DNA from: Mesorhizobium sp.
GTDB lineage: Bacteria > Pseudomonadota > Alphaproteobacteria > Rhizobiales > Rhizobiaceae
Direction of reading: 5' to 3'
DNA: 64,000 nucleotides
NCBI GenBank assembly: GCA_051954615.1
Contig: JBQCHN010000096.1
Coordinates: forward strand, 17,030-81,029
Numbering within the stretch: position 1 is the first letter of the stretch; the number at the start of each line of letters is the position of its first letter. The position numbers were made by a program, and so were the translations under genes. The notes below the pieces were generated by a model. The model was not told where the DNA came from. It saw only the letters and a list, made by a program, of their open reading frames with translations, and ran no database searches. Shown here in pieces: positions 1 through 64,000 of this stretch.

Positions 1-2
1 CG

Positions 3-827
3 CTGCGGAAGAAGCGTGCTCCGGGTTTGTGGGCGGCGTTGGAAATCATCTTCATGTATTTGTATGGCGGTCGGCAGCCTGCATCGGGCCTTGTGAAGGA
101 GCTGAAGTCTATCTTGACCTCGGCCGATCTCATCAAGGGCGTCAATCGCGCGGCCATGGACGGCCATCATTTTCAAGGGGCGGTGTCGCTGATCGCCAAG
201 CACAGCGCCTTGGATGCTGCCTTTGCCGTCTCGATGGTGAAGCAGATTGTCAGGCTGGCGACGCGCGCGGGCAGCGACGTGTTTTTCGCGTTGGATGACC
301 CGGCACGGGCCGTGCTCAAGCAAATCATGGCAAGCCGTCCATCCGAAGCCTGGTCGGTTCTCTCCGAAGCGCTTGAGGCCGAGGATGGCAATCGCCGCCG
401 CCTGGACCGGCTGCTCGATCATGACCGTGACGATTGGCTTGGACCTGGGCTCTTCTATGAGCTTCCAGCCGACATGTATCTGAAATGGATACAGGCCGAC
501 CCAGAGCAGCGGGCATCAAAGGCGATATCCTGGCTGCCAATTGCCGAGAAACAGCATGATGGGACACTTCAGTGGCATCCCGCGCTTGTCCAGTTTATTG
601 CCGATTTCGGCGACCAACCGAATGTGTTGCGCGGTTTGACGCGCCGCCTTCACCCAAGCTCCTGGTCAGGTTCGTTGGCATCTTATCTCGAACCGGTCGT
701 TCCGATGGCCGCATCTTGGCAACGCCATCAGAACCCCAATGTGCGCGCCTGGGCCGGGGCGACAGTGGATTGGCTGCGCCGCTCAATTGATTCCGATGGG
801 AGCGAATATGACGAACCATACCGCTGA
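3..827 (+). CDS. hypothetical protein, C-terminal part (5' end lies outside window)
   Basis: Track ORF 27..827 begins at TTG, but the frame stays open back to nt 3. The sequence looks helical and I recognise no catalytic motif. Confidence 0.5.
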   Translation: MRKKRAPGLWAALEIIFMYLYGGRQPASGLVKELKSILTSADLIKGVNRAAMDGHHFQGAVSLIAKHSALDAAFAVSMVKQIVRLATRAGSDVFFALDDPARAVLKQIMASRPSEAWSVLSEALEAEDGNRRRLDRLLDHDRDDWLGPGLFYELPADMYLKWIQADPEQRASKAISWLPIAEKQHDGTLQWHPALVQFIADFGDQPNVLRGLTRRLHPSSWSGSLASYLEPVVPMAASWQRHQNPNVRAWAGATVDWLRRSIDSDGSEYDEPYR

Positions 828-1075
828 ACGGTCGCTTGCTGCAAACTTCGCCTGATGGCAGACCGGCCGCTTCCGGCCCCTGACCTGCCAGAATGAATCC
901 TTCCCGAGATGGACGATCAAAGGATTCGTATAGGTCTCGGTTGGGGTGGGAAACGGACTGGCAGGTTTCGGTCGGACGGCTTGAATGAGCGGACGTTCGC
1001 AACTCACGCCGGTTAGGCCCATAGGACGCGATCTTCAGGCAGGCCTTCGCAGCAAATGCTATACTGTAGGGCGTC

Positions 1076-2149
1076 ATGAGAATTGAACGCACTGGCCCCA
1101 TCCCAAAACTGACGCCTCGCCTCGAGCGTTTTTTCATCGAAGCGCTCGGCGGCAAATCGTTGGATGCACTTCAGCACCCAGAGGCTCGCAAGGCGGACTT
1201 TCAGTGTCTGCGCGGCCTGCTCGCGATTGAGCTCAAGAGCCTGGAAGAAGATGGTTCGGAGCGTATCGACAATCTTATGAACGAGATGCGCAAGCGGCCG
1301 GACTGGCCGCTTTTTCTTGGAGCCGCGCCAATAGATGCCATTTTCAAGCACCTCGATCAGCCTGACGAAGCGAGGCGCAAGCTGACCGACCGTATCGGAC
1401 GCGCGATCAAAAATCATATCCACAAAGCGAACAAGCAGCTTGGCGCGCACGCACAGGCGGTTTCGCGCCAAAACCTTATGCTGATGATGGTGATCGCGAA
1501 TGAAGACCATGAAATCTATGATCCGAACCTCGTCGGCGGGATTATCCAGCGTCACCTGTTGCGGCGCGAGAACGGCGTTCTGCTCCACCCCCACATCGAT
1601 GCGGTGATTTTCCTGTCTGAGCGTCACGCGGCGGCCGTCGGCGAGCAACTGACATTTGCCGTGATGTGCATCGAGGCAGCATCCGTCGAGACTGATACTT
1701 GGAAAGGCGATGTGATAGAATTGTTTCTGCAACGCTGGGCAAAATGGAATGGCCAGCCGCTTCTGCACGCTGAGCCTGAAAGCATTAAATTTGAAGCCGT
1801 CGATCATATTCCCGAGCAGATGGCCCGCTATGAAAAGTGGGAGCTTGATTATAAGCGCAACCGCTACATGCAGCATTTCACGCGAGATCAACTTCGAGAT
1901 CGCTTCGACGAAGTCAACTGCGTGTCGGTTCTGCGATTCATCAAAGCGTCACCGATGAAGCCCCCGGACCAGGCGGTGGCATGGTGCATGTCGTCGCTTT
2001 CTCACATCATGCTGGAGATGGGCTGGCGAGCAATCCCTGCGACGGAGTTTCGGCTGGAGCCACTACGCCTTGCGCGCGCCGCACAACGTCTAGGCCTGCC
2101 TAGCGACGCAGTGCTATGGTTCGAAATGGATATGGGTCGCGTGGCATAG
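1076..2149 (+). CDS. hypothetical protein (357 aa) with weak PD-(D/E)xK-like D..ELK motif
   Basis: Long ATG-initiated ORF with the motif KADFQCLRGLLAIELK near the N-terminus. The antisense ORF 1013..1891 is judged a shadow. Confidence 0.6.
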   Translation: MRIERTGPIPKLTPRLERFFIEALGGKSLDALQHPEARKADFQCLRGLLAIELKSLEEDGSERIDNLMNEMRKRPDWPLFLGAAPIDAIFKHLDQPDEARRKLTDRIGRAIKNHIHKANKQLGAHAQAVSRQNLMLMMVIANEDHEIYDPNLVGGIIQRHLLRRENGVLLHPHIDAVIFLSERHAAAVGEQLTFAVMCIEAASVETDTWKGDVIELFLQRWAKWNGQPLLHAEPESIKFEAVDHIPEQMARYEKWELDYKRNRYMQHFTRDQLRDRFDEVNCVSVLRFIKASPMKPPDQAVAWCMSSLSHIMLEMGWRAIPATEFRLEPLRLARAAQRLGLPSDAVLWFEMDMGRVA

Positions 2150-2627
2150 GAACTGCATTGTGCACAACGCCTAAGCAAGTCAGCAGCGAAACGGCAACTT
2201 CTCCGTACGCAATCTTGAATGCGGACAGTCCGCGCCCGGCCTCGAACAACCGAAGCAGGATGCCAAATTGATGTCGGCTTTCGGCAAGTCGCTATTGAAC
2301 GACGAATGACCGGGATGAGGGTCGAAAGCGGTCTAGGCAAACTTTGCCCGTTGAACCGAATTGGAACGGCAGCTTACCGCCGAGCGCTTGCCACGACCGG
2401 ACCGTCCCGGACACGGCCCCCATACCGTCATTCGGCGGCACTAGAATACTCTCAAAAGCTGCCGTCATTTTCGGTTCTCGGCCTCGATGTGAGCAACGGC
2501 GATATCTAATGGAACACCGTACGAAGCCTTCGATGTCGCCCTCACGCGGGACTATACAGGATCCCTCGCCGAACTGACTTGCAAAGGATTCGATCATTCC
2601 ATGAATTCTTTGCACACAGGGACTCCA

Positions 2628-3299
2628 CTAGATGGAATCCTTGGCGCTTGGATTTGGGATAGGCTTCCCCGAAAACCAGTAGCCGTCACCGACGTTCTGG
2701 AACTCGTCAGAGCTCCACATAACCTTAGCTATCCGCTTAATAGGCACTTTCGAGTCGATGGAGATTCCTGCTTGTCTTAATAGGTCCCATATCTCAGCCC
2801 TATTCAAAGGTCTTCCGGCTTCTTTCAAGGCTTGTCGGGCGAATTTACGGATAATGCTCGCGGCGCTATTTTCATGCACGCCTTCGATCTCCCCGTCGCT
2901 TCGCTTCTCTTCTAAATTGTTCAAAGGTTTAGCAATGCGACCATTTTTAGGTTGTGAAGGAGCGGTCTTTTGCCTTCTCAGTGCTCGCAACGCGTCCTTA
3001 AGTCGTGCGAGGTCAGCTTCACCCCGACGCACCTCTCGTTCGCAAGCGGCGATCGCCGAGATGAGCTGCTCTTCCATATTTTGAACGGTCACCCCCGTCA
3101 TGGCAGAAATAGATTTCCCTCTCCGAGGATCCGGATTCCCTTCTGAGAAAGATTGGTATCCATATGTGGACATGGAGTCTCGAATCGCGTAGATGTTAAT
3201 ACAGGCTCCACTTATCGGAAGTCGAGCGATTTCAGTGACCGTACCCTGTTCCCGTGTGCGACACCAAATAGGACAGGATAAAATCATGAATCTATCCAA
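2628..3299 (-). CDS. coiled-coil protein with C-terminal winged-helix (HARE-HTH-like) domain; start uncertain (TTG 3299, ATG 3287 or ATG 3173)
   Basis: The C-terminus reads IIRKFARQALKEAGRPLNRAEIWDLLRQAGI...VGDGYWF, the pattern of HARE-type wHTH modules. The central segment ADLARLKDALRALRRQ looks like coiled coil. Confidence 0.6.
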   Translation of the reverse strand: MDRFMILSCPIWCRTREQGTVTEIARLPISGACINIYAIRDSMSTYGYQSFSEGNPDPRRGKSISAMTGVTVQNMEEQLISAIAACEREVRRGEADLARLKDALRALRRQKTAPSQPKNGRIAKPLNNLEEKRSDGEIEGVHENSAASIIRKFARQALKEAGRPLNRAEIWDLLRQAGISIDSKVPIKRIAKVMWSSDEFQNVGDGYWFSGKPIPNPSAKDSI

Positions 3300-3376
3300 A
3301 GATTAGCACCAATTCGCAGCTACCCAAAGGATTCGTAGCGCGCACTTTCGCTGTGCGTGACTTTTCGACGACTCAT

Positions 3377-3439
3377 TGTTGTGTCGTTTGGGATTCTGGT
3401 CGCTGCTGGATAAGGTCAATCTGCCGCTTGGATTATATG
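3377..3439 (+). repeat. candidate right-end transposase (TnsB) binding-site array
   Basis: Three similar sites: tgttgtgtCGTTtgGGATT (3377-3395), gtCGCTgctGGATAagg (3398-3415) and gcCGCTtGGATTat (3422-3439). They lie between the outside gene and the tnsA ATG at 3488. Confidence 0.35.
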
Positions 3440-3487
3440 AGGATTCCCTCAGGCGGCCAGTCTTGGGCTGCCGGGCGGCGTGCCGAT

Positions 3488-4429
3488 ATGAAGCTGTGCA
3501 TGAGTGAAAAAGCGCGGCCTGCACTAATAAATCCAATGAGGCAGCAAATGTATTCTGTGAGTTTAGAAGGTAATGGCGGACAATTTGAGAGAGATGAACC
3601 GTCTGCGCTTATTTCGATTGGAACGAGATCCGAGACTCCGGCCGCGGTCATCGTCTGGTCGGAAGATGGCGGCCCCTTGCGTCGCATTGTCAATGGACGT
3701 GCGCGCAAACCCACGGGAGTAGAGCCCTGTATGAAAGCTGGGGGCAGGGGAATGCCTTGGGAATCCGAAAAGGCTGAATTCCCGGCGCTATTGCTGGCCG
3801 AGGTGGGATCTCCGGTAATCGATCTACTCGCCCAGCCTCATCGATTGGAAATGTCAGTTGTTGGTCGGCGGCAGCGCATGGTCTATTTCCCAGATCTATT
3901 ACTAACCGTCGAGGAAGGCTTTCTGCATTTGCTGACGAAGGGTGTGCCCTTCGGCCGCGCCGTCGTTGAATGGAGACCTGATCCCCGCCGCTGTCCGCAT
4001 CCCAGCAAACTTGTCGTGGAAGTAAAGGACGACGCCGACGGCAGGATGAATGACCCAATCTATAGGGAGAAGCTACGCCTCGCCCGCGAGGTCTACGCTA
4101 TAGCTGGCTATAGCTTCATTCAGATAGTCCGTTCTGTCGACATCGACTGCGTTGACAGGCGAATTATCAACGACGTTCTGTTGGATAAGCGTACGGTCAT
4201 CACTGCAAGCGAAGTTGGGCGGGCGGTTCGTTACCTGCGTTCTCAAGGCGGCCGAGGAACATTGGGTGGCCTAATCGACGTGCTTGGTGGTGGAACGTTG
4301 GCGAGGGCTGTGGCGAAAGCCCTGCATGTGAGGCGCATTTTATCAATCGATCTCACAGGTCCTCTCCAGCACTCAAGTTGGGTGTGGCTCATTCGGCCCT
4401 ATGGGTTGGAGGGATGCTATGCGAACTAA
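3488..4429 (+). CDS. tnsA: TnsA-like transposition endonuclease
   Basis: The motif set WESEKAEFPALLLAEVGSPV..LAQPHRLE..YFPDLLL..VVEVKDD matches the TnsA restriction-endonuclease-fold N-domain. The track ORF starts at 3353, but ATG 3488 sits downstream of the putative end sites. Confidence 0.85.
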   Translation: MKLCMSEKARPALINPMRQQMYSVSLEGNGGQFERDEPSALISIGTRSETPAAVIVWSEDGGPLRRIVNGRARKPTGVEPCMKAGGRGMPWESEKAEFPALLLAEVGSPVIDLLAQPHRLEMSVVGRRQRMVYFPDLLLTVEEGFLHLLTKGVPFGRAVVEWRPDPRRCPHPSKLVVEVKDDADGRMNDPIYREKLRLAREVYAIAGYSFIQIVRSVDIDCVDRRIINDVLLDKRTVITASEVGRAVRYLRSQGGRGTLGGLIDVLGGGTLARAVAKALHVRRILSIDLTGPLQHSSWVWLIRPYGLEGCYAN

Positions 4430-6689
4430 GATCGATGCGAAGATAGGGGAGACATACGTCTTCGTCCATGATGAGCCGAACCGATTGTATTGGCTGAAAG
4501 CTGTTACACCGAAAGGCAAATTTGTATTCTTTGATGAAGGTGGACATAGGAAGACCGTTGATCCCGTCGCATTCGAGCGAATGCGCGGCGATGGCCATGC
4601 CCGGCGTGTCCACCGCACGGGGATCACCGAAAGGGGTTTGCTTCCTCGGCACATCAATCCAAGCGTATTTATGGATCCCGCAGAAGACGCCAAATCACAG
4701 GGCGAAATCAACCGACGCAGAAAAGATGCGCGGACCCTCGATGAAGCCAGGACGCTCTATTTTTACACCAAACTGCTTGCTGAAAGCCCGGGTGTAACCT
4801 TCCACGTACCTGCCTTGCAGAGATTTATCGACGATAACTGCGCAGATGCTGAGGCAGAAGGACTGTATTGGAAACCCTCCCCCAGTGCGTTGAAGCGAGT
4901 TATCGATAAACACGGAGGTAAAGCAGAAGGCATTACGTTTGCTGCGATCTATGACCAGCGGAGGAAATGGTCACCAAGACAATGCTGGGATTCGCCGATC
5001 GTGAAAATGCGCAACAAAGTCGTGAAGTTCTATTGGTCGGATCGAGAACCGCCCTGCACCCTCACGGAAGCGCACGCATTTTTCTTCGCCACGATGATCA
5101 GGCTCAACAGGCGGCGTATCCGAGCAGGAATGGAGCCGTATAAAGTTCCGGTCCCTCAGACAGTTACCAACTGGATCGCGAAAGCGAATTCTAAGGCGAA
5201 TTTTGCTAGGCGGCATGGCCCCGATGAAGCAAGGCGCAAGATGGGCGCACGCGGACGCTCTACGGAGGTAAGCAGAGCGCTTGAGGTCGTTTTGATGGAC
5301 AATACTCAGGTGGATGTGTGGGCTGTCGTGCGTTCACCTGACGGGCAGATTATCGACCGCGTCAGACCGTGGCTGACTCTTGCCGTTGACGTCTATTCTC
5401 GGATGATTGTCGGCGTGCATCTTTCACTTGAGCCGGCGTCGCTGTCATCGGCTCTGGAATGTCTGAAACAGGTGGTGCGCCGTAAGGAACAGTTGATCAA
5501 GCGCTTTCCTGAATGTCCGGAAGCGGCAGACTGCTGGGGTCGAGTAGGCACCCTTATTGTAGATAACGGGTTAGATTTTGCGGCGCTGAGTTTCAGGGTT
5601 GCATGCGAATATGCCGGCATATCGCTTCGTTTCGCACCGGTGCGCACCCCCGAGTACAAGGGGATCGTCGAAAGGACATTTGGCACTCTTAACACCAGCC
5701 TCTGGCACCGACTTCCTGGGGGCATAGCTGAGACACCACAGGAGAGATCAAGGCTGCGCAAGGATCCTCGAGACCATGCTCATTTCACAGTGGAGGAACT
5801 CGAGCATCGCATGTGGGGCACCATAGTCCCGATACTCGGAATGAGTCCGCACACCCAGACCGGAGTTGCTCCCGCTAAACGCTTCTTCGAGAGTATTCGT
5901 GCCCACGGTCGGCCGACAGTGGACGATATTAGTTCTTTCGATGCAATTCTAGGGCAAACGAAGCGGTGCCTCCTCACCGCTGAAGGTATTCGATTCGACA
6001 ACCACAGATTCCACGATCCCGTCCTAACTAGCGAGTTGCTTGAGGACATGCTGTCGGATGCCAAAGAACGAGGACAGAGGAAGGTCGGTTCTTCCGCCAC
6101 CGTGTGGGTCTGGGCTCTAGCAACGCGGGAGGATTGCAGCCAGGCGATCGTGTATAATACTAAGAGGAAGGAGGCCGTGAGGCTTCCAAACTGGGACCCG
6201 GACATTCGGCCCTTAACTTCGTACAAGGAGGCATCGCTCCAAAGAGCACACAAGGATGCCGCGAACGAAGCCTATTTCTCCAGTGACGATCGGTGGCTCG
6301 CCCGAGACAGGGAGAGACGATCCCGTGAGGTTCCCAAGGCGAGAAAGCTACCTCGGAAGCCAAGAGAATTCTCCGAGATTGTACCTGCTGGCGGATTGCA
6401 GTTGATAGATGGAGCCGTAATCGAGGAGCGCTCGGTCGCACCGTCTGTCTCGGGGAGTCGCCCTGTCGATGTTCCGGGACGCATGCCCTTACACGAGCGG
6501 GTCGATGATCTCATTCCTCCGAAGGACCAACCAAGAGGGCGGGCGTCTTCCCGTAAGAGGAAGGCCGTCCGTGCCGCACCTAGAGGAAATGATGCGCTGC
6601 CGTTAGATAATATAGCTCCTGTACGCCCCTCTCAGTTCCGCATAGATGACCCAACCGCTTTTATGGCAAGTCTCGAGAGTGGAAAATGA
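4419..6689 (+). CDS. tnsB: TnsB-like DDE (retroviral-integrase-fold) transposase
   Basis: DDE triad context: LMDNTQVDVW, LIVDNGLDFAA, KGIVERTFGTLN. ATG 4419 is preceded by GGAGGG. The gene overlaps the tnsA stop (4429). Confidence 0.9.
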   Translation: MRTKIDAKIGETYVFVHDEPNRLYWLKAVTPKGKFVFFDEGGHRKTVDPVAFERMRGDGHARRVHRTGITERGLLPRHINPSVFMDPAEDAKSQGEINRRRKDARTLDEARTLYFYTKLLAESPGVTFHVPALQRFIDDNCADAEAEGLYWKPSPSALKRVIDKHGGKAEGITFAAIYDQRRKWSPRQCWDSPIVKMRNKVVKFYWSDREPPCTLTEAHAFFFATMIRLNRRRIRAGMEPYKVPVPQTVTNWIAKANSKANFARRHGPDEARRKMGARGRSTEVSRALEVVLMDNTQVDVWAVVRSPDGQIIDRVRPWLTLAVDVYSRMIVGVHLSLEPASLSSALECLKQVVRRKEQLIKRFPECPEAADCWGRVGTLIVDNGLDFAALSFRVACEYAGISLRFAPVRTPEYKGIVERTFGTLNTSLWHRLPGGIAETPQERSRLRKDPRDHAHFTVEELEHRMWGTIVPILGMSPHTQTGVAPAKRFFESIRAHGRPTVDDISSFDAILGQTKRCLLTAEGIRFDNHRFHDPVLTSELLEDMLSDAKERGQRKVGSSATVWVWALATREDCSQAIVYNTKRKEAVRLPNWDPDIRPLTSYKEASLQRAHKDAANEAYFSSDDRWLARDRERRSREVPKARKLPRKPREFSEIVPAGGLQLIDGAVIEERSVAPSVSGSRPVDVPGRMPLHERVDDLIPPKDQPRGRASSRKRKAVRAAPRGNDALPLDNIAPVRPSQFRIDDPTAFMASLESGK

Positions 6690-7708
6690 TTTCCATCTTC
6701 AAGCCGCCAACCGACGGTCAGATACTTTCTGCCTTCGACGAGATGTTGATCTGCCACAAGAGAGCGCAACAGGCACAGTCAATATTTGACTCCCTGAGGG
6801 AGGCCAAACGCTTATCGCCAAACACGCCTAAGAATTGGGTCGCGCTCTTCGCTCCAAGCTTTAGCGGAAAAACCCGGGCCGTCATGCTCTACATGGAACG
6901 CGTGATAGATGACGCGATCGCATCGGGTCGCTTCCCGCCGGAAATGACAAGAAATGAAATCGGAAAGGCTCAGACCAAAGTCATCTACCTCTCCATTCCG
7001 TCATCGAACGTTACTCAGAAGACGGTAATCACGATGTTGCTCGCGCGGTTGGGCGATCCGCTACCGGACAAGGGGAATACCGGCCAGCAGTTACAGCGCC
7101 TCTATGAGTTGATGCATAAGCTCGGCGTGGAGTTGGTGATCCTGGACGAGATGCAGCACTTGAGCGCAGCGATGCGCGAAGGGGCGCGGTCGCGCTCGAA
7201 GGATGGTCAGTACGCTCCGATTCCATATTTGATCAAGACGCTCCTCGATAACGGCCATGTTCCGATAGTTTGCATCGGGATAACTGAAGGAAGGAGTCAC
7301 TTGATGAGCAACAATGAACTCAGAAATAGATGCTTTAAGGAGTTAGATTTCTTACCAATTAAACCAGATAGCATTGATATGCTGGAAGTACTCGCGAAAT
7401 ATTTTGGAATGCTTGCGAATAAAATTGTTGAATATGGGCTTTTCCCGGATGTTCCTGATTTTATTTCTGGCGAGATCCCGGATTGTTTTGTGGATGTGTC
7501 GGGCGGCAAGATCGGTGAAGCCACTATGTTGGCACGAAGCGCCTGCTGTTTCGCAGCTCATCGAGGAGCGCGTTGCGTGGAATATGAGGACCTCGAAGCC
7601 GCTACGGACGAGGCGATTGCTGCAGGTAAGGTCAAGATCAATTTTTTCCGTCTGCGCAGGGAGAAGAAGGAGAGGGAAAGGGAACGGGAACTGGAAATGG
7701 CGGGATGA
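6686..7708 (+). CDS. tnsC: TnsC/TniB-like AAA+ transposition ATPase
   Basis: Walker A APSFSGKTRAV and Walker B LVILDEMQHL. There is a 4-nt overlap with tnsB and with tniQ. Confidence 0.88.
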   Translation: MISIFKPPTDGQILSAFDEMLICHKRAQQAQSIFDSLREAKRLSPNTPKNWVALFAPSFSGKTRAVMLYMERVIDDAIASGRFPPEMTRNEIGKAQTKVIYLSIPSSNVTQKTVITMLLARLGDPLPDKGNTGQQLQRLYELMHKLGVELVILDEMQHLSAAMREGARSRSKDGQYAPIPYLIKTLLDNGHVPIVCIGITEGRSHLMSNNELRNRCFKELDFLPIKPDSIDMLEVLAKYFGMLANKIVEYGLFPDVPDFISGEIPDCFVDVSGGKIGEATMLARSACCFAAHRGARCVEYEDLEAATDEAIAAGKVKINFFRLRREKKERERERELEMAG

Positions 7709-9714
7709 GTGGCTTGGCGGGAGAGTCTCAACGTGCAACTCGTGCACCCGGCATGGTTGAGGCCGTCTGGGACCGTGGACATCTCGCGATCCCGATTGCA
7801 CCCCTTCCGGGCGAAGGGCTTGCTGAGATGATTGTCCGCGCAACGGCCGAGAACAGCTACGGATGTTGCGCGACGATCACGAACGCTCTCGGGATCCGTG
7901 GAAAGCTCCCTGTTGGGTTGGCGACAAGATTTCAAGCGCGAGAAAAGGCGTTGGCTTCCTTGCTCGGTATTCCAGGCGAAGGCGAAAGCTTGAGGAGCCT
8001 ATTGTACCTACCGATGGAAGCGCGCACGGGTTGGCAATCGTTTTTTGGTACTTCCATACGGCAGATTTACCGTGAGGTTGCCGGGCGGCGCGTTTCGCCG
8101 CGAGCGTTGGCAATCTCCCCACATCTTAGGGCGATCTGGTCTGTTCGAATTTTCCCTTTCGATCCTCTAACCAAGGAAATGTTGATCAATCGATGCCCAG
8201 TTTGCTCCAAGTCCTTCGGATGGGCGAGGACGCGCGGGACTGTCTATTGTGATCAATGTCTGTCCATAGACGACCATGGTTGCGAACGAGGCATAGTCGA
8301 TCTGCGCGATTTTCCACAGCCTTTGGTAGATGAAAAGCATTGGGCTAAATTGGATATTCTGACGGGTCTTATTGATCCAGATCAGAGCATTCGCGCGGAT
8401 TTCAATCCACAGCTTCCTGAGGTTTTCAGGGTCTTTGATCGCGGCGAAATTTTTGAATTTGCGGTAGCGTTGGGATCCGCATTCGAGGGTCCGAGCAAAT
8501 CGCAATCATGTTATCTTAGCCGTGCTGCCAATAAGGAACAATGTTTGCGCTTTACGCCGGCCGCTCTGGCTAAGGTCGCAACAGCGCTCTTGGATTGGCC
8601 TGCAACATTCAACTCTGCAGTGGAAGCAACTCGAAATGACGCTTGGAACGATGCCGGCAACCTCCGGTGGCGAACGGTCTTTGGCTCATTCGCGCAACTA
8701 GCTATAGATCGCTTCATCCATCCTGGCCTGCAGAAATTGGTTCGAGGGGAGTTGGAACGGCACCTCGTGGGTTATCATAGTGAGATGCCTAGAATGAAGG
8801 GCGGTGTGAAGCGCCAAGATATGAACGCAGTTCCTATCTGCGTCGCCAGTGAAATCCTCAAGACGTCAAGGACGAGGATTAGCAGGCTGGTAAAACGCAA
8901 GAGGGTTTCCGCCATCACAACTGGCACGTCATCGAAGGCGTCTGTCCTCGTGTCGGTGCCACGGATCGCCGCTATCATCGCTGCAGATGCCGAACTCGTT
9001 TCAGTGGAAAGTGCAGCTTCCCGCTTGGGGCTTCCTGGGCTTGCTATACTTTCCCTAGTGGAGGACGGATTGTTGAGAAAGGGAGTCAACCATGAGGGCC
9101 AACACGTAGCTAAAACCGTAGCACGATGTTCGATAGACGAGTTGATTCGTACATTAGATGAGCGGCTGTGCCATTCTGCACCGCCGCCGAGAGTTCTCTC
9201 TCTTTTTTCTGCAGCCATCCTACTGGGTTCTCCCCGATCGAATCCTTGGCCTGACCTTCTGCAGTTGGTAATCCGGAAAAAGGTGACCGCATGGAAACGA
9301 AGGCTGCAGGGACCGGTGTCATCCTGCATCGCTGTCAATTTGAACGAAATAGAAGACCGGATAAGTTTGAAGAGACCATGGGCTTGTAAGGGCGACGCGA
9401 CTATATCTCACCGGGATGCCATCAGATTGCTGGGAACTAACGGAATGGTCCTGTATGCATTGTTTGACGCTGGTATACTCCCGCGCAAACTTCTGCTGTC
9501 CCATCTTCAGGCGTTTTCCAGTTCAAACGTCCTTACTGGGGAATTGCTGGATCAACTCACTGCCCGCGATATCTCGACGGTTCCCTACGCATTGATTCAA
9601 CATCTCCAAAAGCGAGGATTGCACGCCACCTCGGTGAAACGCGGCCTCGTGAGGCGCTGGATTTGGCCGCGTGCGAAAGCGGAAGCTGCCATAGGACATA
9701 TTTTAGTTGCCTAG
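7705..9714 (+). CDS. tniQ: TniQ/TnsD-family target-selection protein (669 aa)
   Basis: N-terminal TniQ pattern IPIAPLPGEGLAEMIVRATAEN and zinc module CPVCSKSFGW..YCDQC. Fourth gene of the overlapping tns operon. Confidence 0.85.
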   Translation: MSGLAGESQRATRAPGMVEAVWDRGHLAIPIAPLPGEGLAEMIVRATAENSYGCCATITNALGIRGKLPVGLATRFQAREKALASLLGIPGEGESLRSLLYLPMEARTGWQSFFGTSIRQIYREVAGRRVSPRALAISPHLRAIWSVRIFPFDPLTKEMLINRCPVCSKSFGWARTRGTVYCDQCLSIDDHGCERGIVDLRDFPQPLVDEKHWAKLDILTGLIDPDQSIRADFNPQLPEVFRVFDRGEIFEFAVALGSAFEGPSKSQSCYLSRAANKEQCLRFTPAALAKVATALLDWPATFNSAVEATRNDAWNDAGNLRWRTVFGSFAQLAIDRFIHPGLQKLVRGELERHLVGYHSEMPRMKGGVKRQDMNAVPICVASEILKTSRTRISRLVKRKRVSAITTGTSSKASVLVSVPRIAAIIAADAELVSVESAASRLGLPGLAILSLVEDGLLRKGVNHEGQHVAKTVARCSIDELIRTLDERLCHSAPPPRVLSLFSAAILLGSPRSNPWPDLLQLVIRKKVTAWKRRLQGPVSSCIAVNLNEIEDRISLKRPWACKGDATISHRDAIRLLGTNGMVLYALFDAGILPRKLLLSHLQAFSSSNVLTGELLDQLTARDISTVPYALIQHLQKRGLHATSVKRGLVRRWIWPRAKAEAAIGHILVA

Positions 9715-9730
9715 ATTGACAGGGAAGTCC
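9703..9730. repeat. repeat family copy A (TTAGTTGCCTAGATTGACAGGGAAGTCC), contains the tniQ stop codon
   Basis: Matches 19965-19992 at 26 of 28 positions in direct orientation. It fills the 17-nt gap between the convergent tniQ and the 841-aa gene. Confidence 0.8.
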
Positions 9731-9731
9731 G

Positions 9732-12257
9732 CTAATTCGTTAGACGACTCTCGTCGGCATCCTCCGGATCACTAATCAAGTCGAGTGTCCAGGTGTTTTG
9801 GACCGTGTCATAACACGCTTCAAGTGACTGCAGTTGTGACGAAATCTGGTTTCTCTCTAAAGGCCGCCCGAGTTTATCTTCCGCCGCAGTCAAAATTTCA
9901 GTGAGCGTCAAAGGCTTTGAACTCTCTCCCATTATTGCGGCGACAACATCATGCAAACTCTCTCTTCGCGGTGATCCCCATTCTGTCAAATAAAGATAAC
10001 GGCCAGTGCTGACTCGCATACGGTCGTCGGAGGTTGAGAGGCTGAAGAAGGCGGTGACGGTCAATCCTGATGCTTTCAAAGCAGCCGATCTTTCCATCTC
10101 CGAATAATGCAAGCCTGCGCCACGAGTTCGAAGAAGGTGCACTACTCCGTCCAGCAATCGACGTTGGTCCGCTCTCTTTATCGGCACGTCTCGATCATTT
10201 AGCCCCCACACGCCCGGAGCAGTTCTGATCACCGGATCGATAGAGAAAATCTGGAAGAGCTTGTCTACACCGCGCGATGCCATCACGCGCTCCCGAAGCT
10301 CTTTGGTTGTAAGCGGCCCCCCAGCATTCTCTAGAGCCGCAATGGTCGCTTGTCGGATGTCGATCCGAAACTTATCATCCTGTCCATCCTTGATGTCCAG
10401 CGTCCACACGAGACGCCCGAGTCGCTCTACACCCCCAATGCGTTTTAGCGCGATATCCAGCAAGTACTTGTCGAACCTTTCTGCGTCTGGGATGTCACGC
10501 TCGGAGAGTTCAGCAACCAACTCCGACGTGTGCCATTGGCGGCCTCGTGGGCCCTCCGCGATAATCTGCTCTGCTTCCTCTGCAATCCTTAGCATCGTGT
10601 CCGCATCAACGACGACGTGCTTGTCGAGGCCATATGTGCCACGCCCGAACAGAAGGCCCACATTGGCCGCAGCGTTGTGAGCACGTCTGACGTCAAGATT
10701 GTGAGAAAAGCTCTGCGCAACTAGCTCGGGTAATTCTGAGTAGTGGAGCGGTCTATCTGAGGATGAGAGGGTCGCGTATACGAGATTTTCGGCAGATTTC
10801 CCGAAACTTGTGAGAATGCGGCCCTCAACGGTTTCGGTGAATTGAGCGTCGCGGGTGGCGGTTTCCCACAACAACTCGCGAAACTCGCGGCATTGATCTG
10901 GCAACAGCGGTAAGATCACGGATCTGCAATGCTCGTGCGACCAATTGTGGTCTGCGCCGTCATCAAGCAAGCGTCGAGAGGCAGAGACGGCGTCTTCCCA
11001 CTCACTTTGCCGCATTGCACCCAAGTATTGGACGCCATCAATTTCGATAACTCGTATTGGCGTAGATGCAACGTGTTCCAAAAGATACGCGAGGGTTTCT
11101 AAGTGATCGGCAATTCCAGAGAACCAAGCATCTGCAGCCTCCAGACCATGTAAGGGGATGGGCATAATCCGCTCTCTGATGATCTGGTCCACTCGGTGTG
11201 CCAACTCGTCATCCCAAGTCTCTAACTTGATGATGCGAGCAACCATCTTCGATTCAACTTGGCGAATGCGTTCACGAGTGACGCCAAAGCGTTCCCCGAG
11301 TTGTTGGAGGGTTTCAGCGGTGCCCCCATATCCCATACGACGGATAACAATCTCTCTTTGCCTTTCGGAGAGTGTAGCCAAGGACGCATCCAGCGATTCT
11401 AACAACGTCGACCATCGACGAACTTCATTTTTGTGAGAGTCGACGTCGCCCGATGGGCTACCGTAACTGTCTTCTGGGCCCCGATCCAACGCGGACATCA
11501 GAGAAGAGAACAGGTCCCAAGCAGATTTGCGCCCGAAATTCTGCATGTGCAGAAGGTCGTCAAGCGATAGTGACGCAAGATCGCCAATAGTCTTAATATT
11601 TTTCACGCTGAAGACGTTCGCCACTCGCACCGTTACATCGATCGACTCGACGGTTCGTTCGCTTAGCCAAGGCGGTGCGGCGCGGGCCACGCTGCATGGG
11701 TCTTTAGCTTCTCCAGTTAACATCTGCCCGAACCTGAAGAGCCCGAGATCGTGCCGAAGAGTGCGGGGTAACTTATGTTCAAAGTCCAGATAACTGGCCT
11801 CGTTGAATATGCCAAACTGGCGAAGCTGCTCCTCTCGATCCGCAAACTTCACAAGGAAACGGCGCACCCACCCGTCCGGGGACCATTCTTGGGCTTGCTG
11901 AACAGGAGTTGACGCGGGGCGAATCTTGTCCTCTAGTTCGTAGCCCCAGCCGCGCAAAGCTAGGTAGATTGGGATTCCTGCAACTTTCCCGAGAGACGTA
12001 GAGGAAGAGACAAACCCGGATGGCAGTCCATACTTTGCTGATTCAGTCAGCAGCAGATGGCCAGCGTGTTCACTGACAATCTCCTCAAAGTCGCGAGATG
12101 GAGGCCGGGAGAACCCAACGTGGAGCACGCCGACGCTAGCATCCGGCGATGGACGAGATTTCCAACTTTCGAGCAACTCTTCCAATTCACGATGGACGGT
12201 AACGGTCCATTCGGCATCATGCCGAAGCATCAAAAATGCCCGCAAAGGAATAGTCAT
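9732..12257 (-). CDS. 841-aa multi-domain DNA-binding protein: RNAP alpha-CTD-like HhH + sigma-70 region 4 HTH + several HARE/winged-helix modules
   Basis: Alpha-CTD-like segment: VRVANVFSVKNIKTIGDLASLSLDDLLHMQNFGRKSAWDL. Sigma r4-like segment: LSERQREIVIRRMGYGGTAETLQQLGERFGVTRERIRQVESKM. Repeated PL(T/H)..EL....wHTH-like segments occupy the C-terminal half. The start overlaps the upstream stop (TAATG). Confidence 0.8.
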   Translation of the reverse strand: MTIPLRAFLMLRHDAEWTVTVHRELEELLESWKSRPSPDASVGVLHVGFSRPPSRDFEEIVSEHAGHLLLTESAKYGLPSGFVSSSTSLGKVAGIPIYLALRGWGYELEDKIRPASTPVQQAQEWSPDGWVRRFLVKFADREEQLRQFGIFNEASYLDFEHKLPRTLRHDLGLFRFGQMLTGEAKDPCSVARAAPPWLSERTVESIDVTVRVANVFSVKNIKTIGDLASLSLDDLLHMQNFGRKSAWDLFSSLMSALDRGPEDSYGSPSGDVDSHKNEVRRWSTLLESLDASLATLSERQREIVIRRMGYGGTAETLQQLGERFGVTRERIRQVESKMVARIIKLETWDDELAHRVDQIIRERIMPIPLHGLEAADAWFSGIADHLETLAYLLEHVASTPIRVIEIDGVQYLGAMRQSEWEDAVSASRRLLDDGADHNWSHEHCRSVILPLLPDQCREFRELLWETATRDAQFTETVEGRILTSFGKSAENLVYATLSSSDRPLHYSELPELVAQSFSHNLDVRRAHNAAANVGLLFGRGTYGLDKHVVVDADTMLRIAEEAEQIIAEGPRGRQWHTSELVAELSERDIPDAERFDKYLLDIALKRIGGVERLGRLVWTLDIKDGQDDKFRIDIRQATIAALENAGGPLTTKELRERVMASRGVDKLFQIFSIDPVIRTAPGVWGLNDRDVPIKRADQRRLLDGVVHLLRTRGAGLHYSEMERSAALKASGLTVTAFFSLSTSDDRMRVSTGRYLYLTEWGSPRRESLHDVVAAIMGESSKPLTLTEILTAAEDKLGRPLERNQISSQLQSLEACYDTVQNTWTLDLISDPEDADESRLTN

Positions 12258-12637
12258 TACTCGCTAGCTTTCGCTGCGACCTGATCAAATATGGCCACGA
12301 AATCTAGATTCCCGTTTCGGGCTTGAGCCGAAAGCTCATTGACACCCCACTCGGCCAGCCGTTCAATCAGCCTGTACGGAGTTATTTCGGCGACCTCTTC
12401 CGGCATTAGCATTTCAACGGAACGACGGAATGACTGGTCGGGGTCCAACGAGCCTATATTCAGAAATGGCGAACGGTCCGATAGCTCAGGCGGGATGACG
12501 CCTTGTGCCAGTGCGAGAGAAACCGCAAATCGAAAGCCGTCCATCTTTTCTGCGAAAATGCCGCTCTCTTTGAGGTCGTCGAGCTTGTCGTTTCCAGCCT
12601 TCGACAACCCAATCGTCACGATTTCCTGTTGGCTCAT
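12257..12637 (-). CDS. DndE-like small DNA-binding protein (126 aa)
   Basis: Size, position directly after a DndD-like gene, and the pattern LSKAGNDKLDDLKESGI...FRFAVSLALAQG...LDFVAIF resemble DndE. ATGA overlap with the upstream gene. Confidence 0.5.
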   Translation of the reverse strand: MSQQEIVTIGLSKAGNDKLDDLKESGIFAEKMDGFRFAVSLALAQGVIPPELSDRSPFLNIGSLDPDQSFRRSVEMLMPEEVAEITPYRLIERLAEWGVNELSAQARNGNLDFVAIFDQVAAKASE

Positions 12638-14619
12638 AGCGCCACCCGCTCGATACGCGACTGGGTCGGAGAAACCTCTACAATCTGGTAAGTGCCGCCA
12701 ATTCTCGATCTGATGCTGCTCAAATCTGTATCGGGGCGGATTTCACCGCTATGGACAAGAAGCACAAACTGACTGGTGACCTCTGGCAGATATCCGAGGA
12801 TATTATCGCGATGGTTGAGGTCTAGTCTGCCAAACGGTGTATCCATTATAACTGGTCCTACCGCTCGGCCTGTACGATTCAAACCATCGATTAGGGACAG
12901 GGCCACAACTTGTTCAGCACCAGCACTTCTGATCGTTACTTTTCGCCCCATGTTATCGATGATGCTTAGTCCGTAGTTGGAATTGATCTCCAGGCCGCGA
13001 TAGCTTTTCTGCGTGGTCATCCTCCGAAAGGCATCATTTGCCAAATCTTCCACGCGCGATCGCAACCTATCTCGGAGTTTCTCGATGCTGGCTGCAAACA
13101 CGCGCTCTAGTTGCTGCGTGATATTGACTTTGGACGTGCTGCGGCGTGAGCGGGAGGCGGCCAGGCCTGCAATTGCCTTTTGAGCAATCGCCAGGTCCTG
13201 ACGCACTTTATCTATATCTTTCTTTACACGCTCGATATCGCTCTGAAGACGACCTTCCTCTTTCACAGCATCGTCTTTGAGCACCCGTTTTCGAGCCAAC
13301 TCGGCAGTGTCTTGGCCGCTGATCTCATCTTGTATCGATTCTATGTCGTTTTCAGTCCGCTGCAATTCGACCAACGATCGCCGCATGTCGCGATCAATCT
13401 CGCGTAGGCGATCTGCGGCGTTAACGCCTCGTATTTTACTAATTGATGCGAGTTGTCCCGCGATAGACTCAAGCTCGTTGGAAGTATCTTTAGCGCGAGA
13501 CAGTTCAGCCTCCAAAGAGCCAAGTTTGGTTCCGAACTCGTGATTGTGACCTGAGTCAACCTTTTGACCGCATGTTGGGCAAACACCTTTTGCAACTAAA
13601 TCTTGTAGTTGACGCACTGTACCCTCAAGCTTCGCTTGATGCTTGACCTCTTGCGTAAGTTCTCGGCGACGGTATTCGAGAGCCGATCGCTTTGTACTGA
13701 GCTTCGCATCCAATAGGTCTTGCCATGCTTGTCCCAAAAGTGTTCTTCTGTCGATCTCTTTTTGCCTGATAGTGATATCAAGATTTGATTTCACTAATTT
13801 CAAGCCATCAAGTTTCGCCTTTTGAGTAATTAGGGTATTCGCCGCCTCTAAATCATCTTCCAACTGCGTGCGCGACTTCCGTGTTTGCTCTAATTTTAGC
13901 TGGAGCGTATCCCGGTCACGTTCCAGAGCTTCTTGACGTGTCATCAAATCTCTTTGGTTTGCAGCTTGCCGCTCCAAGCCATTAATCTGCTGAAGTTCTA
14001 CTGCTTGTTGTTTCTGCGCTCCTTTGAGGATCGAGCCGAGTTCAGCCCGCCCCTTGGTTAGGGCCGGAACACCCAAGACATCCTCAATCGCCTCCTTGAT
14101 CTGTCGCCCTTGCTCGCTTCCTTCGATCAGGAGGCTCTCATATTCTTGCAAAAGTTCGCCGTCGAAAAGGAAGAAACGAGAGATTTGCTCCGGGGCGATC
14201 TGATCGATCTCTTGCTTAATTTGATCTCCGCTAACAGCAGAGCCATCCTTTGTCAGGTGCTCCGATACGGTGAAGTCTTCGGGGCGTGCTGGGATTGCGA
14301 CATTCGCTCGACGATCAGCGATTCGTCGAAGGTCATACATTGAGCCATTTGCTTCAAATTGAACGAAGACTTGAACGCGCCAATCTCCTGCCGCCGCAGC
14401 ATCTTTGTTCACGATATCTTGCATCGGGATTGGCCGAGAATGGCGGCCGATGGCTTTGCCGTAGAAGCCCCATCTCAAGGCGTTCAAGAAACTGGTTTTA
14501 CCCCGCATGTTGTCGCCGAACACGATCATGACATTTCGTTGCTCGTCCGTGGGGAATTCGAGCGACATGTCGCCGTGGTAGGGCATGAAGTTTCGTGCTG
14601 TGATCCGGTGTAATTTCAT
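12634..14619 (-). CDS. DndD-like SMC/Rad50-type ATPase (661 aa)
   Basis: Walker A GDNMRGKTSFLNALRWGFYG, FFLFDGELL, long coiled-coil middle with CPTCGQ, and C-terminal VIMDTPFGRLD. Confidence 0.8.
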   Translation of the reverse strand: MKLHRITARNFMPYHGDMSLEFPTDEQRNVMIVFGDNMRGKTSFLNALRWGFYGKAIGRHSRPIPMQDIVNKDAAAAGDWRVQVFVQFEANGSMYDLRRIADRRANVAIPARPEDFTVSEHLTKDGSAVSGDQIKQEIDQIAPEQISRFFLFDGELLQEYESLLIEGSEQGRQIKEAIEDVLGVPALTKGRAELGSILKGAQKQQAVELQQINGLERQAANQRDLMTRQEALERDRDTLQLKLEQTRKSRTQLEDDLEAANTLITQKAKLDGLKLVKSNLDITIRQKEIDRRTLLGQAWQDLLDAKLSTKRSALEYRRRELTQEVKHQAKLEGTVRQLQDLVAKGVCPTCGQKVDSGHNHEFGTKLGSLEAELSRAKDTSNELESIAGQLASISKIRGVNAADRLREIDRDMRRSLVELQRTENDIESIQDEISGQDTAELARKRVLKDDAVKEEGRLQSDIERVKKDIDKVRQDLAIAQKAIAGLAASRSRRSTSKVNITQQLERVFAASIEKLRDRLRSRVEDLANDAFRRMTTQKSYRGLEINSNYGLSIIDNMGRKVTIRSAGAEQVVALSLIDGLNRTGRAVGPVIMDTPFGRLDLNHRDNILGYLPEVTSQFVLLVHSGEIRPDTDLSSIRSRIGGTYQIVEVSPTQSRIERVAL

Positions 14620-14623
14620 CTGA

Positions 14624-14827
14624 CTAGCTCTGCAGGTGGTCGAGCATGTTTTTGACGTGTACGTCTATGAGCCTCTCCATCTCTATCTGAGACGCGGAGC
14701 GATCGTCGCTAAACTGAAAGCGCTTTTGGACCTGATAGCATTGCTTCAACAGGAGATCATCGACCGTCGGTTCCGCCTCTTGGCGAACCGAAAGTAGAGT
14801 CTCTAGGGTCAGGTCTTCGTCTGACAT
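14624..14827 (-). CDS. 67-aa acidic hypothetical protein
   Basis: Wedged between the helicase (1-nt TAATG overlap) and the DndD-like gene (4-nt gap). I count 14 D/E against 7 K/R. Confidence 0.55.
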   Translation of the reverse strand: MSDEDLTLETLLSVRQEAEPTVDDLLLKQCYQVQKRFQFSDDRSASQIEMERLIDVHVKNMLDHLQS

Positions 14828-16920
14828 TATTCGTCCCCCTCTATTCCGGTATCGGTTAGCGTGTCAGGATCAATACCAAGCTCGATGGCAATAGCCCGCA
14901 ACTCCGCACCACCAGCGCGATTTAACGCATGAGATGAAAACTCGATCGAGCGAACAAGTTCTGCCTTAAGAAGACCCATCTGATCTGACTCGTCTTCGGC
15001 ATTTACGGGTACAACGATCGCGTCGTGAATCACTGCCAAGTCTTTCTCGGGCGATTTTCGAAGTACGCGACCTCTACGTTGTATGAACTGCCTTGGGTTT
15101 TGGGATGAGGCCAGGATGAGCGCATGCGAGATCGAGGGAATATCGACACCTTCGTCAAGGCAGCGAATTGACACTAAAACGCCTCCAAAAGTGCGGAACC
15201 ATGTCAGAGTTGCATTGCGATCGCCACTCATCGAAGAGTGATACTCTACGGCATCAATACCAGCGTCTTTCAGACTTCCGAGGACGACTCCCAATTGATC
15301 CGCGTCTTCACAATAGACCAGCCAACTCTGACCTTTCTCGAAATGATTTTTTAGAACGCTCACCGCCAGTGCCACCTTTGCAGTGGCCTTCTTGGCAACA
15401 CGTGATCGTTGGATCAATAACATCTTGGCTCGTTCCGAAACGGACTTTTTTCCGTTCGAATCAGTGGGTTGTCTCGCAATTTCTTGACGTATCGAATGGG
15501 TGATCTTGCTCCATTCTTCTGCTTCTGTTGCCGAAAGGTGCACCGGGTGAGGGAAATATTCATATGGGACCAAGCGCCCGGCATTAATCGCATCATTTAT
15601 GGTGATGGGTGGTGGAACGACTTCTCCGAAATACTGGAACATCCTTGCGGTCCCGTCTTGGTCACCAAATCGCTGGGGAGTTGCGCTCAGTCCAAGACGA
15701 GGGCCTGATGCGAGATTGTAGACATTCGAATTTCGACGGCTCCCTGATTGGTGCACCTCATCTGCTACAAGCATCAGGTGATCGCCGCCCCTTACCAAAT
15801 TCAGAAAATCCAAACTCGATGCGGTTTGCATGGTCGACAGCACGATCCTAGCACCGAGTGAGGGATCGGGGTCCGTCATGCTTTGAAGGCGTCCAGCTTT
15901 TTTCCACCCGTCGTTTCCGCCTCCAGCTAGCATCAGAGCCGCAGACGGAACTTCTTCGCGAAGCTCTTTGGCCCACTGCTCCAAAAGCAATTGACTTGGC
16001 ACCAACACCAACGACGGTAGGCCCAGACTCAAGTGCTTATTGAGAGCGGTAATAGCCGTAAAAGTCTTGCCACTCCCTGTCGCATGCTCAAAAATGCCAC
16101 GGCGGCCACTAGCTTCCCAACGACTGATTGCATCCATCTGATGGGGTAGTGGGGTGCGCTTGTCGCGAACTGGCTGCAATTGCAGTTCCGTCACGTCGTC
16201 CAACCCTTTCAGAGCGTGTTTCTGCAGACGTTCGATAGCAACGCTGGGAAATGGAAACACTTCCACGTCCCGGTCGGTTTGTGACCATAGTGAATCGAAA
16301 TGATTTTCATGGCGATTAACACGCTCAGCTTCCAATCCACCGCGCCAGCTGCAAAAAACTTCTATTGATTCAAAGTTACCGCTTGGGTCCCATGCGCTCC
16401 ACGTCTCGTTAGCCGATCCTTTGAACGAAACTCTGTTGCCCAAACCGTCCGAGAAAATGCCCAATTTTTCGTGATATAGCCCCTTTCGATCTGATCGAAA
16501 TGCGAGCTTTATCTCCAACGCATTTACGGCGACCAGGGTCGCTAGAATGCGTGCGTGTTGTTGAGTCGTTGGTTCCGATAAGAGCTGGTCGATTTGCTCA
16601 ACCAATCGTTGAGCGACGTGGCTGCTTCGTTTCGCGTAACCGAGCACGATCGAGTCGATGTCTGATGGATCAAGCTCAGGCGAACAAATCAGACATATTT
16701 TCCCTCCGCGACGTGCGAAGTCTACAACACTGCCCCCCGTGACGACGAAAACCGTCGAACGGAAATATCCTGCCGCGCGCTTGTAGGTATTTGAGTGCTG
16801 GAGACAGGGTCTGTAGAAGCTCGTTGCGGGCGTCTCTTTGATTGAGCGGTACTCTGTACGGAGATTGAGCACGGATAGATCGCCGAGAAATTCGTTACGG
16901 ATCGTGCTGCTCCCGGTCAT
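14827..16920 (-). CDS. PLD-family (single HKD) nuclease fused to SF2 DEAD/DEAH-type helicase; restriction-enzyme-like
   Basis: HKD motif YHEKLGIFSD..FKGSANETW. Helicase motifs HATGSGKTFTAI, LVADEVHQSG, LSATP and QRRGRVLR. Confidence 0.85.
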   Translation of the reverse strand: MTGSSTIRNEFLGDLSVLNLRTEYRSIKETPATSFYRPCLQHSNTYKRAAGYFRSTVFVVTGGSVVDFARRGGKICLICSPELDPSDIDSIVLGYAKRSSHVAQRLVEQIDQLLSEPTTQQHARILATLVAVNALEIKLAFRSDRKGLYHEKLGIFSDGLGNRVSFKGSANETWSAWDPSGNFESIEVFCSWRGGLEAERVNRHENHFDSLWSQTDRDVEVFPFPSVAIERLQKHALKGLDDVTELQLQPVRDKRTPLPHQMDAISRWEASGRRGIFEHATGSGKTFTAITALNKHLSLGLPSLVLVPSQLLLEQWAKELREEVPSAALMLAGGGNDGWKKAGRLQSMTDPDPSLGARIVLSTMQTASSLDFLNLVRGGDHLMLVADEVHQSGSRRNSNVYNLASGPRLGLSATPQRFGDQDGTARMFQYFGEVVPPPITINDAINAGRLVPYEYFPHPVHLSATEAEEWSKITHSIRQEIARQPTDSNGKKSVSERAKMLLIQRSRVAKKATAKVALAVSVLKNHFEKGQSWLVYCEDADQLGVVLGSLKDAGIDAVEYHSSMSGDRNATLTWFRTFGGVLVSIRCLDEGVDIPSISHALILASSQNPRQFIQRRGRVLRKSPEKDLAVIHDAIVVPVNAEDESDQMGLLKAELVRSIEFSSHALNRAGGAELRAIAIELGIDPDTLTDTGIEGDE

Positions 16921-16942
16921 GAAGTTACAGCCGCCCTCGATT

Positions 16943-18076
16943 CTACTCTGCGAGGGACCCGGTAAATTCAGAGAACCGACCTTGTGAACCCCTTACGTAG
17001 TCAGGATCGGCTTCAACTCCGATCCATTTGCGTCCCAACGCTTGCGCGACGGCCCCGGTGGTGTTCGATCCTGCGAAGGGATCGAGAACCAAGTCATTGG
17101 GCGATGTCAGAAACTGCACAAAGAACGCTGAGAGCATTGCTTGCATGCGAGCGGGATGGGCGGGAAGATTATGCGTTTTGCAATAGTCGCGATAGTTTGC
17201 GTCCCACTTGGTGCCTGAGAATTTCAGGAGCGCTTCGGGCGCATTGGTTTCATCGGCAAGTTCAAGCACATTCGCTGAAATCGCTCCACCATGATCCCTT
17301 AGAAAGCCTGTTTCAGAAATCACGTGCCCAGATGGTCGAGCACCAGGATTGTATTTGCCTGTTTTGAGCAGGCGCTTCATGTCTTTGCTGTAAGGCTTAA
17401 GGACGTTGCGGTTGTCGGCCTTAGGGTCCTTGGACTTCGACATCCACCAGACGTGTGTGAATGAGTCCTTTAACCTGACCCGCTTGACGTTCACCCATGC
17501 TGCGGGGCTAGGTAGCCGGGCTGGATTGTGGCAGATCACATGCTGACAGAGATACAGTCCGGCAGATTTTTTGATTTCAAGTAGAGCTTCGAGTGGAAGC
17601 GTAGACATCACTGGAGCCCCTTCTTCCCAAGCGTTCCCGATCTCGATAACAATCGAGCCGTCGTCCGTCAGAAGTTCGGCTAGTGGTTTTGCGAGGGCGC
17701 TCAGCCACTCTATGTACGCCTGCCCAGTTTCATTTCCATAGCGTTTCTTTCGAACGAGCGGAAAGGGCGGCGATGTTACTATCAGATTAACCTTGCCCTT
17801 CAGGTCCAGTAAGGCAGCGGAATGAAGCGCGTGCTCAATTCTGCCATGAAGCATGGTCCCCGAACCTGTTTGGTAGGCCTTGACTACGGGACCGACCACG
17901 TCCTCCGACGGACCCGTCTCACTGACGGGCGATATCAGATGCAAATGCGCATTGACGGATATCTGCTTGCCTTTCGCCGTGTCAGCGATGGCTTTGCCCT
18001 CGGCTTCTCGACCGTTTTTCTCGACGCAACGAGCTTTCCTCACCACGCGCCCATTTTTTTGCGCATGCTCATTCAA
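16943..18076 (-). CDS. beta-class N4-cytosine/N6-adenine DNA methyltransferase
   Basis: Motif IV IVTSPPFPL comes before motif I VLDPFAGSNTTGAVA. SPPF favours m4C, but this is not decisive. Confidence 0.85.
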   Translation of the reverse strand: MNEHAQKNGRVVRKARCVEKNGREAEGKAIADTAKGKQISVNAHLHLISPVSETGPSEDVVGPVVKAYQTGSGTMLHGRIEHALHSAALLDLKGKVNLIVTSPPFPLVRKKRYGNETGQAYIEWLSALAKPLAELLTDDGSIVIEIGNAWEEGAPVMSTLPLEALLEIKKSAGLYLCQHVICHNPARLPSPAAWVNVKRVRLKDSFTHVWWMSKSKDPKADNRNVLKPYSKDMKRLLKTGKYNPGARPSGHVISETGFLRDHGGAISANVLELADETNAPEALLKFSGTKWDANYRDYCKTHNLPAHPARMQAMLSAFFVQFLTSPNDLVLDPFAGSNTTGAVAQALGRKWIGVEADPDYVRGSQGRFSEFTGSLAE

Positions 18077-18262
18077 TCAAGAATTACCCCGCCAGCGTCC
18101 GAATCGCTTTGATCTTACAGACGCACCTTTACCCCGCAATGAATTGTTACAAGAAGCAGGATAGCAACACACGTCAAGTGAAAAACGGGTCATGCTCAGC
18201 GAGATCGAGCGGAAATTTGATGCTAAGCAGCCGACAGGAGTCGACTGGACTCTCGGCGACCG

Positions 18263-18293
18263 ACAACAAGCCAAGCGTTTCCGGGCTTGTTGT
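18263..18293. promoter_or_regulatory. perfect 10-bp inverted repeat (ACAACAAGCC N11 GGCTTGTTGT) in divergent intergenic region
   Basis: Read directly from the sequence. It lies between the MTase start (18076, minus strand) and the NYN gene start (18420, plus strand). Confidence 0.4.
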
Positions 18294-18419
18294 GATTATT
18301 GCGACAAGGCGGAAATCCGACGACGAGGGGCAATCAGGTATGTTTCTCGGATATTGGGTCAGTGAATTCGATGCTACCCGATCGTCTCGGGCGGATGAAA
18401 TTTTTGGTTGGAGATCGCC

Positions 18420-19193
18420 ATGGTGTCTGAAACTCGTTCACCTCGGCTTGCGGTTCTGATCGATGCAGACAACGCCTCGGCAAAGATCGCCGACGGCCTG
18501 TTCGAAGAGATCGCGAAGATCGGCGAGGCCAGTGTCCGGCGGATCTATGGCGACTTTTCGAGTACGCGCTCAAAGGCTTGGGCCGATATCCTATCGAAAC
18601 ATGCGATCATACCCCAACAGCAGTTCGCCTATACGACTGGCAAGAACGCCTCCGATATAACATTGGTGATCGATGCGATGGACCTGCTCCATAGCGGGCG
18701 GTTTGACGGTTTCTGTCTCGTCTCATCTGACAGCGACTTCACGCGGCTTGCTGCCCGAATCCGTGAGCAGGGCGTTGATGTCTTCGGTTTCGGGGAGCAG
18801 AAAACGCCTGAAAGTTTCCGTCAGGCCTGTCGCCGATTTATCTATACCGAGAATCTGCTGCCGTCTGCCCCTGCAAACGAACCAGAGGCCGCACCGAGCA
18901 CGAAGTCCCTGCAGCCACCGTCGGCGGCCGTGCCGATCATCCGGAAGGTCATCGCGCAGATGGAGAGCGAGGACGGTTGGGTTCCGCTCGGTGCGGTCGG
19001 CAATCAGCTCGCCAATCTGGCTTCCGATTTTGATCCCAGGACATTTGGCTTCCGCAAACTGAGTGATCTCGTGCGGAAAACGAATGCATTCGACATCGAG
19101 CATCCCGAAGGTGGCAGCATGCGGATTCGTATCAAGCCCGCCGGCAACCGACCCTCGACGACTAAATCAAAGGGACCGAGATCCAAGGGCTGA
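18420..19193 (+). CDS. NYN (LabA-like) ribonuclease-fold protein with C-terminal OST-HTH/LOTUS domain
   Basis: LAVLIDADNAS and FCLVSSDSDFTRLAARIREQG mark the NYN domain. The C-terminal segment GWVPLGAVGNQLA..FGFRKLSDLV is LOTUS-like. Confidence 0.8.
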   Translation: MVSETRSPRLAVLIDADNASAKIADGLFEEIAKIGEASVRRIYGDFSSTRSKAWADILSKHAIIPQQQFAYTTGKNASDITLVIDAMDLLHSGRFDGFCLVSSDSDFTRLAARIREQGVDVFGFGEQKTPESFRQACRRFIYTENLLPSAPANEPEAAPSTKSLQPPSAAVPIIRKVIAQMESEDGWVPLGAVGNQLANLASDFDPRTFGFRKLSDLVRKTNAFDIEHPEGGSMRIRIKPAGNRPSTTKSKGPRSKG

Positions 19194-19384
19194 AGGGCTT
19201 GGCGTTCAAGAGAAGAGCACGGATCGTTGATATTATATCCATCGCCCGGTCACCGCCTCGGCCTCGTAAGAAATGCAGATGACCTGAGCTTTCGTGCGTC
19301 CGCCATTCTGATCCCGGCTACCACATCCACGCTCGACACGGTATTTGGCTATCTGGAATCGATTTCGATGCGATGACGCTGACT

Positions 19385-19640
19385 TTAATCTTGAGCAGCG
19401 GCAACCAGGAAATCGGCGAGCCGCTGAGCCTCCGCGGATAGGGAAGTGCTTTCGCTGTAGCAGAGATAGTAACCTCGCTCCGTGTGCAGGACATCGCTGG
19501 TCAACGGGACAAGCCTCCCGGCCGTTAGTTCCGATTGTAACAGGGCAACACTACCTAATGCGATGCCATTACCTCGAATGGCTTCACCGATGGTCTGGGA
19601 ATAAGTGCTCATCGTTCTGACATTCCAGCCGTGATGGCGG
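19385..19640 (-). pseudogene. LysR-family regulator, C-terminal fragment only
   Basis: The fragment ends ...LTAGRLVPLTSDVLHTERGYYLCYSE..AQRLADFLVAAA, which is an effector-domain tail. There is no HTH and no matching upstream frame. Confidence 0.55.
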
Positions 19641-19880
19641 ACCCGCCGACCATTGATCGAGAAGACCGCCGGGACCCGCCTCATTGAACCGGTGAACCCA
19701 GTCACGCAATGTCTGGCGATCCATGCCGCCGATCCGTGCGGCATCGGCCCGGCTCATGCCGTCCACGACCGCAGCGAGCGACAACAGCCGGCTGCTTTGA
19801 CGCACATCCTTCGACGCCCGTGCAAGACGGCGAAGCTCGCCACCGGAATAGTCTCCACGCAACTTCACCGCTGAGCCCAT
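19584..19880 (-). pseudogene. IS630-family transposase, N-terminal about 85 codons only
   Basis: MGSAVKLRGDYSGGELRRLARASKDVRQSSRLLSLAAVVDGMSRADAARIGGMDRQTLRDWVHRFNEAGPGGL matches the IS630 HTH region. Similarity is lost after about aa 85. Confidence 0.7.
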
Positions 19881-19964
19881 CGCCGAATCTCCTTCGGCAA
19901 CAAAGAATCACGGCACGCGCTCGGGCCAAAATCACGAAAGAGTCAGCAGTCGAGACCGTTGGTA

Positions 19965-20068
19965 TTAGTTGTCTAGATTGACAGGGAATTCCTGCCCGAC
20001 CGCTTTGGGGCGGCGGAGTTGGGAAAGCGGCCATTCGGCTGGCCGTCGTATTTCGACGGCAACGCGCC
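19965..20068. repeat. repeat family copy B (28-nt motif plus 78-nt extension)
   Basis: 19965-19992 matches 9703-9730 at 26/28. 19991-20068 matches 24368-24445 at 60/78 ungapped, by my own column count. Confidence 0.75.
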
Positions 20069-20166
20069 CTCATGCCCGCCATTGGCCCACCCTGCCTCGC
20101 GTCCCGAAAGCCGCCGTCGGCAAATTCAGCGCGAGTCCGGCTATATCGAACGTTAGCTAAGCGCCA

Positions 20167-21060
20167 TCACTTGCGGAATCGGGGAGTCCAGCTTTCGATC
20201 AGCGCGTCTTCGTCATCGTCTTCAGGCTCGGCCTCAGAGCGCATGCTGAGCGACTTGCACGTCAGAATCGTCAGAGTACGCCCGTACTGCCCAAGTCCGA
20301 CCACCTCTTCGGTGATGCGATAGTTGCCGCCGCCGCCCATCCAGTCACTCAACCGTCTCTGGCCCTCGTCGCGTTGACCTGTACGCACGTTCTCGGGGCT
20401 GGCATTAAACTGCGCCGTAATGGTGCCTGAGGGAACGCCGATGCCCTTTCGCAGGTAGGTCAGTCCCTTCGCCTGCTTGAGGCCATCAGACATGAAGCAC
20501 CAGTCAACGGCGTCGCCTGTCGTGCAGATGACTGCAACACCGTCTGATGTAAGGGTGCAGTATCGGATGGCGGTCGCCGTCAACGACGTTTCGCATTCTT
20601 TTCGCAGCGCCTCGACGCAGGCCAAGCCCGCATCCCGATCCGCAATCGCTTTCTTGAACGGCGCTTCCGGCATGAGAAGAGCGGCTGCGAAGTGATCCGC
20701 CTCTTGTTCAAAAGGATCACCTGACACGAAGCCCGCGCGTGATTGATGAACACCCGTCGTGAGCAGCGCTTCGGGGTGTCCTTCAATGAAGTAGTGTCCC
20801 AGCTCGTGGCTGATGCTGAACCTCTGAAAGCCACGGCTGGGAATGTTCGTTGCGTACATGATGCCGAAATCATCACCGGCTTTGATCAGCATACCCGAGA
20901 CGCCTGAAGCTGTGTCAGGCTTAGGCCGCACCATGATCCCCTTCGTGGCAGCGATTGCCTCGGGGTCGACCCACAGTCCTTCAACCTTCATCTGCCGAAG
21001 CACTGCATTGGCAGCAGCCTCAGCCAGAGTACGACGTGCGAGCCGCGGTTTCGTGTTCAT
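20167..21060 (-). CDS. ImmA/IrrE (M78) zinc metalloprotease, CapP-like
   Basis: HELGHYFIEGH motif. ATGA overlap with the upstream XRE gene. Confidence 0.85.
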   Translation of the reverse strand: MNTKPRLARRTLAEAAANAVLRQMKVEGLWVDPEAIAATKGIMVRPKPDTASGVSGMLIKAGDDFGIMYATNIPSRGFQRFSISHELGHYFIEGHPEALLTTGVHQSRAGFVSGDPFEQEADHFAAALLMPEAPFKKAIADRDAGLACVEALRKECETSLTATAIRYCTLTSDGVAVICTTGDAVDWCFMSDGLKQAKGLTYLRKGIGVPSGTITAQFNASPENVRTGQRDEGQRRLSDWMGGGGNYRITEEVVGLGQYGRTLTILTCKSLSMRSEAEPEDDDEDALIESWTPRFRK

Positions 21061-21410
21061 TCGCTTGCCTTCGTACCTCTCTGCTTGGCCAGGAGGCCCA
21101 CGAAATCCGTTGCGAGCTTCAGGTCTTCCTCGGTGAGCCTGCTCAGGTCGCGGTGAAGGCGGCCGACTGTTTCTGCTGAGGCCTGAGGCGTATCGGATCG
21201 ACCAAGCAAATAGTCGGTGGTCACATTGAGGGCCGAAGCCAAGGCTTTGAGATTGTCGAACGACGGTTTCCGCGGGCCCGACTCGAAATGAGACACCGAA
21301 GCAGCTGGAAGCCCGGCTTTGGCAGCAAGTTCGGCCTGATTCAGGCCACGGAGTTTGCGGGCGTCTTTGAGACGTTCTTTAAAAATATCAGTGGCTTGGG
21401 TTTCTGGCAT
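21057..21410 (-). CDS. XRE-family HTH repressor, CapH-like
   Basis: LRGLNQAELAAKAGLPAASVSHFESG. ATG 21410 is preceded by GGAAG, while the track start at 21506 adds an implausible His-rich leader. Confidence 0.8.
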   Translation of the reverse strand: MPETQATDIFKERLKDARKLRGLNQAELAAKAGLPAASVSHFESGPRKPSFDNLKALASALNVTTDYLLGRSDTPQASAETVGRLHRDLSRLTEEDLKLATDFVGLLAKQRGTKASE

Positions 21411-21431
21411 GGTGCTTCCGATATGGATAAC

Positions 21432-21475
21432 TTGACGTTTCCGCCATTCCGAGTCAACATCATGGTGATCATGGT
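21432..21475. promoter_or_regulatory. candidate operator in capH-like / Ubl-operon divergent promoter
   Basis: TTGAC (21432-21436) N16 GTCAA (21453-21457), followed by the tandem ATCATGGT GATCATGGT (21459-21475). Confidence 0.35.
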
Positions 21476-21484
21476 AATTATGCC

Positions 21485-21772
21485 ATGGCGGAATCGCATG
21501 GCGCAAGCCAGAAACCTATGGGGCCAAAGATGGCAAAGAATGACAGGTGTGTCGTCCGGCACGGCAACGACTGGGCGGTGAAGAAGGGCGGCGTGGCTGC
21601 ACCGGAAAGCATCCACCACAAGCAAAGTCGCGCCGAGCAGCAGGCGAAATCGATCGTACGTGATCTCGGAGGCGGGGAAGTTCGCATCCAGGTGCGCGAC
21701 GGAAAGTGGCGTGACTCTGACACTGTCGCCCCGGCGCATGATCCGTTTCCGCCACGCGACAAGAAACACTAA
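21485..21772 (+). CDS. DUF2188-family small protein (start may be ATG 21530)
   Basis: VVRHGNDWAVKKGG...QAKSIVRDLGGGEVRIQVRDGKWRDSDT..DPFPPRD is the typical DUF2188 pattern. Confidence 0.7.
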   Translation: MAESHGASQKPMGPKMAKNDRCVVRHGNDWAVKKGGVAAPESIHHKQSRAEQQAKSIVRDLGGGEVRIQVRDGKWRDSDTVAPAHDPFPPRDKKH

Positions 21773-21789
21773 CGAATAGGAGAAGAGAA

Positions 21790-22113
21790 ATGGCGAACAA
21801 CAATCAAGGTCAAGGTAGCGACAAGGGTGGCGGTCAAGGCGGTGGCAATCCCGGCCAAGGCGGTGGCGGCAACAACGAGATCACCATCCACATCGACAAG
21901 AAGCAGTTCAAGTCCGCGAGCCCCACGACCGGAGCGGCGCTCTACACGCTCGGCCAGGTCGCCGCGGGTTACGATCTGTGGCGCGAGGTTCACGGTAAGG
22001 GCGATGACGAACTTATCGCGAACAATGCCACACAGGTGATCCTGAAGAATGGTGACCACTTCTATACCGCACAGTCCTCGCTGAACCCGGGCGCTGGCCA
22101 TGTCAATGGCTGA
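21790..22113 (+). CDS. ubiquitin-like beta-grasp protein (multiubiquitin-family single domain) with Gly/Gln/Asn-rich N-tail, ends in Gly
   Basis: ITIHIDKKQFKS..TGAALYTLGQV...VILKNGDHFYT. The final codons read HVNG then stop. Overlaps the next gene by 14 nt. Confidence 0.75.
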   Translation: MANNNQGQGSDKGGGQGGGNPGQGGGGNNEITIHIDKKQFKSASPTTGAALYTLGQVAAGYDLWREVHGKGDDELIANNATQVILKNGDHFYTAQSSLNPGAGHVNG

Positions 22114-22495
22114 TGTAGAAGAACTCTTGCCGGAGGCTGATCGGGATTTTCTGGTCGCCGCCGGCTATGAGCACACGATCGAACGGGTCGGGAACCACGT
22201 CCATATCGTCATCAAGAATTTCCCGTTGCCACGTTACAAGCCGCAGAGCGCTGATCTGCTGATCAGGGTGAAGAACGGTTACCCGAATGCGAAGCTGGAT
22301 ATGTTCTGGACGTATCCAGACGTGTCGCTACCAAGTGGCGGCGTCCCGCTAAAAGCAGACGTTCATGAGCAATACGGGGGCCGCAATTGGCAGCGTTGGT
22401 CCCGGCATATCGCCGACGGAAAATGGCGTCCGGGTGTCGATAACTTGCGGTCGTATCTCACGACGGTGAAAACAGAGCTGGCGAAGGGGGTTTGA
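22100..22495 (+). CDS. prokaryotic E2/UBC-fold protein (family-E-like), contains no cysteine
   Basis: HIVIKNFPLP..YKPQSADLLIRVKNGYPNAKLDMFW is an E2-like core. None of the 131 residues is Cys. Confidence 0.7.
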   Translation: MSMADVEELLPEADRDFLVAAGYEHTIERVGNHVHIVIKNFPLPRYKPQSADLLIRVKNGYPNAKLDMFWTYPDVSLPSGGVPLKADVHEQYGGRNWQRWSRHIADGKWRPGVDNLRSYLTTVKTELAKGV

Positions 22496-23874
22496 TGCGC
22501 TACTCCGTCACCTTTCTCGAGCATGATTACGAGGTCTTGGAAAAACATTTGGCGGCCACTACCGATGAGCAGGCCGCGTTTTTGATTTGTAGGATTGCGC
22601 AGACCGAAGGCGAGACCAGGCTTTTGGTCCGGGAGTTGTTGCCGGTGACCGGCGAAGACGTCATCGAGCAGTCTCCTGTCCACATGGAGATCGCGCCGCG
22701 CGCCTACACACGCGCCATGAAGCACGCCAATGACGAAAAATCCTGCCTTCTCTTCGTCCACTCCCATCCGAACGGCTACGCGGATCATTCCGCTCAGGAC
22801 GACGTCGAGGACGCAAAACTCTTCAAGACCGCTTATACGCGTATTCGCACGCCTGGCGTTCATGGGTCGTTGGTGCTCACACCGCAAGGACTCTCCGGTG
22901 CGCGCGTTTGGCTGCCGGATGGAGCGAGCGCTTCGATCGAACGCATTCGTATTGTTGGCAGACGCGTGAGGTTTTGGTTTTCACAGCAGGGCGCGACCGA
23001 AATCCCCACATTCTTCGATCGTCAAGTCCGGGCTTTTGGCCCAGACATTCAGCGCCTGTTATCGCGCCTGCGGGTTGGCATTGTCGGCCTTGGCGGCACT
23101 GGATCTTCCGTCCTTGAACAACTTATCCGCCTTGGAGTCGGCACGATCTACATCTCCGACGGAGAGCGTTTTGAATCCTCGAATGTGAACCGCGTCTACG
23201 GGTCCCGCGTCATCGATGACACGCTCCCCAAAATCAAGATCGCACAGCGCCTGGCGGCGGAGATTGGATTAGGCACGAAGGTCGAGCTCATTGATAAGCC
23301 GATCTCATATCAATCTGCGCTCAAGACACTCCGGGATTGCGATATTGTATTCGGCTGCACGGATGACGAGCTTGGTCGTTCGCTCCTGAACACCTTCGCT
23401 ATCTACTACTACATCCCGGTCTTTGACATGGGCGTCAAAATCGACTCCGACGAGGGTGTTATTCGGTCCATCAATGGGCGGGTCACAACGCTGGTTAATG
23501 GAGCCGCCTGCTTGCATTGCCGGGGCAGAGTTTCTGCCGAACGCATCGCAGCTCAGGCCGAATGGGAAGCTGACCCCGAGGGCGCGCAGGCCCTTCACGA
23601 TGAAGGCTATCTGCCGGAACTCGGGGACCCTGCTCCGGCTGTGGTGGCTTTCACAACCACGGTCGCAGCAAGTGCAGTGTCCGAATTTCTGCACCGTCTC
23701 ACCGGCTTTATGGGACCGGAGCGCGAAAGCACGGAAGTCTTGCACCTGATCGACCAAACGTTGGTTCGGACCAATCGGGTTGCCTCGCAGCATGATTGCT
23801 TCTGCGCGGATAAGTACCATTGGGGTCGCGGCGATGTGCGCCCTTTCCTCGACACGACATGGCGGGCTGAATGA
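22492..23874 (+). CDS. JAB/JAMM peptidase fused to ThiF/E1-like adenylyltransferase
   Basis: JAMM motif HSHPNGYADHSAQD. E1 nucleotide loop VGIVGLGGTGSSVLEQL. Cys pairs CLHC and CFC. Confidence 0.88.
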   Translation: MMRYSVTFLEHDYEVLEKHLAATTDEQAAFLICRIAQTEGETRLLVRELLPVTGEDVIEQSPVHMEIAPRAYTRAMKHANDEKSCLLFVHSHPNGYADHSAQDDVEDAKLFKTAYTRIRTPGVHGSLVLTPQGLSGARVWLPDGASASIERIRIVGRRVRFWFSQQGATEIPTFFDRQVRAFGPDIQRLLSRLRVGIVGLGGTGSSVLEQLIRLGVGTIYISDGERFESSNVNRVYGSRVIDDTLPKIKIAQRLAAEIGLGTKVELIDKPISYQSALKTLRDCDIVFGCTDDELGRSLLNTFAIYYYIPVFDMGVKIDSDEGVIRSINGRVTTLVNGAACLHCRGRVSAERIAAQAEWEADPEGAQALHDEGYLPELGDPAPAVVAFTTTVAASAVSEFLHRLTGFMGPERESTEVLHLIDQTLVRTNRVASQHDCFCADKYHWGRGDVRPFLDTTWRAE

Positions 23875-24206
23875 AGAAACTGATTGCCTATCTCAGACGT
23901 CTTTGGCTTCGGTTTCGTCGCCGTCATGAGATCGCATCGATTGTTCAGGTCAGCAGTCGCTCGGAGCTTCCCACTAAACTAGGGACCTCTCTCTACCTCG
24001 TTGGCGATCCACCGAAATGGGCAGTCCTAAAATGCCCTTGCGGTTGTGGTGACACAATCGACGTCAACCTCATGAAGGTGCGCAGTCCTGCCTGGCAGTT
24101 ATCGGTTGTCGACGGGAAAGTGAGCTTTCATCCGTCTTTATGGATGCCCAAAGACAAATGCGGTGCGCATTTCTGGATCAAAAATGGGAAGATTACCTGG
24201 GTTTGA
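23871..24206 (+). CDS. DUF6527-like small Cys-cluster (probable zinc-binding) protein
   Basis: LKCPCGCGDTIDVNL...KDKCGAHFWIKNGKITW. 4-nt overlap with the E1 gene. Confidence 0.7.
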   Translation: MKKLIAYLRRLWLRFRRRHEIASIVQVSSRSELPTKLGTSLYLVGDPPKWAVLKCPCGCGDTIDVNLMKVRSPAWQLSVVDGKVSFHPSLWMPKDKCGAHFWIKNGKITWV

Positions 24207-24332
24207 CTTTTATAACGGTATGACGTGCGGTCGCAGCGGATCCCTGATTGGCGCAGCGTAGATCTGCTCGTGAACAGAAGCGGGACAGTCTGCTGTCGGC
24301 CCCCAAAATGGCCAAATGAATCCAGGGCGAGA

Positions 24333-24445
24333 TAGTTCGACGGGAAGGACCGAGATGGGGGTGGTATCCCGCCCGACGGCTTCTGAGCGGCTAAGCTGGG
24401 ATAGCCGCCGTTCAAGTGGCAGCCATACTTCGACGGCAACGCGCC
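24333..24445. repeat. repeat family copy C (degenerate motif plus 78-nt extension)
   Basis: TAGTTCGACGGGAA (24333-24346) compares with TAGATTGACAGGGAA in copy B. 24368-24445 matches 19991-20068 at 60/78. Confidence 0.65.
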
Positions 24446-24869
24446 AGCAGCTGACTGTCCGGTCCTGGCGACACTTGAGGGCCATCTGACATTCTCATCG
24501 TTACGATCGCGGGTTTCGTCCCTTCAGCGGAGCTACGGGCATGCGCCCGCGACGATGTGTCCAACGATGCGGACATCCACGCACTTTCGCAACATTCCAG
24601 CCCGCTCAGTCGCCAGCGTGAGTAGAAGGCTTGGCAGAACTGAGCGCAAATGACCGAAGTATGCACCAAGAGAGGCAGAGTTTCCCGTTCACCGCGAGGA
24701 ACCACAAGGCTCCGCCCCCTGCAACGGCAAGCGCGATCTCGCATGGGACCTCAATGTCGCTGGCGAAAAAGAGCCACCCGTCGGCCTCGCCAGTTTCACG
24801 ACGATAGCAGTGGTTCCAAGCCGTCTCGCGCAGTTAGGACCGAAGTCCCGGAGGGATCGCTCGTACTGA

Positions 24870-27587
24870 TCACCAATTTTTCCCGTAGGAAAGATCCTTG
24901 TGGTTCAGAAGATTTGGAAGTTCAGGCCCCTGACATGTGAGGCCGAGGAAGGTCGCGGCGCGCGTTGCGCCGACGTAGATATACCGATCAAAAAGGTCAG
25001 GCTGTTCGGCATAGAGGCGATCGACATCAATGAAGAACACCGCCTCGAATTCGAGCCCCTTGATATGTTCGATCGGGAAAACTCTGACATCGTGCGTCTG
25101 ACCTATCGCCTCGCCCTCTGAATAGGCTTTGGCCATGAGGCTCATGTCGGACAATTCAGTGTTAAGCGCTTCGGTCAGCGAATTCAGCGCGCTGCGGTTT
25201 GGAACAAGAACGGCAATAGTAGGTAGCTTGCCGTCGGTAGCGCGCTCAATTTCAGCTATCCGCGCCTTGAGCCAGCGCGCCCGCTCAGCATCAGAACCAA
25301 GGGACAAGCCCAGCACCGGATCAAAACCCAGGTTGTCGATAAACTCAGGAGGGCGATCGTCGACTTCAGCGCCCTGGAGGCGCGCAAGTGTGCGGGCAAA
25401 ATCGCCCAGCTTTTGGCTCTGGCGGTAGCTGATGGAAATTCGGTGTATGTCGAGCGTGGGAGCAAACCATTTCAGATCGGCTTCCGTACGGCTACCCCAA
25501 CGCGTGAGCCGTTGGTTGAAGTCGCCAGAAAGAAACAACGATCCGACTTCTAGCCGAGCAAGCTCGGCCATGCACGCGAGTTGCACGGGCGAGAAATCTG
25601 TTGCCTCGTCTACCAAGACTTGGTTGCGTCGCAAGCGTGAAATGGCATCCAGAAGTGCCGGGCGGTTCTCAGACAGTCTTGCGGAGAGCACGCGATTGGA
25701 TTCGATGAAATTTGCCGCCCTCAGCAATGCCAGCATGATCACGTCAACTTCCGCGGGGTGCACATGGGCAGCGGCACTGGAACCTGAACCGTACCATTTG
25801 CCTTCCGCGCGCATTGCGCGCCTGAAGCGCTGGTAGCGGGTAGGCATTCGCTGCAGATAGGTGGCTGGTGCGTTGCCGAGGCGGCTTGCCGCGCGCTGTA
25901 CCAGTAGGACGTTTCCTACTTCTCTAAGGTCTGGCGTATCCAATCCTCTCTCGGAAAGGAATACCAGAATTCGGCCGGCGCGGCTGCCGCCGGCTGGTTT
26001 ACTGCCAGTAGTTTGCCGAATGGCTAGCGTGCGCATTGCGCGGCGGAAAATCTCCACTACCAGTCTCCGCCCCTGCGGAGTGCGCCCAGAGCCTTCCGTT
26101 TCGACGGACTCGTCGTCAACGTCATCATCTTCGCCATCGACCTCGGGCTCTTCGGGCGATTGTTGCTGCAAGGCATCGACAAACCTGGCAAGTGCGTCCA
26201 GGAAGCCCGGATCGCGGACAGCAAAGGCACGGATCGGATAGTCCAGATCCTTGCGGGTCCTATCCCCCAGCGATGACGCCAGTTGTCCCAGCTCTCTGCG
26301 GAGGCCTGCGAGCTCAGCCAGCAATCTGATGACGTTGTCGCCGGAGCGCTGAAGTGTGTGAGAGACCTGCCGACCGAGCTCTTTTGCTCTCGCGTCGGTC
26401 GCTTTGGTCAAACGTTCTGCTTCCGTCTCCATTTGCTGGACGAAATTTCGCGCCTGCCAGCTGTTGAAGTCTTCGAACCAGGCCCGGTGGTTGAGCAGAG
26501 TATCTGGTACCAAATGATCGTCGTGGGCGTCGCGATCCATCACCAGACCGCCGCCAGCGCCGCGCCTGAGAATCCCCAGCTCGTTCCTAGCAGTTGCGAA
26601 ACGGAATGCCTCCCAGGTACGAAGGCGTTCGTCGTGCGCCGGTACGCCCTCTCGCCCCAGCGCCTCCTTGACATAGAGGCGCAATAGCTCTGTTGGCGTG
26701 AACAGGATCCAACTATTCGCGTGAGACCTTCCCGCCTCGTCGACCTCTTTCGCCAGTTCCTGTTCTTCTTCGTCGAGATATGCGAAGTCGAGCTTTTGCC
26801 GGAGTCGCCGGACCATCGTGGTGGTCTTTCCGGTTCCAGGCGGTCCCATCACAGCGATTTTGCTGTCGATCGGCAGACGGAATATCTCGTCCTGGAAGCG
26901 GTCGAGAATCGGGGCCACGCGGAGTTGCATTGCCGTCAGCACCCCGCGCGTGATGCCTACCGTAATATCCTCACCGTCAGTCTCTCCGAGCCACGGGGCT
27001 AGGGCATCGATCTCGTCATCGGCGACGCCGTCTTCCCGCAGCAGATCTCGCAGGGACCTGATCGTCAGCGGCGGCGCGCTTTCGCGAAAGTGTATTGCGG
27101 GCTGAGAATCCCACCCATCGCCGAGCTCCACCGCGCTGAAAGTCATCTTTTCGCGGATCAGGAAACTGTGCGTTGCCGCAGGCAACTTAACCTCTGCGTC
27201 CTCACCGACGCCGAAGGTGGCAAGTCGTCCCTTTGGTGCCATATAGCTGCACAGACGCACTTTGCCTGCACCGACTGTTTGGGCCGGCGAAATGTAAAGG
27301 GTCTCAAGCTTCTGATCTTCGTCTTCGATGACAAGGCGAGCTATTGCCGGCTCACGACGCAATCGTTGGAGATTGGCAACCGTGTCTGCGTTGCGCTGGT
27401 GCAAGTTGGAAACAAGCGCGTCGTAGGTAGCCGCGTTCACGCTGGCGAACGATTCCAAGGTTACCCCTTGGCTCTGTAGCCCGGCCTGTGCGTGAGCGGA
27501 AATCTCTCCAAAGCTGTCGAGCACTTCTCGTGCAGTGTTCCGCAGAGCGTTCCGATCGAACTCTTCATTCGTCCTGTCCACCCCCAT
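24870..27587 (-). CDS. UvrD/HelD-like SF1 helicase with GreA/B-C-like N-terminal domain
   Basis: Walker A VMGPPGTGKTTT, VLVDEATDFSP, and C-terminal GLEFEAVFF..YVGATRAATFLGL. The N-terminal SYMAPKGRLATFGVGEDAEVKLP resembles the Gre C-domain. Confidence 0.8.
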   Translation of the reverse strand: MGVDRTNEEFDRNALRNTAREVLDSFGEISAHAQAGLQSQGVTLESFASVNAATYDALVSNLHQRNADTVANLQRLRREPAIARLVIEDEDQKLETLYISPAQTVGAGKVRLCSYMAPKGRLATFGVGEDAEVKLPAATHSFLIREKMTFSAVELGDGWDSQPAIHFRESAPPLTIRSLRDLLREDGVADDEIDALAPWLGETDGEDITVGITRGVLTAMQLRVAPILDRFQDEIFRLPIDSKIAVMGPPGTGKTTTMVRRLRQKLDFAYLDEEEQELAKEVDEAGRSHANSWILFTPTELLRLYVKEALGREGVPAHDERLRTWEAFRFATARNELGILRRGAGGGLVMDRDAHDDHLVPDTLLNHRAWFEDFNSWQARNFVQQMETEAERLTKATDARAKELGRQVSHTLQRSGDNVIRLLAELAGLRRELGQLASSLGDRTRKDLDYPIRAFAVRDPGFLDALARFVDALQQQSPEEPEVDGEDDDVDDESVETEGSGRTPQGRRLVVEIFRRAMRTLAIRQTTGSKPAGGSRAGRILVFLSERGLDTPDLREVGNVLLVQRAASRLGNAPATYLQRMPTRYQRFRRAMRAEGKWYGSGSSAAAHVHPAEVDVIMLALLRAANFIESNRVLSARLSENRPALLDAISRLRRNQVLVDEATDFSPVQLACMAELARLEVGSLFLSGDFNQRLTRWGSRTEADLKWFAPTLDIHRISISYRQSQKLGDFARTLARLQGAEVDDRPPEFIDNLGFDPVLGLSLGSDAERARWLKARIAEIERATDGKLPTIAVLVPNRSALNSLTEALNTELSDMSLMAKAYSEGEAIGQTHDVRVFPIEHIKGLEFEAVFFIDVDRLYAEQPDLFDRYIYVGATRAATFLGLTCQGPELPNLLNHKDLSYGKNW

Positions 27588-28376
27588 ACTTCCCCCCTTT
27601 TATGAAATGGTCTATCTGCCCCACTGTCGGCTGAGCGTCAAAATCTTTCACAGATACCATTCAGTCCTTGCCCGTATGACCTGCGCGATGAGTTCGTCGA
27701 ACGCGGCGAGTGCGACGGGGCGGGTGCGGTATTCGCCGTTGACTGCTGCCGAAGGTCCGGGGCTCTGACTTCAGTGAACGAACGGGTAAATCTCTCGTAA
27801 CGGCAGATTAGTTCGCGATCGAGATCAAATATGTCCATGGGAAGTAAGCCTCATCCCCGCCCACCACTCGTCTAATGAATGTCCAGTGCACCCACCGCGG
27901 AGCAGATTTCTAACTCGCAACTCGCTTGGCACTGACCTTCCATCCGGCGGCAACCTGAATCTCAGTCGATATTAATACGCTGTGAGGCAGAGGGTCAGCA
28001 ACCGGCGGAGGCGCATGTGACCTCCGCTTCACACCTGCGGAGCGTCCGCTCTCGGGCAAAGGCGACACTTGACTGAATGTCCGCGATGAGGGTCGGAAGC
28101 GGACGCGGCATCTCTGAGCCGTCAACAGTCAACGGTAGCTAATCGACCTGGACACATCTCTGAAGCTGTGAGGCCTTGTTCCGGATTTGAAAACTCGTCG
28201 GATATGCAGCATCTTGACTGATTACACGGTCGTCTAACAGATGACGTGCGGCTGGGCTCTCATTCGGTCGGCCGAATCGCCGTTCTTTGGAAGCCAGAAT
28301 CGCTATTTTTCTTCAATTGAAGAAATATCAATAGCTTAGGCGATTCGCTTCAGTTTTGGGCCGACACATGTAGAGA

Positions 28377-28432
28377 CAAATCCTGAGCGGTTCAAAACCA
28401 AATCGGAGCGGCTAATAGCCAAATCACAACGG
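28377..28432. repeat. three tandem CAAATC-N3-4-(A/G)(G/A)CGG sites at 21-22 nt spacing; candidate left-end TnsB sites
   Basis: CAAATCCTGAGCGG (28377-28390), CAAATCGGAGCGG (28399-28411), CAAATCACAACGG (28420-28432). Confidence 0.4.
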
Positions 28433-28619
28433 TTCATTGACGCGACGTAAGGTCCAGTAAGTATCTGATCTTGAAGACGCTTTTAATACAACTCATCGCA
28501 AAATGCCGTTGCATCACTTCGATCGGATCTTGTTCTTGACACAATCCAGCCGTTCGAAAAACAAGCGCTAGCGATTCACGCTGGCGTTTGGAGCAGATTG
28601 TCGGGAAGCATTTGTCCGT

Positions 28620-29273
28620 CTACTGCCGCCTGGATATTTCCGTCATTGCTTTTGTCTCAAATCGGTCCGCATAGGCAGTGAAGGCGGTCATGCTACCTGC
28701 CTTATCTTGCAACGATATTTGCGCGATCAGATCGGCGAAGCACTCCCTTAACTTGAGATCCCTAGCCAGTCCGTGGAAGAAGCGGACCCTTTCAACCAGC
28801 AGCCGCATGGGCGCGAGGACGGCGAGCAGATAAGAATTTCTCGCCATTTGCGCGATCTGATCGTTGATCTTCGCGTAGAGCGATGTCTGGTTGTCATCCT
28901 CATGAGTGGAAGTCAGAAGAACTGCCAGCGCCCCGAGTTGCTTGAACTCTTCCTCGCTGGCATGGTCGATCGCACACCGGATGAGCAGCTTTTCCAGCGG
29001 CCAGACCACCAGGAATAGCTCGGTGGCAATATCCGGATCGATGCGCGATACGAATGTACCCCGCCTGGGCTCCACCTGAACCATATGGTTCGCTGCCAGT
29101 TTCTGCAGGGCCTCCCGCACCGGTGTGCGGCCGATCCGAAACTGTGCGCTTATGGACCGTTCCGACAGCTCCTGGCCGGGAACGAGTTCCCCTTGGACGA
29201 TCTGGGCTTCCAGCATTCTGTAGACGCGGGATGCCTGGGTATCGAGCTTGGAGCTTGGTATGAACGGGTTCAT
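28620..29273 (-). CDS. GntR-family (FadR-type) transcriptional regulator
   Basis: RVYRMLEAQIVQGELVPGQELSERSISAQFRIGRTPVREALQKL plus a helical FCD-like C-domain. Confidence 0.85.
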   Translation of the reverse strand: MNPFIPSSKLDTQASRVYRMLEAQIVQGELVPGQELSERSISAQFRIGRTPVREALQKLAANHMVQVEPRRGTFVSRIDPDIATELFLVVWPLEKLLIRCAIDHASEEEFKQLGALAVLLTSTHEDDNQTSLYAKINDQIAQMARNSYLLAVLAPMRLLVERVRFFHGLARDLKLRECFADLIAQISLQDKAGSMTAFTAYADRFETKAMTEISRRQ

Positions 29274-29425
29274 CTCGTTTTCACTTGTTGGCGGCGGCTG
29301 GCCGGGCTCGCGTCCTGCAATATGCAGCGCTCCGTTTCAGCCGCGTCGGGACCTTAGCCCAGTCTGGATCAATTGCTCCAGTCCTTGATCCGGCCCGCAC
29401 CGCGCGCATCCCGCTGGCGCAATGG

Positions 29426-30265
29426 CTAGTGGGAGCCTGATGCGAACCCCGCCTCGATGCCGAGCTTCGCAAGGATCGTTTCCTTGGCGAACCTTTCGAG
29501 TTCGTCGGTAAGCTTGCAGGATGCCGCGCCCACAGCTGTCCTGTCCCCATCGGCTACCGTGCGGATGAGATGCACAAGCGCGACGTCGACCCCCTGATCC
29601 GTCTCGGCGGTATGCATGAAATAGAAGCGTCGCGACAATGCATGAATGGGGACGATCGCCTTGGTGAGGAACCTGTTGCGGGCGATGGACAGAAGCAGGA
29701 GCTTGAACTGCAAGTCCGTTTCCAGGAGAGCTGCGAAGTCTCTGCGTACATGCGCGTCCTGAACTTCCCTGGCCATCTCCTTCAGTGCGGATCGGTCGGA
29801 TTCCGTTGCCAACGCGTTTGCGGTCTCGCACAGCAGCCTGTCCAGTTCGCGCCGCGCTTCCAGGATCAGCAACTGTCCCTGGAAATCGACCTCGGTGACA
29901 AACATTCCCCTGCGTGGAATGATCTCTAGCAGGCCGTGGTCCGCCAGCCGCTGCAACGCCAGCCGGACCGGTGTCCGGCCCAGCCCGAGCGATTTGCAGA
30001 TTTCCATCTCATTAACGATGGAGCGCGGCGCGATGTGGCCCGTGACCAGCAATCTTTCAATTGCGATGTAGGCGCGCTCGGATGCGCTGGGGCTTTTCGG
30101 TGGCGCCAAGATCGTCTCGTCCCTTCCTGCCACGGGTTCCGCTGCCGTGGCCGATGGCAGGAGTTCTAGATGCAGCCTTTTGCCTTGCCAAGATGGTTGG
30201 CGAGGACGTCCGGGCACCGGCGGCGCGTCGACGGAGCGATAGATCGAAGGGCGCTTGACGGTCAA
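29426..30265 (-). CDS. GntR-family transcriptional regulator
   Basis: ERAYIAIERLLVTGHIAP..EICKSLGLGRTPVRLALQRLADHGLLEI. Confidence 0.8.
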   Translation of the reverse strand: MTVKRPSIYRSVDAPPVPGRPRQPSWQGKRLHLELLPSATAAEPVAGRDETILAPPKSPSASERAYIAIERLLVTGHIAPRSIVNEMEICKSLGLGRTPVRLALQRLADHGLLEIIPRRGMFVTEVDFQGQLLILEARRELDRLLCETANALATESDRSALKEMAREVQDAHVRRDFAALLETDLQFKLLLLSIARNRFLTKAIVPIHALSRRFYFMHTAETDQGVDVALVHLIRTVADGDRTAVGAASCKLTDELERFAKETILAKLGIEAGFASGSH

Positions 30266-30311
30266 ATTGTACGATGGTATCTGGCATATCAGCGATACAC
30301 CTGATGAGTAG

Positions 30312-31172
30312 ATGACCCAATCCCGATTCCACCCATGGCTATTGCTGACCCCGGCGCTTCTGGCGTTGGCGATGTTTGTGATTGCACCTGTGGCGATTGT
30401 CTTCGCCTATTCGTTCTTCGAATTTCTCGGGGCGGGAAGTGAGCGCGCGGCCTTTCAGTTCGGCAACTGGGCCGAGGTCTTTTCCGATCCCTTCTATCTG
30501 TCGGGTCTGTGGAAGACGGTTCGGATCGCGTTGATTGCCACGGTCGTCTCGGTCCTGTTCGGCTACGTCCCGGCCTATTTCCTTGCGACCACTCGCTCCA
30601 GGCACCGCAATCTTCTGTTGATGCTGCTCATCGTGCCTTTCTGGATCAGTTTCATTATCCGCACTATGTCCTGGATCCACGTGCTTGGCACGAACGGCGC
30701 TTTGAACGAGGCGCTTCAGGCGCTAGGCATAATCGACGAGCCGCTGCAAATGCTCTACGGCGAGGCTGCCGTCGTGCTTGGGCTGGTTCATTTCACGCTG
30801 CCCTATGTGATCCTGAACATCTATGTCAGCCTCGAGGGTATCGACCGAAATCTGGTCGAGGCGGCACGTTCCTTGGGCGCCTCCAAATGGTCGGCGTTCC
30901 TTCAGGTGGTGCTACCGCTTTCGCTGCCGGGCCTCTCGACCGGAATCTTGCTGTGCTTCGTGTTGGTCAGCGGGGCATTCATTACTCCCCTCATTCTCGG
31001 TGGGCCGCAGGATTTCCTGTTCGGCAATCTCGTCTACGACACGATCATGTCCGAGTTGAATCTGCCTCTCGGCGCTGCACTAGCATGCGTCCTGCTGCTT
31101 TTCCTCGGCATGTTTGTCTTCGTGTTCAATCGCTTCGTCGGTTTGAACCAGCTCTACAAGAGCTTCAGGTAG
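30312..31172 (+). CDS. ABC transporter permease (PotB/spermidine-putrescine type)
   Basis: Multi-span hydrophobic protein with an EAA-like loop VEAARSLGASKWSAFLQVVLP. Confidence 0.85.
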   Translation: MTQSRFHPWLLLTPALLALAMFVIAPVAIVFAYSFFEFLGAGSERAAFQFGNWAEVFSDPFYLSGLWKTVRIALIATVVSVLFGYVPAYFLATTRSRHRNLLLMLLIVPFWISFIIRTMSWIHVLGTNGALNEALQALGIIDEPLQMLYGEAAVVLGLVHFTLPYVILNIYVSLEGIDRNLVEAARSLGASKWSAFLQVVLPLSLPGLSTGILLCFVLVSGAFITPLILGGPQDFLFGNLVYDTIMSELNLPLGAALACVLLLFLGMFVFVFNRFVGLNQLYKSFR

Positions 31173-31182
31173 GGCGGCCGAA

Positions 31183-31962
31183 ATGAGCGCATATCTCATC
31201 AGGTTCGTGACGGTAGCGGTCTATCTGTTCCTGTTCGCGCCGATCCTCGTGGTTGTTGCCCTCTCCTTCAACTCGTCCCAGTTCGGCAGTTTTCCGTTCC
31301 AGAACTTCACCTTTCATTGGTACGCGACCCTCATCCAGAACGAAGCGATCGTCTCGGCGGTCAAGACCTCACTGGTGCTTGGCGTGCTCACGGCCGTCAT
31401 TTCAACCAGCATCGGCTTCCTGGCCGCGCTTGCGCTCGTCCGGTACGAATTCATTGGTAGGGGGCTAATTCTGGTGCTGATCACCTCCCCGCTGCTGATT
31501 CCGGAAACGGTGCTGGGCGTAGGGCTGCTTCTGTTCACGCGTACGCTCGGCTTGCCGCGCAGCTTCTGGCTCCTACTGGTCGGTCACGTCGTCTTGACGC
31601 TGCCTTTCGTGGTGATGGTCGTCCAGGCTCGGCTGATCGGCATCAAGCGGACATATGAGGAGGCCGCGCGCACGCTTGGAGCCAATCAGGCCGAGGTGCT
31701 GCGAACGGTGACGCTGCCGCTGCTGTTCCCGGCGCTGCTGGCGGGCGGGTTGCTCGCCTTCACGGTGTCCTTCGACAACATCACCGCCAGCATGTTCTGG
31801 CGCCCGGGCGGTATGCAGACAGTGCCTACCGAGATTTTCGCCATGCTGCGCAATTCGATCAGCCCGGAGATCAATGCGCTCGGCACCATGATGATCGTCT
31901 TCACGCTGCTGCTGCCGATCATCGCCGGGCTCATTCTGCGGCGCAAGAACCGCGCACTTTGA
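31183..31962 (+). CDS. ABC transporter permease (PotC type)
   Basis: Hydrophobic protein with the loop EEAARTLGANQAEVLRTVTLP. Confidence 0.85.
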   Translation: MSAYLIRFVTVAVYLFLFAPILVVVALSFNSSQFGSFPFQNFTFHWYATLIQNEAIVSAVKTSLVLGVLTAVISTSIGFLAALALVRYEFIGRGLILVLITSPLLIPETVLGVGLLLFTRTLGLPRSFWLLLVGHVVLTLPFVVMVVQARLIGIKRTYEEAARTLGANQAEVLRTVTLPLLFPALLAGGLLAFTVSFDNITASMFWRPGGMQTVPTEIFAMLRNSISPEINALGTMMIVFTLLLPIIAGLILRRKNRAL

Positions 31963-31985
31963 CCAATCGCAATGGGAGTTGGGAA

Positions 31986-33149
31986 ATGACAGACAAGATT
32001 GAAGACGGAATTCGGTACGAGCGACTGATGGATCGCTACAGGAACGGCGACGTCGATCGCCGTACGTTCCTCGGTCTCGTGGGCGCTGCGGCCGTCTCGA
32101 CTGGCCTCGCTGGCGGCTTCCTCTCCGGCATGAGCCGTCAGGCGATCGCGCAGGTGCAGGAAGTACGTTTCGACGGCTGGGGCGGCGTCGTGCAGGACGC
32201 GCTGCGCAAGCTCGCCTTCGAGCCTTTCACCAAGGAAAGCAACATCAAGGTCGTCGAGGGTTCGTTCGGCGGCGAGGACGAGATCTACACCAAGGTGAAG
32301 GCGTCCAACACGGGCGAATACCACATCGTCGAATCCGCCGGCGTCGAATGGTACAAGCGCTGGGTCGACGCGGGGCTTTGTGAAAAGCTCAACGAAACCA
32401 ACATTCCGAACATTCAGACGCTGATGCCGGCTCTGATCGCCCCGTTCCGTGCCGTCACCCCGGACGCCCTGTGCGGAATTCCCTATCATTACGGCGTGAC
32501 CGGCATCGCCTACAACACCAAGTACGTTTCGAAGGAAGAAGCGGAATCGCTGGGCGCCAAGCTCCTGCTCAAGAAGGAACTGAAGGGCAAGGTCACGGGC
32601 TGGGCCGACTGGGAAACGCGCGTTTGGTACGGCGCGTTGATGAGCGACCAGGATCCGAACAACATTCAGGACATCGATGCCGTCTGGGCGAAGGTGCGAG
32701 AGCATCGCGACAACGTTAAGAAGTACTGGAACTCGGCTGCCGAGAGCATGGACCTTCTCGCCTCCGAGGAAGTCTATGTAGCGGAAGCGTTTTCGGGGCG
32801 CGTCGCCTTGCTTCAGCAGCAGGGCTATCCGATCGCCTATATGGACCCGCCTAACTCCTTTGGCTGGATCATCGACTTCCTGGTCCTGAAGGGCTCGCCG
32901 GTCGAGGCATGCGAAACGCTGATCAATTTCATGCTTGATCCGGCTACACAGATCACGGTGGCCGAAGCCCAGCTCTACCCGCCGGGACTCGACGCCAGCA
33001 AGTACGAGATACCGGAAGCGGTCAAGCAGTTCCTGACCTTTGATCCCACGGGCACGCTGAAGGGTATCACCTTCGCCGACGCCAAGTACTGGAACGACAA
33101 CCAGACCGAGTGGCAGAAGATCTGGAACCGGATCCAGCGCGGCGGCTGA
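31986..33149 (+). CDS. ABC transporter periplasmic substrate-binding protein (PotD/F-like), Tat-type signal
   Basis: DRRTFLGLVGAAAVSTGLAGG signal. ATG 31986 follows GGGAG. Confidence 0.8.
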   Translation: MTDKIEDGIRYERLMDRYRNGDVDRRTFLGLVGAAAVSTGLAGGFLSGMSRQAIAQVQEVRFDGWGGVVQDALRKLAFEPFTKESNIKVVEGSFGGEDEIYTKVKASNTGEYHIVESAGVEWYKRWVDAGLCEKLNETNIPNIQTLMPALIAPFRAVTPDALCGIPYHYGVTGIAYNTKYVSKEEAESLGAKLLLKKELKGKVTGWADWETRVWYGALMSDQDPNNIQDIDAVWAKVREHRDNVKKYWNSAAESMDLLASEEVYVAEAFSGRVALLQQQGYPIAYMDPPNSFGWIIDFLVLKGSPVEACETLINFMLDPATQITVAEAQLYPPGLDASKYEIPEAVKQFLTFDPTGTLKGITFADAKYWNDNQTEWQKIWNRIQRGG

Positions 33150-33217
33150 TCTCGACCATGACGGCCCGGCCGGCTCGGCCGGGCCATTTCCCGAACAGAG
33201 AACGAAAGCGGCTAGGC

Positions 33218-34318
33218 ATGACTGCTGTCGAACTTCGACATGTTTTCAAAAGCTTCGGACAGTTCGAGGCCGTGAAGGGCGTCGACCTGAAAATTGCCGA
33301 TGGAGCGTTCGTCAGTCTGCTAGGCCCCTCGGGATGCGGCAAGACCACGATCCTGCGAATGATCGCCGGTCTGGAAGAGCCGAGCTCGGGGGACATCTTC
33401 ATCAAGGGCCGACGCGTTACCGATGTTGCCGTTCACAAGCGCAACATCGGCTTCGTGTTCCAGAACTACGCGCTTTTCCCGCACAAGACCATTTTCGACA
33501 ACGTCGCGTTCGGCCTGCGCTATCGCAACGTTTCGCGCGAGGTTGTTCGCGAGAAGGTCCGCAAGGCCTGCGAGATGGTCAAGTTGCCGAATGTGGGGGA
33601 GCGCCTTCCCTCACAGCTTTCCGGCGGGCAGCAACAGCGCATCGCGCTGGCACGCGCTATCGTCATAGAGCCCGACGTACTTCTGCTCGACGAGCCGCTT
33701 TCAGCGCTCGACGCGTCGCTGCGGGCGCAGATGCGCACTGAAATCAGGCGCCTGCAACGTGAACTGGGCATCACGGCGATCTTCGTCACCCATGACCAGG
33801 AAGAGGCCCTGTCGATGTCGGACGACATCGTTATTCTCGACCAGGGCCTGGTGCAGCAGGTCGGTACGCCGAAAGAAGTCTATCGCGTGCCTGAGACTCG
33901 TTTCGTAGCGGAGTTCCTCGGCCAATCGAATATCTTGCCTGCAAGCTACACAGCTGCGGGGGAGGGGTACGGACGGGCTCGCTTGGAAGACGGTGCGACG
34001 TTGGACGTTTCGGCCGCCGAAGACCGGTCTTTTGCAGGTCCGGTCAGCGTGGTCATCCGTTCGCAGCGGATCGGCATTCATGCTGCCGCACCACAGGCCG
34101 TCCAAGGCGTGAACGTCAGGCGCGGCGTCGTGCGGGAGCTGAGCTTTCTGGGCAACGACGCCTCCTATCTCGTCGAGGTCGGTACCCTTCTTTTCCATGT
34201 CGTGCATGCAGTCGATGAGGATCCGATAGAGGAAGGCAGCGATGTCTGGCTCACGATCCGTCAATCGGAGTGCATGCTTCTGGACGCCCAAGGCAAGCGC
34301 GTCCCGCAAGTCTCCTGA
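33218..34318 (+). CDS. ABC transporter ATP-binding protein (PotA-like)
   Basis: [39 protein letters not shown] 33218 gives a normal N-terminus. Confidence 0.9.
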   Translation: MTAVELRHVFKSFGQFEAVKGVDLKIADGAFVSLLGPSGCGKTTILRMIAGLEEPSSGDIFIKGRRVTDVAVHKRNIGFVFQNYALFPHKTIFDNVAFGLRYRNVSREVVREKVRKACEMVKLPNVGERLPSQLSGGQQQRIALARAIVIEPDVLLLDEPLSALDASLRAQMRTEIRRLQRELGITAIFVTHDQEEALSMSDDIVILDQGLVQQVGTPKEVYRVPETRFVAEFLGQSNILPASYTAAGEGYGRARLEDGATLDVSAAEDRSFAGPVSVVIRSQRIGIHAAAPQAVQGVNVRRGVVRELSFLGNDASYLVEVGTLLFHVVHAVDEDPIEEGSDVWLTIRQSECMLLDAQGKRVPQVS

Positions 34319-34333
34319 AACGCCGTCAACTGG

Positions 34334-35212
34334 TTGATTGAAGTCAAGGAAAATAGAATGCATATCCTTCCGGGCGTCCTGACGCGAGAAGATCCGAGCG
34401 ACAATCCGGTACCGCTTATCTTCGATGTGCCGCGCAGCGGCTGCCACTACCCGAACGACTTCAGCCCCGTGGCTCCGTTCCGCGCCATCCACGAATGGGT
34501 TTCCAAGCATGTCGATGACCTGTACGGCCTTGCCCCGCAGCACGGCGCCACGCTGCTCGTTGCCAGTTTCGCCAACGCATATATCGATGCCAACCGCAGC
34601 CTTTCCGATATTGATCCGGACCTGATCGATGGCGTCTGGCCGGAACCGCTGGAGCCCAGCGACAAGTCCGCGAGGCTGGGCATCGGTTTGATCCACAAGG
34701 TCTGTGCGGGCGACATCCCGCTCTATGACCGCAAGCTGTCCATCGCGGAAGTTCAGCATCGGATCGAGAATTACTACAAGCCCTATCATTCAGAGCTTGG
34801 CGCGCTCATCCAGCGTGGCCTGGACCAGCATGGCGCGGCTTGGCATCTGAGCTGCCACTGCATGGCGACGATCGGTCCCGACTACGCCCACGACAAGGGC
34901 AAGCGCCGCGCCGATTTCTGCATCAGCGACCGCGACGGAACCACTTCGAATGCGGAGTTCCTCGACGTCGTCGTCAATGCCTTCCGCGAACTCGGCTACA
35001 GCGTTTCGGTCAACGACCCCTTCAAGGGAGCCGATTCCATACGAAGGCATGGCAATCCGGCCGGCGGCGTGAACAGCCTCCAGATCGAGATGGTCAAGGG
35101 CCTCTACATGCAGGACGACAATTTCAACAAGTCGGCCGACTACGATCGCGTCCGGGAGGATCTCGGCAAGTTTGCAGCCACCGTGTCGGCATACGTCCGC
35201 AGCAAGATCTGA
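34334..35212 (+). CDS. N-formylglutamate amidohydrolase-family protein (copy 1)
   Basis: FGase-family pattern FDVPRSG..YPNDF...YIDANRS..DIDP...YYKPYH..RRADFCISDRDGTT. Confidence 0.8.
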   Translation: MIEVKENRMHILPGVLTREDPSDNPVPLIFDVPRSGCHYPNDFSPVAPFRAIHEWVSKHVDDLYGLAPQHGATLLVASFANAYIDANRSLSDIDPDLIDGVWPEPLEPSDKSARLGIGLIHKVCAGDIPLYDRKLSIAEVQHRIENYYKPYHSELGALIQRGLDQHGAAWHLSCHCMATIGPDYAHDKGKRRADFCISDRDGTTSNAEFLDVVVNAFRELGYSVSVNDPFKGADSIRRHGNPAGGVNSLQIEMVKGLYMQDDNFNKSADYDRVREDLGKFAATVSAYVRSKI

Positions 35213-35254
35213 CGCCAAGGGCGCAGCACCGGAATTTCATGGGGAGAAACGGAT

Positions 35255-35845
35255 ATGGAACGGATCAGGGCAGCGCACGGCAAGGCGTTCCGCATGAAGG
35301 CCGGGCAGAGACTCAAGATTGTCAGCGTCGGCGGGGCCCAGGTGGTCGATACCTGGGCATTCGACCCGACCGATCTCAACCATCGCATGTCGATGGAGAT
35401 ATCGCGGCGCTATCTCTACAAGCTGCGGCCGTCGGTGAGCGACATCATGCACACCAATTATCGCGTGCCGATCGTCAAGATCGTCGAGGATACCTCCGAT
35501 GGCATCCACGACACGCTGATCGCGCCGTGCGATGCGGCGACCTATGCCAAGCTCGGCGCGCCGGAGAGCCACCGCAGCTGTGCCGGCAACCTGCATGAGG
35601 CGCTGGCCGAAATCGGGGAAACCCTATCCTACACGCCCTGTGCGCTGAACCTGTTCATGAACGTGCCGGTGAGCAACAACATCGACATCGCCCTGGAGCC
35701 GTCGAAGGCTAAGCCCGGCGACTATGTCGTCCTCGAGGCGCTCATGGATGCCATCGTAGTTCTGTCGTCCTGCCCAATGGACATGGTCCCGACCAACAGC
35801 GCGGACTGCAAGCTCAGCGACCTCGACGTGGAGCTTATCGGCTGA
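35255..35845 (+). CDS. DUF1989 (urea-carboxylase-associated) family protein (copy 1)
   Basis: HGKAFRMKAGQRLKIVSVGGAQVVDTWAF...HDTLIAPCD...HRSCAGNLHEAL. Confidence 0.8.
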   Translation: MERIRAAHGKAFRMKAGQRLKIVSVGGAQVVDTWAFDPTDLNHRMSMEISRRYLYKLRPSVSDIMHTNYRVPIVKIVEDTSDGIHDTLIAPCDAATYAKLGAPESHRSCAGNLHEALAEIGETLSYTPCALNLFMNVPVSNNIDIALEPSKAKPGDYVVLEALMDAIVVLSSCPMDMVPTNSADCKLSDLDVELIG

Positions 35846-36741
35846 TGTTGCGGACAATGAGTGCCCATCCGCAGGGCCGCAAGGAAATTCGCGACGGCGT
35901 GTTCTTCCGCAGCGAACCTGTGTCGGATGAACTGCCGGTCCTGTTCGAATTGCCCCAGAGCGGCACGGTCTATCCCAACGACTTCTCGGCCTCCGCTCCG
36001 TTTTCGGACCTGCATTTCCTGATCTCGCCCTATGTCGAGGACCTGCTGGCTGGCGTTGTCGAAAGTGGATGCACGCTTTTGCAGGCGTTGTTTCCGATGA
36101 CCTACATCAATGCCAACAGAAGCCCTTCTGATATTGACGAGACCATCCTGGATGCACCTTGGCCCACGGGCGCCGAACCCTCGCCCAAGGTGGCGATCGG
36201 CATCGGCCTGATCCAGAAATGGGCACGACCCGGAGTGGCCATCTATGACCGTAAGCTGACGGTGGCCGAGATCCAGCACCGCATCGACACCTATTACGAG
36301 CCCTATCACCTGGAGATACAAAGCATCCTGTCCGGCTTCAGAACCCGTTTCGGCGGTGCATGGCACATCGATACGCACTGCATGGGCTCCTACGGGTCCT
36401 CCATGTCGCCCGACCCCGGCAGAAAGCGCGCGGATTTCTGCATCGGCGACCGCGACGGGACGACGAGCGATCCGGCATTCCGCGACTGCGTGGCCGGACT
36501 GCTGAAAGGAATGGGCTACTCTGTGAGCATCAACGACCCCTTCAAGGGCGTCGAGATCGTGCGCCGACACGGCCGCCCGTCCGAAGGCATTCACAGCATC
36601 CAGATGGAAATCGGCCGCGGCCTGTTTCTCGACGAGGCGAGCAATGAACCGTCCGACAACTACGGCAGGCTCGCGGCGGACATGAGCAGGCTGGCCGACG
36701 GCATCGCCGCCTTCGTGCGCGAACAGGTTTCGGTTGGGTGA
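35845..36741 (+). CDS. N-formylglutamate amidohydrolase-family protein (copy 2)
   Basis: Clear paralogue of 34334..35212: FELPQSG..YPNDF..YINANRS..YYEPYH..KRADFCIGDRDGTT. Confidence 0.8.
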   Translation: MLRTMSAHPQGRKEIRDGVFFRSEPVSDELPVLFELPQSGTVYPNDFSASAPFSDLHFLISPYVEDLLAGVVESGCTLLQALFPMTYINANRSPSDIDETILDAPWPTGAEPSPKVAIGIGLIQKWARPGVAIYDRKLTVAEIQHRIDTYYEPYHLEIQSILSGFRTRFGGAWHIDTHCMGSYGSSMSPDPGRKRADFCIGDRDGTTSDPAFRDCVAGLLKGMGYSVSINDPFKGVEIVRRHGRPSEGIHSIQMEIGRGLFLDEASNEPSDNYGRLAADMSRLADGIAAFVREQVSVG

Positions 36742-36785
36742 GCGCGCTTGGGAATGTCCTCGAACAATTGGAAGTGGTGGAATCC

Positions 36786-37373
36786 ATGAATGTCATCAAG
36801 GCGGGCTATGGCAAGGCGTTCCATGTCGACAAGGGGCAGAAGGTCAAGATCGTCAATGTGGAAGGCGAGCAATGCGTGGACATCTGGGCGTTCGACCGGA
36901 CCAATCTGTTTCATAATCTCTCGATGGAGCGGTCGCGGGTCTTCATGGAAAAGATCAGGCCCGCTGCCGGCGATGCACTTTACACCAACCTGCGCGAACC
37001 AATCTTCCGCATCGTCGAGGACACTTCGGTAGGGCACCACGACACGCTGATCATGGCGTGCGATTCCACGCTCTACGAAAAGCGCGGCTTGAAGAACCAC
37101 CGGAGCTGCACCCAGAACCTCCACGAGGCGCTCGCGGAGATCGGCGAATCGCTGCCCTACACGCCCGGGCCGCTCAATCTCTTCGCCAATATCGTGGTGG
37201 AGGACGGGTTGCGAATGACCATCCGGCCCTGCGTGGCGCGCCCCGGCGACTACGTGCTGGTGGAGGTCTTGATGGACGCGATCGTGGCGCTGTCCTCATG
37301 TCCGTGCGACGTGGCTCCGGTCAACGCGGCCGACGGAACCATTCATGACATCGCCTATGAAGTTCTTGACTGA
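36786..37373 (+). CDS. DUF1989 family protein (copy 2)
   Basis: Paralogue of 35255..35845: YGKAFHVDKGQKVKIVNVEGEQCVDIWAF..HRSCTQNLHEAL. Confidence 0.8.
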   Translation: MNVIKAGYGKAFHVDKGQKVKIVNVEGEQCVDIWAFDRTNLFHNLSMERSRVFMEKIRPAAGDALYTNLREPIFRIVEDTSVGHHDTLIMACDSTLYEKRGLKNHRSCTQNLHEALAEIGESLPYTPGPLNLFANIVVEDGLRMTIRPCVARPGDYVLVEVLMDAIVALSSCPCDVAPVNAADGTIHDIAYEVLD

Positions 37374-37444
37374 GACATGCCCGATGCCGGCGCAGTCCGG
37401 CCCGACCGTATCGTTTCCCTTCTCAGCACAGTGAGGAATTACCC

Positions 37445-37696
37445 ATGTATTTTACTGCCCGAATCCGCGCCCGGACCGTTCACCTCGGCTACGATGAGAA
37501 CGGCGAGCTCGTTACCCACGACCTCAACAAGAAGGAATTCGTCGAGAAGGTGATCAAGCTCGACCGCATCCTGTCCTTCACGGACGATCATCTGTTCGTT
37601 GCCTGTCCGCACGACACGGTTCAGGTCTGGGACTACGAGGGCGATCTGACGGCAGTCAAGGAACACCTCAATGCAAGGGGCCTCTTGCTCGCATGA
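37445..37696 (+). CDS. small hypothetical protein (83 aa)
   Basis: ATG ORF filling an otherwise empty gap, with GAGGA 8 nt upstream. No recognisable motif. Confidence 0.45.
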   Translation: MYFTARIRARTVHLGYDENGELVTHDLNKKEFVEKVIKLDRILSFTDDHLFVACPHDTVQVWDYEGDLTAVKEHLNARGLLLA

Positions 37697-37713
37697 AAGG
37701 CAGGTGACCCATC

Positions 37714-38190
37714 GTGGCTGATGCCCTGACGATAGGCTTGACAGTCAACGGACGCGGCGTGGAGGTCGAGATTGATCCTCGCCGGAGCCTTCTCGACCTG
37801 TTGCGCGAAAACCTTGGCCTGACCGGAACCAAGAAGGGCTGCGACCATGGTCAGTGTGGGGCCTGCACCGTTCATGTCGACGGCGAGAGGCGCCTTTCCT
37901 GCCTGCAGTTCGCCGCGCAGATGGGGGGACGTTCCGTCACCACCATCGAGGGCGTCACCGGCGACAACGGTGAATTGCACCCGCTCCAGAAGGCCTTTGT
38001 GCAGCACGACGCCCTGCAGTGCGGGTTCTGCACGCCTGGCCAGATCATGTCCGCCCTGGCGCTGCTGAAGGAAGGATGCCCGACGGACGCCGCCGGGGTT
38101 CGCGAACTGATGAGCGGAAACATCTGCCGTTGCGGCGCCTACGAGAACATCGTCAAGGCGGTGCAGGAGGTCGCTGATGGCCTCCGTTGA
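37714..38190 (+). CDS. molybdenum hydroxylase small subunit, [2Fe-2S]-binding (CoxS/XdhC-iron-sulfur type)
   Basis: GCDHGQCGACTVHVDG and CGFCTPG motifs. Confidence 0.9.
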   Translation: MADALTIGLTVNGRGVEVEIDPRRSLLDLLRENLGLTGTKKGCDHGQCGACTVHVDGERRLSCLQFAAQMGGRSVTTIEGVTGDNGELHPLQKAFVQHDALQCGFCTPGQIMSALALLKEGCPTDAAGVRELMSGNICRCGAYENIVKAVQEVADGLR

Positions 38191-39154
38191 GTGGGTTCGC
38201 CCCGAGTCGGTCGAAACGGCTCTGGCGGCGCTCGCCGACCGGGCAGGTCAGGCGGTCGCCGGGGGAACGACACTGCTCGACCTTCTCAAGATGGGCCACC
38301 GGCTGCCCGAACGATTTGTCGACATCAGCCGACTGCCGCTCGACCAGATCGTGGAAACGCCGGGCTCGTTCACGGTGGGGGCGCTTGTCTCGAACACGGC
38401 CCTCGCCAATCACGCGGTCGTTCGCGCAGCGTTTCCGGTGATTTCGGAAGCTATCCTGTCCGGCGCCTCGCAGCAGATTCGCAATGCGGCGACGGTCGGC
38501 GGCAACATCATGCAGGCCGTGCGGTGTCCCTATTTCAGATCGACGGACTGGCCATGCAACCTGCGCTCTCCCGGCTCCGGCTGCGAAGCGATGAGGGTAC
38601 CGCTCCACAGCCATGCCATACTGGGCACCACCGCCGATTGCATCGCCGTCCAACCGTCCGACATGGCCGTGGCTCTGCTGGCGCTCGATGCAATCGTCCA
38701 CATGCGCACGGCGGTCGCCGCCTGGACGATCCCGCTGTCCGAATTCTACCTTGAACCGGGACGGGGAGGGGAGGCACGCACCGCCCTGCCGCGCGACGCC
38801 CTTGTCACGGCCATCGAGATTCCGCGCCCGGTGTCCGCGATCCGGTCCGGTTATCTCAAATTGCGGGGGCGTGCGTCCTACGAGTTCGCCACGGCTTCCG
38901 TGGCGGCGGTCCTGCTTTACCGGAACGAGCGGGTCGAAGCCATTTCCGTCGGCCTTGGCGGCGTTGCCACCAGACCGTGGCGGCGACAGGACGCCGAACG
39001 CCTGCTGGTGGGGCGGAAACTGGACGAAGGTTCGATCGATCGCTTCTGCGATGCCTTGCTGGATGATGCGGACGTCCGGCCAGAAACCGGGCATAAGCTT
39101 GCGTTGGCCCGCGGGGCTGTTCATCGCATTTTGCGGAGCTTGGCTGCGTCATGA
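38177..39154 (+). CDS. molybdenum hydroxylase FAD-binding medium subunit (CoxM-like)
   Basis: AGGTTLLDLLK and RNAATVGGNI patterns. The gene sits between the small and large subunits. Confidence 0.85.
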   Translation: MASVEWVRPESVETALAALADRAGQAVAGGTTLLDLLKMGHRLPERFVDISRLPLDQIVETPGSFTVGALVSNTALANHAVVRAAFPVISEAILSGASQQIRNAATVGGNIMQAVRCPYFRSTDWPCNLRSPGSGCEAMRVPLHSHAILGTTADCIAVQPSDMAVALLALDAIVHMRTAVAAWTIPLSEFYLEPGRGGEARTALPRDALVTAIEIPRPVSAIRSGYLKLRGRASYEFATASVAAVLLYRNERVEAISVGLGGVATRPWRRQDAERLLVGRKLDEGSIDRFCDALLDDADVRPETGHKLALARGAVHRILRSLAAS

Positions 39155-41340
39155 GCCAGACGGAAAGCGCCCCCAATCGCGTCGATGCGATTGTCAAGGT
39201 CAGCGGGGCGGCCCGCTATGCGGCGGACGCCAGGCCGGCCGGAATGCTCTTTGCGCTGGCGTTGCGCTCACCTGCCGCCCGCGGCCGCATCAAGGCTTTC
39301 CGTCTCGATGCGGCAAGGAACCTCCCAGGCGTCCGTGCCATCTTCACGCATGAGGACCGCGACCGGCTCGGCTGGGGGAGCTCCCCGGAGGTGGACGCTC
39401 TCAGCGGGGAAGCGCTGGGGCGAGCCGCCATGGCGGATGCAGCCTCGCAACTGCCGGCCTACCGGCCACTTCTCGATGCGGAGATTTTCTTTGCCGGGCA
39501 ATGGATTGCAATCGTTGTTGCGGAGCAACTGGAGCAGGCCCGGGCGGCCCTGAACGCCATCGAGGTCGATATCGAACGGTCGGAGGCGGAACGACCGGAC
39601 GCCGTGCTGCCAGGCCCGTTCTTCGCCGGCGACATGCAGCACGCGCGGGACGATCAGACGGACGCGGGTCCCGAGGCCGTCCACATGAAGGCGACCTATT
39701 CTACGCCGCCGCAACTGCACCATCCGATGGAACCTTCCGCGACCACCGCGGTCTGGGATGGCGACCGCGTGACCTTGTATGATTCCACGCAAGGAACCCA
39801 AGCGACCCGCGACTATGTCGCCAGAAGCCTCGGCATCGAACCGGACAAGGTTCGGGTGCTGTCCCCGTATGTCGGAGGCGGATTCGGTTCGAAGAACCAG
39901 ATCTGGCCACATCAGGCGCTTGCCGCCCACATGGCGCGCGCCCTTGCTAGGCCGGTGCGCCTCCAACTGACGCGGCCGGACATGGGCGTCGCTTCGGGCT
40001 ATCGCAGCGAGACCATTCAGGAGGTGGAACTGGCTGCGGACGCGCTGGGCCGGCTCAAGCTGCTTCGCCACGTCAGCACGATGCCGACTTCGCTGCGTGG
40101 CGGCTTTTTCGAGCCCTGCGGGCTGAATTCCCTGATGCTTTACAAGGCTGATCGCATCGAGGTGAGCCATCGCGTCGAGCGGCGTGCGGTCGCGACGCCG
40201 ACCCCCTTTCGGGCGCCCGGTGAAACGCCCGGCTCGTTTGCCCTGGAAACGGCGCTGGACGAGCTTGCCGTCCGGCTGCGCATGAGCCCGATAGACCTGC
40301 GCATCAGCAACCATGCGGAGATGGATCTCTATCACCAGCGCCCGTGGTCCTCGAACAACCTCCTGGAATGCTACCGACAGGGAGCCGAACGGTTCGGCTG
40401 GCCGGCCGGCTATATCGAGCCCCGCTCGATGACCCGGGGCGACCTGAGGATCGGTTTCGGCATGGCGACGACGGCCTATCCGGCGCCCGCGCTGCCGGCG
40501 AGCGTGCGCCTCGTCCTGCGCATGGGCTCGGCTCTGCTTGTCGAAACGTCGGCTACCGACATCGGCACCGGCTTGCGCACGATCCTCACCCAGACCGTTG
40601 CGGAAGGCCTTGGCATCGACACGGACCGGATCGAGGTCAGGCTCGGGGACTCGTCCCTGCCCAACGCCCCCACGGCGGGACGCTCCAAGCTAACGGCCAG
40701 CGTCCTTCCCGCCGCCGCGCAGGCCTGCCGGCTGCTTTTGCGGGAACTGGAATGCATCGATCCCGTGCCGGCCGGCGACAATGCTACCGGCCCTTTCGAG
40801 CGACTGGAGCGTTGCGGCCGGCGGGAGATCGTCGTTGAAGCGAGATCGACAGGCCTGCCTAGGGATGTCCCGCTCAGCTTCTATTCCTTCGGCGCCCATT
40901 TCGTAAAAGTCGAGATCGACGAACTCATCGGCCGGCTTCGCGTGAAAAGGATCGTGAGCGCTCTGGATTGCGGCCATATCGTCAACCGGAAACTGGCCGA
41001 AAGTCAGATCCGCGGCGGCATCATTTTTGGAATTGGCATGGCGCTGATGGAGGATGCCGGCCGGCGGACCGAAGACCTGCGACTGCTCAACGATAACCTT
41101 GCCGATTATGCAGTGCCGGTTCACGCGGATATTCCGCCGATCGAGGTCCTTTTCCTCGAAAAGCCGGATCCGGCGATCAGCGATATCGGCGCCCGAGGGA
41201 TTGGGGAGATCGGCCTGCCGGGCTTGGCGGCGGCGATCGGCAATGCGGTGTTCAACGCCGTCGGCCGGCGTTGCCGGTCACTGCCTATTCCGCTGGCAAC
41301 GCTCGCCGCACGACCCCCGCGCTTCGATGTCGAGCAATAA
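39151..41340 (+). CDS. molybdopterin-binding large subunit (aldehyde oxidase/xanthine dehydrogenase family)
   Basis: 729 aa with YVGGGFGSK and typical a/b-hammerhead and MoCo-binding segments. Confidence 0.88.
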   Translation: MSQTESAPNRVDAIVKVSGAARYAADARPAGMLFALALRSPAARGRIKAFRLDAARNLPGVRAIFTHEDRDRLGWGSSPEVDALSGEALGRAAMADAASQLPAYRPLLDAEIFFAGQWIAIVVAEQLEQARAALNAIEVDIERSEAERPDAVLPGPFFAGDMQHARDDQTDAGPEAVHMKATYSTPPQLHHPMEPSATTAVWDGDRVTLYDSTQGTQATRDYVARSLGIEPDKVRVLSPYVGGGFGSKNQIWPHQALAAHMARALARPVRLQLTRPDMGVASGYRSETIQEVELAADALGRLKLLRHVSTMPTSLRGGFFEPCGLNSLMLYKADRIEVSHRVERRAVATPTPFRAPGETPGSFALETALDELAVRLRMSPIDLRISNHAEMDLYHQRPWSSNNLLECYRQGAERFGWPAGYIEPRSMTRGDLRIGFGMATTAYPAPALPASVRLVLRMGSALLVETSATDIGTGLRTILTQTVAEGLGIDTDRIEVRLGDSSLPNAPTAGRSKLTASVLPAAAQACRLLLRELECIDPVPAGDNATGPFERLERCGRREIVVEARSTGLPRDVPLSFYSFGAHFVKVEIDELIGRLRVKRIVSALDCGHIVNRKLAESQIRGGIIFGIGMALMEDAGRRTEDLRLLNDNLADYAVPVHADIPPIEVLFLEKPDPAISDIGARGIGEIGLPGLAAAIGNAVFNAVGRRCRSLPIPLATLAARPPRFDVEQ

Positions 41341-41358
41341 ATGGACGACCTGGCAGAA

Positions 41359-41560
41359 GAGTTCTGTTGCAAACTTCTGTCATAGTGCACGATGATTGTT
41401 GCCTTCACGGATTTCAGGCGGCGATTGCCTCGAATTGTTCCTTGAGAGAGCAGATGCCGGATTGAGCGCGAAGCGGCTCTGGCACTTGCGCATGATGTTA
41501 GCCATCTCAACGCCAGACAGCGTGACGGCTGCCGACGAGAACGACTTGAAGCCCAGGTGG
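41359..41560 (-). mobile_element. IS6-family remnant: terminal inverted repeat plus last about 45 codons of transposase
   Basis: GAGTTCTGTTGCAAACTTCTG (41359-41379) resembles IS6/IS26-type IRs (GG.(A/T)CTGTTGCAAA). The minus-strand translation HLGFKSFSSAAVTLSGVEMANIMRKCQ matches the IS6 transposase C-terminus. Confidence 0.6.
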
Positions 41561-41674
41561 TAGTGACGAATCCTCCTAGATGACGGAGTAAATTGGGCCG
41601 ACGAGAAAAATAAAATCGAAGACGAAAAGCCTACCGCGCTACCCTGGCTTCGGATTCCGAAGCGCGCAGACGTT

Positions 41675-42022
41675 TCAATAACTCACTCTCTTCGTATCTG
41701 GGACTGGTCGCCGGTTCTTCGATCTGACTCGATCGAATAGTTCATTGTAAACTCGAGTTCTATTCCGGCAAGCACGGTCCCAAGGGTCCAGTAACCAAAA
41801 GGCGGCTTCTCCAAAGTAGCCTTTTGGCGTTTCTGGCTCGTTGTCCCCTCGCGCTTGTGCTTTCTTTGCGCAGTAAGGATTCGCGGAGCAGTTCTCGAAT
41901 TCATCCGCGAACACAATGTCAAAACGATCCGATAGCTCTGCCGTGAGGGGCTTAGCGGCGAAGTGAATCGCTTTTCTTTGGCTAGTTGAGGCACTCGTGC
42001 TTGGCATATCTTGGAGAAACAA
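41675..42022 (-). CDS. hypothetical protein (115 aa), visibly lower-GC patch
   Basis: Only a plausible ORF in the 41.56-42.08 kb gap, with no motif. It may be a remnant. Confidence 0.3.
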   Translation of the reverse strand: MFLQDMPSTSASTSQRKAIHFAAKPLTAELSDRFDIVFADEFENCSANPYCAKKAQARGDNEPETPKGYFGEAAFWLLDPWDRACRNRTRVYNELFDRVRSKNRRPVPDTKRVSY

Positions 42023-42082
42023 AGGTTAGGTGAATCACTTCCAATTTGCCCCTACAAGACCCTCTTGTATGGGCGCGATTGT

Positions 42083-43357
42083 CTAGGTCGTTTCCTGGCG
42101 CCAGATCTGACAAATCTCTTTGACCGTCGGGACAAGCGCGTAAAAAGTCGACAGTGTATCCAGTATCGCCGTTCGCTGGGTAGTGTCCGGTGAACCGGAG
42201 ACGACACCATCGGCAGGAACTACAACGTAGAAATCGCGCATAGCTGCCGAACGCGCGCTCATGTCAACGCACCGCTCAAGCGGCAGTCCAACGAAAATCG
42301 CGCTGCGGATGTCGTTTGCGCGCAGAAGAAGTTCGAGGTCGGTGTCCTGGAAAGCGTCTAGCCGATGCTTTCGCACGATGGGCTCGCCGGCGAGCGGTTC
42401 GAAGCCCTCCAGAAAATCATCGTCGACATCGTTCGTCGGCACGGCCGGCATTTTGGGATGACGGGTCATTTCCGACCAATTCGACTCGACATGAACGACC
42501 ATTACCCCTGCCGCCCGTGCTCGATCGAGCAGGTGTCGCGCCATGCGGATCTCGGCGCTTTCGCCATCGCTGGACGGCGTTGAACTGGCTACTGATTTTT
42601 GGAACCCCATCATGATGATGGCCGTGTGAGCAGGTGCGACGCGGCGCTCCAACGTGTCCAGAACTCTGGTTTCCTTCACGCCGTTCTGCCATCCACGGCG
42701 GGTTTCATTTGAACGCAGCCAAGCGCCGGCGACCGACTCGGAGGATTCGACCAAGCCGAACGATCTGTCGAAGAGCTCGTGGGATGCGCGTTGACGAGCA
42801 TGGGAAAAACTGGCGGTGCAATCGCCGGCGACGACAATACAGTAGTCTCGAAAGAAAGCGTCCCGGGCCGTGGATTCAACGCAGACTTCTGTCGCTATCC
42901 CGGCGAGCACCAAGGTCGTGATACCATTCGACCGCAAGATCAGGTCTATCTCCGTGCCCCAAAAACCGCTGAAGCGATGTTTGGTCACGACGCATTCGTG
43001 TTCCGATGGCTGGGGCTCCAGGCCGTCGACGAATTTCTCGCCTTCGGTGCCGCTTTGGCATGGACCATAGCCAAGGCCTCGACGGACGAATGCCTCTGCA
43101 AGGTTGGCCGCAACATAGGGCCGGTCATTGTTCATGCGGACATGGACCGTCAATATCTGCTTGCGGCGCGCGACATCGAGCAGCGACCTCAGCCGCTCTA
43201 CCATGGGCTCGATCGAGGCGAGATCATCTCCAGACTGTTCGCAAGCTCCGGCAGGGACGGCGAAATCATTCTGCATGTCGACGATAACCAGCGCCGTCGT
43301 TGCAGGGTCCAGTTTCTCGTCGAGGGAACGAACCTTCAACTCCGCATCATATCTCAT
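42083..43357 (-). CDS. tandem isochorismatase-family (cysteine hydrolase) protein
   Basis: The N-domain has TALVIVDMQNDF. A second homologous half begins around HTAIIMMGFQ. Confidence 0.8.
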   Translation of the reverse strand: MRYDAELKVRSLDEKLDPATTALVIVDMQNDFAVPAGACEQSGDDLASIEPMVERLRSLLDVARRKQILTVHVRMNNDRPYVAANLAEAFVRRGLGYGPCQSGTEGEKFVDGLEPQPSEHECVVTKHRFSGFWGTEIDLILRSNGITTLVLAGIATEVCVESTARDAFFRDYCIVVAGDCTASFSHARQRASHELFDRSFGLVESSESVAGAWLRSNETRRGWQNGVKETRVLDTLERRVAPAHTAIIMMGFQKSVASSTPSSDGESAEIRMARHLLDRARAAGVMVVHVESNWSEMTRHPKMPAVPTNDVDDDFLEGFEPLAGEPIVRKHRLDAFQDTDLELLLRANDIRSAIFVGLPLERCVDMSARSAAMRDFYVVVPADGVVSGSPDTTQRTAILDTLSTFYALVPTVKEICQIWRQETT

Positions 43358-43395
43358 CCGACTTCCTTCCCTCTTGACCGCACGACGGTTAGTTT

Positions 43396-43409
43396 CAGAA
43401 ACGTTTTTG
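43396..43409. promoter_or_regulatory. LacI-type palindromic operator candidate CAGAAACGTTTTTG
   Basis: One of three near-identical sites sharing a central CG. Located in the 43358-43435 gap. Confidence 0.45.
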
Positions 43410-43435
43410 TAAATGCTTTGCCATTCCGGACCGAG

Positions 43436-44266
43436 TCAAGTCACAGCCCGCCTTCGCTCTGTGAAGGCGCGTGTTGACTCTCCAATGGTCTTCGCGTGCT
43501 CCCATCCAATGCAGAAGCGCCCATTCGGAATGACTTCAACTTGCGCTTCACGAAACATCGATACGAGATCCTGGCGCAACGGGGTAAAATGGAACTGCTC
43601 GCCGTAGATCGCCAGGACCGGGCTACGGACAGTCGGCGCCGTGGCGGCAAGATCGTATGCGTGCATCGCCGTCAGTCCTTGCCAGCGGTCTCGGCCGGCT
43701 TCCATTTGCGCTACGTTGATGCGATCCATCCAGTCCTGGGTTGGATTGATCGGTGCATGAACGGCATCGTTGTGAAGCAGGAATTCGATTGTTCTGGTTA
43801 GCGGAAAGCCTGAACTGTCGGATGGCCGCTGCTCGGGAGTCACCCGGGCATCAGTCTGCTGCGTTGTGCCTCCAGGCACATAGGGGCAGTTGAGAAGCAC
43901 GAGATTCCGCGCGTTTGCAGGAAACCGCGCCGCGATGTCGACCGCGACGACGGCGCCGATCGCTTCGCCGAGGAGGTGGCAGGCCGAGATGCCGAGAGCA
44001 TCCATCACGGCCATGACCGCATCTGAATAGTCCGAAACAGAAGGTTGGCGCGACATGTGATCCGACATGCCGTGACCCGGGAAGTCGACGGCGATCGCCG
44101 TGAAATCGGAAGCCAGATCCTTCATCAGCTCCAGATAAGCCGCAGACGATTGCTGATTGATGTGAAGCAGGGCGATGGCGGGGCCATTTCCCAGCGAGCG
44201 GTAGTGGATGTAGCCGTTGTTTGTGCGGACAAGCCCTCGATGGATCATTCCAAGTGTGCTCTCCAT
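43436..44266 (-). CDS. alpha/beta-hydrolase-fold protein (nucleophile elbow reads GEAIG)
   Basis: LLHINQQSS...VDFPGHGMSD...CHLLGEAIGAVVAVDIAARFP is the typical fold pattern, but Ala occupies the expected Ser position. Confidence 0.75.
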   Translation of the reverse strand: MESTLGMIHRGLVRTNNGYIHYRSLGNGPAIALLHINQQSSAAYLELMKDLASDFTAIAVDFPGHGMSDHMSRQPSVSDYSDAVMAVMDALGISACHLLGEAIGAVVAVDIAARFPANARNLVLLNCPYVPGGTTQQTDARVTPEQRPSDSSGFPLTRTIEFLLHNDAVHAPINPTQDWMDRINVAQMEAGRDRWQGLTAMHAYDLAATAPTVRSPVLAIYGEQFHFTPLRQDLVSMFREAQVEVIPNGRFCIGWEHAKTIGESTRAFTERRRAVT

Positions 44267-44350
44267 GGTACTCCCTGCTGTTTCTTCCTTACGGCTTCAC
44301 TGATGGTCGCGGCTTGACAAGCGCGACAATAGCCGATCTTTATCAAATTA

Positions 44351-44364
44351 CAAAAACGATTTTG
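44351..44364. promoter_or_regulatory. LacI-type operator candidate CAAAAACGATTTTG
   Basis: Lies 13 nt upstream of the acyl-CoA dehydrogenase GTG start, in a divergent promoter. Confidence 0.45.
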
Positions 44365-44376
44365 GAGAGAGGCACG

Positions 44377-45519
44377 GTGGAGATTTCCTCGAGTGAAGTG
44401 GACCTCCTGCGAAAGACGGTACGAAGCTTCGTTCGCGATCGCCTCGTGCCGCTCGAGCAGGGAATCGAGGACAACGACGACGTTGCGCCGACGGTCCTGG
44501 CCGAACTGCGCAGGGAAGCGGCAGCTCTCGGACTTTACGGTTTCAACATGCCGGAAAGCCTGGGCGGACCGGGCCTGCCGCTTTCCGCGCAACTGGAGAT
44601 CCTGGAGGAATTGACCTACGTGTCGGTGCCGTTGACCGAGGTGCTTGGATACCTTCCTCTGTCGCTCACTTTCTGCAACGACGAGCAACGGGAGCGCTTG
44701 CTGCCGCGCTTCCTTGCCGGGGACATCATCGCAACTTACGCCCTGACCGAGCCGGATGCCGGCTCCGATCTGGGTGGCATTCACACACGGGCTGTGCGAA
44801 CCGACGGCGGCTGGCGGCTGAACGGATCAAAGCAATTCATTTCGCACGCCGAAACTGCGGACTATCTCATCGTTCTGGCAGTTACCGATGCCGAGGCACC
44901 GCTCAAGGGTCGCTTCACCACTTTTCTCGTCAAGCGGGGGAATGCCGGCGTCACCGGGATGACCCGTTATCGAAAGATGGGATGGCGTGGCTATCATCTC
45001 AACGGCTTCACGCTCGAGAATTGCTTCGTCTCCGATCGCGACGTGCTTGGCGCTGTCGGGGATGGTTTCGCGACTATGATGGCCTCCATCAACAACGATC
45101 GGATTCTGTCGGCCTGCAGATCCCTCGGCATTGCCCAGCGTGCCCACGGCATGTCCGTTGCCTACGCCAATGAACGCAAGGCCTTTGCCGCCCGGCTTTC
45201 GGCACATCAGGCCATCCAATTCATGATCGCTGACAATGTGGTGGACATCGAGGCCGCGCGCGCGCTCATTCACCGCGCAGCGGGCTTCGCCGACAGTGGC
45301 TCGCCTGACTTCAGGATCGCGGCTTCGCAGGCAAAACTGTTTGCGAGCGAAATGGGATGCCGCGTGACCGATCGGGTGCTGCAGATGTTCGGCGGCATGG
45401 GCTATATGTGCGAGTTGCCCATCGAGCGTTTCTATCGCGACGCACGCGGCTTCCGAATTGGCGAAGGCACCTCCGAGATGCAACGCATCCAGATCGCGCG
45501 ACACGCGGTCGGAAATTGA
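44377..45519 (+). CDS. acyl-CoA dehydrogenase
   Basis: YALTEPDAGSD and FGGMGY..ERFYRDARG..IGEGTSEMQR. The GTG start follows GGAGAGAGG. Confidence 0.88.
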   Translation: MEISSSEVDLLRKTVRSFVRDRLVPLEQGIEDNDDVAPTVLAELRREAAALGLYGFNMPESLGGPGLPLSAQLEILEELTYVSVPLTEVLGYLPLSLTFCNDEQRERLLPRFLAGDIIATYALTEPDAGSDLGGIHTRAVRTDGGWRLNGSKQFISHAETADYLIVLAVTDAEAPLKGRFTTFLVKRGNAGVTGMTRYRKMGWRGYHLNGFTLENCFVSDRDVLGAVGDGFATMMASINNDRILSACRSLGIAQRAHGMSVAYANERKAFAARLSAHQAIQFMIADNVVDIEAARALIHRAAGFADSGSPDFRIAASQAKLFASEMGCRVTDRVLQMFGGMGYMCELPIERFYRDARGFRIGEGTSEMQRIQIARHAVGN

Positions 45520-45530
45520 GGGAGCCGATC

Positions 45531-47072
45531 ATGCTTTTTGACGAGCTGGCCAGCGATCCGGACAGGATTGCGTTCCGCGTCGGCGAGCGCTCTGCCAGTC
45601 GGGGGGAACTCGCCAAGGCGGCTGCCGATATAGCCGGTTTTCTCCACACGCTCGGTCTGCGCCGCGGCGACGCCATCTGCGCCTGGCTGCCTGACGGCGG
45701 ACCGTGGTTGCAGCTCCTGTTCGGATGCTCTCGGGTCGGCATGCTCATGGTGCCGATCAGCACGCGTTACCGGTCATCGGAAGCCCGTCATGTGCTGAAG
45801 ACGTCCCGCGCGAAGGCCATTTTCGTGGCCAAGGAATTCCTGAACACCGACTATGCGGGAATGGTCGCGGAAATTCGCGGCGATTTGCCAGACCTGGAGC
45901 ATATTCTAGAGGTCGATCAAGGAGATCTCTTCTGGACGGCGCCCGACGCACCGGCCGATCTCCGCGTCGATACGGGGCTGGCCGATCCCCTTTGCGTCTT
46001 CAGCACATCGGGAACGACCAGCATCCCGAAACTGGCGGTTCACCATCACGGCGGCATTCTCGAGCATTCCCGCAATGTCGTGGCGCGACTGGATATCCGG
46101 CCCGGCGATACGATGCTGTGCGCATTGCCGCTTTACGGCGTGCTCGGATTCACGACGGCGCTGGCGGCAATAGTCGGCGGGGCGAGTTGTTCTTTCCTAC
46201 CGGTCTTCAATGCCTCGGATGCAGCGACCATCATGAAGCGAGATGCCGCCACACACCTTTATGGCTCGGATGGATTGATCGACAGGCTGCTCGAAGTGGA
46301 AGGGGTCGATCTTTCAAGCTGGCGTGAAGGCGGCTTCGCGGAATTCGCCGCTCTGGGTGAAAGCGTGATCCGGAGAGCGGAGGACCGGTGGGGCGTGCGG
46401 CTTGTATCGATCTACGGCTCCTCAGAATGCTTCGCCGTTACGGCGACACGTTCCCCCGGCGACGAGCCGGCACAACGGCTGCGGGCCGGAGGCCGTCCGG
46501 TCTCAGAAGAAATCTCTTCCCGTGTCGTCGATCTCGATTCGGGCCAGCCTGTTGCCGATGGCGAGCCTGGCGAGCTGCAAATCCGCGGCTACAATGTCAT
46601 GACCGAATATCTCAACAACCCCGAAGCGACCGCGCGCGCTTTCACCGCGGACGGCTGGTACCGGAGCGGCGACTATGCCATCGCTGACGGACAGGAATTC
46701 ACGTTCCTCTCACGCCTTGGGGATGGGCTGCGCCTCCGTGGCTATCTGGTCGATCCCGCCGAGATAGAAACGACCTTGGTCGAGCATCCCGCCGTGGCGG
46801 CAGCGCAAGTCGTTGGCGTCAAGCGCACAGGCGACGGCGACGTTGCGGTGGCGTTTGTACTCGGCGCGTCAAATTCTGTCAGCGAGGGCGACCTCATCTC
46901 CTACTGCCGGGAACGCATGGCCAACTACAAGGTGCCGCGGCGCGTCGTCTTCATCGACTGTTTTCCCTCTGTCGATGGGCCCAATGGAACAAAGATCCTG
47001 AGAACCGAACTGCGGAATATGGCGGAACAATTGATTCCGCAGGTGAAGGAGCACGCACATGAGGCGCGGTGA
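45531..47072 (+). CDS. AMP-dependent acyl-CoA synthetase/ligase
   Basis: AMP-binding motif FSTSGTTSIPK. C-terminal YKVPRRVVFID. Confidence 0.88.
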   Translation: MLFDELASDPDRIAFRVGERSASRGELAKAAADIAGFLHTLGLRRGDAICAWLPDGGPWLQLLFGCSRVGMLMVPISTRYRSSEARHVLKTSRAKAIFVAKEFLNTDYAGMVAEIRGDLPDLEHILEVDQGDLFWTAPDAPADLRVDTGLADPLCVFSTSGTTSIPKLAVHHHGGILEHSRNVVARLDIRPGDTMLCALPLYGVLGFTTALAAIVGGASCSFLPVFNASDAATIMKRDAATHLYGSDGLIDRLLEVEGVDLSSWREGGFAEFAALGESVIRRAEDRWGVRLVSIYGSSECFAVTATRSPGDEPAQRLRAGGRPVSEEISSRVVDLDSGQPVADGEPGELQIRGYNVMTEYLNNPEATARAFTADGWYRSGDYAIADGQEFTFLSRLGDGLRLRGYLVDPAEIETTLVEHPAVAAAQVVGVKRTGDGDVAVAFVLGASNSVSEGDLISYCRERMANYKVPRRVVFIDCFPSVDGPNGTKILRTELRNMAEQLIPQVKEHAHEAR

Positions 47073-47838
47073 AGTCCGATCCGATCTCGCCTGGGCGACG
47101 CCGACGAAGGTCGTCGTGCAGGGGCTCGACCTGTGCGAGGAGATCGTCGGCAAGATAGACTTCGGCCAGATGGCGTTTCTCGAATTTTTCGGTCGGCTGC
47201 CGAACGAGAACGAGAACCGCATGTTCAATGCGGTGATGGTGATCCTCGTTGAGCATGGCATCACGCCATCGTCTCTGGCGACTCGAATGACCTATTGCGG
47301 CGCACCGGAAGCTGTTCAGGCGTCCGTCGCAGCTGGTCTGCTCGGCCTCGGCTCCGTGTTTGTCGGATCGATCGACGGCGCCGCCAGACTTCTGCAGGAA
47401 GCTCTGCCCGATCCCTCCGCTCCCGTAAATCTTCGCGAAGTGGCAGAGAAGGTCGTCTCCGACTTCCGTTCGCGCCGCGAAATCATCCCCGGTCTGGGCC
47501 ATCCCTTCCACAAGCCCATCGACCCGAGGACGCCGGCGCTGTTTCGCGTCGCTGATGAGACCGGCTTCAAAGGCCCATATGTGGAACTCGTCACTCTGAT
47601 TGCCGAGGAAACGAGCCGGCGCGCCGGCAAGCAGATTCCGCTCAACGTGACCGGTGCGATGGGCGCGATCGCCAGCGAGTTCGGCCTTCCCTGGCGCGCC
47701 TGCCGCGGGCTCGCGGTGGCCGCGCGCGCGGTTGGCCTCGTCGGCCACATCCTCGAAGAAATGCGGCGGCCCATGGCTGACGAACTCTATATGCGGATCG
47801 AGAAAGAGGCCTCCGCACATCTCCATGCCGAGGATTGA
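47059..47838 (+). CDS. citryl-CoA lyase / citrate-synthase-superfamily small protein
   Basis: ILVEHGITPSS and PGLGHPFHKPIDPR. Confidence 0.7.
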   Translation: MRRGEVRSDLAWATPTKVVVQGLDLCEEIVGKIDFGQMAFLEFFGRLPNENENRMFNAVMVILVEHGITPSSLATRMTYCGAPEAVQASVAAGLLGLGSVFVGSIDGAARLLQEALPDPSAPVNLREVAEKVVSDFRSRREIIPGLGHPFHKPIDPRTPALFRVADETGFKGPYVELVTLIAEETSRRAGKQIPLNVTGAMGAIASEFGLPWRACRGLAVAARAVGLVGHILEEMRRPMADELYMRIEKEASAHLHAED

Positions 47839-48283
47839 ACCAGTGGCGTCCGTCCATCACGATGCGCCCTATCGCTTCTGGTGCGAAGAGAAGCTCCGCA
47901 ACATGGACACGGACCAGTTCGGTCACGTCAACAATGCGGCAATCGCGAGCTTCTGCGAGGCGGGTCGGATGAGTCTTTTCGCGGAGCCTGAGATGGCAGG
48001 CGCAATGGGCGAGCGGACAGTCGTGGTGGTCAGATTGCTGATTCTGTTCCGGCAGGAGCTGTTCTATCCAGGAGTTGTGCGGGTGGGCAGCCGCGTTCCC
48101 AAGATCGGCCGCACGTCCTTCGATGTTGTACAGGGCTTATTCAAGGGTCCCGAACTCGTAGCCACGAGCGAGGCAACCTGCGTACTGCTCGACGGCAGGT
48201 CCCGGCGTCCGGTTCCGGTTCCAGAGTCCATTCGCCAGTTCCTGCTCGGACCCGGACCGACGGGGGCGTTCGATGCCAGTTGA
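47825..48283 (+). CDS. 4HBT/YbgC-type acyl-CoA thioesterase
   Basis: NMDTDQFGHVNNAA hot-dog motif. ATG 47825 overlaps the preceding stop. Confidence 0.75.
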   Translation: MPRIEPVASVHHDAPYRFWCEEKLRNMDTDQFGHVNNAAIASFCEAGRMSLFAEPEMAGAMGERTVVVVRLLILFRQELFYPGVVRVGSRVPKIGRTSFDVVQGLFKGPELVATSEATCVLLDGRSRRPVPVPESIRQFLLGPGPTGAFDAS

Positions 48284-49058
48284 CTACGAGTTGCAGGCGG
48301 AAGTTGCGATCCTGACGCTCAACGAACCCGAACGCCGGAATGCCCTGTCGCGTGAACTTGTCGTCGGCCTGCGCAGGAACCTTGAGCGATCCAGGACGGA
48401 TGCGGCAAGGGCTGTCGTCATAAACTCGCAGGGAACCGCCTTTTGCGCCGGCGCCAACATCGACGATCTCGCCAGCGGCTGGATGGGTTCATCCGATCCG
48501 GATACCGATCCCACACGTTTGTTTGGTGAACTGGCGCGGGAGCCCCGTATCACCGTCGCGGCGGTTCAAGGAATCGCTGCCGGCGGCGGCTTCGAACTGT
48601 CGTTGGCTTGTGATCTGGTCGTCGCAGGGCCAAAGGCAGCGTTTGTCTGCCCGGAACTTGGCCATGGTGTGATACCACCGACCGCGCTGGCGCTTCTGGC
48701 GCGGACGGTCGGCCGCAGAAGAGCTCTCGACCTCATTCTGACGCGCCGCAAGATCGAGGCACAGGAGGCGGTGGATCTCGGTCTGGTCAACATCGCTGTT
48801 GATGGCGACAACGTCGTCGAAGCCGCGGTGGAGCTCGCCCGATCCATTGTGCGGTCGACACCGCCGGGAGCACTCGCCGTCGCCAAGCGTTATTTCAGCG
48901 AATATCAGCACGTCGATTGGAATCGAGTGCTGGAATCGTCCGCAGAGGTCCCGAAGGCAGAGTGGCAGGAAGGTCTCGAATCCTTCGCCCAAAAGCGTCG
49001 GCCGGACTATGAGCCGTTCTGGGTCGCGGCCGCCGCAGCATGGGAGAATGGGAGATGA
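48273..49058 (+). CDS. enoyl-CoA hydratase/isomerase (crotonase) family
   Basis: LNEPERRNAL and GTAFCAGANIDDL..AAVQGIAAGGGFELSLACD. Confidence 0.88.
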   Translation: MPVDYELQAEVAILTLNEPERRNALSRELVVGLRRNLERSRTDAARAVVINSQGTAFCAGANIDDLASGWMGSSDPDTDPTRLFGELAREPRITVAAVQGIAAGGGFELSLACDLVVAGPKAAFVCPELGHGVIPPTALALLARTVGRRRALDLILTRRKIEAQEAVDLGLVNIAVDGDNVVEAAVELARSIVRSTPPGALAVAKRYFSEYQHVDWNRVLESSAEVPKAEWQEGLESFAQKRRPDYEPFWVAAAAAWENGR

Positions 49059-50014
49059 CGCAGGCTTTCGTCGTCATCGATGACGATACCGTCCGATCTC
49101 TTCTCACACCTGGGCTGGCGATGAAGATTGTTCGCGATGCTTTCGTGAGCGCAGCCGAAGGAACGTCGAGAAATTTCCCCGTCGTTCGCGAACGTCTGCC
49201 TCATGCTGTTTTCGGCATCAAGTCGGCCGTTGACGAGCAGTCCCGGCTGTTAGGCCTTAAGGCAGGCGGCGCGTTTCCATTGGGCGGAGCTGAGGGATAT
49301 GCGCATCAATCATCCGTCCTACTGTTCGATTTCGAACGCGGTGTACCGGCCGCGTTGGTGGCCGGCAACACGATAACCCGCATGCGTACGGCAGCCGCCG
49401 CGGCGCTGTCGGTCGATCTGATGGCGCGACCGGACGCGCGCGTGCTTGGCCTGATCGGTGCGGGCGCGCAGGCGGAAGCACATCTGCGGGCCGTTCTTGC
49501 TATCCGGACTTTCGAGGAGGTGTTCATCTGGAGCCGGAATGGAGCGCGCGCGGCGGCCTTGGCAGAGCGCGTATCGGATCTGGCACGCTGCAGGACCGAT
49601 CTTGCTCCCGCCGACTTCGTTTCCCGCTGCGATGTCCTCGTCACCCTCACACCTGCCGAAAAGCCGATCATCGAATCCGGATGGATCCGCGAGGGCGCGC
49701 ATCTTGCATGCATGGGCGCAGACACCAACGGCAAGCAGGAGATCGCCGCTGATCTCTTGCCCCGTTGCCGTATCGTTACCGACGATATGGCGCAGTCGAT
49801 CGCGATCGGAGAATGCCAGGCGGCATATCGTCTTGGTTTGATTACGGACAAAAACGTTTCTGGCACAGTTGGCGATATTCTGCTGGGGCGAATACCGGGG
49901 CGATTGCGCCATGAAGAGATCACGCTGTTCGATGGAACTGGTGTAGCGCTTCAGGACTTGCTCGCTGCGGCTTGCATTCTCGACATCGTAAGGTCTGCAA
50001 GTGGCAGAAACTAA
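49055..50014 (+). CDS. ornithine cyclodeaminase/mu-crystallin family protein
   Basis: ITRMRTAAAAAL and LGLIGAGAQAEAHL (Rossmann). Confidence 0.85.
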   Translation: MTQAFVVIDDDTVRSLLTPGLAMKIVRDAFVSAAEGTSRNFPVVRERLPHAVFGIKSAVDEQSRLLGLKAGGAFPLGGAEGYAHQSSVLLFDFERGVPAALVAGNTITRMRTAAAAALSVDLMARPDARVLGLIGAGAQAEAHLRAVLAIRTFEEVFIWSRNGARAAALAERVSDLARCRTDLAPADFVSRCDVLVTLTPAEKPIIESGWIREGAHLACMGADTNGKQEIAADLLPRCRIVTDDMAQSIAIGECQAAYRLGLITDKNVSGTVGDILLGRIPGRLRHEEITLFDGTGVALQDLLAAACILDIVRSASGRN

Positions 50015-50051
50015 GGGCATTACACAGGGCAAGTTGCCGGATTCTCGTTGA

Positions 50052-50065
50052 CAAAAACGTTTTTG
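50052..50065. promoter_or_regulatory. LacI-type operator candidate, perfect palindrome CAAAAACGTTTTTG overlapping a TTGACA box
   Basis: Read directly from the sequence, 60 nt upstream of the ABC binding-protein gene. Confidence 0.5.
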
Positions 50066-50124
50066 AAGCATCATATTAGTCATGTCCTTAGGGACGCAAA
50101 AAACAGAAACAAGGGGAACGACAC

Positions 50125-51147
50125 ATGACTGGTACCACGCGTCGCAATGTGCTGGGATTGATGGCCGCTGCGGGCGCCTCGACCCTGTCTACGCCCTATA
50201 TTCTTCAGGCTCGTGCACAATCCGCGCCTGAAAAAATGCGCCTGCGTCTCGATTTCCTGGCGACGATCCCGCATGTCTACTTCTTCGCGGCCAGGGAAAA
50301 GGGCTTCTTCGCGGAAGAGGGGCTGGACGTCGAGATATTGGAGGGAAACACCTCCGCGCAGTCAATCCAGCAGGTCGTCAACAAGGACGACGATTTCGGC
50401 GTGGCGGGGTTCGACGCTCTCGTACAAGGAACGCAGGAAGGCTTGCCGGCCAAAATGGTTATGTGCAACTTCCGGTCGACGCCGAACGTGGTGCTTTCGC
50501 TCGAAAGTTCCGGTATCGAAACGCCGGCCGATCTCGGGGGGAAGATCATAGGCGTACGGGCCGGATCAGGGCCGACGACGATGTTCCCCGCGCTGATGGC
50601 GCGTAACGATGTCGACGCGTCGAAGGTCTCGCAACTCAATCTGGATTTCAGCGCGTTCATACCGTCGTTGCTGGCCAAGCGTATCGGAGGCTTCGTTGGC
50701 TTCGCGCCGACGCAATACCCGGTGCTCGCAAATCTTGCGAAAGAGCCTGTCAAATCCCTCTACTATTCCCAGTTTGGCGTTGTCGCGCTCAGCATGGGGG
50801 TCGTGGCACATCCCGACACCATCAGCGGGAAGCCGAAGCAGGTCGCGGGCTTTGTTCGGGCGGTCCAGCGTGGCATGAAGTGGACGGGCGAAAACCGGGC
50901 AGAAGCCGAGCAGATGCTGGTCGGTCTGTATCCGCGGACCATAAAGCCGGAGGAGGCGCGGATCGGCTTGGAACTCCTGCCGAAATTCGAAAGGAGCGCG
51001 CGCACGCAGGATGCCGCGCTGGGGTGGATCGACGAGGCGGACGCCGCGGACACGATCGCCCTGATGAAGGAGTATGCCAACCTCAAGATCGCGCGCGAAC
51101 CGTCAACTTACTACACGAACGAGTTCATCGACTCTTCGATCAAGTAA
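50125..51147 (+). CDS. ABC substrate-binding protein (NitT/TauT, NMT1-like), Tat signal
   Basis: TRRNVLGLMAAAGASTL signal. The body of the protein is NMT1/THI5-like. Confidence 0.82.
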   Translation: MTGTTRRNVLGLMAAAGASTLSTPYILQARAQSAPEKMRLRLDFLATIPHVYFFAAREKGFFAEEGLDVEILEGNTSAQSIQQVVNKDDDFGVAGFDALVQGTQEGLPAKMVMCNFRSTPNVVLSLESSGIETPADLGGKIIGVRAGSGPTTMFPALMARNDVDASKVSQLNLDFSAFIPSLLAKRIGGFVGFAPTQYPVLANLAKEPVKSLYYSQFGVVALSMGVVAHPDTISGKPKQVAGFVRAVQRGMKWTGENRAEAEQMLVGLYPRTIKPEEARIGLELLPKFERSARTQDAALGWIDEADAADTIALMKEYANLKIAREPSTYYTNEFIDSSIK

Positions 51148-51228
51148 GCCAAAGGCAGCGCTGTCGCCTGAACGGCGCTGTCCCGCTTTAACCCGTCAGA
51201 GCCATCGCGTTGAATTTGGACGGCATCG

Positions 51229-51993
51229 TTGAATAGACTCTTTGTGGCCCCCGCAGCCAGAACGGCGCTCATATGGATCTTGGTGCTGACCGGGCTCGAG
51301 ATTGGCCTGCGTCTGGCCGATGTGCCTTCCTATATCCTGCCAACCCCGTCTTCGGTTGTGCTTGCGTTCTGGCAGCAGTTCGGATGGATCGCCTGGCACT
51401 CGTGGATCACCGTGCAGGAGATCTTCCTGGGGCTGGCGCTTGCCGTCCTGTGTGCGGTCGTTGTCGCGGTGCTGATCCAGGCATCTCCTATGCTGCATAA
51501 GACGCTCATGCCGCTGATGGTTGCTGCGCAGGCATCTCCCAAGGAGGCGGTGGCGCCGCTGTTGGTAATGTGGTTCGGCTTTACAATGTTGCCGAAGATC
51601 ATCCTTGCAGCTGCCATCGCCTTCTTTCCGGTGCTGATCGGCATCGTTGTCGGTCTGGACCGCTTCGATCGGAAGCTGCGGCTGCTCGCCGCCTCGATGG
51701 GAATGGGACCGGTCAGGACTTTCTTCTCGTTCCGGGCCTGGGTCGCCTTGCCCGCGTTCATGGGCGCCCTGCGTGTCGGCATCACACTCGCTGCTGTCGG
51801 CGCTGTGCTCGGCGAAGTGATCGGATCGGATGACGGGATAGGATATCTCGTGCTCTCTGCATCGCGCACGATGGACGGAGCGCTGCTCTATGCCAGTCTT
51901 GTTATTCTGGTGGCCTTGTCGCTTGGATTCACAGCAGTCATCAACCGCCTCGAACGCTGGTTGCTACCCATGAGTGGAGCGAAAACGCTGTGA
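51229..51993 (+). CDS. ABC transporter permease (NitT/TauT family)
   Basis: Six-span hydrophobic protein, adjacent to its binding-protein and ATPase genes. Confidence 0.85.
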   Translation: MNRLFVAPAARTALIWILVLTGLEIGLRLADVPSYILPTPSSVVLAFWQQFGWIAWHSWITVQEIFLGLALAVLCAVVVAVLIQASPMLHKTLMPLMVAAQASPKEAVAPLLVMWFGFTMLPKIILAAAIAFFPVLIGIVVGLDRFDRKLRLLAASMGMGPVRTFFSFRAWVALPAFMGALRVGITLAAVGAVLGEVIGSDDGIGYLVLSASRTMDGALLYASLVILVALSLGFTAVINRLERWLLPMSGAKTL

Positions 51994-52814
51994 GTGCGCA
52001 GATCGAGGCGCCAAACGCGCCAAAGCCGACGAGCTTTCGCGTATGGGACTGGCTGAGCACTGCCTTCTATCCGCTGGCGGCTCTGGCCCTGCTTATCTTG
52101 GCATGGTTCACGGTGTCTTGGTTGTTACGGCCGCCGCCTTACATCCTGCCATCGCCGCAGCATGTATGGGATCGGTTTACGGAAGAAGCGCCGTCTCTTC
52201 TGGAAAACACTGCCGCGACGGTGGAGGTGGCTCTGGCGGGCCTGCTGGTCGCCGTTCTTGCCGGACTTGCGCTTGGCTTCTCAATCGCGTGGTGGGGCTC
52301 TGTCCGCCGCCTTCTGCTGCCACCGATCATCGTGACGCAAAGCATTCCCAAGATCGCTCTTGCCCCGCTGTTTGTAGTCTGGTTCGGATACGGCGCGATG
52401 CCCAAACTGCTCGTCGTGGTCCTGGTGACCTTCTTCCCGATCGTGGAGGCTTGCACGGTCGGCGTCCGGTCTCTGCCGCAGAGTGTTTTCACCCTATCCC
52501 AGTCCATGGGTCTTCGTTCGTTCAGCCTGTTCTTCCGGATTTTGCTGCCGGCAAGTATGCCGTTTCTGGCGGGGGCGTTTCAGGTTTCGGCAAGCCTCGC
52601 GCTCATTGGCGCCCTGACCGCCGAGTTCGTCGGCGCAGAAAAAGGCATAGGTGTTGTCTTGAGGACGGCCGTTGGGTTCCAGGACACGGCGCTGGCCTTT
52701 GCCGGAATCCTGCTCTGCGCCGTTACGGGGACCATCATCTATGTGGCCAGCATCCTGATCAGCGGCCTGGCATTGAAAGCGGTAAGCCCTGGCTATGCAA
52801 GGAGCAAATTTTGA
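51990..52814 (+). CDS. ABC transporter permease (second, NitT/TauT family)
   Basis: Hydrophobic paralogue, with a 4-nt overlap with the previous gene. Confidence 0.85.
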   Translation: MSAQIEAPNAPKPTSFRVWDWLSTAFYPLAALALLILAWFTVSWLLRPPPYILPSPQHVWDRFTEEAPSLLENTAATVEVALAGLLVAVLAGLALGFSIAWWGSVRRLLLPPIIVTQSIPKIALAPLFVVWFGYGAMPKLLVVVLVTFFPIVEACTVGVRSLPQSVFTLSQSMGLRSFSLFFRILLPASMPFLAGAFQVSASLALIGALTAEFVGAEKGIGVVLRTAVGFQDTALAFAGILLCAVTGTIIYVASILISGLALKAVSPGYARSKF

Positions 52815-53635
52815 CAAGCGTTATTGACCTGCCGCAAGACTTGTCGAACGCCGGAAGCGGCGGCGTCTCAGTCGAATTTCGCGGAATCAGCCATGTCTAC
52901 GGCCAGGGGGCACGCAAGACGGAGGCCCTGCGGGACATAAACTTCACAGCCCGCCCTGGTGAGTTCGTCGCGTTGTTAGGGCCGAGCGGCTGCGGCAAGA
53001 GCACGCTGCTGACCATCGCCGCCGGTCTTGTGCGATCGTCGTCGGGCACTGTCCTGATCGACGGTATTCCAGTGACGAAACCCGCGACCGAACTTGGCTT
53101 CGTTTTTCAGGAAGCTACCTTGCTCGAATGGCGGACTGCGCTCAGCAATATCATGTTGCAGGCAGAAGCCCGCTCGATCGACCGCGCGCAAGCGTTGAAG
53201 CGTGCAAAGGAACTGATGGCGCAGACCGGCATCTCTGGATTTGAGGAGGCCTATCCGGCACAGCTTTCAGGGGGGATGCGGCAACGGGTCTCCATCTGCC
53301 GTGCGCTGCTGCACAATCCTCCGATGCTATTCATGGACGAGCCGTTTGGGGCGCTCGACGCGATGACACGCGAGCAAATGATCATGGATACCCAGCAAAT
53401 CTGGATGGACGGCCGCAAGACCGTCCTGTTCGTCACCCACGACATTCCAGAGGCGCTTCTGCTCGCCGACAGGATCGTCGTCTTGGGCGCGCGTCCCGGG
53501 AGGATACTGAAGATCTACGAGGTTGGCGGCGGTCGGCCGCGCGCAATGGACGATTTGTCAACGAAGCGCTTCGTCGAATTGCAGCACGAGGTTCGCCAGC
53601 TCCTGCGAGAAGCAGGCGCCTTTGCACGGCACTGA
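52811..53635 (+). CDS. ABC transporter ATP-binding protein
   Basis: [36 protein letters not shown] 52811 follows AAGGAG. The track ORF 51974.. is an out-of-context N-extension over the permease. Confidence 0.85.
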
Positions 53636-53645
53636 CGGTTCAGGC

Positions 53646-55082
53646 ATGGCGGGGAGGGAATCCAGCGAGCTGTGGACCTGGGACGCGACGGAGATCGTAG
53701 CTGCCGTGACGCGGAGGGATGTGTCCTGCGCCGAGGTCGTGCAGTCCTGCCTGGATCGGCTCGACCGCGTCAACCCCGCGGTCAATGCCGTGATCGCGCA
53801 TTTCCCCACTGAGGCCATAGCTGCCGCAAAGCTTGCCGATGCCGCAGCCGCGAGAGGCGAGGTTCTGGGCCCGCTTCATGGCGTGCCGGTTACGGTGAAG
53901 GACAATGTGGACCAGCAGGCCGCCGCGACAACGAACGGCGTCGTAGCCTGGCGTGCGCTGATTTCGGATGAGGACAGTCCTGCGGTGGCAGGTCTGCGTG
54001 CAGCCGGGGCGATCGTAATCGGACGAACGAATACGTCCTCCATGTCGCTGCGTTGGACCAGCGAGAACGATCTGCACGGGCTGACGCTTAATCCATGGGT
54101 CCCGGACAGGACGGCGGGAGGTTCCAGTGGCGGTGCCGGTGTAGCCGTGGCAACTGGTGTAGGACCCATTGCCCACGCCAACGACCTTTTCGGATCGATC
54201 CGCTATCCCGCTTTCTGCTCCGGAGTGACTGGCCTCCGTCCGAGTTGGGGCGTGACGCCATTCTTCAACGGCACGTCGACAGCGGAACGCGGACTGGCTT
54301 TCCAGACAATGGCCGTGCAGGGGCCGATCACACGCAGTGTGCGCGATCTTGCACCAGCCATGACTGCAATGTGGGGCCATGATCCTCGCGATCCGTGGAC
54401 GGTTCCCGTACCGTTCGATGCCTCACCGGGAATGAAGCCTGCCAAGGTGGCCGTGAGCTTGGATCCGGTTGGTGCCGGGGTTCATCCTGCGATCAAGGAC
54501 GCGCTCCGTAGAGCGGCGGTCTTGCTGGCGGATGCCGGGTATGTAGTCGAAGAAATCGACCCTCCGCATACGCTTGAAGCGGCGGAACTGGCCGAAGATA
54601 TCATCATCACGGAAACCCGCGTCCTGTCGGCTGCCGCGGTCGAGGAGTTCGCCGATGCGCCGATGCGGCGTCAATTGGAATTGACGCTTGCGCGGCGCAA
54701 GCCGCTCGACCTGAACGACTATGTACGCGCACTCGCCCGCCGTGCGACCCTGCGTCGTAGTTGGGCGCTGTTCAGCGAAAAATATCCGGTGCTGCTGTGT
54801 CCGAATTCCGCTCAACTGCCTTATCGACTGGGTGAGGACATAGCCAGTCAGGCTGCACTTGACCAAATCTATCTGGCGCACGCCCTGTTCTTTGTCGTCC
54901 CGCTGGTCGGAGCTCCGGCGCTGGCGCTTCCGACTGGCTGCTTCGACGGTGTCCCCATCGGCATTCAGCTTATTGGCAGAAGGTTTGGCGAAGCGGCACT
55001 CATCCAGGCCGGCGGAATTCTCGAGGCCGGTTTCGGCGTGACCACTCCGATCGATCCGGTATATCCGGAAAAACAAGTCTGA
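53646..55082 (+). CDS. amidase-signature-family amidase
   Basis: GGSSGGAGVAVA and KDNVD motifs. Confidence 0.88.
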   Translation: MAGRESSELWTWDATEIVAAVTRRDVSCAEVVQSCLDRLDRVNPAVNAVIAHFPTEAIAAAKLADAAAARGEVLGPLHGVPVTVKDNVDQQAAATTNGVVAWRALISDEDSPAVAGLRAAGAIVIGRTNTSSMSLRWTSENDLHGLTLNPWVPDRTAGGSSGGAGVAVATGVGPIAHANDLFGSIRYPAFCSGVTGLRPSWGVTPFFNGTSTAERGLAFQTMAVQGPITRSVRDLAPAMTAMWGHDPRDPWTVPVPFDASPGMKPAKVAVSLDPVGAGVHPAIKDALRRAAVLLADAGYVVEEIDPPHTLEAAELAEDIIITETRVLSAAAVEEFADAPMRRQLELTLARRKPLDLNDYVRALARRATLRRSWALFSEKYPVLLCPNSAQLPYRLGEDIASQAALDQIYLAHALFFVVPLVGAPALALPTGCFDGVPIGIQLIGRRFGEAALIQAGGILEAGFGVTTPIDPVYPEKQV

Positions 55083-55245
55083 TGGCACACACTTGCCCAC
55101 GACAATATCGGTTCGTTCTATCAAACTTAGCTTGCGATCACGTTGATACCGCACTGAATAGAGCCAGCCAGATTTGGATGGCAAAGGCATTTGTACGGCG
55201 GCCGCCGCGAAAAAAGGTAGAGATGAGATTTATGGGTGAGGCAGA

Positions 55246-56271
55246 ATGAACCTTACCGAGTTTGCGAAACGGGTCGGCTATTCGGTGAGCACCGTGTCAC
55301 GCGCGCTCAACGGTTATCATGACGTCAACGAAGATACCCGCCGTGAAATCATCCGGGCCGCCGAAGCACTCGGCTATGCCGCCGATCCATCCGCCCGTCG
55401 ATTGCGCAAGGGGAATTCCGGACTGGTGGCCTTTGTCCTGTCCTCCCCGCAAAAGCAGTTCGCCAGCCCTTTCTTTCTCGACATGATCGTGGGCGTCAAC
55501 GAAAGGTTGCGCGACACCGAGCTTCAGCTCATCGTTACATCGGCGCCTTCATTCGAAGCCGAGTTGGAATCGCTCAAGCAGTTGGTCCAGCGGCAGCGCG
55601 TGGACGGAGTGATCTTTGCGCGTACTCGCAAGCATGATGACCGGATAGAGTATCTGCAAGACAAAAAGGTGCCCTTTGTGACACACGGGCGCAGCGAGAC
55701 CGGGGAGCCCTTTGCCTATCTCGATATTGACCACGAGGTCGTGGGACGGGACGGTTGTGCGCGTTTCATCGCGCTGGGGCATCAACGTATTGCGCTGCTC
55801 AACACGCCTGATGAGTTGATGTTCAGCCACCACCGACTGCAGGGCTACAAGGCGGCGCTTGCAGCAGCAAACATGCCGTTCGATCCTGTTCTTGTCGTGG
55901 AAGCCGACCTTACCGAAGAGGCAGGCGCGGCAGCCGCCCTCAAGTTGCTGGCCAAGGACAACCCGCCAACAGCTATCCTGTGCGGAAACGACCTGGTTGC
56001 GATGGGCGCAATGCGGGCGATCAGCGAAATTGGCCGATTGCCGGGACAGGAGGTAGGCGTCATAGGCAGCGATGATAACCCGTTCGGCCGCCACATGGTC
56101 GTGCCGCTGACAACGTTCACCTCGCCAAGGATTGAGGCGGGCAAACGCATAGCCGAACTGCTGCTTGGGGCGATTGATCGACAGCCGGCGACGAAGTTGC
56201 AAGAGCTTTGGCGACCGGAGTTGGTGCTGCGCGGTTCGGACGGACCGCCCAGGCGCGAAACGCGTCCATAA
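55246..56271 (+). CDS. LacI-family transcriptional regulator
   Basis: N-terminal HTH LTEFAKRVGYSVSTVSRALNG plus a periplasmic-binding-fold body. Confidence 0.9.
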   Translation: MNLTEFAKRVGYSVSTVSRALNGYHDVNEDTRREIIRAAEALGYAADPSARRLRKGNSGLVAFVLSSPQKQFASPFFLDMIVGVNERLRDTELQLIVTSAPSFEAELESLKQLVQRQRVDGVIFARTRKHDDRIEYLQDKKVPFVTHGRSETGEPFAYLDIDHEVVGRDGCARFIALGHQRIALLNTPDELMFSHHRLQGYKAALAAANMPFDPVLVVEADLTEEAGAAAALKLLAKDNPPTAILCGNDLVAMGAMRAISEIGRLPGQEVGVIGSDDNPFGRHMVVPLTTFTSPRIEAGKRIAELLLGAIDRQPATKLQELWRPELVLRGSDGPPRRETRP

Positions 56272-56697
56272 GCGCGACAGTGCCGTCGGACAAACGTGGG
56301 GTAGAAACGAAACGGACAGCCGGCCCGTTCAGCGCTGCAGATGGCAGGACAGGGGGCATAGAGACCGGTGGTGATACATTGCCCGTCTCATCGTGGAGGA
56401 AGCCGAATTACAGCGATCCCCGCAGGCGAGCGATCTCGCAGTCCGGCGGTCATCGAGAATTTCGGCTATCGGCCATCACAATTCTGGCGGGTGATATGAG
56501 CCGGAAATTCAAGCGCCATTTCTGTTCTCATCTATCCCAGCAGCGATCTTTCAAGCAGTCCACTTTCGGCCCCTATCCGGCCAGACGACGGGTTACGTTG
56601 GTAATCGCTCGATAATTTACAATTGATTAACCATGCACTGCTCTCATCGATCTTGTTTTTTGTCTTCATTTTATTTGTTTTTTGAGTCGGTGGGGCG

Positions 56698-59600
56698 ATG
56701 CGCGAATTCAAAGGCACGATCGTAAGTCGGGATGCCGTTTTGGCCGCCTTCTGTGTGGCAGTCCCTGCGGTACTGGCGTTTCCCGCGACGGCGTTGGGAG
56801 CCGATACGGTCATCAGCGCCGGTGAGACAAAGACGCCCGCCGATCTCGGAGGCGCCGGCGACGCCACGACTGTGGAGTCCGGCGGCACGTTGGAGATCGA
56901 TGCGAACGTCACGCAGAATCATTATACGATTTCCGGCGACGGCAATGGCGGCGTCGGTGCCATCCACAACAGTGGCGGCAACAACACGCTCTACGGAGAC
57001 ATTGCGATCGACGATTCGACGTCGATCGATGCCTCCGGCGGCGTGCTGACGATCGATGGCGATGTCTCGAGTTCGGTTCCGTTCGATCTGGACCTGACGA
57101 TGGGAGGGGATGGCGACATCGTTTCCCTTGGGAATATCAATCTGGGGGGAGTGGGGCAGAGCTACGGCCTGGAAAAGGTCGGCGGCGGTACATGGACGTT
57201 GAAGGGTACAACCTTCTTTACCGGCTATGTCGGCGTCGCGGACGGCACCTTGGCAATCTCCAATGGAGCGAAGGTCACCATAAACCCCGCAAGCGATACC
57301 GATTCGACCCGGATCAGCGCCTCCCTGCACATTACCGGCACTGGCAGCATCCTGACGAACAACGACTATCTGGTTGTCGGAAGTGACTCTCTGGGAGCGG
57401 CAACGGTCATCGTCGACAATGGCGGGCATCTGAACACCTATGCCAGCCAGATCGGCGAGGGGGCCGGTTTTGCGGTCTCGGATCAGATCACTGCCGTGGT
57501 CGACGGAGCGGGATCGGTCTGGGATTTCGGAGTTTTTCTCGGCGTAGGTGCGGCGGAAAACGGGGTCGCGTCGCTGACCGTCTCGAATGGCGGCGTCATG
57601 ACGACGACGGTTTCGGGAAACGCATCGATTGGTCGTGGCGGCAGCGGCGCCGCCACCGTGACCGGCGCCGGATCGCAATTGTCCACCAACTACTCCATCA
57701 CGGTCGGGGAGCTTCTCAATGGTAATTCCGGCGACGGTTCGCTGATCATAGAGAACGGCGGTTCCGTCACGGCGGGCCAGGCACATATTGGTGATGGCGG
57801 CGTTGGCACTGTTTCGGTGCGAGCCGGCTCGCAACTTCAGGCAGGCGATTTCCTCGGAATAGGTGAAGCGAACGAGGACTATACCGGTACGCAAGTCGCC
57901 GGGCAGGGGCATCTGACCATTGAGGATGGCGGCTTGGTCGCGGCCGACAACGTCTGGATCGGTGTCGACAACAATGTCGTATCCGGTTCGAGCGGCACAC
58001 TGACGGTTTTGGGCACGGCAGGGAGCCACGGCGTCCTCGAAACGGCTTCGTTGATGAGGGGCTATGATAGCGCATCGGCGCTGTTCGACGGCGGTGTTCT
58101 GCGCGCCACCGCCAATAGTGCCGATGGCGATGCTCCTTTCATCGGGAGCTTCGGCGATCCGTTCATCGTCGATATCGGCGCCGGCGGCATTTTCATCGAC
58201 ACCCAGGCCTACGATGTCACGGCCGCTGCCGTGTTCGCCGACGATGACGCGTTCTCCTCCGGTTTCCTCGAGAAGCAAGGCGGCGGCAGGCTGGTCCTGA
58301 CCGCCGACAACACCTACAGCGCCGGAACGACGATCACGGACGGCATACTCCAACTCGGCGCTGGGGGAGCGTCGGGCTGGATACTCGGTGACGTCGCCGA
58401 CGATGGCATTCTGGCCTTCAACCGTTCGGACACGAAGACGTTCGATGGGACCGTCGCCGGGGCCGGCAGCATCTACCAGATCGGCACGGGGCACACCATT
58501 CTAACCGCTGATAGCTCAGCTCTGACGGGCATTTCGCAGGTGCAGAACGGCATCCTGTCGGTCAACAGCATTCTGGGCGGCTCGATGGAGGTCAGGGGCG
58601 GACGTCTTCAGGGTATCGGCCGTGTAGGAGCGACGACCAATTTCGCCGACGGCACGATCGCGCCCGGCAATTCGATCGGGACATTGACCGTCGCCGGCAA
58701 TTATGTCGGCAACGGCGGCAGGCTGGAAATCGAAACCGTTCTCGGGGACGACGACTCGGACACGGACAGACTGGTGGTTACCGGCAATACATCCGGCAAC
58801 ACCGACGTCCAGGTGATCAATGTCGGCGGCTCTGGAGCACAAACCAGCGAAGGCATCAAGATCATCGATGTTGCCGGCGCCTCGGACGGAAACTTCACGC
58901 TTCTGGGCAGCTATACCTTCAAGGGGGATCCGGCCGTCGTTGCGGGCGCCTATGCCTACAGACTTTATCAGGGTGGCATCAGCACACCCGCCGACGGCGA
59001 TTGGTACCTGCGCTCGTCCGTGCTGGATTCGGGCAACCCCACCACCCCGATCTATCAGCCGGGAGCCCCCGTCTACGAGGCTTATGCCGGGGTCTTGCGG
59101 AGCTTTAACGAACCCGACACGCTGCAACAGCGTCTGGGCAACCGCTCGTGGTCCGGCGGCGCGGCAACAGCGGACGCCGGCGGTGCCGGAAGTGGCATCT
59201 GGGGCCGGGTTCTTGGCCGCTACGCCAGTATAGATCCGAAGAGTTCGACGACCGGTGCCAGCTATGGTGCAGGCATCTGGGAATTGCAGGCTGGCGTTGA
59301 CGGACCGGTCTATTCCGGAAATTCCGGCGATCTGATCAGCGGGCTTTCGATCCGATACGGCACCGTCTCCGCCGATATATCCTCGATTTTCGGTGACGGT
59401 TCGATCAGCAGCGCCGGCTACGGTCTGGGCGGGTCGATCACCTGGTACGGAAAAACCGGCTTCTATGTCGATGCCCAGGCGAACGCCACCTGGTACGACA
59501 GCGACCTGTCGTCCTCCACTGCCGGCACCAACTTGATCACCGGCAATGACGGCTTCGGCTATGCATTGGGGCTGGAAGCCGGCCGGAAGATCGCGCTTGG

Positions 59601-60027
59601 CGCCAACTGGTCGGCTACTCCGCAAGCACAATTGACCTATTCGGCTGTCGATTATGACGACTTCCGCGATGTGTTCGGCAGCGCGGTTTCGGCAGCGAAC
59701 TTGCGAAATCTCAGGGGACGTCTCGGCATCTCTGCCGACTACGAGAACAGCTGGACCGACAAAGCGGGGCAGACGAGCCGTCTTCACGCATATGGCATTA
59801 CCAACCTCTACTACAACTTCGAGCACGACTCGGACGTCCGGGTCGCTGGCGTCAAGTTCGCGAGCGAACAGGAAGCGCTCTCAGGAGGTCTCGGTCTTGG
59901 CGGCACCTACGATTGGGGCGACGACAAGTACGCCCTTTATGGCGAAGCGACGGTCGCCACCAGCCTTGGCCATTTCGGAGACAGCTACACCCTGGCGGGC
60001 AGATTGGGCCTGAATATCAAGTTCTAG
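56698..60027 (+). CDS. autotransporter (type Va) outer-membrane protein
   Basis: Signal peptide ...AVLAFPATALGAD. Repeated autotransporter beta-strand units (GGGTWTLKG, GGGRLVLTADNTYSGTT, GTGHTILTAD). The C-terminal beta-barrel ends ...LGLNIKF. Confidence 0.9.
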   Translation: MREFKGTIVSRDAVLAAFCVAVPAVLAFPATALGADTVISAGETKTPADLGGAGDATTVESGGTLEIDANVTQNHYTISGDGNGGVGAIHNSGGNNTLYGDIAIDDSTSIDASGGVLTIDGDVSSSVPFDLDLTMGGDGDIVSLGNINLGGVGQSYGLEKVGGGTWTLKGTTFFTGYVGVADGTLAISNGAKVTINPASDTDSTRISASLHITGTGSILTNNDYLVVGSDSLGAATVIVDNGGHLNTYASQIGEGAGFAVSDQITAVVDGAGSVWDFGVFLGVGAAENGVASLTVSNGGVMTTTVSGNASIGRGGSGAATVTGAGSQLSTNYSITVGELLNGNSGDGSLIIENGGSVTAGQAHIGDGGVGTVSVRAGSQLQAGDFLGIGEANEDYTGTQVAGQGHLTIEDGGLVAADNVWIGVDNNVVSGSSGTLTVLGTAGSHGVLETASLMRGYDSASALFDGGVLRATANSADGDAPFIGSFGDPFIVDIGAGGIFIDTQAYDVTAAAVFADDDAFSSGFLEKQGGGRLVLTADNTYSAGTTITDGILQLGAGGASGWILGDVADDGILAFNRSDTKTFDGTVAGAGSIYQIGTGHTILTADSSALTGISQVQNGILSVNSILGGSMEVRGGRLQGIGRVGATTNFADGTIAPGNSIGTLTVAGNYVGNGGRLEIETVLGDDDSDTDRLVVTGNTSGNTDVQVINVGGSGAQTSEGIKIIDVAGASDGNFTLLGSYTFKGDPAVVAGAYAYRLYQGGISTPADGDWYLRSSVLDSGNPTTPIYQPGAPVYEAYAGVLRSFNEPDTLQQRLGNRSWSGGAATADAGGAGSGIWGRVLGRYASIDPKSSTTGASYGAGIWELQAGVDGPVYSGNSGDLISGLSIRYGTVSADISSIFGDGSISSAGYGLGGSITWYGKTGFYVDAQANATWYDSDLSSSTAGTNLITGNDGFGYALGLEAGRKIALGANWSATPQAQLTYSAVDYDDFRDVFGSAVSAANLRNLRGRLGISADYENSWTDKAGQTSRLHAYGITNLYYNFEHDSDVRVAGVKFASEQEALSGGLGLGGTYDWGDDKYALYGEATVATSLGHFGDSYTLAGRLGLNIKF

Positions 60028-60162
60028 CCACTTGGATATTCACGGATCTGGCTAAAAATGAAAACGCCGTCGAACCAGTTTGACCTTTCTGACGAAGTGC
60101 CGGGATAGAGGGAGGCCAGCGCGCCAGGCCGGAAGCACGTCAGGTCAGTTCGTGCCCCTACC

Positions 60163-60600
60163 ATGATCGCAAAACGCCTTCCCAGGCTTGCTGTTCTGGT
60201 CGATACCGAAACCAGTGGCGTGCAGCGGGCCAGGGACAAGTCATCGAGCTCGGAGCTGTCGCCTTCACCTGATGAAGGAAGGTCGGCGACGTTGTCGGAG
60301 TCTACAGCGGCCTCCGCCTTCCACAGGTTCTTTCCCACCACCGTCGACCAGGACTTGGACTTGCAAGTCGCCAAGCTCCAGGCCGAGGGGGGCGCTCACG
60401 TTTAGTCGGGGAAAGCGTCGGGGGCAGCCGGCACGGCCACGCCGAACTGGCCACCCTCATCGATATGAGTTGCTCTCGAATGCGGGTTTATCGGATTTCG
60501 AAGGCAATCCGGTAGCCGGCAAAATGCGCGAACTCTACCGAATAGCTGACTGCGCCGATATTCGTGGAAAACGCCACGGATTGAACATTCCAGGCTGAGC
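60163..60600 (+). pseudogene. decayed fragments: DnaQ-like exonuclease N-terminus followed by serine-recombinase (resolvase) N-terminus
   Basis: LAVLVDTETSGV, then by frameshift VIELGAVAFT and stop. After that comes TVDQDLDLQVAKLQAEGGAHV, a stop, and ..GKASGA..ELATLIDM spread over several frames. Confidence 0.4.
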
Positions 60601-61860
60601 CTAGTAGCTTCCCATCTTGGATAGTCGTTCGGCTGCGGCTCTGATTGTGTTCTCCGAAGCGCCATCCTTTTTCAAGCGATCGTAGATATTGCCGAGGCGT
60701 GCAATTCCATCTGGAATTCGGGATTCGTCCTCATACGAGAAGCAGATCCGTAACGCATTTTCTTGTGGTTCGAGCGGGTAGCATTTGCGGCCAGAATATA
60801 CCTTGACTCCATTCTGGAGTGCCAACGCCGCCAGAACGTCCGCATCAACGGATTGCGGTATTCTTGCCCAGAGATAGTAGCCGCCTTCAGGTTTTCTGAC
60901 ATGAATTTCGGGAAGATACCTGGCTAAGGAATCCAACATCACATCGCGATGTTTGCGCAGTTCCACAGTCACCTGATCGATATGGTGCGATATCTGGTTT
61001 CCTCTCAACAATTCGATCATGATCCGCTGGTTGAAGGGGCTGGTGCCACCGTCAGATTTTTGCGCTGCCATGCGCTCGATGATTTCATCGGCGGCGATGA
61101 CCCAGCCGATCCTTAGCCCCGGAGCCAGAATCTTTGATGCCGTGCCGAGAGCGATAACCACGCCATTTTTGTCCAGGCTCTTTAGCGGAGGCACAGGCTC
61201 GCCTTCGAACCGGATCCGACGATAGGGGTCATCTTCCACGATAAAGAAGCCAAATCGCTCTGCCAAAGCGATCAACAACCGCCTTCGCTCCAGACTCATA
61301 GTGATGCCGGTCGGATTGTGGAAATCGGGCACGTCAAAGAGCAGCTTTGGCAATTTCTCGCCTGCGTCCAGCGCGCTTTGAAGCTTCTGCTCCAAGATGT
61401 CGACACGCAGGCCTTGGTTGTCCTGTTCGATCGGCAGGAAATCGACCTCATGGGTGCGCAAGATGCTGATCGCGGTCATGTACGTGGGCGCTGTCACGAT
61501 CACAGTGTCGCCCGGTTCTATGAAGACTCGACAAGCCAGATCGAGTCCATGTTTCGCGCCATTCACAATCATGACGTTTTCGCGCCGGCATTGGACGCCA
61601 TCACTTGCCACATAGCTGCAAATCAGATCGCGCAGCTCATCAATCCCGAAGACGTCTGCGTACTGCATGGTCTCGTTACGCAGGGCGGCGGCCGCTGAAG
61701 CTTCTCGTGTGATGTCCGGCAGGCATTTGGGGAATGCGTAGCCGTCCGAAAAATCGAAGTCGATGCTCTCGTCACCATGCCCCAGCCCGGTCGGGGGGGC
61801 TGAACGAGCGGCAAAAAGCGAGATCAAATTTCGCGGCGTGATCGTTTCGCTGTCAGTCAT
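60601..61860 (-). CDS. PLP-dependent aminotransferase (class I/II)
   Basis: FHNPTG and LGTASKILAPGLRIGW (PLP lysine context). Confidence 0.85.
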   Translation of the reverse strand: MTDSETITPRNLISLFAARSAPPTGLGHGDESIDFDFSDGYAFPKCLPDITREASAAAALRNETMQYADVFGIDELRDLICSYVASDGVQCRRENVMIVNGAKHGLDLACRVFIEPGDTVIVTAPTYMTAISILRTHEVDFLPIEQDNQGLRVDILEQKLQSALDAGEKLPKLLFDVPDFHNPTGITMSLERRRLLIALAERFGFFIVEDDPYRRIRFEGEPVPPLKSLDKNGVVIALGTASKILAPGLRIGWVIAADEIIERMAAQKSDGGTSPFNQRIMIELLRGNQISHHIDQVTVELRKHRDVMLDSLARYLPEIHVRKPEGGYYLWARIPQSVDADVLAALALQNGVKVYSGRKCYPLEPQENALRICFSYEDESRIPDGIARLGNIYDRLKKDGASENTIRAAAERLSKMGSY

Positions 61861-61861
61861 T

Positions 61862-62626
61862 CTACATTACCTTTCCGAGGAATGCTTTCGTGCGCGGTTC
61901 GCTTGGAGATGCGAGCAGTTGCTTTGCGGCGCCGCTCTCGATGATTTCTCCGTCGACCATGAAATGCACGGTGTCGGCGACCTCGCGGGCAAACCCGATT
62001 TCATGAGTGACCAAGATCATCGTCTTGCCCTCTTCCGCGAGTGTTCTCATCACAGCGAGGACTTCCCCAACCAACTCCGGATCCAATGCGGACGTTGGTT
62101 CGTCGAAAAGGAGAACCTTGGGGGTCATTGCCAGCATCCGGACGATGGCGACACGTTGTTGCTGGCCACCGGAAAGCTGTGACGGATAACTCGACTTTTT
62201 ATCCAGCAAACCTACTCGCGAAAGCAGTTGCTTTGCCTGCTCGGCAGCTTCGCTTCGTGAGAGGAGTCCGAGACAAACGGGAGCCTCGATGACGTTTTCC
62301 AATACCGTCATATGAGGAAACAGGTTGAACCGCTGGAAGACCATGCCGATATTTCGTCGTTGCATCGCCAGAGCAGCCTCGGAAAGCTCGTAGTATTTCC
62401 CATTGCGGTGTTCATACCCAACGGGTTGCCCCAACACGAAGATCATACCCTCGGTTTGGACTTCCAGTCTGTTGACGCATCTGAGAAGTGTTGATTTTCC
62501 GGCTCCCGACGGCCCTATGATGCAAGTTACCTCACCGGGCTTCACATCGAGACAGACGTTTTTCAGGACCTTAAACGCGCCGAACGACTTGCTCACATTT
62601 TTGACTTCAACAATCTTCTGCATCAT
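61862..62626 (-). CDS. amino-acid ABC transporter ATP-binding protein (GlnQ-like)
   Basis: [35 protein letters not shown]. The ATG at 62626 gives [11 protein letters not shown]. Confidence 0.9.
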
Positions 62627-63573
62627 TGCAGGCGCTCCGCCGAACTTGCGTTGCCTTTGCGGAAAGACGGCCGCAACACATTGATGGCACTGCGCCAACG
62701 GTTACTCTTCTCGGCGTGAAGATCGCGAGAATATCGGCGTTCAATGAACCATTGGCCAATGTTGGCAATCGTCGTGAGGACGAGGTACCAGATGCTTGCA
62801 ACTACCAGCAGCTCAAGGATTCGGAAGTTCTCGCTGTAAATCCTTGTCGCCTGTGTCAGCAGGTCGCCGGCAGAGATCACCGAAACCAGGGACGATGTCT
62901 TGAGCAGGGAGATAAACTGGTTGCCAATCGGAGGAACGATCAGCCGCATGGCTTGCGGGAAGACTATGCGCGCCATGACCTTGAATGGAGGAAGCCCGAG
63001 CGCCTTCGCAGCTTCGACTTGCCCCTTGTCGATGCTTTGGATTCCGGCGCGGACAATCTCCGACATATAGGCGGCTTCATTCAATCCAAGGCCAATCAAT
63101 GCCGTGACGACCGCGGTCATGATCGTATTCATGGGCATAGAGAAGAGGACGTTGCCGCCGGGCAGGGACAGCGAAAGGTTAGGAAATATGATGCCGATGT
63201 TGAACCAGAAGATCAGCTGGACGAGAACCGGTGTGCCTCGAAACAGCCATATGAATGCAGAAGCAATGATATTGGTGACGGGGTTGGCCGAGAGGCCCAT
63301 GATGGCAAGCACGACGCCAAGAACAAGCCCGATGAGCATCGATCCGCATGTCACGTAGATCGTCAGTTTGAGACCATCCAGGATCCGGGGGTCGAGGAGG
63401 AATTCCGGCACCGTTGCAAAGTGGAAAGAGTCGTTATTGCCGACGTGGAATATCAGCCAAGCTGTCACTGCGATCGAGAAGATGCCCGCGATCCACCGCC
63501 AAGGATGCGACTTGCTCACGGTGACAAATTCATGTTCATCGTTCATCGCGGGCACCTTTGAAAATACTGGCAA
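62623..63573 (-). CDS. amino-acid ABC transporter permease (His/Glu/Gln/Arg/opine family)
   Basis: Hydrophobic protein with the loop [22 protein letters not shown]. The start may be ATG 63546. Confidence 0.88.
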
Positions 63574-63594
63574 GCCTAGTCCCAGTGGGCAGGT

Positions 63595-64000
63595 TCAGTC
63601 CTCTTTTTGGGAGGCGATGTTGTAGGTGGCTTTGGTGATTCCAATTTCGCCCAGCCCGTATTTGTCGAGAATTTGCTTATATTCTCCGCTCTCGATTATC
63701 GCGTCCAACCCCCGCATAAGGGCTTCTCTGATCTCAGCATTATTTTTCTGGATAACCATACCGTAAGGTGCGGGCAGGAATTGCCCACCTGCGAGTTCCA
63801 GCTTTCCGTCCGATTTCTGAGCCGTATAAGCCGATATCGGATAGTCATGCATCACGACGTCGGCGCGGCCGCTCTGCAACTGCAGAAGCGATTGTGTGTC
63901 CTCTGGAAATTCGTTTACGGTAACTTCGGGATTGCCGGCTTCAACGCATTTCTTCGATTGCGCCTTGGCAAGAGTGGTCGCCAAGTCACCCGTCTGCGAG
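63595..64000 (-). CDS. amino-acid ABC substrate-binding protein, C-terminal part (5' end outside window)
   Basis: The frame is open to the window edge. SGRADVVMHDYP..AGGQFLPAPYGMVIQK is a family-3 SBP pattern. Confidence 0.8.
   Translation of the reverse strand, partial: SQTGDLATTLAKAQSKKCVEAGNPEVTVNEFPEDTQSLLQLQSGRADVVMHDYPISAYTAQKSDGKLELAGGQFLPAPYGMVIQKNNAEIREALMRGLDAIIESGEYKQILDKYGLGEIGITKATYNIASQKED

Follow-up and report, generated by a model that had tools for sequence, protein, structure and literature searches.

The best explanation for the transposition and defence genes of this Mesorhizobium DNA, to which we assign a probability of about 0.85, is an intact Tn7-like transposon of 39.8 kb lying next to a tRNA-Met gene, of which the right-hand 28.4 kb fall within the window (i.e. 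the whole stretch of 64,000 nucleotides analysed here). The element extends from position 5637 to 45395 of contig C96, corresponding to -11392 to 28366 of the window (39,759 bp), its termini reading 5'-TGTCGGCTCAAA...TTTGGGCCGACA-3' and being of the TGT...ACA kind. Both termini are abutted by a perfect 5-bp duplication, CATGT, read directly from the sequence; a 5-bp match on both sides would arise by chance in about 1 in 1000 cases. The terminal inverted repeat (C96:5630-5662 against window positions 28341-28372) scored 33, with a z of 7.8, and the 12-mer TGTCGGCYCAAA has exactly three exact matches in the 4.64-Mb genome, two of which make up the terminal inverted pair. The tRNA-proximal end is R-type and opens with TGTCGGCTCAAATTGG, followed by three 21-nt tandem units; the far end is L-type, and tniQ-side ends homologous to it are found in six related elements (L039, L103, L104, L105, L107 and L101). 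The GC content to the left of C96:5.4 kb is 67-70% as against 49-60% inside the element, which is single-copy in the source genome. The termini, the duplication, the site specificity and the gene identities are the established part of this explanation; the element is presumably still active. The genome assembly is fragmented (487 contigs), and a mis-assembly within the 40 kb is possible, judging from the sequence alone. Other candidate ends were discarded: at the GC jump at 37.4-38.2 kb the genes are contiguous and no end-like sequence was seen, and a match to the far end at 60626-60670 lies within an aminotransferase gene and is probably due to chance. A permissive motif search (CCGCTNNGGATTTGG, with 4 mismatches at most) returned 267 matches on the contig and was uninformative.

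Table 1. Features of the element and its surroundings (window positions unless preceded by C96)
Feature	Position	Strand	Remarks
Target-site duplication CATGT, left copy	C96:5632-5636		
Lamassu LmuA/LmuC/LmuB operon	C96:9525-13004		left of the window; LmuA 2e-127, LmuC 2e-51, LmuB 6e-184
Cargo ORF of about 1300 aa, 3' part	1..827	+	begins to the left of the window, at C96:14002; no family match
Cargo ORF of 357 aa	1076..2149	+	no family match
Short repeat copy, dispersed in Mesorhizobium genomes	2300..2440	.	
orfX, divergent from tnsA	2628..3299	-	conserved beside tnsA in relatives
orfX-tnsA intergenic region, internal	3300..3487	.	rich in GGATTC motifs; not a terminus
tnsA	3488..4429	+	nearest ESM Atlas clusters carry PF08722 (Tn7_TnsA-like_N)
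tnsB, DDE transposase	4401..6689	+	Tn6677 TnsB match; invariant D294, D382 and E418
tnsC, AAA+ regulator	6686..7708	+	Pfam TniB, VchTnsC
tniQ, TnsD-like, 669 aa	7705..9714	+	CxxC...CxxC zinc ribbon, C-terminal tandem winged-helix/HTH units
28-nt repeat, copy A	9703..9730	+	spans the tniQ stop codon
Pbe-like operon with Type II MTase	9732..18076	-	
NYN + OST-HTH protein	18408..19193	+	
Gene scars: LysR substrate-domain (C-terminal) fragment and IS-type transposase HTH fragment	19385..19880	-	
Repeat copy B (28 nt + 79 nt)	19965..20068	+	28-nt part at 19965-19992
CapP (M78 peptidase) and CapH (HTH) regulator pair	20167..21506	-	
Ubiquitin-like operon	21485..24206	+	DUF2188, 107-aa ORF, Prok-E2_E, JAB-ThiF(E1) fusion, DUF6527
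Repeat copy C	24367-24445		
UvrD/HelD-like helicase, 905 aa	24870..27587	-	
True tniQ-side (L-type) end	28240..28366	-	terminus ...TTTGGGCCGACA stops at 28366; inverted repeat with C96:5637-5668
Target-site duplication CATGT, right copy	28367..28371	.	sequence read
Three tandem units CCAAATCNNARCGG, 21-22 nt period	28376..28434	+	outside the CATGT duplication

The tRNA-Met(CAT) gene (C96:5545-5620; L020:5545-5620) lies outside the window on its left, and the left terminus of the element is found 16 nt downstream of it; an earlier note on this DNA, which had seen neither glmS nor a tRNA next to either end, was mistaken on this point, and the related elements have the same neighbour. Insertion is both site- and orientation-specific, with five elements placed at tRNA-Met, 8-16 nt past the tRNA 3' end. 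In another genome of the genus (G047; TnsB about 33% identical) an element of about 71 kb sits at the identical tRNA-Met and is flanked by a 5-bp duplication of its own, CTTTG: the tRNA side reads tRNA-Met, 10 nt, CTTTG and then TGAGACGACAAATC, and the tniQ side ...GATTTGGCTACTCA and then CTTTG, these copies flanking termini of the form TGAG...CTCA. The same R end is present 14 nt past tRNA-Met in G455, and in Bradyrhizobium niftali (L057) TGTCGCGCCAAATTTGG lies 15 nt past tRNA-Met and is followed by four tandem units. One near-isogenic empty site is available for L101: over 198 nt, and with a single 1-nt gap, the flank on its tniQ side has essentially the same sequence as the unoccupied tRNA-Met site of G013, the identity beginning 8 nt past the CCA. 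The same comparison, proposed for the source genome itself, gave none: searching either flank as DNA in 40 relatives retrieved no orthologous flank, and no readable tRNA-Met locus of the other genus genomes runs on into its right flank.

Gene matches support the reading of a tnsABC-tniQ transposon of the Tn7-like type in which defence modules are stacked as cargo, and the four transposition genes overlap as first described (Table 1). For TnsA, the ESM Atlas clusters nearest to it (score 0.94, with 204 features shared) have PF08722 in 77% of their members, and a TnsA homologue is fused to TnsB in G047; the NCBIfam TnsA-like match (E 0.0018) is far below the family cut-off, and neither Pfam nor the sequences of solved structures, queried with a profile included, yielded a match. 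TnsB matches its counterparts of Tn6677 (E 5e-27) and Tn7 (E 4e-7), with a weak rve match (26.8 bits, below the Pfam cut-off) and residues D294, D382 and E418 invariant in a family alignment of 22 homologues. TnsC is recognized by Pfam TniB (PF05621; 8e-14, above cut-off) and matches VchTnsC (4e-6). TniQ had no Pfam match; its four zinc-ribbon cysteines (C164, C167, C182 and C185) are invariant, and the best eleven solved-structure matches of its model in Foldseek are all TniQ chains (probability 0.57-1.00, best E 3e-3). Confidence in this model is low over its first 150 residues. Querying the genome contigs with single proteins gave no match, whereas the profile search worked. Cas families were absent from the Pfam, PADLOC and NCBIfam scans of the ORFs, as was TnsE, in agreement with the first reading of this DNA; no CRISPR array-like direct repeats occur in 3000-29000 and no RNA family matched in the window. 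Given a TniQ of 669 aa that is TnsD-like and carries C-terminal DNA-binding units, targeting is expected to be protein-guided. We infer that TniQ is the tRNA reader: it would bind the tRNA-Met gene via its C-terminal winged-helix/HTH units and would recruit TnsC, after which TnsA plus TnsB would transfer the element by cut and paste to a point 9-12 bp downstream of the tRNA.

The tns operon is located at the tRNA-distal side of the element and reads outward, and it is accompanied by a further conserved gene, orfX. The called product of orfX has 157 aa, so its likely start is near 3098, and it combines a long N-terminal helix with a C-terminal winged helix (HARE-HTH-like); the model (pLDDT 81) gave weak fold matches to generic winged-helix DNA binders. 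This gene adjoins tnsA in all nine related elements with DNA for the locus and was found in only one of 36 other same-genus genomes searched, which also carries an element. Its product is 50-86% identical across elements whose TnsA, TnsB, TnsC and TniQ share only 25-50%. The order tniQ<tnsC<tnsB<tnsA, followed by orfX> and cargo, is kept in L039, L101/L102, L103, L104, L105 and L107, where tniQ lies about 0.15-0.25 kb from the conserved terminus; a 14-mer match taken as a candidate far end in L107 did not extend and is probably due to chance. Motif-rich regions equivalent to the orfX-tnsA intergenic region are present in relatives, and no duplication flanks this region here. OrfX is probably a regulator, and transposition, or else the expression of cargo, may depend on it as a regulator or co-factor. 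Its recurrence beside tnsA, its rarity in the genus and a seeming tracking of TniQ had suggested an external target gene; this idea was rejected, as the duplications enclose orfX, and in a comparison of eight elements orfX covaried with TniQ (rho 0.44) no more than with TnsB (rho 0.50). The lineage is rare, alphaproteobacterial and unusual in its gene layout, the kind of element being already known. It is tempting, albeit doubtful, to regard these elements as a Tn7-like lineage in its own right, in which orfX would be a fifth core gene, cargo would be acquired in two separate bays and the tns module could lie at either end relative to tRNA-Met.

The earlier note had placed the ends at 3377 and 28432, giving an element of about 25 kb with tnsA by the right end and cargo only after tniQ. 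On this model, orfX and the genes to its left would be unrelated flanking DNA or would mark the target. Such an arrangement corresponds to the canonical Tn7 layout, and both sites do hold clusters of short GATT-containing repeats, yet it is very improbable. The two clusters are not significant as inverted repeats (score 14, z -0.6) and no 5-bp duplication surrounds them in any register; the duplication that the note had proposed to look for flanks the true termini. The three-unit cluster near 28.4 kb is real and is preceded, as described, by cargo of almost the predicted 19 kb, but it falls outside CATGT and is not the end of the element. Instead, the right terminus is at 28366 and the left one 14.8 kb further left than proposed, with the divergent orfX and 14 kb more cargo, Lamassu included, between it and tnsA. 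The constant association of orfX with tnsA also speaks against this shorter element, as does the G047 duplication, which encloses orfX plus 60 kb of cargo. Somewhat less improbable, although still unlikely, is a nested or tandem arrangement in which an inner Tn7-like element of 24.6 kb (about 3377 to about 27985) would have entered an older island devoid of tns genes and owning the outer ends at tRNA-Met. Here tnsA would again lie by an end, as in Tn7, and an inner inverted match does exist between 3389-3418, in the orfX-tnsA intergenic region, and 27933-27964 (27 of 30 nt, z 5.3, a score reached in 0 of 300 shuffles). However, the inner points are without a flanking duplication, the inner repeat was not found in the relative tested (L039), and the conserved tniQ-side end of five relatives has no inverted partner within the sequence examined. 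Moreover, the outer tniQ-side end is homologous to an end that stands next to tniQ in six relatives and therefore belongs to this tns machinery, and relatives lacking cargo after tniQ still have orfX and tnsA-side cargo.

The least probable of the alternatives is an integrase-type genomic island at tRNA-Met carrying a passenger, possibly dead, tns operon. It draws on the fact that tRNA-Met is a known attachment site of ICEs and IMEs in Mesorhizobium (PMC8627217) and on the integrase-type islands found at tRNA-Met in many genomes of the genus. Nonetheless, no integrase appeared among the ORFs scanned against family libraries, the ends consist of TGT...ACA, tandem 21-nt units and a 5-bp duplication rather than of a duplicated tRNA 3' segment, and the same end type adjoins tniQ in relatives. 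The single Tn7-like transposon of 39.8 kb is the reading we retain.

This transposon carries at least five anti-phage gene sets, distributed in two bays. OrfX starts the first bay, which extends to the tRNA-side end and includes a complete Lamassu system (LmuA effector, LmuB SMC-like ATPase and the middle component LmuC in one operon, with Pfam support from CTD6 and MC2). The same bay contains a SIR2-like gene, a metallophosphatase accompanied by an IetA-like AAA ATPase, and large proteins of unassigned function. A second bay has opened between tniQ and the far end, here and in the closest relative, and holds some 18.6 kb of genes other than those for transposition, among which gene scars and short repeats of host type are scattered. 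The modules recognized in it by the earlier note were borne out, the matches in this bay being to PbeA, PbeC, Type II MTase, NYN, CapP, HTH, Prok-E2_E, JAB plus ThiF, DUF6527 and UvrD-like genes, and the IS scars that it had noticed between them proved real. The Pbe-like operon encodes a PbeA PLD-helicase (1e-211), a PbeC/DndD-like ATPase (6e-290), the Type II MTase, a 126-aa ORF and an 841-aa protein with sigma-70 region 4, alpha-CTD and HARE domains; no PbeB or PbeD model matched the latter two, and, although a Dnd-associated restriction module would pair PbeA-D with a Dnd phosphorothioate modification module, none of dndA-E was found, an N6/N4 MTase taking their place. CapH and CapP are known CBASS regulators. 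In this element CapP (3e-62) is partnered by an HTH protein, and the pair would control the adjacent E2/JAB-E1 operon; CBASS is defined by a CD-NTase cyclase plus an effector, but only this regulator pair was found, and no ORF scanned matched a cyclase family. The 107-aa ORF of the ubiquitin-like operon is possibly the ubiquitin-like protein itself, judging by size and position only. To the right of 28.6 kb the DNA has 58-61% GC and is metabolic in content, as had been noted by eye (GntR regulators, an ABC transporter and FGase genes).

Transposons of the Tn7-like kind that carry defence genes have a median size of 14-29 kb and reach up to 140 kb (Benler et al. 2021, mBio, PMC8649781). The element described here shares with them the TnsA/TnsB/TnsC/TniQ core, the 5-bp duplication, short-repeat arrays at the ends, a 'safe site' downstream of a tRNA, a cargo dominated by defence and a size within that range, but differs from them in that its tns operon is beside the distal end, reading outward, and not at the attachment-proximal end, that its main cargo bay begins with a conserved winged-helix gene in divergent orientation, and that there are two bays. 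As in E. coli Tn7, which inserts at attTn7 by glmS, there are a heteromeric TnsA plus TnsB, TnsC, a site-specific selector, TGT...ACA ends and a 5-bp duplication, and the end with closely packed repeats faces the recognized gene; unlike Tn7, it lacks TnsE, targets a tRNA and has the tns genes at the other end, the similarity of TnsB being only E 4e-7. Among solved structures, TnsB, TnsC and the TniQ fold find their best matches in type I-F3 CRISPR-associated transposons (Tn6677, Tn7016) and their Cas-less relatives, with low protein identity and, unlike in type I-F3 elements, no cas genes or CRISPR array found here. TnsD-directed homing to tRNA genes has been described for type I-B2 and I-D CASTs (Faure et al. 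2023, PMC10293859), which resemble our element in having a large TniQ/TnsD-family protein and an insertion point that follows the tRNA gene at a short, constant spacing. Nevertheless, their targets are tRNA-Val or tRNA-Leu instead of tRNA-Met, the second, RNA-guided pathway has no counterpart here, and the insertion lies 9-12 nt past the tRNA 3' end as compared with 30-33 nt for the I-D element (PMC10293859). The presence of TnsA and the lack of any resolvase in our scans set the element apart from the Tn5053/Tn402 (tniABQR) family. Together, these findings redraw a mobile defence island of 40 kb and identify its target site, making protein-guided insertion at tRNA-Met testable, and reveal one small and rare transposon lineage by which Lamassu, BREX, DISARM-like, Pbe-like and ubiquitin-like defence sets travel between alphaproteobacteria of the soil. 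They also show that ICEs and IMEs have Tn7-like elements as competitors for the tRNA-Met site in Mesorhizobium. A compact tnsABC plus tniQ set with defined ends and a 5-bp duplication is also a candidate tool for site-specific insertion in rhizobia.

The repeat family seen between the cargo modules (28 nt and 79 nt; Table 1) is real, though a further copy lies on another contig (C363). Its role as sites of module capture was discarded in view of this copy and of the absence of matches to the tniQ-to-end spacers of relatives, and the 28-nt and 79-nt sequences look like host short repeats. The units at 28376-28434 may be an orphan R end left by an element that formerly occupied the site, their similarity to known R ends reaching a z of only about 2. 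The dispersed repeat to the left of orfX has a degenerate partial copy at 28075-28110.

The transposon extends to the left of the window on contig C96, one of 487 in this Mesorhizobium assembly (the window being C96:17030-81029). Leftwards from the window, GC content remains 52-60% as far as about C96:5.5 kb, beyond which it reaches 67-70%; the tRNA side reads tRNA-Met(CAT), 11 nt, CATGT, TGTCGGCTCAAATTGG and three 21-nt tandem units of GCGAACCGTTTCCAAAAA, the third of them degenerate. This terminus is significantly similar, in inverted orientation, to window positions 28341-28372 (score 33, z 7.8), CATGT is found at both termini, and of the three exact occurrences of the 12-mer TGTCGGCYCAAA in the 4.64-Mb genome, two are the terminal inverted pair. 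Therefore, the element spans C96:5637-45395 (39,759 bp) and is flanked by a perfect 5-bp duplication, CATGT. The earlier note had set the boundaries at 3377 and 28432 and had seen no tRNA next to either end; both boundaries are superseded by C96:5637 and window 28366, and tRNA-Met(CAT) adjoins the left terminus, while the 5-bp target duplication that it proposed to look for is present at these termini. The Tn7-like transposon is real and was probably active recently.

Features of the element and its tRNA-side flank (window coordinates unless prefixed C96)
Feature	Position	Remark
tRNA-Met(CAT)	C96:5545-5620	left of window
IetA-like AAA ATPase and metallophosphatase		before Lamassu, left of window
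Complete Lamassu: LmuA 2e-127, LmuC 2e-51, LmuB 6e-184	C96:9525-13004	tRNA-side region of C96 (L020)
SIR2-like gene		after Lamassu, left of window
orfX	2628-3299 (-)	divergent, beside tnsA
tnsA	3488-4429	overlaps tnsB
tnsB	4401-6689	overlaps tnsC
tnsC	6686-7708	overlaps tniQ
tniQ	7705-9714	
PbeA/PbeC-like operon with Type II MTase and 841-aa sigma-region-4/alpha-CTD/HARE protein		3' of tniQ
NYN gene		3' of tniQ
LysR substrate-domain fragment beside N-terminal HTH fragment of IS-type transposase	19385-19880	
CapP and HTH partner		3' of tniQ
DUF2188, 107-aa ORF, Prok-E2_E, JAB-ThiF fusion, DUF6527		3' of tniQ
UvrD/HelD-like helicase		3' of tniQ
Far terminus, ...TTTGGGCCGACA	last base 28366	then CATGT 28367-28371

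The four transposition ORFs (3488-9714) overlap as first described. TnsB matched the solved structures of Tn6677 TnsB (E 5e-27), Tn7016 and ShCAST, and Tn7 weakly; its family is rare: at E <= 1e-10, a search of 5.8 billion proteins gave 39 clusters, most of them alphaproteobacterial. TnsC exceeded the cut-off of Pfam TniB and also matched VchTnsC. Pfam and solved-structure sequence searches returned no match for TnsA; the ESM Atlas clusters nearest to it carry Tn7_TnsA-like_N (score 0.94), and its homologue in the relative G047 is fused to TnsB. No Pfam match was obtained for TniQ either; it conserves a four-Cys ribbon, and the best 11 solved-structure matches of its model, with probabilities of 0.57-1.00 and an E of 3e-3 at best, are all TniQ chains.

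The layout of the element is somewhat unusual and includes a conserved extra gene, orfX. Its product has a long helix in the N-terminal part, which a disordered basic linker joins to a winged helix at the C-terminus, where the sequence follows a HARE-HTH-like pattern. Fold matches of the model (pLDDT 81) were weak and to generic winged-helix DNA binders, RNA polymerase delta subunit among them. The protein is a putative DNA-binding regulator. Among 36 other genomes of the genus searched, orfX occurs in one, which has the element, and its identity between elements is 50-86%, compared with 25-50% for their Tns proteins. In six relatives (L039, which is the G047 locus, L101/L102, L103, L104, L105 and L107) the terminus is followed, after about 0.15-0.25 kb, by tniQ<tnsC<tnsB<tnsA, divergent orfX and cargo, the latter being BREX, DISARM-like or other genes; orfX also adjoins tnsA in L017, L018 and L019, in sequence that stops short of their far ends. 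In L039 (9195-11204) and L018 (1272-1706), orfX and tnsA are separated by an additional TnsC-like gene and fragments of TnsB. On the tniQ side the terminal sequence is conserved (TGAGYMGCCAAATC or TGTCGGC...), with homology to window 28300-28366, its outer boundary being set by G010 and G461, where a tniQ 3' fragment and this end alone stand in other flanks. These loci (L053, G010:C186; L054, G461:C15) are decayed relatives in small-genome Mesorhizobium.

An inverted match within the element itself, 3389-3418 against 27933-27964 (27/30 nt, z 5.3), could be taken for the ends of a smaller nested element. This is very improbable, since in the six relatives tniQ is accompanied by the outer far end. 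One arm falls in the orfX-tnsA intergenic region, an internal region that also contains 3377-3440, where the earlier note placed the left end, and that is rich in GGATTC in every relative examined; the other arm stops some 400 bp short of the far terminus. The two arms may serve as additional sites for TnsB or a regulator. Three tandem units CCAAATCNNARCGG (28376-28434, 21-22 nt period), which the earlier note took for the right end, start 5 nt past the right duplication and thus belong to flanking DNA; they may be the orphan end of a previous element at tRNA-Met, but their resemblance to known R ends is not significant.

Lamassu, the SIR2-like gene and the IetA-like AAA ATPase/metallophosphatase are further defence genes and are cargo of the same transposon. 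The non-transposition modules reported after tniQ were all identified (PbeA/PbeC-like with MTase, CapP/HTH with Prok-E2_E/JAB-ThiF, and the UvrD/HelD-like helicase), and the distance from tniQ to the terminus is 18.6 kb, versus about 0.15-0.25 kb in most relatives. In L017, the closest relative, large YjiT/YjiV-like genes come after tniQ. Repeats of 28 and 79 nt, with a further copy on contig C363, punctuate this second bay and have no match in the tniQ-terminus spacers of relatives; another short repeat, dispersed in the genus (73-79% identical copies in G001, G007, G011 and G022), has a full copy at 2300-2440 and a partial one at 28075-28110, both inside the element. The LysR and IS-type fragments are gene scars separating two cargo modules. 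These scars and the short repeats suggest that the second-bay cargo was acquired piecemeal and secondarily.

Tn7-like elements that carry defence genes and occupy safe sites downstream of tRNAs, at lengths of up to 140 kb, are well documented (PMC8649781), experiments have demonstrated TnsD-type homing to tRNA genes for CAST I-B2 and I-D (PMC10293859), and ICEs and IMEs are known to use tRNA-Met as a site in Mesorhizobium (PMC8627217); our literature search found no description of a Tn7-like element at tRNA-Met in this genus. In G047 (same genus, TnsB ~33% identical) a tRNA-Met of identical sequence is followed by CCA, 10 nt, CTTTG and TGAGACGACAAATC, and the tniQ side ends ...GATTTGGCTACTCA, then CTTTG, this second perfect 5-bp duplication bounding about 71 kb, orfX included. 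In the genome closest to the present one, G455, the same R end recurs 14 nt past tRNA-Met, and a search of this genome for the family TnsB found none; this locus (L113, G455:C9) is a decayed relative in a small-genome Mesorhizobium with the G047-type R end. For the relative L101 an empty site was found in G013: from 8 nt past CCA, 198 nt of the tniQ-side flank of L101 match the unoccupied tRNA-Met locus of that genome but for one 1-nt gap. In a distant family member from Bradyrhizobium niftali (L057, TnsB ~35% identical), TGTCGCGCCAAATTTGG lies 15 nt past tRNA-Met, followed by four tandem units, and the gene adjoining this end is tniQ, not cargo; therefore, its tns module is inverted relative to the ends when compared with the Mesorhizobium elements. 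The R ends at tRNA-Met thus show that the packed-repeat end always faces the tRNA in occupied sites, as that of Tn7 faces its target gene, and lineages differ in where the tns module lies with respect to the ends.

To the right of 28.6 kb the genes are metabolic, as the earlier note had it, and GC is 58-61%. The GntR/ABC-transporter/FGase/DUF1989 block (28620-37700) has this GC content, whereas the xanthine-dehydrogenase-like genes at 38-41 kb have 66-67%; because no orthologous match was found in 40 relatives, it may be older accessory DNA at the hot spot. The tRNA-Met locus is a crowded integration hot spot. Across the tRNA-Met loci of the genus (L114-L141), a few other insert types lie downstream of tRNA-Met in most genomes, one of which starts with three GGTTCGCCA repeats of 11-nt period, probably integrase arm sites.

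Follow-up and report, generated by a model that had tools for sequence, protein, structure and literature searches.

The operon described here is predicted to be a version of the known PbeABCD anti-virus system that is linked to a cytosine methylase. Its new part is an 841-aa sigma-like protein that appears to be a conserved fifth restriction-side component of a methylase-linked Pbe clade. We put at roughly 70% the probability that the six genes form a PbeABCD-family defence operon resembling restriction-modification, in which self DNA would be marked by N4-methylcytosine from an M.PvuII-type methylase and not by phosphorothioate.

A methylase gene followed by a PbeABCD core

Inspection of the open reading frames in the window (the whole 64-kb stretch of Mesorhizobium DNA that was analysed) revealed six co-directional and tightly abutting genes on the minus strand, between positions 9732 and 18076 (Table 1). 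When the junctions are read from the sequence, the methylase (MTase) and PbeA genes lie 22 nt apart on the same strand, PbeA and PbeB overlap by TAATG, PbeB and PbeC are separated by 4 nt, PbeC and PbeD overlap by ATGA, and PbeD and the 841-aa gene overlap by TAATG. The initial annotation had read this locus as a single six-gene cassette, with which the coordinates and all five junctions agree; the motifs that it quoted (SPPF, HKD, GDNMRGKTS and CPTC) were all found and its domain calls were correct. Tni-like genes adjoin the operon, which is plausibly transposon cargo; no transposon element ends were found.

Table 1. Genes, motifs and modules of the operon (positions in the window)
Feature	Position	Strand	Basis or remark
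MTase gene	16943-18076	-	377 aa ORF; 5' end uncertain
PbeA gene	14827-16920	-	697 aa ORF
HKD catalytic motif of PbeA, HEKLGIFSD...GSAN, aa 150-171	16408-16473	-	regular-expression search
PbeB gene	14624-14827	-	67 aa ORF
PbeC gene	12634-14619	-	661 aa ORF
CPTC zinc-hook motif, apex of PbeC coiled coil, aa 347-350	13570-13581	-	
PbeD gene	12257-12637	-	126 aa ORF
841-aa sigma-like gene	9732-12257	-	841 aa ORF
Alpha-CTD-like module, aa 200-260 of the 841-aa protein	11478-11660	-	Pfam RNA_pol_A_CTD 2.9e-11
Sigma-70 region 4 module, aa 285-345, intact recognition helix TRERIRQ	11223-11405	-	Pfam Sigma70_r4 1.1e-10
Tandem winged-helix (HARE-HTH-like) array, aa 489-828	9774-10793	-	HARE-HTH + Foldseek

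The first gene product is predicted to be a beta-class N4-cytosine DNA methyltransferase of the M.PvuII family, the modification component of the operon. It matched Pfam N6_N4_Mtase (3.1e-34), PADLOC MTase_II (1.3e-78) and, over its full length, M.PvuII itself (PDB 1boo, 3.5e-65; residues 67-370 against 9-296), and SPPF or SPPY is kept in 44 of 44 orthologues. The 5' end at 18076 is merely the TTG of the longest reading frame; since homology to M.PvuII begins at residue 67, and the part conserved in the Devosia orthologue at residue 25, the true start probably lies downstream. The proposal of a methylation-based modification is upheld, and no homologues of DndC, DndA, DndB or canonical DndE were found in the window.

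The four central genes are pbeA, pbeB, pbeC and pbeD. PbeA matched the PADLOC model PDLC02707 over residues 15-669 of 697 (1e-211), as well as Pfam ResIII (1.8e-19), Helicase_C (1.1e-13) and PLDc_2 (4.8e-5), with a match under cut-off to TIGR04095 (5.1e-94). It is predicted to be a fusion in which a nuclease domain of the PLD family, with a single HKD motif, is joined to an SF2 helicase (ResIII/DEAD), and the H-x-K...GS-x-N motif is present in all 47 full-length orthologues. The acidic PbeB (14 D/E vs 7 K/R) matched Pfam Sp-DndD at 6.1e-5, its 23.5 bits falling short of the 27.2 needed for gathering; the equivalently placed orthologues match at full strength, and PGAP names the one in Aurantiacibacter 'DNA modification system-associated small protein'. 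PbeB corresponds to the 'SP' of CxC-DndE systems. PbeC aligned with the full length of PDLC02725 (1-646/646, 5.9e-290), against only 2.7e-48 for the best PADLOC DndD model and 2.5e-39 for TIGR03185 (135 bits, cut-off 245.85). Its Walker A motif is found in 54/56 orthologues and a central CxxC in all 56, reading CPTC in 46. PbeD had no match in Pfam, NCBIfam or PADLOC. Nevertheless, when its AlphaFold2 model (mean pLDDT 74.7) was compared with the PDB by Foldseek, the top 15 matches were all DndE (including 4lrv, 7x4e and 5wtu; probability 0.87-1.0, TM-score up to 0.67/0.73), the next match having a probability of 0.08. On this model PbeD has the DndE fold, and we take it as the partner that belongs to PbeC. 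Both Dnd-like assignments of the initial annotation, to DndD and to DndE, hold, the DndE fold being shown by the structure comparison; its statement that PbeABCD is absent from the window does not, given the PADLOC matches of PbeA and PbeC.

The sixth gene encodes a protein built from RNA-polymerase-derived modules

The 841-aa protein is laid out as an N-terminal alpha/beta domain (aa 1-105), a helical region, an alpha-CTD-like domain, a sigma region 4, a middle domain (aa 346-488) and approximately five tandem winged helices. Pfam and Foldseek matches, the latter obtained with an AlphaFold2 model of mean pLDDT 83.8, bear out the earlier description of the protein as an assembly of RNA-polymerase-derived DNA-binding modules. 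The alpha-CTD-like module superposes on alpha-CTD structures of RNA polymerase (9dvt, 7vpd) at 1.0-1.1 A with 30-33% identity. R211, G242 and S245, which by our own alignment we take to correspond to the DNA-binding R265, G296 and S299 of E. coli alpha, are kept in 93-100% of 45 homologues, R211 being invariant. The sigma module superposes on SigA region 4 (1.1-1.8 A, 43-47% identity), and R328, E329, R330, R332 and Q333 are kept in 98-100% of homologues; Pfam and NCBIfam profile searches found no sigma region 2. The C-terminal segment matched HARE-HTH slightly under the gathering score (3.4e-5), and in Foldseek the array resembled multi-winged-helix proteins, namely the SelB C-terminus (1lva, E 4.5e-4), UFL1/DDRGK1, Dcc1 and STK19. 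The N-terminal and middle domains gave no assignable function. At least 126 homologous clusters share the full-length architecture, under database names (from PGAP or submitters) such as 'sigma factor-like HTH protein' and 'RNA polymerase principal sigma factor HrdA'.

The sigma-like gene co-diverges with the Pbe core and the methylase is exchanged

The same six-gene order occurs in Devosia, in Rhizobium, in a metagenome-assembled genome from ENA and on an Aurantiacibacter plasmid, with different flanks each time. Such recurrence in unrelated genomes, and in the metagenome census below, shows that the cassette is more than a chance arrangement. The census, seeded on PbeD alone, comprised 80 metagenome loci. 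Of the 78 independent loci that could be evaluated, 75 have a sigma-like gene immediately after PbeD. A PvuII-type MTase adjoins 39 of 41 complete clusters: on the same strand it stands upstream in 23 and downstream in 3, in 11 it is downstream and convergent, and in 2 it is upstream and divergent. At the MTase junctions, stop and start codons often overlap or nearly do so.

Across 25 complete cassettes, divergence of the sigma-like protein was highly correlated to that of PbeA and PbeC (r = 0.94 for each, vs 0.95 between PbeA and PbeC), and MTase divergence correlated at only r ~0.5 with any other cassette gene. Partial correlations gave 0.16 for sigma-like and MTase given PbeC and 0.91 for sigma-like and PbeC given MTase. 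The sigma-like protein had a mean pairwise distance of 0.66, vs 0.44-0.53 for MTase, PbeA, PbeC and PbeD. Altogether, these results show that the sigma-like gene is obligately linked to and co-diverges with PbeA/PbeC, and that the MTase is swapped among cassettes in modular fashion. Individual loci depart from the common arrangement. At L148 the sigma-like gene stays with Pbe and no modification gene is nearby, and at L170 it is kept with neither a PvuII-type MTase nor dnd genes, the two kinds screened for, in the flanks. At L087, the one sampled locus with adjacent dnd genes, a sigma-like gene (30% protein identity to that of the window) and Pbe stand beside dndBCDE-dndA. A distant relative at L001 combines two alpha-CTD domains, region 4 and a winged-helix array; its neighbours are a STAND/HerA ATPase and a caspase-Death-like-domain protein, without Pbe genes.

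Proposed mechanism and alternative readings

In the Pbe-methylase model, the methylase would mark host DNA at its own recognition sites. The zinc-hook ABC ATPase PbeC and the DndE-fold PbeD would load on and scan DNA, in parallel to the DndD-DndE pair of the phosphorothioation machinery. The 841-aa protein would join the restriction module as its fifth structural subunit, recognising DNA via its alpha-CTD-like domain, sigma region 4 and winged helices. PbeA would be the effector, its SF2 motor translocating and its HKD domain nicking or cutting unmarked DNA, or else the complex would stall replication of such DNA; PbeB could be a small essential or regulatory subunit. The order of events, m4C in place of phosphorothioate as the self-mark and the DNA-reader role of the 841-aa protein are what we infer. 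The free exchange of the methylase, together with the methylase-less loci L148 and L170, is awkward for a restriction module that must read one specific mark; recognition by the module may depend on the methylase itself, or the trigger may be a different one.

We regard it as unlikely that the 841-aa protein is instead a decoy or sensor displaying alpha-CTD and sigma region 4, RNA-polymerase surfaces that phages often attack. A phage takeover factor would then bind or modify it, the PbeABCD effector would be released or activated, and the methylase would merely shield the host from background activity. In phage T4, AsiA is directed at sigma region 4, and Alt/ModA ADP-ribosylate alpha R265, which our alignment equates with the invariant R211; the region 4 module is unusually near housekeeping sigma factors and the alpha-CTD-like domain superposes at 1.0 A. 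A decoy would also suit the fastest divergence among the large cassette proteins, the retention of the module without a linked modification gene (L148, L170) and the L001 relative in a different, Pbe-less conflict system, a setting that fits a portable sensor module. However, the conserved residues are exactly the DNA-contacting ones (RERxRQ; R211, G242, S245), which plain DNA binding predicts equally, the approximately five extra winged helices exceed the needs of a decoy, there is no known phage partner and the support comes entirely by analogy.

It is very improbable that the protein does no more than regulate transcription of the operon or serve it as an alternative sigma factor. Its two polymerase-like modules and the database names of its homologues would agree with this, as would the precedent of MzaA, a sigma-family protein within a defence system; but no region 2 was detected with the Pfam and NCBIfam profiles, so that the parts with which a sigma factor contacts core polymerase and recognises the -10 element are lacking. 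Only residues 284-341 match MzaA or RpoD. Its size, its winged helices, the correlation of 0.94 and the TAATG overlap make it look like a stoichiometric subunit, not a regulator. We give still less credence to a split phosphorothioate system, with dndA, dndC, dndD and dndE elsewhere in the genome, PbeABCD sensing phosphorothioate as its archaeal counterpart does, and the methylase an unrelated neighbour or orphan. The sole experimentally characterised Pbe does depend on phosphorothioate (PMC6459918), the clade relative at L087 adjoins dnd genes and the visible portion of the genome is 64 kb only. Against this stand the lack of homologues of DndC, DndA, DndB or canonical DndE in the window, the PvuII-type MTase at nearly all complete clusters vs dnd genes at one sampled locus, and the position of the window MTase, co-directional with pbeA at a distance of 22 nt.

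Relation to known systems

The methylase-linked Pbe reading builds on published work. PbeABCD was named, and demonstrated to be antiviral, by Xiong 2019 (PMC6459918): dndCDEA-pbeABCD gives ~10^4-fold protection, which loss of any single pbe gene impaired. That study also reported that, of 320 pbeAC pairs without dnd, 155 have MTase genes nearby, and it proposed MTase-paired Pbe. Activity, the four-gene requirement and dependence on host modification pertain to the archaeal phosphorothioate-coupled Pbe only (PMC6459918). The system is also named CxC ABC-ATPase/DndE (Krishnan et al. 2020; Rakesh et al. 2024, PMC10853773); the latter (section 16) describes it with HKD-SF2, a small protein and 'circularly permuted cytosine-N4 methylases', and proposes HKD-mediated cleavage with self told from non-self by phosphorothioate or methylation. 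The architecture is thus not unnamed, as the initial annotation had it, and the rewiring of a DndD/E pair to a methylation-based restriction module, offered there as new, is a published bioinformatic idea (PMC6459918, PMC10853773). In the accessible literature we found no account of the sixth gene as one that invariably accompanies this Pbe clade.

PbeC and PbeD form a sister pair of DndD and DndE, to judge from TIGR03185 and the DndE fold. Unlike DndBCDE-DndA, the window lacks the DndC sulfurtransferase, the DndA desulfurase and DndB, PbeC falls under the DndD cut-off and carries a CxxC hook, and PbeD has no Pfam DndE match. With type I/III restriction-modification and DISARM (DrmA/DrmC) the operon shares a methylase and an SF2 translocase with nuclease, and DrmC of DISARM also uses a PLD/HKD-type nuclease. 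It differs in having no HsdS or Mod-dependent recognition subunit, in its stand-alone, type II-like and independently exchanged methylase, and in adding the ABC ATPase-DndE pair and the multi-HTH protein. PADLOC models of type I, IIG and IV restriction matched parts of the helicase weakly (E 3e-14 to 1e-4), and none of the PADLOC matches listed was to a type III model. MzaA of the MZA anti-phage system (NF041931), also a defence protein with sigma-70 region 4, is the best NCBIfam and PADLOC match of the 841-aa protein, but over only 58 residues (46.9 bits vs a cut-off of 800); the remainder of the protein and its partner genes are unrelated.

The MTaX1 variant of methylase-linked CxC-DndE (PMC10853773, section 16) likewise has a Pbe core, an N6_N4-family methylase and one accessory gene. 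Its MTaX1 domain, however, spans ~110 aa of a 188-aa protein, the gene for which lies upstream of pbeA. The 841-aa protein, with its different modules and its gene downstream of pbeD, was rejected as an MTaX1 protein, and the window holds no MTaX1 homologue. Census locus L158, an example of this variant, has MTaX1 (1.1e-20) and a methylase-Mrr nuclease fusion, but no sigma-like gene.

The characterised PbeABCD is archaeal, has four genes and is coupled to dndCDEA phosphorothioation, in contrast to the M.PvuII-type methylase of the window. Classical plasmid-borne PbeC shares only 22-25% identity with the window's clade, whose PbeD in the window escapes every sequence profile, and a fifth gene of the 841-aa type is absent from the four classical clusters inspected. 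Common to both are the HKD-SF2 helicase, small protein, zinc-hook ABC ATPase and DndE-fold protein in the same order, PADLOC PbeA and PbeC models that match the window proteins over their full length, and methylase-linked versions, including permuted N4-cytosine methylases, already noted in both earlier studies (PMC6459918, PMC10853773).

A methylase-linked operon of the Pbe family

The ORF list of the window confirmed six minus-strand genes running head to tail from 18076 to 9732, and their junctions, read from the sequence, were those of the initial annotation: a 22-nt gap, a TAATG overlap, a 4-nt gap, an ATGA overlap and a second TAATG overlap. A promoter and terminator scan of 9400-18600 gave no excess of sites over shuffled sequence and placed none at either end of the operon, and megablast of the locus against plasmids returned no match.

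The first gene encodes a beta-class methyltransferase, as had been called from its motifs. Its whole catalytic body aligned with M.PvuII, a crystallised N4-cytosine methylase (PDB 1boo, 3.5e-65, residues 67-370), with SPPF and DPFAGSNTTG falling on the matching M.PvuII motifs (FxGSNTTG); the adenine methylases CcrM, DpnA, MboIIA and RsrI aligned to the last 60-70 residues only. With motif IV (SPPF/Y) ahead of motif I (FxGSxTT) and full-length likeness to an m4C enzyme, the protein is of the M.PvuII type and is a predicted N4-cytosine methylase. The 5' end of the gene is soft: 18076 marks the TTG of the longest ORF, M.PvuII homology runs from residue 67 and conservation with the Devosia orthologue starts at residue 25.

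The central four genes are PbeA, PbeB, PbeC and PbeD, a system that the initial annotation had wrongly taken to be absent from the window. Its recognition of a PLD nuclease fused to an SF2 helicase stands: PbeA matches ResIII, Helicase_C and, weakly, PLDc_2 in Pfam, and its HKD motif (HEKLGIFSD...GSAN) is kept in 47/47 orthologues. The DndD-like call for the ATPase holds as to relatedness, since TIGR03185 matches, but PbeC is the better family: PADLOC DndD models were far weaker (2.7e-48) and TIGR03185 scored 135 bits against a cut-off of 245.85. A zinc hook, CPTC, lies at aa 347-350 of PbeC, and CxxC is present in 56/56 orthologues. The best PADLOC matches of helicase and ATPase are both Pbe. 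PbeB scores just under the gathering score of Pfam Sp-DndD, described as a 'small protein found in certain Dnd DNA modification systems', and its orthologues exceed that threshold; in divergence it ranks second within the cassette (mean pairwise distance 0.64), after the sigma-like protein encoded by the sixth gene (0.66).

The 126-aa protein had no match in Pfam (PF08870 included), NCBIfam or PADLOC; a PDB profile search returned nothing with E <0.3, and against one DndE hhalign reached a probability of only 8%. When its AlphaFold2 model (mean pLDDT 74.7) was compared with the PDB by Foldseek, the top 15 neighbours were all DndE crystal structures (4lrv, 7x4e, 5wtu), at probabilities of 0.87-1.0 and TM-scores up to 0.67/0.73, with the next neighbours at <=0.08. 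Because the model's top neighbours are DndE structures alone, we assign the protein as a predicted PbeD/DndE cognate, recognisable by fold only, which bears out its earlier description as DndE-like. PbeD-like proteins form 330 clusters at 50% identity (E <=0.001), 139 of them with E <=1e-10, and the named hosts are mostly Alphaproteobacteria, together with a Desulfovibrio.

Features of the operon, of its sixth product, of its surroundings and of two comparison loci (L158, the MTaX1 variant; L001, the distant sigma-like relative)
Feature	Location	Strand	Evidence or remark
Beta-class DNA methyltransferase, M.PvuII type	16943-18076	-	Pfam N6_N4_Mtase 3.1e-34
PbeA, HKD nuclease fused to SF2 helicase	14827-16920	-	PADLOC PDLC02707 1e-211, residues 15-669
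PbeB, 67-aa acidic small protein between pbeA and pbeC	14624-14827	-	Pfam Sp-DndD 6.1e-5
PbeC, CxC ABC ATPase	12634-14619	-	PADLOC PDLC02725 5.9e-290, full length
PbeD, predicted DndE-fold protein directly after pbeC	12257-12637	-	AlphaFold2 + Foldseek
841-aa sigma-like protein	9732-12257	-	AlphaFold2 model, mean pLDDT 83.8; Foldseek
N-terminal alpha/beta domain of the 841-aa protein	aa 1-105
Helical region of the 841-aa protein	aa 129-199
Alpha-CTD-like domain of the 841-aa protein	aa 200-260		rmsd 1.0 A to RNAP alpha-CTD; disordered linker follows
Sigma region 4 of the 841-aa protein	aa 285-345		43-47% identity to SigA region 4, rmsd 1.1-1.8 A
Middle domain of the 841-aa protein	between sigma region 4 and winged-helix array
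About five winged helices of the 841-aa protein	aa 489-828		Foldseek
tni/Tn7-like transposition genes	window 3353-9714	+	converge on operon 3' end, 17 nt from its stop codon
NYN + OST-HTH protein	window 18408-19193	+
ImmA/IrrE M78 peptidase	window 20167-21060	-
JAB + ThiF(E1) fusion	window 22492-23874	+
905-aa UvrD-like helicase	window 24870-27587	-
MTaX1 (PF20296) gene directly upstream of pbeA	L158:5150-5716	+
DDE transposase (IS) inserted after pbeD	L158:10529-12055	-
885-aa N6_N4 MTase-Mrr_cat fusion	L158:12176-14833	-
1467-aa STAND/AAA + HerA(DUF87) ATPase	L001:1569-5972		before the sigma-like relative
771-aa caspase + bacterial Death-like domain 3 protein	L001:5986-8301		before the sigma-like relative
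1280-aa distant sigma-like relative	L001:8348-12190	+	two alpha-CTD domains, sigma region 4, winged-helix array

The sixth gene product carries RNA polymerase-like modules

The 841-aa product of the sixth gene had been described as built of RNAP-derived DNA-binding modules, and its model agrees, with an alpha-CTD-like domain and a sigma region 4. Relatives of its first 105 residues and of its helical region were searched for and none was detected. Foldseek likened the winged-helix array to the SelB C-terminus (E 4.5e-4), UFL1/DDRGK1, Dcc1 and STK19, and one repeat matches HARE-HTH at 3.4e-5. Across 45 homologues the recognition helix of region 4 is near-invariant (R328, E329, R330, R332 and Q333 at 98-100%), and R211, G242 and S245 of the alpha-CTD-like domain are also conserved; we take these three to correspond to R265, G296 and S299 of E. 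coli alpha, its DNA-binding determinant.

Sigma region 2 is the part responsible for core binding and -10 recognition. None was detected in the 841-aa protein, where region 4 is the only sigma part, and all sigma-family scores lie far under the family cut-offs; with region 2 missing, a sigma-70 factor is ruled out. Among the curated families of Pfam, NCBIfam and PADLOC none covers the whole protein, the best named match being MzaA, over 58 residues. The family nevertheless counts at least 126 clusters at 90% identity that keep the full-length architecture. In Devosia equisanguinis the orthologue (L081:10001-12637) is annotated as 'RNA polymerase principal sigma factor HrdA', a misannotation since the name is based on the region 4 match alone. 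Pipelines name the six genes methyltransferase, DEAD-box helicase, small protein, AAA ATPase, hypothetical and sigma-factor-like protein, so that the system is easily missed or mis-scored in defence censuses.

Linkage and co-divergence of the sigma-like gene

Linkage was examined by look-up of individual diverse homologues and by a metagenome scan. The full gene order, from methylase through PbeA-B-C-D to the sigma-like gene, recurs between unrelated flanks in Devosia, Rhizobium ruizarguesonis and an ENA metagenome-assembled genome, a co-occurrence on which the initial annotation had made its proposal depend. It is also found on a plasmid of Aurantiacibacter atlanticus (NZ_CP015441.1, L090:10001-13521), the sole PLSDB plasmid with the six-gene cassette, where an IS3 insertion splits the sigma-like gene and the other five genes are intact. 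At greater distance, a sigma-like relative 31% identical (locus L089) has its methylase convergent and downstream, and a 30%-identical one without a methylase lies beside dndB-C-D-E, dndA and a DndH-like ATPase on two sister contigs (L087 and L088); Pbe with a sigma-like gene thus occurs in a phosphorothioate context too. On the former contig (L087:9497-18799) this clade member adjoins the complete dndB-C-D-E cluster, dndA and an Mrr-type nuclease, and on the latter a 1716-aa DndH-like (DUF87/TrwB) protein stands directly upstream.

A metagenome census seeded on PbeD alone yielded 80 loci (35-79% identity), which were scored with profiles of all six proteins. The sigma-like gene was immediately downstream of pbeD in 75/78 evaluable loci, and a PvuII-type methylase was adjacent in 39/41 complete clusters, placed as in the window in 23, convergent downstream in 11, downstream on the same strand in 3 and divergent upstream in 2. 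In two loci (L148:5726-13039 and L170:5726-13138) neither a PvuII-type methylase nor a dnd gene lies within 5.7-7.3 kb of PbeABCD and its sigma-like gene; the flanking ORFs of L148, the one given a Pfam scan, are housekeeping, its cassette sitting between clpB/nadC and tamAB. Either the modification gene of these two loci is elsewhere or the module is able to work without a linked one. L158 is the sole full-length PbeD-seeded locus without a sigma-like gene anywhere, and it is the published MTaX1 variant; the two accessories therefore look mutually exclusive. No sigma-like gene was found in four classical plasmid Pbe clusters (PbeC 22-25% identical), whose PbeD is an approximately 155-aa 'DNA phosphorothioation-associated protein 4'.

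Another locus (L086:9618-13444) pairs a PbeD-like gene with a 1147-aa sigma-like protein bearing a triplicated alpha-CTD/region 4 unit; it has no PbeA, PbeB, PbeC or adjacent methylase, sits among housekeeping genes and looks like a remnant.

Co-divergence was measured as the Pearson correlation between distance matrices over 25 complete cassettes. The sigma-like protein followed PbeA (r = 0.94) and PbeC (r = 0.94) as closely as these two followed each other (r = 0.95), whereas the methylase reached only r about 0.5 with any other cassette gene. The partial correlation of sigma-like protein and methylase given PbeC was 0.16, that of sigma-like protein and PbeC given the methylase 0.91, and methylases 60% different were found in cassettes with 11% PbeC divergence. 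This strong co-divergence with PbeA and PbeC, and the weak one with the methylase, identify the sigma-like protein, at the level of sequence, as a predicted fifth restriction-side component of a distinct Pbe clade, with the methylase as a swappable partner.

Genomic surroundings and a distant relative

The block of tni-like genes comprises a 358-aa ORF, a 762-aa rve-domain transposase, a 340-aa TniB ATPase and, in TniQ position, a 669-aa ORF that has no Pfam match. These genes do adjoin the operon, as expected had it been carried as transposon cargo, but a search for terminal inverted repeats or element ends found nothing convincing. The genes upstream (18408-27587) are possibly other defence-island genes, and the surroundings as a whole look like a mobile defence island.

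A genome-collection scan with the alignment of the 841-aa protein, keyed on the region 4 motif TRERIRQIE, returned ordinary sigma factors and a single true, distant relative, in a Polyangiaceae metagenome-assembled genome (L001; 24% identity over residues 206-825). No Pbe genes lie near it at that locus, and an unrelated conflict system appears to have made use of the sigma-like module there.

Proposed mechanism and alternatives

We consider, with a probability of about 0.7, that the locus is an ATP-dependent restriction-modification-like system of the Pbe family. Established here are the identities of the components, the conservation of their motifs, and the linkage and co-divergence of the genes; that Pbe is antiviral and requires each of its four genes is taken from the archaeal study. 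We infer the use of m4C as mark, the sequence of steps and what the 841-aa protein does. The PvuII-type methylase would mark self DNA with N4-methylcytosine, PbeC-PbeD would scan DNA as the DndD-DndE pair does, the 841-aa protein would supply DNA recognition, and PbeA would translocate and then either cut DNA or block replication, PbeB being a putative small essential or regulatory subunit. A model in which the module reads one mark sits awkwardly with the freely exchanged methylase and the methylase-less copies, and with the reported lack of DNA degradation in archaeal Pbe (PMC6459918).

The 841-aa protein could instead be a decoy or sensor presenting RNAP surfaces. Its sigma region 4 and alpha-CTD are close to the housekeeping versions, it diverges fast and persists without the methylase, and in L001 a relative is reused, its neighbours being a STAND/HerA ATPase and a caspase-Death-like protein; the conserved residues, however, are equally predicted by DNA binding. 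A further reading, which we regard as improbable, is that the protein stands alone as a mimic of those RNAP surfaces that recognise promoters, the alpha-CTD adjoining sigma region 4 in the order that matches an UP-element/-35 promoter. Such a mimic would sense hijacking phage factors, as guard or decoy, or alternatively load the complex at strong promoters on invading DNA, and the reuse in L001 would then be the sign of a portable 'RNAP-surface sensor' common to unrelated immune systems. That the protein is a plain regulator or sigma factor is unlikely because region 2 is missing, the protein is large for that role and it co-diverges like a subunit. It is likewise unlikely that the locus is the restriction half of a split Dnd system, since no homologue of DndC, DndA, DndB or DndE was found in the 64-kb window and methylase linkage is so frequent. 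On the preferred restriction-modification-like reading, the domains of the fifth subunit suggest a means of recognising target DNA or the invader, and the predicted m4C self-mark would be simple to read by sequencing and to manipulate.

Comparison with known systems

Several named systems were considered and set aside. Canonical DndABCDE differs in that the window has no DndC PAPS-reductase-like sulfurtransferase, PbeC falls under the DndD threshold and PF08870 is not matched. MADS, an eight-gene operon of about 22 kb with a kinase and a specificity subunit (bioRxiv 10.1101/2023.03.30.534895), was rejected as the operon has neither of these and its PADLOC matches are Pbe; Hma (helicase, methylase, ATPase) was rejected with no Hma model among all 20 PADLOC families matching the helicase. 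The MTaX1-type CxC variant carries a PF20296 gene that the operon does not: MTaX1 had no match in the six proteins, and a tblastn query of the window with the MTaX1 protein of L158 found nothing. The 841-aa protein is not that published accessory, MTaX1 being a separate Pfam family found only in L158.

The operon shares the features of PbeA, PbeB, PbeC and PbeD with PbeABCD, those of PbeD by structure only. Xiong 2019 named pbeABCD, which gave a haloarchaeon about 10^4-fold protection against virus SNJ1; protection needed host phosphorothioation and was impaired by any single pbe deletion (PMC6459918). That type system has linked dndCDEA and phosphorothioate dependence, whereas the window operon has no linked dnd genes. 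This does not bar Pbe membership, because 320/553 pbeAC pairs in the same study lacked dnd genes, 155 of these lying within 10 kb of a methylase, and a pairing of dnd-less Pbe with methylation was proposed (PMC6459918). Rakesh, Aravind and Krishnan 2024 equated Pbe with their own earlier 'CxC ABC-ATPase-DndE' system, assigning PbeA as HKD-SF2, PbeB as the small protein, PbeC as the CxC ABC ATPase and PbeD as the DndE cognate (PMC10853773). Since both studies had already described Pbe and its methylase-linked form, the architecture is not the unnamed one of the initial annotation; its idea of DndD/E-type proteins rewired to methylation-based restriction fits the presence of methylase and PLD-helicase, but that combination is already in print as a comparative genomics prediction. 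The PADLOC authors note that pbeB and pbeD are often missed, such loci defaulting to the 'PT_other' model (PMC9252829).

No description of a 'PbeE' or a sigma-linked Pbe was found in a literature search that lay apart from the CxC neighbourhood figures of Krishnan 2020, and the Pbe variant marked out by its conserved alpha-CTD/sigma region 4/winged-helix subunit is one that we did not find described. The swappable methylase parallels the weak DndCD-PbeAC correlation of Xiong 2019 (rho = 0.107; PMC6459918), and with this clade one could ask cleanly whether the restriction module of Pbe is indifferent to the type of modification. Experiments on Pbe come only from the archaeal phosphorothioate-coupled system, which was found to block replication with no DNA cleavage (PMC6459918), while comparative genomics argues for HKD-mediated cutting (PMC10853773); a bacterial clade could ease testing of the mechanism at issue between the two studies.

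Follow-up and report, generated by a model that had tools for sequence, protein, structure and literature searches.

The six-gene operon and its surroundings

The window analysed here, a stretch of 64,000 nucleotides from a Mesorhizobium sp. contig, contains a gene for an 841-aa protein, designated X841, which ORF calling places at positions 9732-12257 of the minus strand with an ATG start. The 841-aa frame had been recognised in the initial annotation of this DNA, and only its strand has to be corrected to minus, the plus-strand frame over the same interval being riddled with stop codons. X841 closes an operon of six translationally coupled genes, whose start and stop codons overlap or almost touch throughout. 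In operon order, the genes are:

16943..18076, minus strand: beta-class DNA methyltransferase with an SPPF motif, N4-cytosine type (Pfam N6_N4_Mtase, E=3.1e-34; PADLOC MTase_II, E=1.3e-78)
14827..16920, minus strand: PbeA, an HKD (PLD) nuclease fused to an SF2 helicase (PADLOC PbeA, E=1e-211; Pfam ResIII, Helicase_C, PLDc_2)
14624..14827, minus strand: PbeB, a small protein of 67 aa (Pfam Sp-DndD, E=6.1e-5, 23.5 bits, cut-off 27.2)
12634..14619, minus strand: PbeC, a CxC-type (CPTC) coiled-coil ABC ATPase, DndD-like (PADLOC PbeC, E=5.9e-290)
12257..12637, minus strand: PbeD-position gene, 126 aa, assigned by position following PMC10853773
9732..12257, minus strand: X841, the target gene, with an N-terminal domain, an alpha-CTD, sigma region 4 and a winged-helix array

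The sequence of PbeA carries an HxK(x)4D...GSxN motif, and in PbeC the CPTC motif lies midway along the coiled coil; PbeC also matches the DndD model TIGR03185 (E=2.5e-39), with a score of 135.3 bits that lies under the 245.85-bit cut-off. A gene of 66-71 aa is called at the PbeB position in six of seven annotated loci, and the true start of the methyltransferase probably lies downstream of the TTG. The stop codon of the PbeD-position gene overlaps the start of X841 by 1 nt, and a PbeD homologue immediately precedes the X841 homologue in all 33 related loci (8/8 retrieved by protein look-up and 25/25 from metagenomes), which bears out the earlier suggestion that X841 is a member of the operon. 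PbeD has been described as a DndE cognate made of two ribbon-helix-helix repeats (PMC10853773). The PbeD-position protein yielded no DndE match in Pfam or in a comparison of its family profile with the PDB; ankyrin matches of the same profile in the PDB were discarded as spurious.

By sequence comparison, the operon is identified as a methylase-linked form of the PbeABCD system (Xiong 2019, PMC6459918), since re-annotated as the CxC ABC ATPase-DndE system (PMC10853773). Profiles identify PbeA, PbeB and PbeC, the genes follow one another as in PbeABCD, and the PbeD position is taken by a small protein whose size also fits PbeD. The only PbeABCD system tested so far is archaeal, consists of four genes, depends on DndCDEA phosphorothioation and arrests the replication of viruses with no DNA cleavage visible (PMC6459918). 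In contrast, the operon in the window opens with the beta-class SPPF methylase and ends with the 841-aa gene, and it has an N4-type methylase where the prototype has DndCDEA phosphorothioation; a scan of the large ORFs at 1-30 kb of the window recognised no dnd modification genes. In methylase-linked CxC systems there is often one more gene, for which a role in discriminating modified DNA has been proposed (PMC10853773), and a gene with an MTaX1 domain is said to accompany such systems (PMC10853773, citing Krishnan 2020). X841 can be likened to the latter gene by description only: it shares the context of a CxC-DndE system whose methylase is of cytosine-N4 type, whereas an alpha-CTD or sigma region 4 goes unmentioned in the part of PMC10853773 that describes the MTaX1-domain gene.

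A CapH/CapP pair resides in the same defence island as the operon. The operon cassette is flanked by a 28-bp repeat with TTGACA, which was considered as a conserved binding site and dropped; none of the 116 loci contains it.

Domain architecture of X841

Pfam, the AlphaFold model (AF2, mean pLDDT 86.6) and Foldseek concur on the alpha-CTD and sigma region 4 of X841, which divides into the following parts:

11922..12257, minus strand: family-specific alpha/beta domain, aa 1-112 (motifs LHVGFxRPP and GWGY; pLDDT above 90)
11661..11873, minus strand: helical subdomain, aa 129-199, ending in a conserved DPCxxARAAPPWL motif
11472..11660, minus strand: RNAP alpha-CTD-like helix-hairpin-helix, aa 200-262 (Pfam PF03118, RpoA chains in PDB, Foldseek)
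11406..11471, minus strand: disordered linker, aa 263-284, joining the alpha-CTD and sigma region 4
11220..11405, minus strand: sigma-70 region 4 (4.1-4.2) helix-turn-helix, aa 285-346 (Pfam PF04545, PDB matches, fold)
10848..11219, minus strand: conserved helical region and divergent winged helix U0, aa 347-470 (model, profile comparison)
10614..10847, minus strand: HARE-type winged helix U1 (DRPLHYSEL...GRGTYGL), aa 471-548 (hhalign: U5 97%, U3 90%)
10392..10613, minus strand: divergent winged helix U2, aa 549-622 (secondary structure of the model; weak profile similarity to U0b)
10182..10379, minus strand: HARE-HTH unit U3 (GGPLTTKEL...GVWGL), aa 627-692 (Pfam PF05066, E=8.6e-4)
9972..10181, minus strand: HARE-type unit U4 (GLHYSEM...GRYLYL), aa 693-762 (hhalign vs U3, 87%)
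9774..9962, minus strand: HARE-type unit U5 (SKPLTLTEIL...NTWTL), aa 766-828 (hhalign, family alignment)

The first 199 residues adopt a confidently predicted fold (pLDDT 89) that is conserved across the family and confined to residues about 1-200 of X841 family proteins (386 clusters at 50% identity). Pfam is blank for this region even at E<=10, and no significant fold match was found in the PDB or BFVD (best PDB E=0.064, TM about 0.3). A weak likeness to class III cyclases (TM about 0.3) was dismissed, since none of the acidic residues in aa 1-112 is invariant.

The helix-hairpin-helix that the initial annotation had likened to the alpha-CTD (VRVANVF...NFGRKSAWDL, aa 210-249) is recognised by Pfam as RNA_pol_A_CTD (PF03118) at aa 200-249, with E=2.9e-11 and 43.4 bits against a curated cut-off of 23.8, and the same domain is found in 40/40 family members. 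The model of this segment has pLDDT above 90 and is matched by Foldseek to 9dvt_A with a target-normalised TM of 0.78 and 32% identity. In the alignment, R211, N214, G242, K244 and S245 of X841 correspond to R265, N268, G296, K298 and S299 of the E. coli alpha subunit (the '265 determinant'); R211 and G242 are invariant and N214 and S245 at least 90% conserved in the family. The linker that follows has pLDDT below 50 at aa 264-280, a pairwise identity of 13% and a median length of 14 residues across the family.

The region-4 segment proposed earlier, LSERQREIVIRRMGY...VTRERIRQVESKM, indeed lies at aa 294-338 and is covered by Sigma70_r4 (PF04545, aa 293-339; E=1.1e-10, 41.2 bits, cut-off 24.1), though it begins 45 residues after the alpha-CTD segment and not about 60. 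Both modules are thus over their Pfam cut-offs, and the AlphaFold model likewise supports their assignment. The sigma segment matches RpoS, SigA and RpoD chains in the PDB (best E=1.5e-10), Foldseek superposing 58 residues with an rmsd of 1.2 A and 45% identity, and one PDB entry, 3N97, is matched by both the alpha-CTD and the sigma-4 segments. Of 72 sequences, 71 retain both the TRERIRQ recognition helix and the residues aligned to sigma-70 R562, R584, E585, R586, R588 and Q589; this set of 72 spans the X841 family and a sister family with a mere 24% mutual identity. At the position aligned to F563, M occurs in 60% of one family and A in 94% of the other, and the residue aligned to L598 is retained in 40% and 84%, respectively. 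The conservation of DNA-contact residues in the alpha-CTD and sigma region 4 is as expected for a reader of UP-element-like or -35-like DNA. Compared with RNA polymerase on UP-element/-35 DNA (PDB 3N97), X841 has both folds and both sets of contact residues, but it fuses the two modules in one chain, with a linker of about 14-23 aa, and is devoid of the alpha N-terminal domain and of sigma regions 1-3, so it cannot be classed as a polymerase subunit or as a sigma factor. RpoA models align to aa 199-254 only, missing the N-terminal assembly domain, and NCBIfam sigma models align to aa 256-344 only, far under their cut-offs. Scans with Pfam and NCBIfam profiles found neither sigma region 2 or region 3 nor any catalytic family, in agreement with the earlier remark that region 2 and catalytic motifs are lacking.

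The remainder of X841 is predicted, from the model and from profile-profile comparisons, to carry a repeated winged-helix fold of six units, four of HARE type and two divergent, extending the earlier count of at least three; the two stretches then quoted, GGPLTTKELRERV...GVWGL and SKPLTLTEILTAAE, are located at aa 645-686 and 780-793. U1, U3, U4 and U5 come out as mutually homologous in hhalign, with a probability of 79-97% in five of six pairings and of 28.5% for U4 vs U5. U5 is the least conserved unit and is absent from a subfamily of about 750 aa. The Pfam HARE-HTH model (PF05066) matches X841 at aa 636-665 (E=8.6e-4) with 20.1 bits, under the cut-off of 25.9, and reaches E<=0.01 in 23/40 family members (best E=8.6e-10); a search of the PDB with the profile of U3 did not retrieve solved HARE structures. 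Among the 50 Foldseek matches listed for the X841 model are tandem winged-helix folds, namely the SelB C-terminus (E=5.6e-4) and UFL1/DDRGK1. Tandem winged helices also serve known restriction and modification machines (PMC10853773), the units of X841 being of HARE type; three such proteins considered for comparison were not among the same 50 listed matches.

The HARE-HTH fold is that of the N-terminal domain of the RNAP delta subunit, and X841 might accordingly be imagined to dock on RNA polymerase, with sigma region 4 on the beta-flap tip and delta-like HARE units, such that a defence complex would ride or block the polymerase and bring about transcription-coupled surveillance or a shut-off of phage transcription. 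The Foldseek matches include sigma region 4 in complex with the beta-flap tip, and an arrest of viral replication without visible cleavage, as reported for PbeABCD (PMC6459918), would suit such a role. Nevertheless, X841 lacks sigma region 2, the main source of affinity for core polymerase, and the flap-contact positions (those aligned to F563 and L598) are less conserved than the DNA-contact positions. Moreover, the hosts are mostly Alphaproteobacteria, which are not known to possess a delta subunit, and we regard polymerase docking as distinctly unlikely.

Relatives of X841 and divergence from its partners

The X841 family comprises at least 132 clusters at 90% identity and 386 at 50% identity, and its hosts are mostly Alphaproteobacteria. 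The six-gene order is preserved in Devosia, Rhizobium and metagenome contigs, and an N6_N4 methylase is present in 12/12 long metagenome loci, the metagenome relatives having been collected with an alignment of eight N-terminal-domain sequences. A scan of genome contigs with the sigma motif TRER[IV]RQ[IV]E returned ordinary sigma factors and a sole true relative (L001), a scan of viral contigs returned no relative, and PLSDB plasmids contained one, interrupted by an IS3 element. The homologues occur in defence contexts only, in line with what the initial annotation had supposed about their neighbourhoods. One distant relative (L087) adjoins dnd phosphorothioation genes in a locus without a methylase.

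X841 evolves faster than its operon partners: in one related locus (L081), its homologue shows 53% identity, compared with 74-78% for the partner proteins. Faster divergence of this kind is a common pattern in proteins that face phage proteins. The domains of X841 co-diverge with PbeA and PbeC (r=0.75-0.93) more closely than with the methylase (r=0.41-0.61), which is the weakest-correlated of all partners, and aa 347-470 track PbeA (r=0.93) and PbeC (r=0.92) the closest of all regions. Partial correlations gave no signal for contacts between domains and partners.

These comparisons bear on the notion that X841 is a specificity subunit akin to HsdS of type I systems or DndG/SspB of phosphorothioate systems, whose winged-helix array would recognise the same target sequence as the linked methylase and tell methylated from unmethylated DNA. 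Such a role would fit the occurrence of a methylase in every complete Pbe locus of the X841 family from metagenomes, as well as the proposal that HARE-HTH domains recognise modified DNA (PMC10853773). However, the related loci hold two classes of methylase, with 62-78% and 41-45% identity to the enzyme in the window, and the winged helices show the same identities regardless of class, as exemplified by L093 and L103 (46/46 for U1 and 56/55 for U3). A dependence of the winged helices on methylase specificity found no support in this comparison, which covered every unit. No X841 domain tracks methylase class, which speaks against a subunit that confers sequence specificity in step with the methylase and leaves a reading of modification state or sequence so matched unsupported. 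Considering, in addition, the lowest correlation with the methylase and the methylase-free L087 locus, we find a specificity subunit improbable.

A sister family from Myxococcota (e.g. MDF3069629.1, about 1250-1480 aa) has a body collinear with aa 206-825 of X841 (E=8e-32); the two families, whose identity is only 24%, share the recognition helix. The sister proteins differ in having another N-terminus, of ~420 aa, and a second alpha-CTD, neither of which is present in X841. Their neighbours are a HerA/AAA protein and caspase-bDLD3, or an SNF2 helicase and an Eco57I-like methylase, without Pbe genes, and in two loci (L115 and L116) the homologue lies immediately upstream of its partner genes. 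A collinear body of ~620 aa that is combined with other N-termini and other partners fits an adaptor joined to a portable reader. Its reuse with helicase/methylase or caspase systems suggests a general defence module built of polymerase parts.

The many helix-turn-helix domains of X841 could also be taken to indicate a transcription regulator of the operon or island, as regulators are often encoded in defence islands (here, the CapH/CapP pair). Such a function is hard to reconcile with the size of 841 aa, with a conserved, system-specific N-terminal domain, and with a position as the last gene of a coupled operon here and upstream of the partners in L115/L116. No conserved operator was found either, the lone repeated motif being local to this window, and we deem a regulator very improbable.

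Candidate roles in defence

Our preferred reading, held tentatively as something approaching an even prospect, is that X841 may belong to a Pbe restriction system coupled to methylation, as a sixth subunit dedicated to DNA targeting or licensing. The N-terminal domain (aa 1-199) would tether X841 to the PbeC/PbeD/PbeA machine, a role deduced from gene position, while the portable body of ~620 aa would bind duplex DNA. Within this body, the alpha-CTD and sigma region 4 probably constitute a single composite reader of promoter-like DNA, because the linker between them is short and both retain the residues with which RNAP contacts UP-element and -35 DNA. The six winged helices might add further DNA contacts and possibly sense modification state. 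With the SPPF methylase presumably labelling host DNA as self, X841 sitting on unmethylated foreign DNA would position or license the PbeA nuclease-helicase. Were this so, R211, R328, E329 and Q333 of X841 would be concrete residues to mutate in probing how the methylase-linked subtype chooses its targets.

Several observations count against targeting. The closest tested system, the archaeal PbeABCD, functions without X841 (PMC6459918), the L087 locus is without a methylase, and X841 outpaces its partners in divergence. Furthermore, conservation of the contact residues is equally expected of baits that mimic RNA polymerase.

The last point leads to the main alternative, namely that X841 is a decoy or guard, in which the alpha-CTD and sigma region 4 would bait phage take-over factors and their capture would trigger the PbeA nuclease-helicase. 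These two are the parts of RNAP that phage take-over proteins most often seize or modify, and T4 AsiA, T4 Alt/ModA and phage G1 gp67 target exactly them; a complex of gp67 (ORF67) with sigma domain 4 (4g6d) is among the Foldseek matches. The surfaces copied from RNAP hardly vary across two families whose identity is otherwise 24%. Taken over its whole length, X841 diverges faster than the partner proteins. The same body is also encoded next to a HerA/AAA protein and to a caspase that carries a bacterial death-like domain, and systems of the HerA/AAA-caspase type sense invader proteins. On the other hand, sigma region 4 of X841 is no recent copy of a host sigma factor, its best matches being RpoS/SigA of unrelated phyla at about 45% identity, and a bait has no need of six winged helices. 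The scan of viral contigs yielded no relatives, and no partner phage factor is known. On balance, we consider a decoy unlikely, and targeting remains the reading that we prefer.

A broader claim, which we put forward as doubtful, would accommodate both targeting and baiting: the fused alpha-CTD and sigma region 4 may functionally imitate the upstream face with which RNAP recognises promoters and be used by at least two defence families, either steering restriction to strong UP/-35 promoters on unmodified invader DNA or baiting phage proteins that seize or modify the polymerase. If it is true, be it by promoter reading or as bait for phage take-over, immunity would be tied directly to the transcription apparatus. 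A literature survey uncovered nothing relevant on the pair of Pfam domains, on MzaA or on decoy concepts. MzaA, a sigma-70-family protein of the MZA anti-phage system, resembles X841 as a defence protein with a sigma-derived component, but the match between its model (NF041931) and X841 is local to region 4, covering 58 residues with 46.9 bits (family cut-off 800), and the remaining protein and the operon partners are unrelated.

The operon and its last gene

The protein is encoded by the sixth and final gene of a minus-strand operon, the members of which overlap at their start and stop codons or are separated by gaps of at most 22 nt. The initial annotation had the coordinates and length of this 841-codon frame right; its strand is corrected here to minus, the plus-strand frame of the same interval proving on inspection to be riddled with stops.

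Genes of the Pbe operon in the window, in operon order
16943-18076, minus: first gene, beta-class methyltransferase, SPPF motif, N4-cytosine type
minus: second gene, PbeA, HKD nuclease and SF2 helicase fusion (PADLOC E=1e-211)
14624-14827, minus: third gene, PbeB, 67 aa (Pfam Sp-DndD E=6e-5)
minus: fourth gene, PbeC, coiled-coil ABC ATPase with a CPTC hook (PADLOC E=5.9e-290)
minus: fifth gene, in the PbeD position, 126 aa
9732-12257, minus: sixth gene, the 841-aa protein studied here, ATG start

The methylase frame as listed (16943-18076) has a TTG start and 377 aa; since homologues measure 319-358 aa and profile matches start near residue 67, translation probably begins at an internal codon.

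PbeABCD protects a haloarchaeon in a phosphorothioate-dependent manner without visible DNA cleavage (PMC6459918). A subsequent re-annotation names it the CxC ABC ATPase-DndE system and notes that methylase-linked versions frequently carry an additional 'MTaX1'-domain gene, proposed to discriminate modified DNA (PMC10853773). The Pbe/CxC system, and the mention in print of a methylase-linked subtype with an extra gene, are thus already known. Our literature search found the architecture itself neither described nor tested, i.e. an alpha-CTD fused to a sigma region 4, both with their DNA-reading residues intact, together with four HARE units and an orphan domain at the N-terminus, and recurring in other systems.

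Domain architecture and DNA-contacting residues

All peptides quoted in the initial annotation were located in the translation: the alpha-CTD-like one at aa 210-249, the region-4 one at aa 294-338 and the P-L-T/H..EL units at aa 645-686 and 780-793, with more at about aa 500 and 714. Pfam matches exceed the curated cut-offs for RNA_pol_A_CTD (aa 200-249, E=2.9e-11) and Sigma70_r4 (aa 293-339, E=1.1e-10), and HARE-HTH falls slightly under its cut-off (aa 636-665, E=8.6e-4), with 23 of 40 relatives matching it at E<=0.01 (best E=8.6e-10). Matches to the sigma and RpoA models of NCBIfam are confined to these same short stretches, with scores far under their cut-offs. Neither sigma region 2 or 3 nor any catalytic family was detected by the Pfam and NCBIfam profiles, in keeping with the absence of region 2 and of a catalytic motif noted initially. 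An AlphaFold2 model, computed from an alignment of 40 homologues, has a mean pLDDT of 86.6.

Segments of the AlphaFold2 model
aa 1-112: alpha/beta domain
aa 129-199: helical subdomain
aa 200-262: alpha-CTD
aa 264-280: disordered linker
aa 285-346: sigma region 4
aa 347-470: helical region and hairpin
beyond aa 347-470: five more winged-helix units

Foldseek searches against the PDB matched the alpha-CTD to 9dvt_A (TM 0.78, normalised to the target), region 4 to solved sigma region 4 domains (45% identity and an rmsd of 1.2 A across 58 residues) and the tandem winged helices to the SelB C-terminus (E=5.6e-4) and also to UFL1/DDRGK1. In profile-profile comparison the units 471-548, 627-692 (the Pfam HARE-HTH match), 693-762 and 766-828 are mutually homologous, five of their six pairings reaching 79-97% probability and that of 693-762 with 766-828 reaching 28.5%; units 401-470 and 549-622 are divergent. 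On these results, the original parsing was correct and conservative.

The residues of E. coli RpoA that form the DNA-binding determinant of the alpha-CTD (R265, N268, G296, K298 and S299) align with R211, N214, G242, K244 and S245, of which R211 and G242 are invariant across the family and N214 and S245 at least 90% conserved. The recognition helix, VTRERIRQVE, aligns with sigma-70 residues 582-591, where R584, E585, R588 and Q589 read the -35 hexamer; equivalents of R562, R584, E585, R586, R588 and Q589 are retained in 71 of 72 sequences drawn from this family and from a sister family in Myxococcota. Both segments match chains of PDB entry 3N97, which we take to be the alpha-CTD and sigma region 4 bound to UP/-35 DNA, and the linker between them has a median of 14 residues in the family, so that the two domains must lie side by side. 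Docking of the protein on RNA polymerase is a less likely reading, and a rather improbable one.

The N-terminal 199 residues, modelled in isolation, reach a pLDDT of 89, and W32, H46, G48, F49, G103, G105 and W197 are invariant (W104 is at least 90% conserved); they form a genuine domain. It has no Pfam match even at E<=10 and no significant fold in the PDB (best E=0.064, TM ~0.3) or BFVD by Foldseek. Searched by profile, 1.84 billion representative proteins yielded 386 clusters (157 with E<=1e-30). In almost every one of the 150 matches listed the domain sits at about residues 1-200, and its carriers are either about 650-1150 aa long, with most at 820-900, or short pieces that look truncated; judged by sequence, the domain is specific to this family. 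In the family alignment (A1), the relatives P0113, P0114 and P0119 have an additional helix-hairpin-helix or HARE-HTH between the alpha/beta domain and the helical subdomain, marking the linker there as a hotspot of domain accretion.

Relatives, neighbourhoods and possible function

The family comprises at least 132 clusters at 90% identity, which with few exceptions are 740-880 aa long and share both Pfam domains; automated annotation gives them names such as 'RNA polymerase principal sigma factor HrdA' or 'sigma factor-like HTH DNA-binding protein' (e.g. WP_329601443.1, WP_165451229.1). The six-gene order is conserved in five of eight looked-up loci (Devosia, on two contigs, Rhizobium and two metagenome contigs). 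In locus L088 the methylase lies downstream and is convergent; locus L087 (30% identity) lacks it and adjoins a full dnd phosphorothioation cluster. The decayed locus L086 retains PbeD and a PbeC fragment, with PbeA, PbeB and the methylase gone; its 1147-aa protein (P0010, 10001-13444), in which the alpha-CTD/sigma-4 pair is triplicated, may represent a copy in decay or one put to a new use. A metagenome scan added 25 loci, with PbeD immediately upstream in all 25, PbeC upstream in all 24 that allowed the check and an N6_N4 methylase in all 12 long ones. Viral contigs yielded no relatives, and plasmids a single one, disrupted by an IS element. The neighbourhood survey did not refute the initial reading by turning up homologues outside restriction-modification or defence contexts.

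The sister family (about 1250-1480 aa) is collinear with aa 206-825 (E=8e-32) but differs in its N-terminus and has a second alpha-CTD. Its gene follows genes for a HerA/AAA protein and for a caspase that carries a bacterial death-like domain in two loci (L001, L114) and lies immediately upstream of a SNF2 helicase in two others (L115, L116), where an Eco57I-like methylase is adjacent or three genes further, respectively. The overall picture suggested by these comparisons is that of a common reader, made up of alpha-CTD, sigma-4 and winged helices, to which each system attaches its own N-terminal adaptor.

Domain identities, operon membership and residue conservation are established; the rest of the mechanism, and the function, we infer. 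The protein may well be, and is tentatively taken here as, a dedicated DNA-targeting or licensing subunit. Its N-terminal domain would anchor it to the PbeC/PbeD/PbeA machine, promoter-like DNA would be read by the alpha-CTD/sigma-4 pair, the winged helices would supply additional DNA contacts, perhaps sensing modification, and the protein on unmethylated DNA would license PbeA. The domain calls are solid, and this hypothesis is directly testable.

The protein diverges faster than its operon partners: relative to the window copies, its homologue in locus L081 is 53% identical, whereas the methylase, PbeA, PbeC and PbeD there reach 74-78%. The main rival, a decoy mimicking the two polymerase modules most often seized by phages, would account for this divergence, for the same conserved residues and for the caspase context, and we consider it unlikely. 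The domains themselves diverge at comparable rates (mean pairwise identity 32-55%), the last winged-helix unit being the most variable and missing from a subfamily of about 750 aa. Pairwise divergence correlates more strongly with that of PbeA and PbeC (r=0.75-0.93) than with that of the methylase (r=0.41-0.61), which places the protein with the restriction core. Since, in addition, no domain tracks the class of the linked methylase in domain-wise identity across loci, a specificity subunit matched to the methylase is improbable. A role as operon regulator is also less likely, and very improbable.

A possible mobile island around the operon

Putative mobile and defence features of the surroundings
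2304-2339 and 28075-28110: 36-nt direct repeat, 83% identical, 25.8 kb apart
3353-9714, plus: Tn7-like transposition module, converging on the Pbe operon
9703-9730 and 19965-19992: 28-bp direct repeat (TTAGTTGYCTAGATTGACAGGGAA...), 93% identical, chance expectation none
18408-19193, plus: NYN nuclease and OST-HTH/LOTUS fusion, divergent from the methylase
19990-20068 and 24367-24445: 79-nt direct repeat, 77% identical, intergenic, within the island
20167-21060: capP-like gene (PADLOC capP E=2.9e-62)
21057-21506: capH-like gene (PADLOC capH E=1e-24)
22492-23874: JAB and ThiF/E1 fusion with small ORFs on either side
24870-27587, minus: UvrD-family helicase, 905 aa

The Tn7-like module encodes proteins resembling TnsA (358 aa), TnsB (an rve transposase, 762 aa) and TniB/TnsC (an ATPase, 340 aa), and a 669-aa gene without family match occupies the TniQ/TnsD position; this element may carry the Pbe operon as cargo. 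The 28-bp repeats, which contain a perfect TTGACA, enclose 10.3 kb comprising the six-gene operon and the NYN/OST-HTH gene (the latter matching no PADLOC model); missing from all 116 fetched loci, the repeat may mark the boundary of a cassette. The 36-nt repeat and a dip in G+C (51-55% at about 2-18 kb of the window against about 60% beyond) suggest the limits of a mobile island. The JAB/E1 fusion adjoins the CapH/CapP-like pair of regulators, and the whole stretch (20167-24206) looks like a ubiquitin-like conjugation defence module, in which a cyclase is not evident. The UvrD-family helicase, which weakly resembles GajB and NERD+UvrD proteins, is likely a further defence gene of the island.
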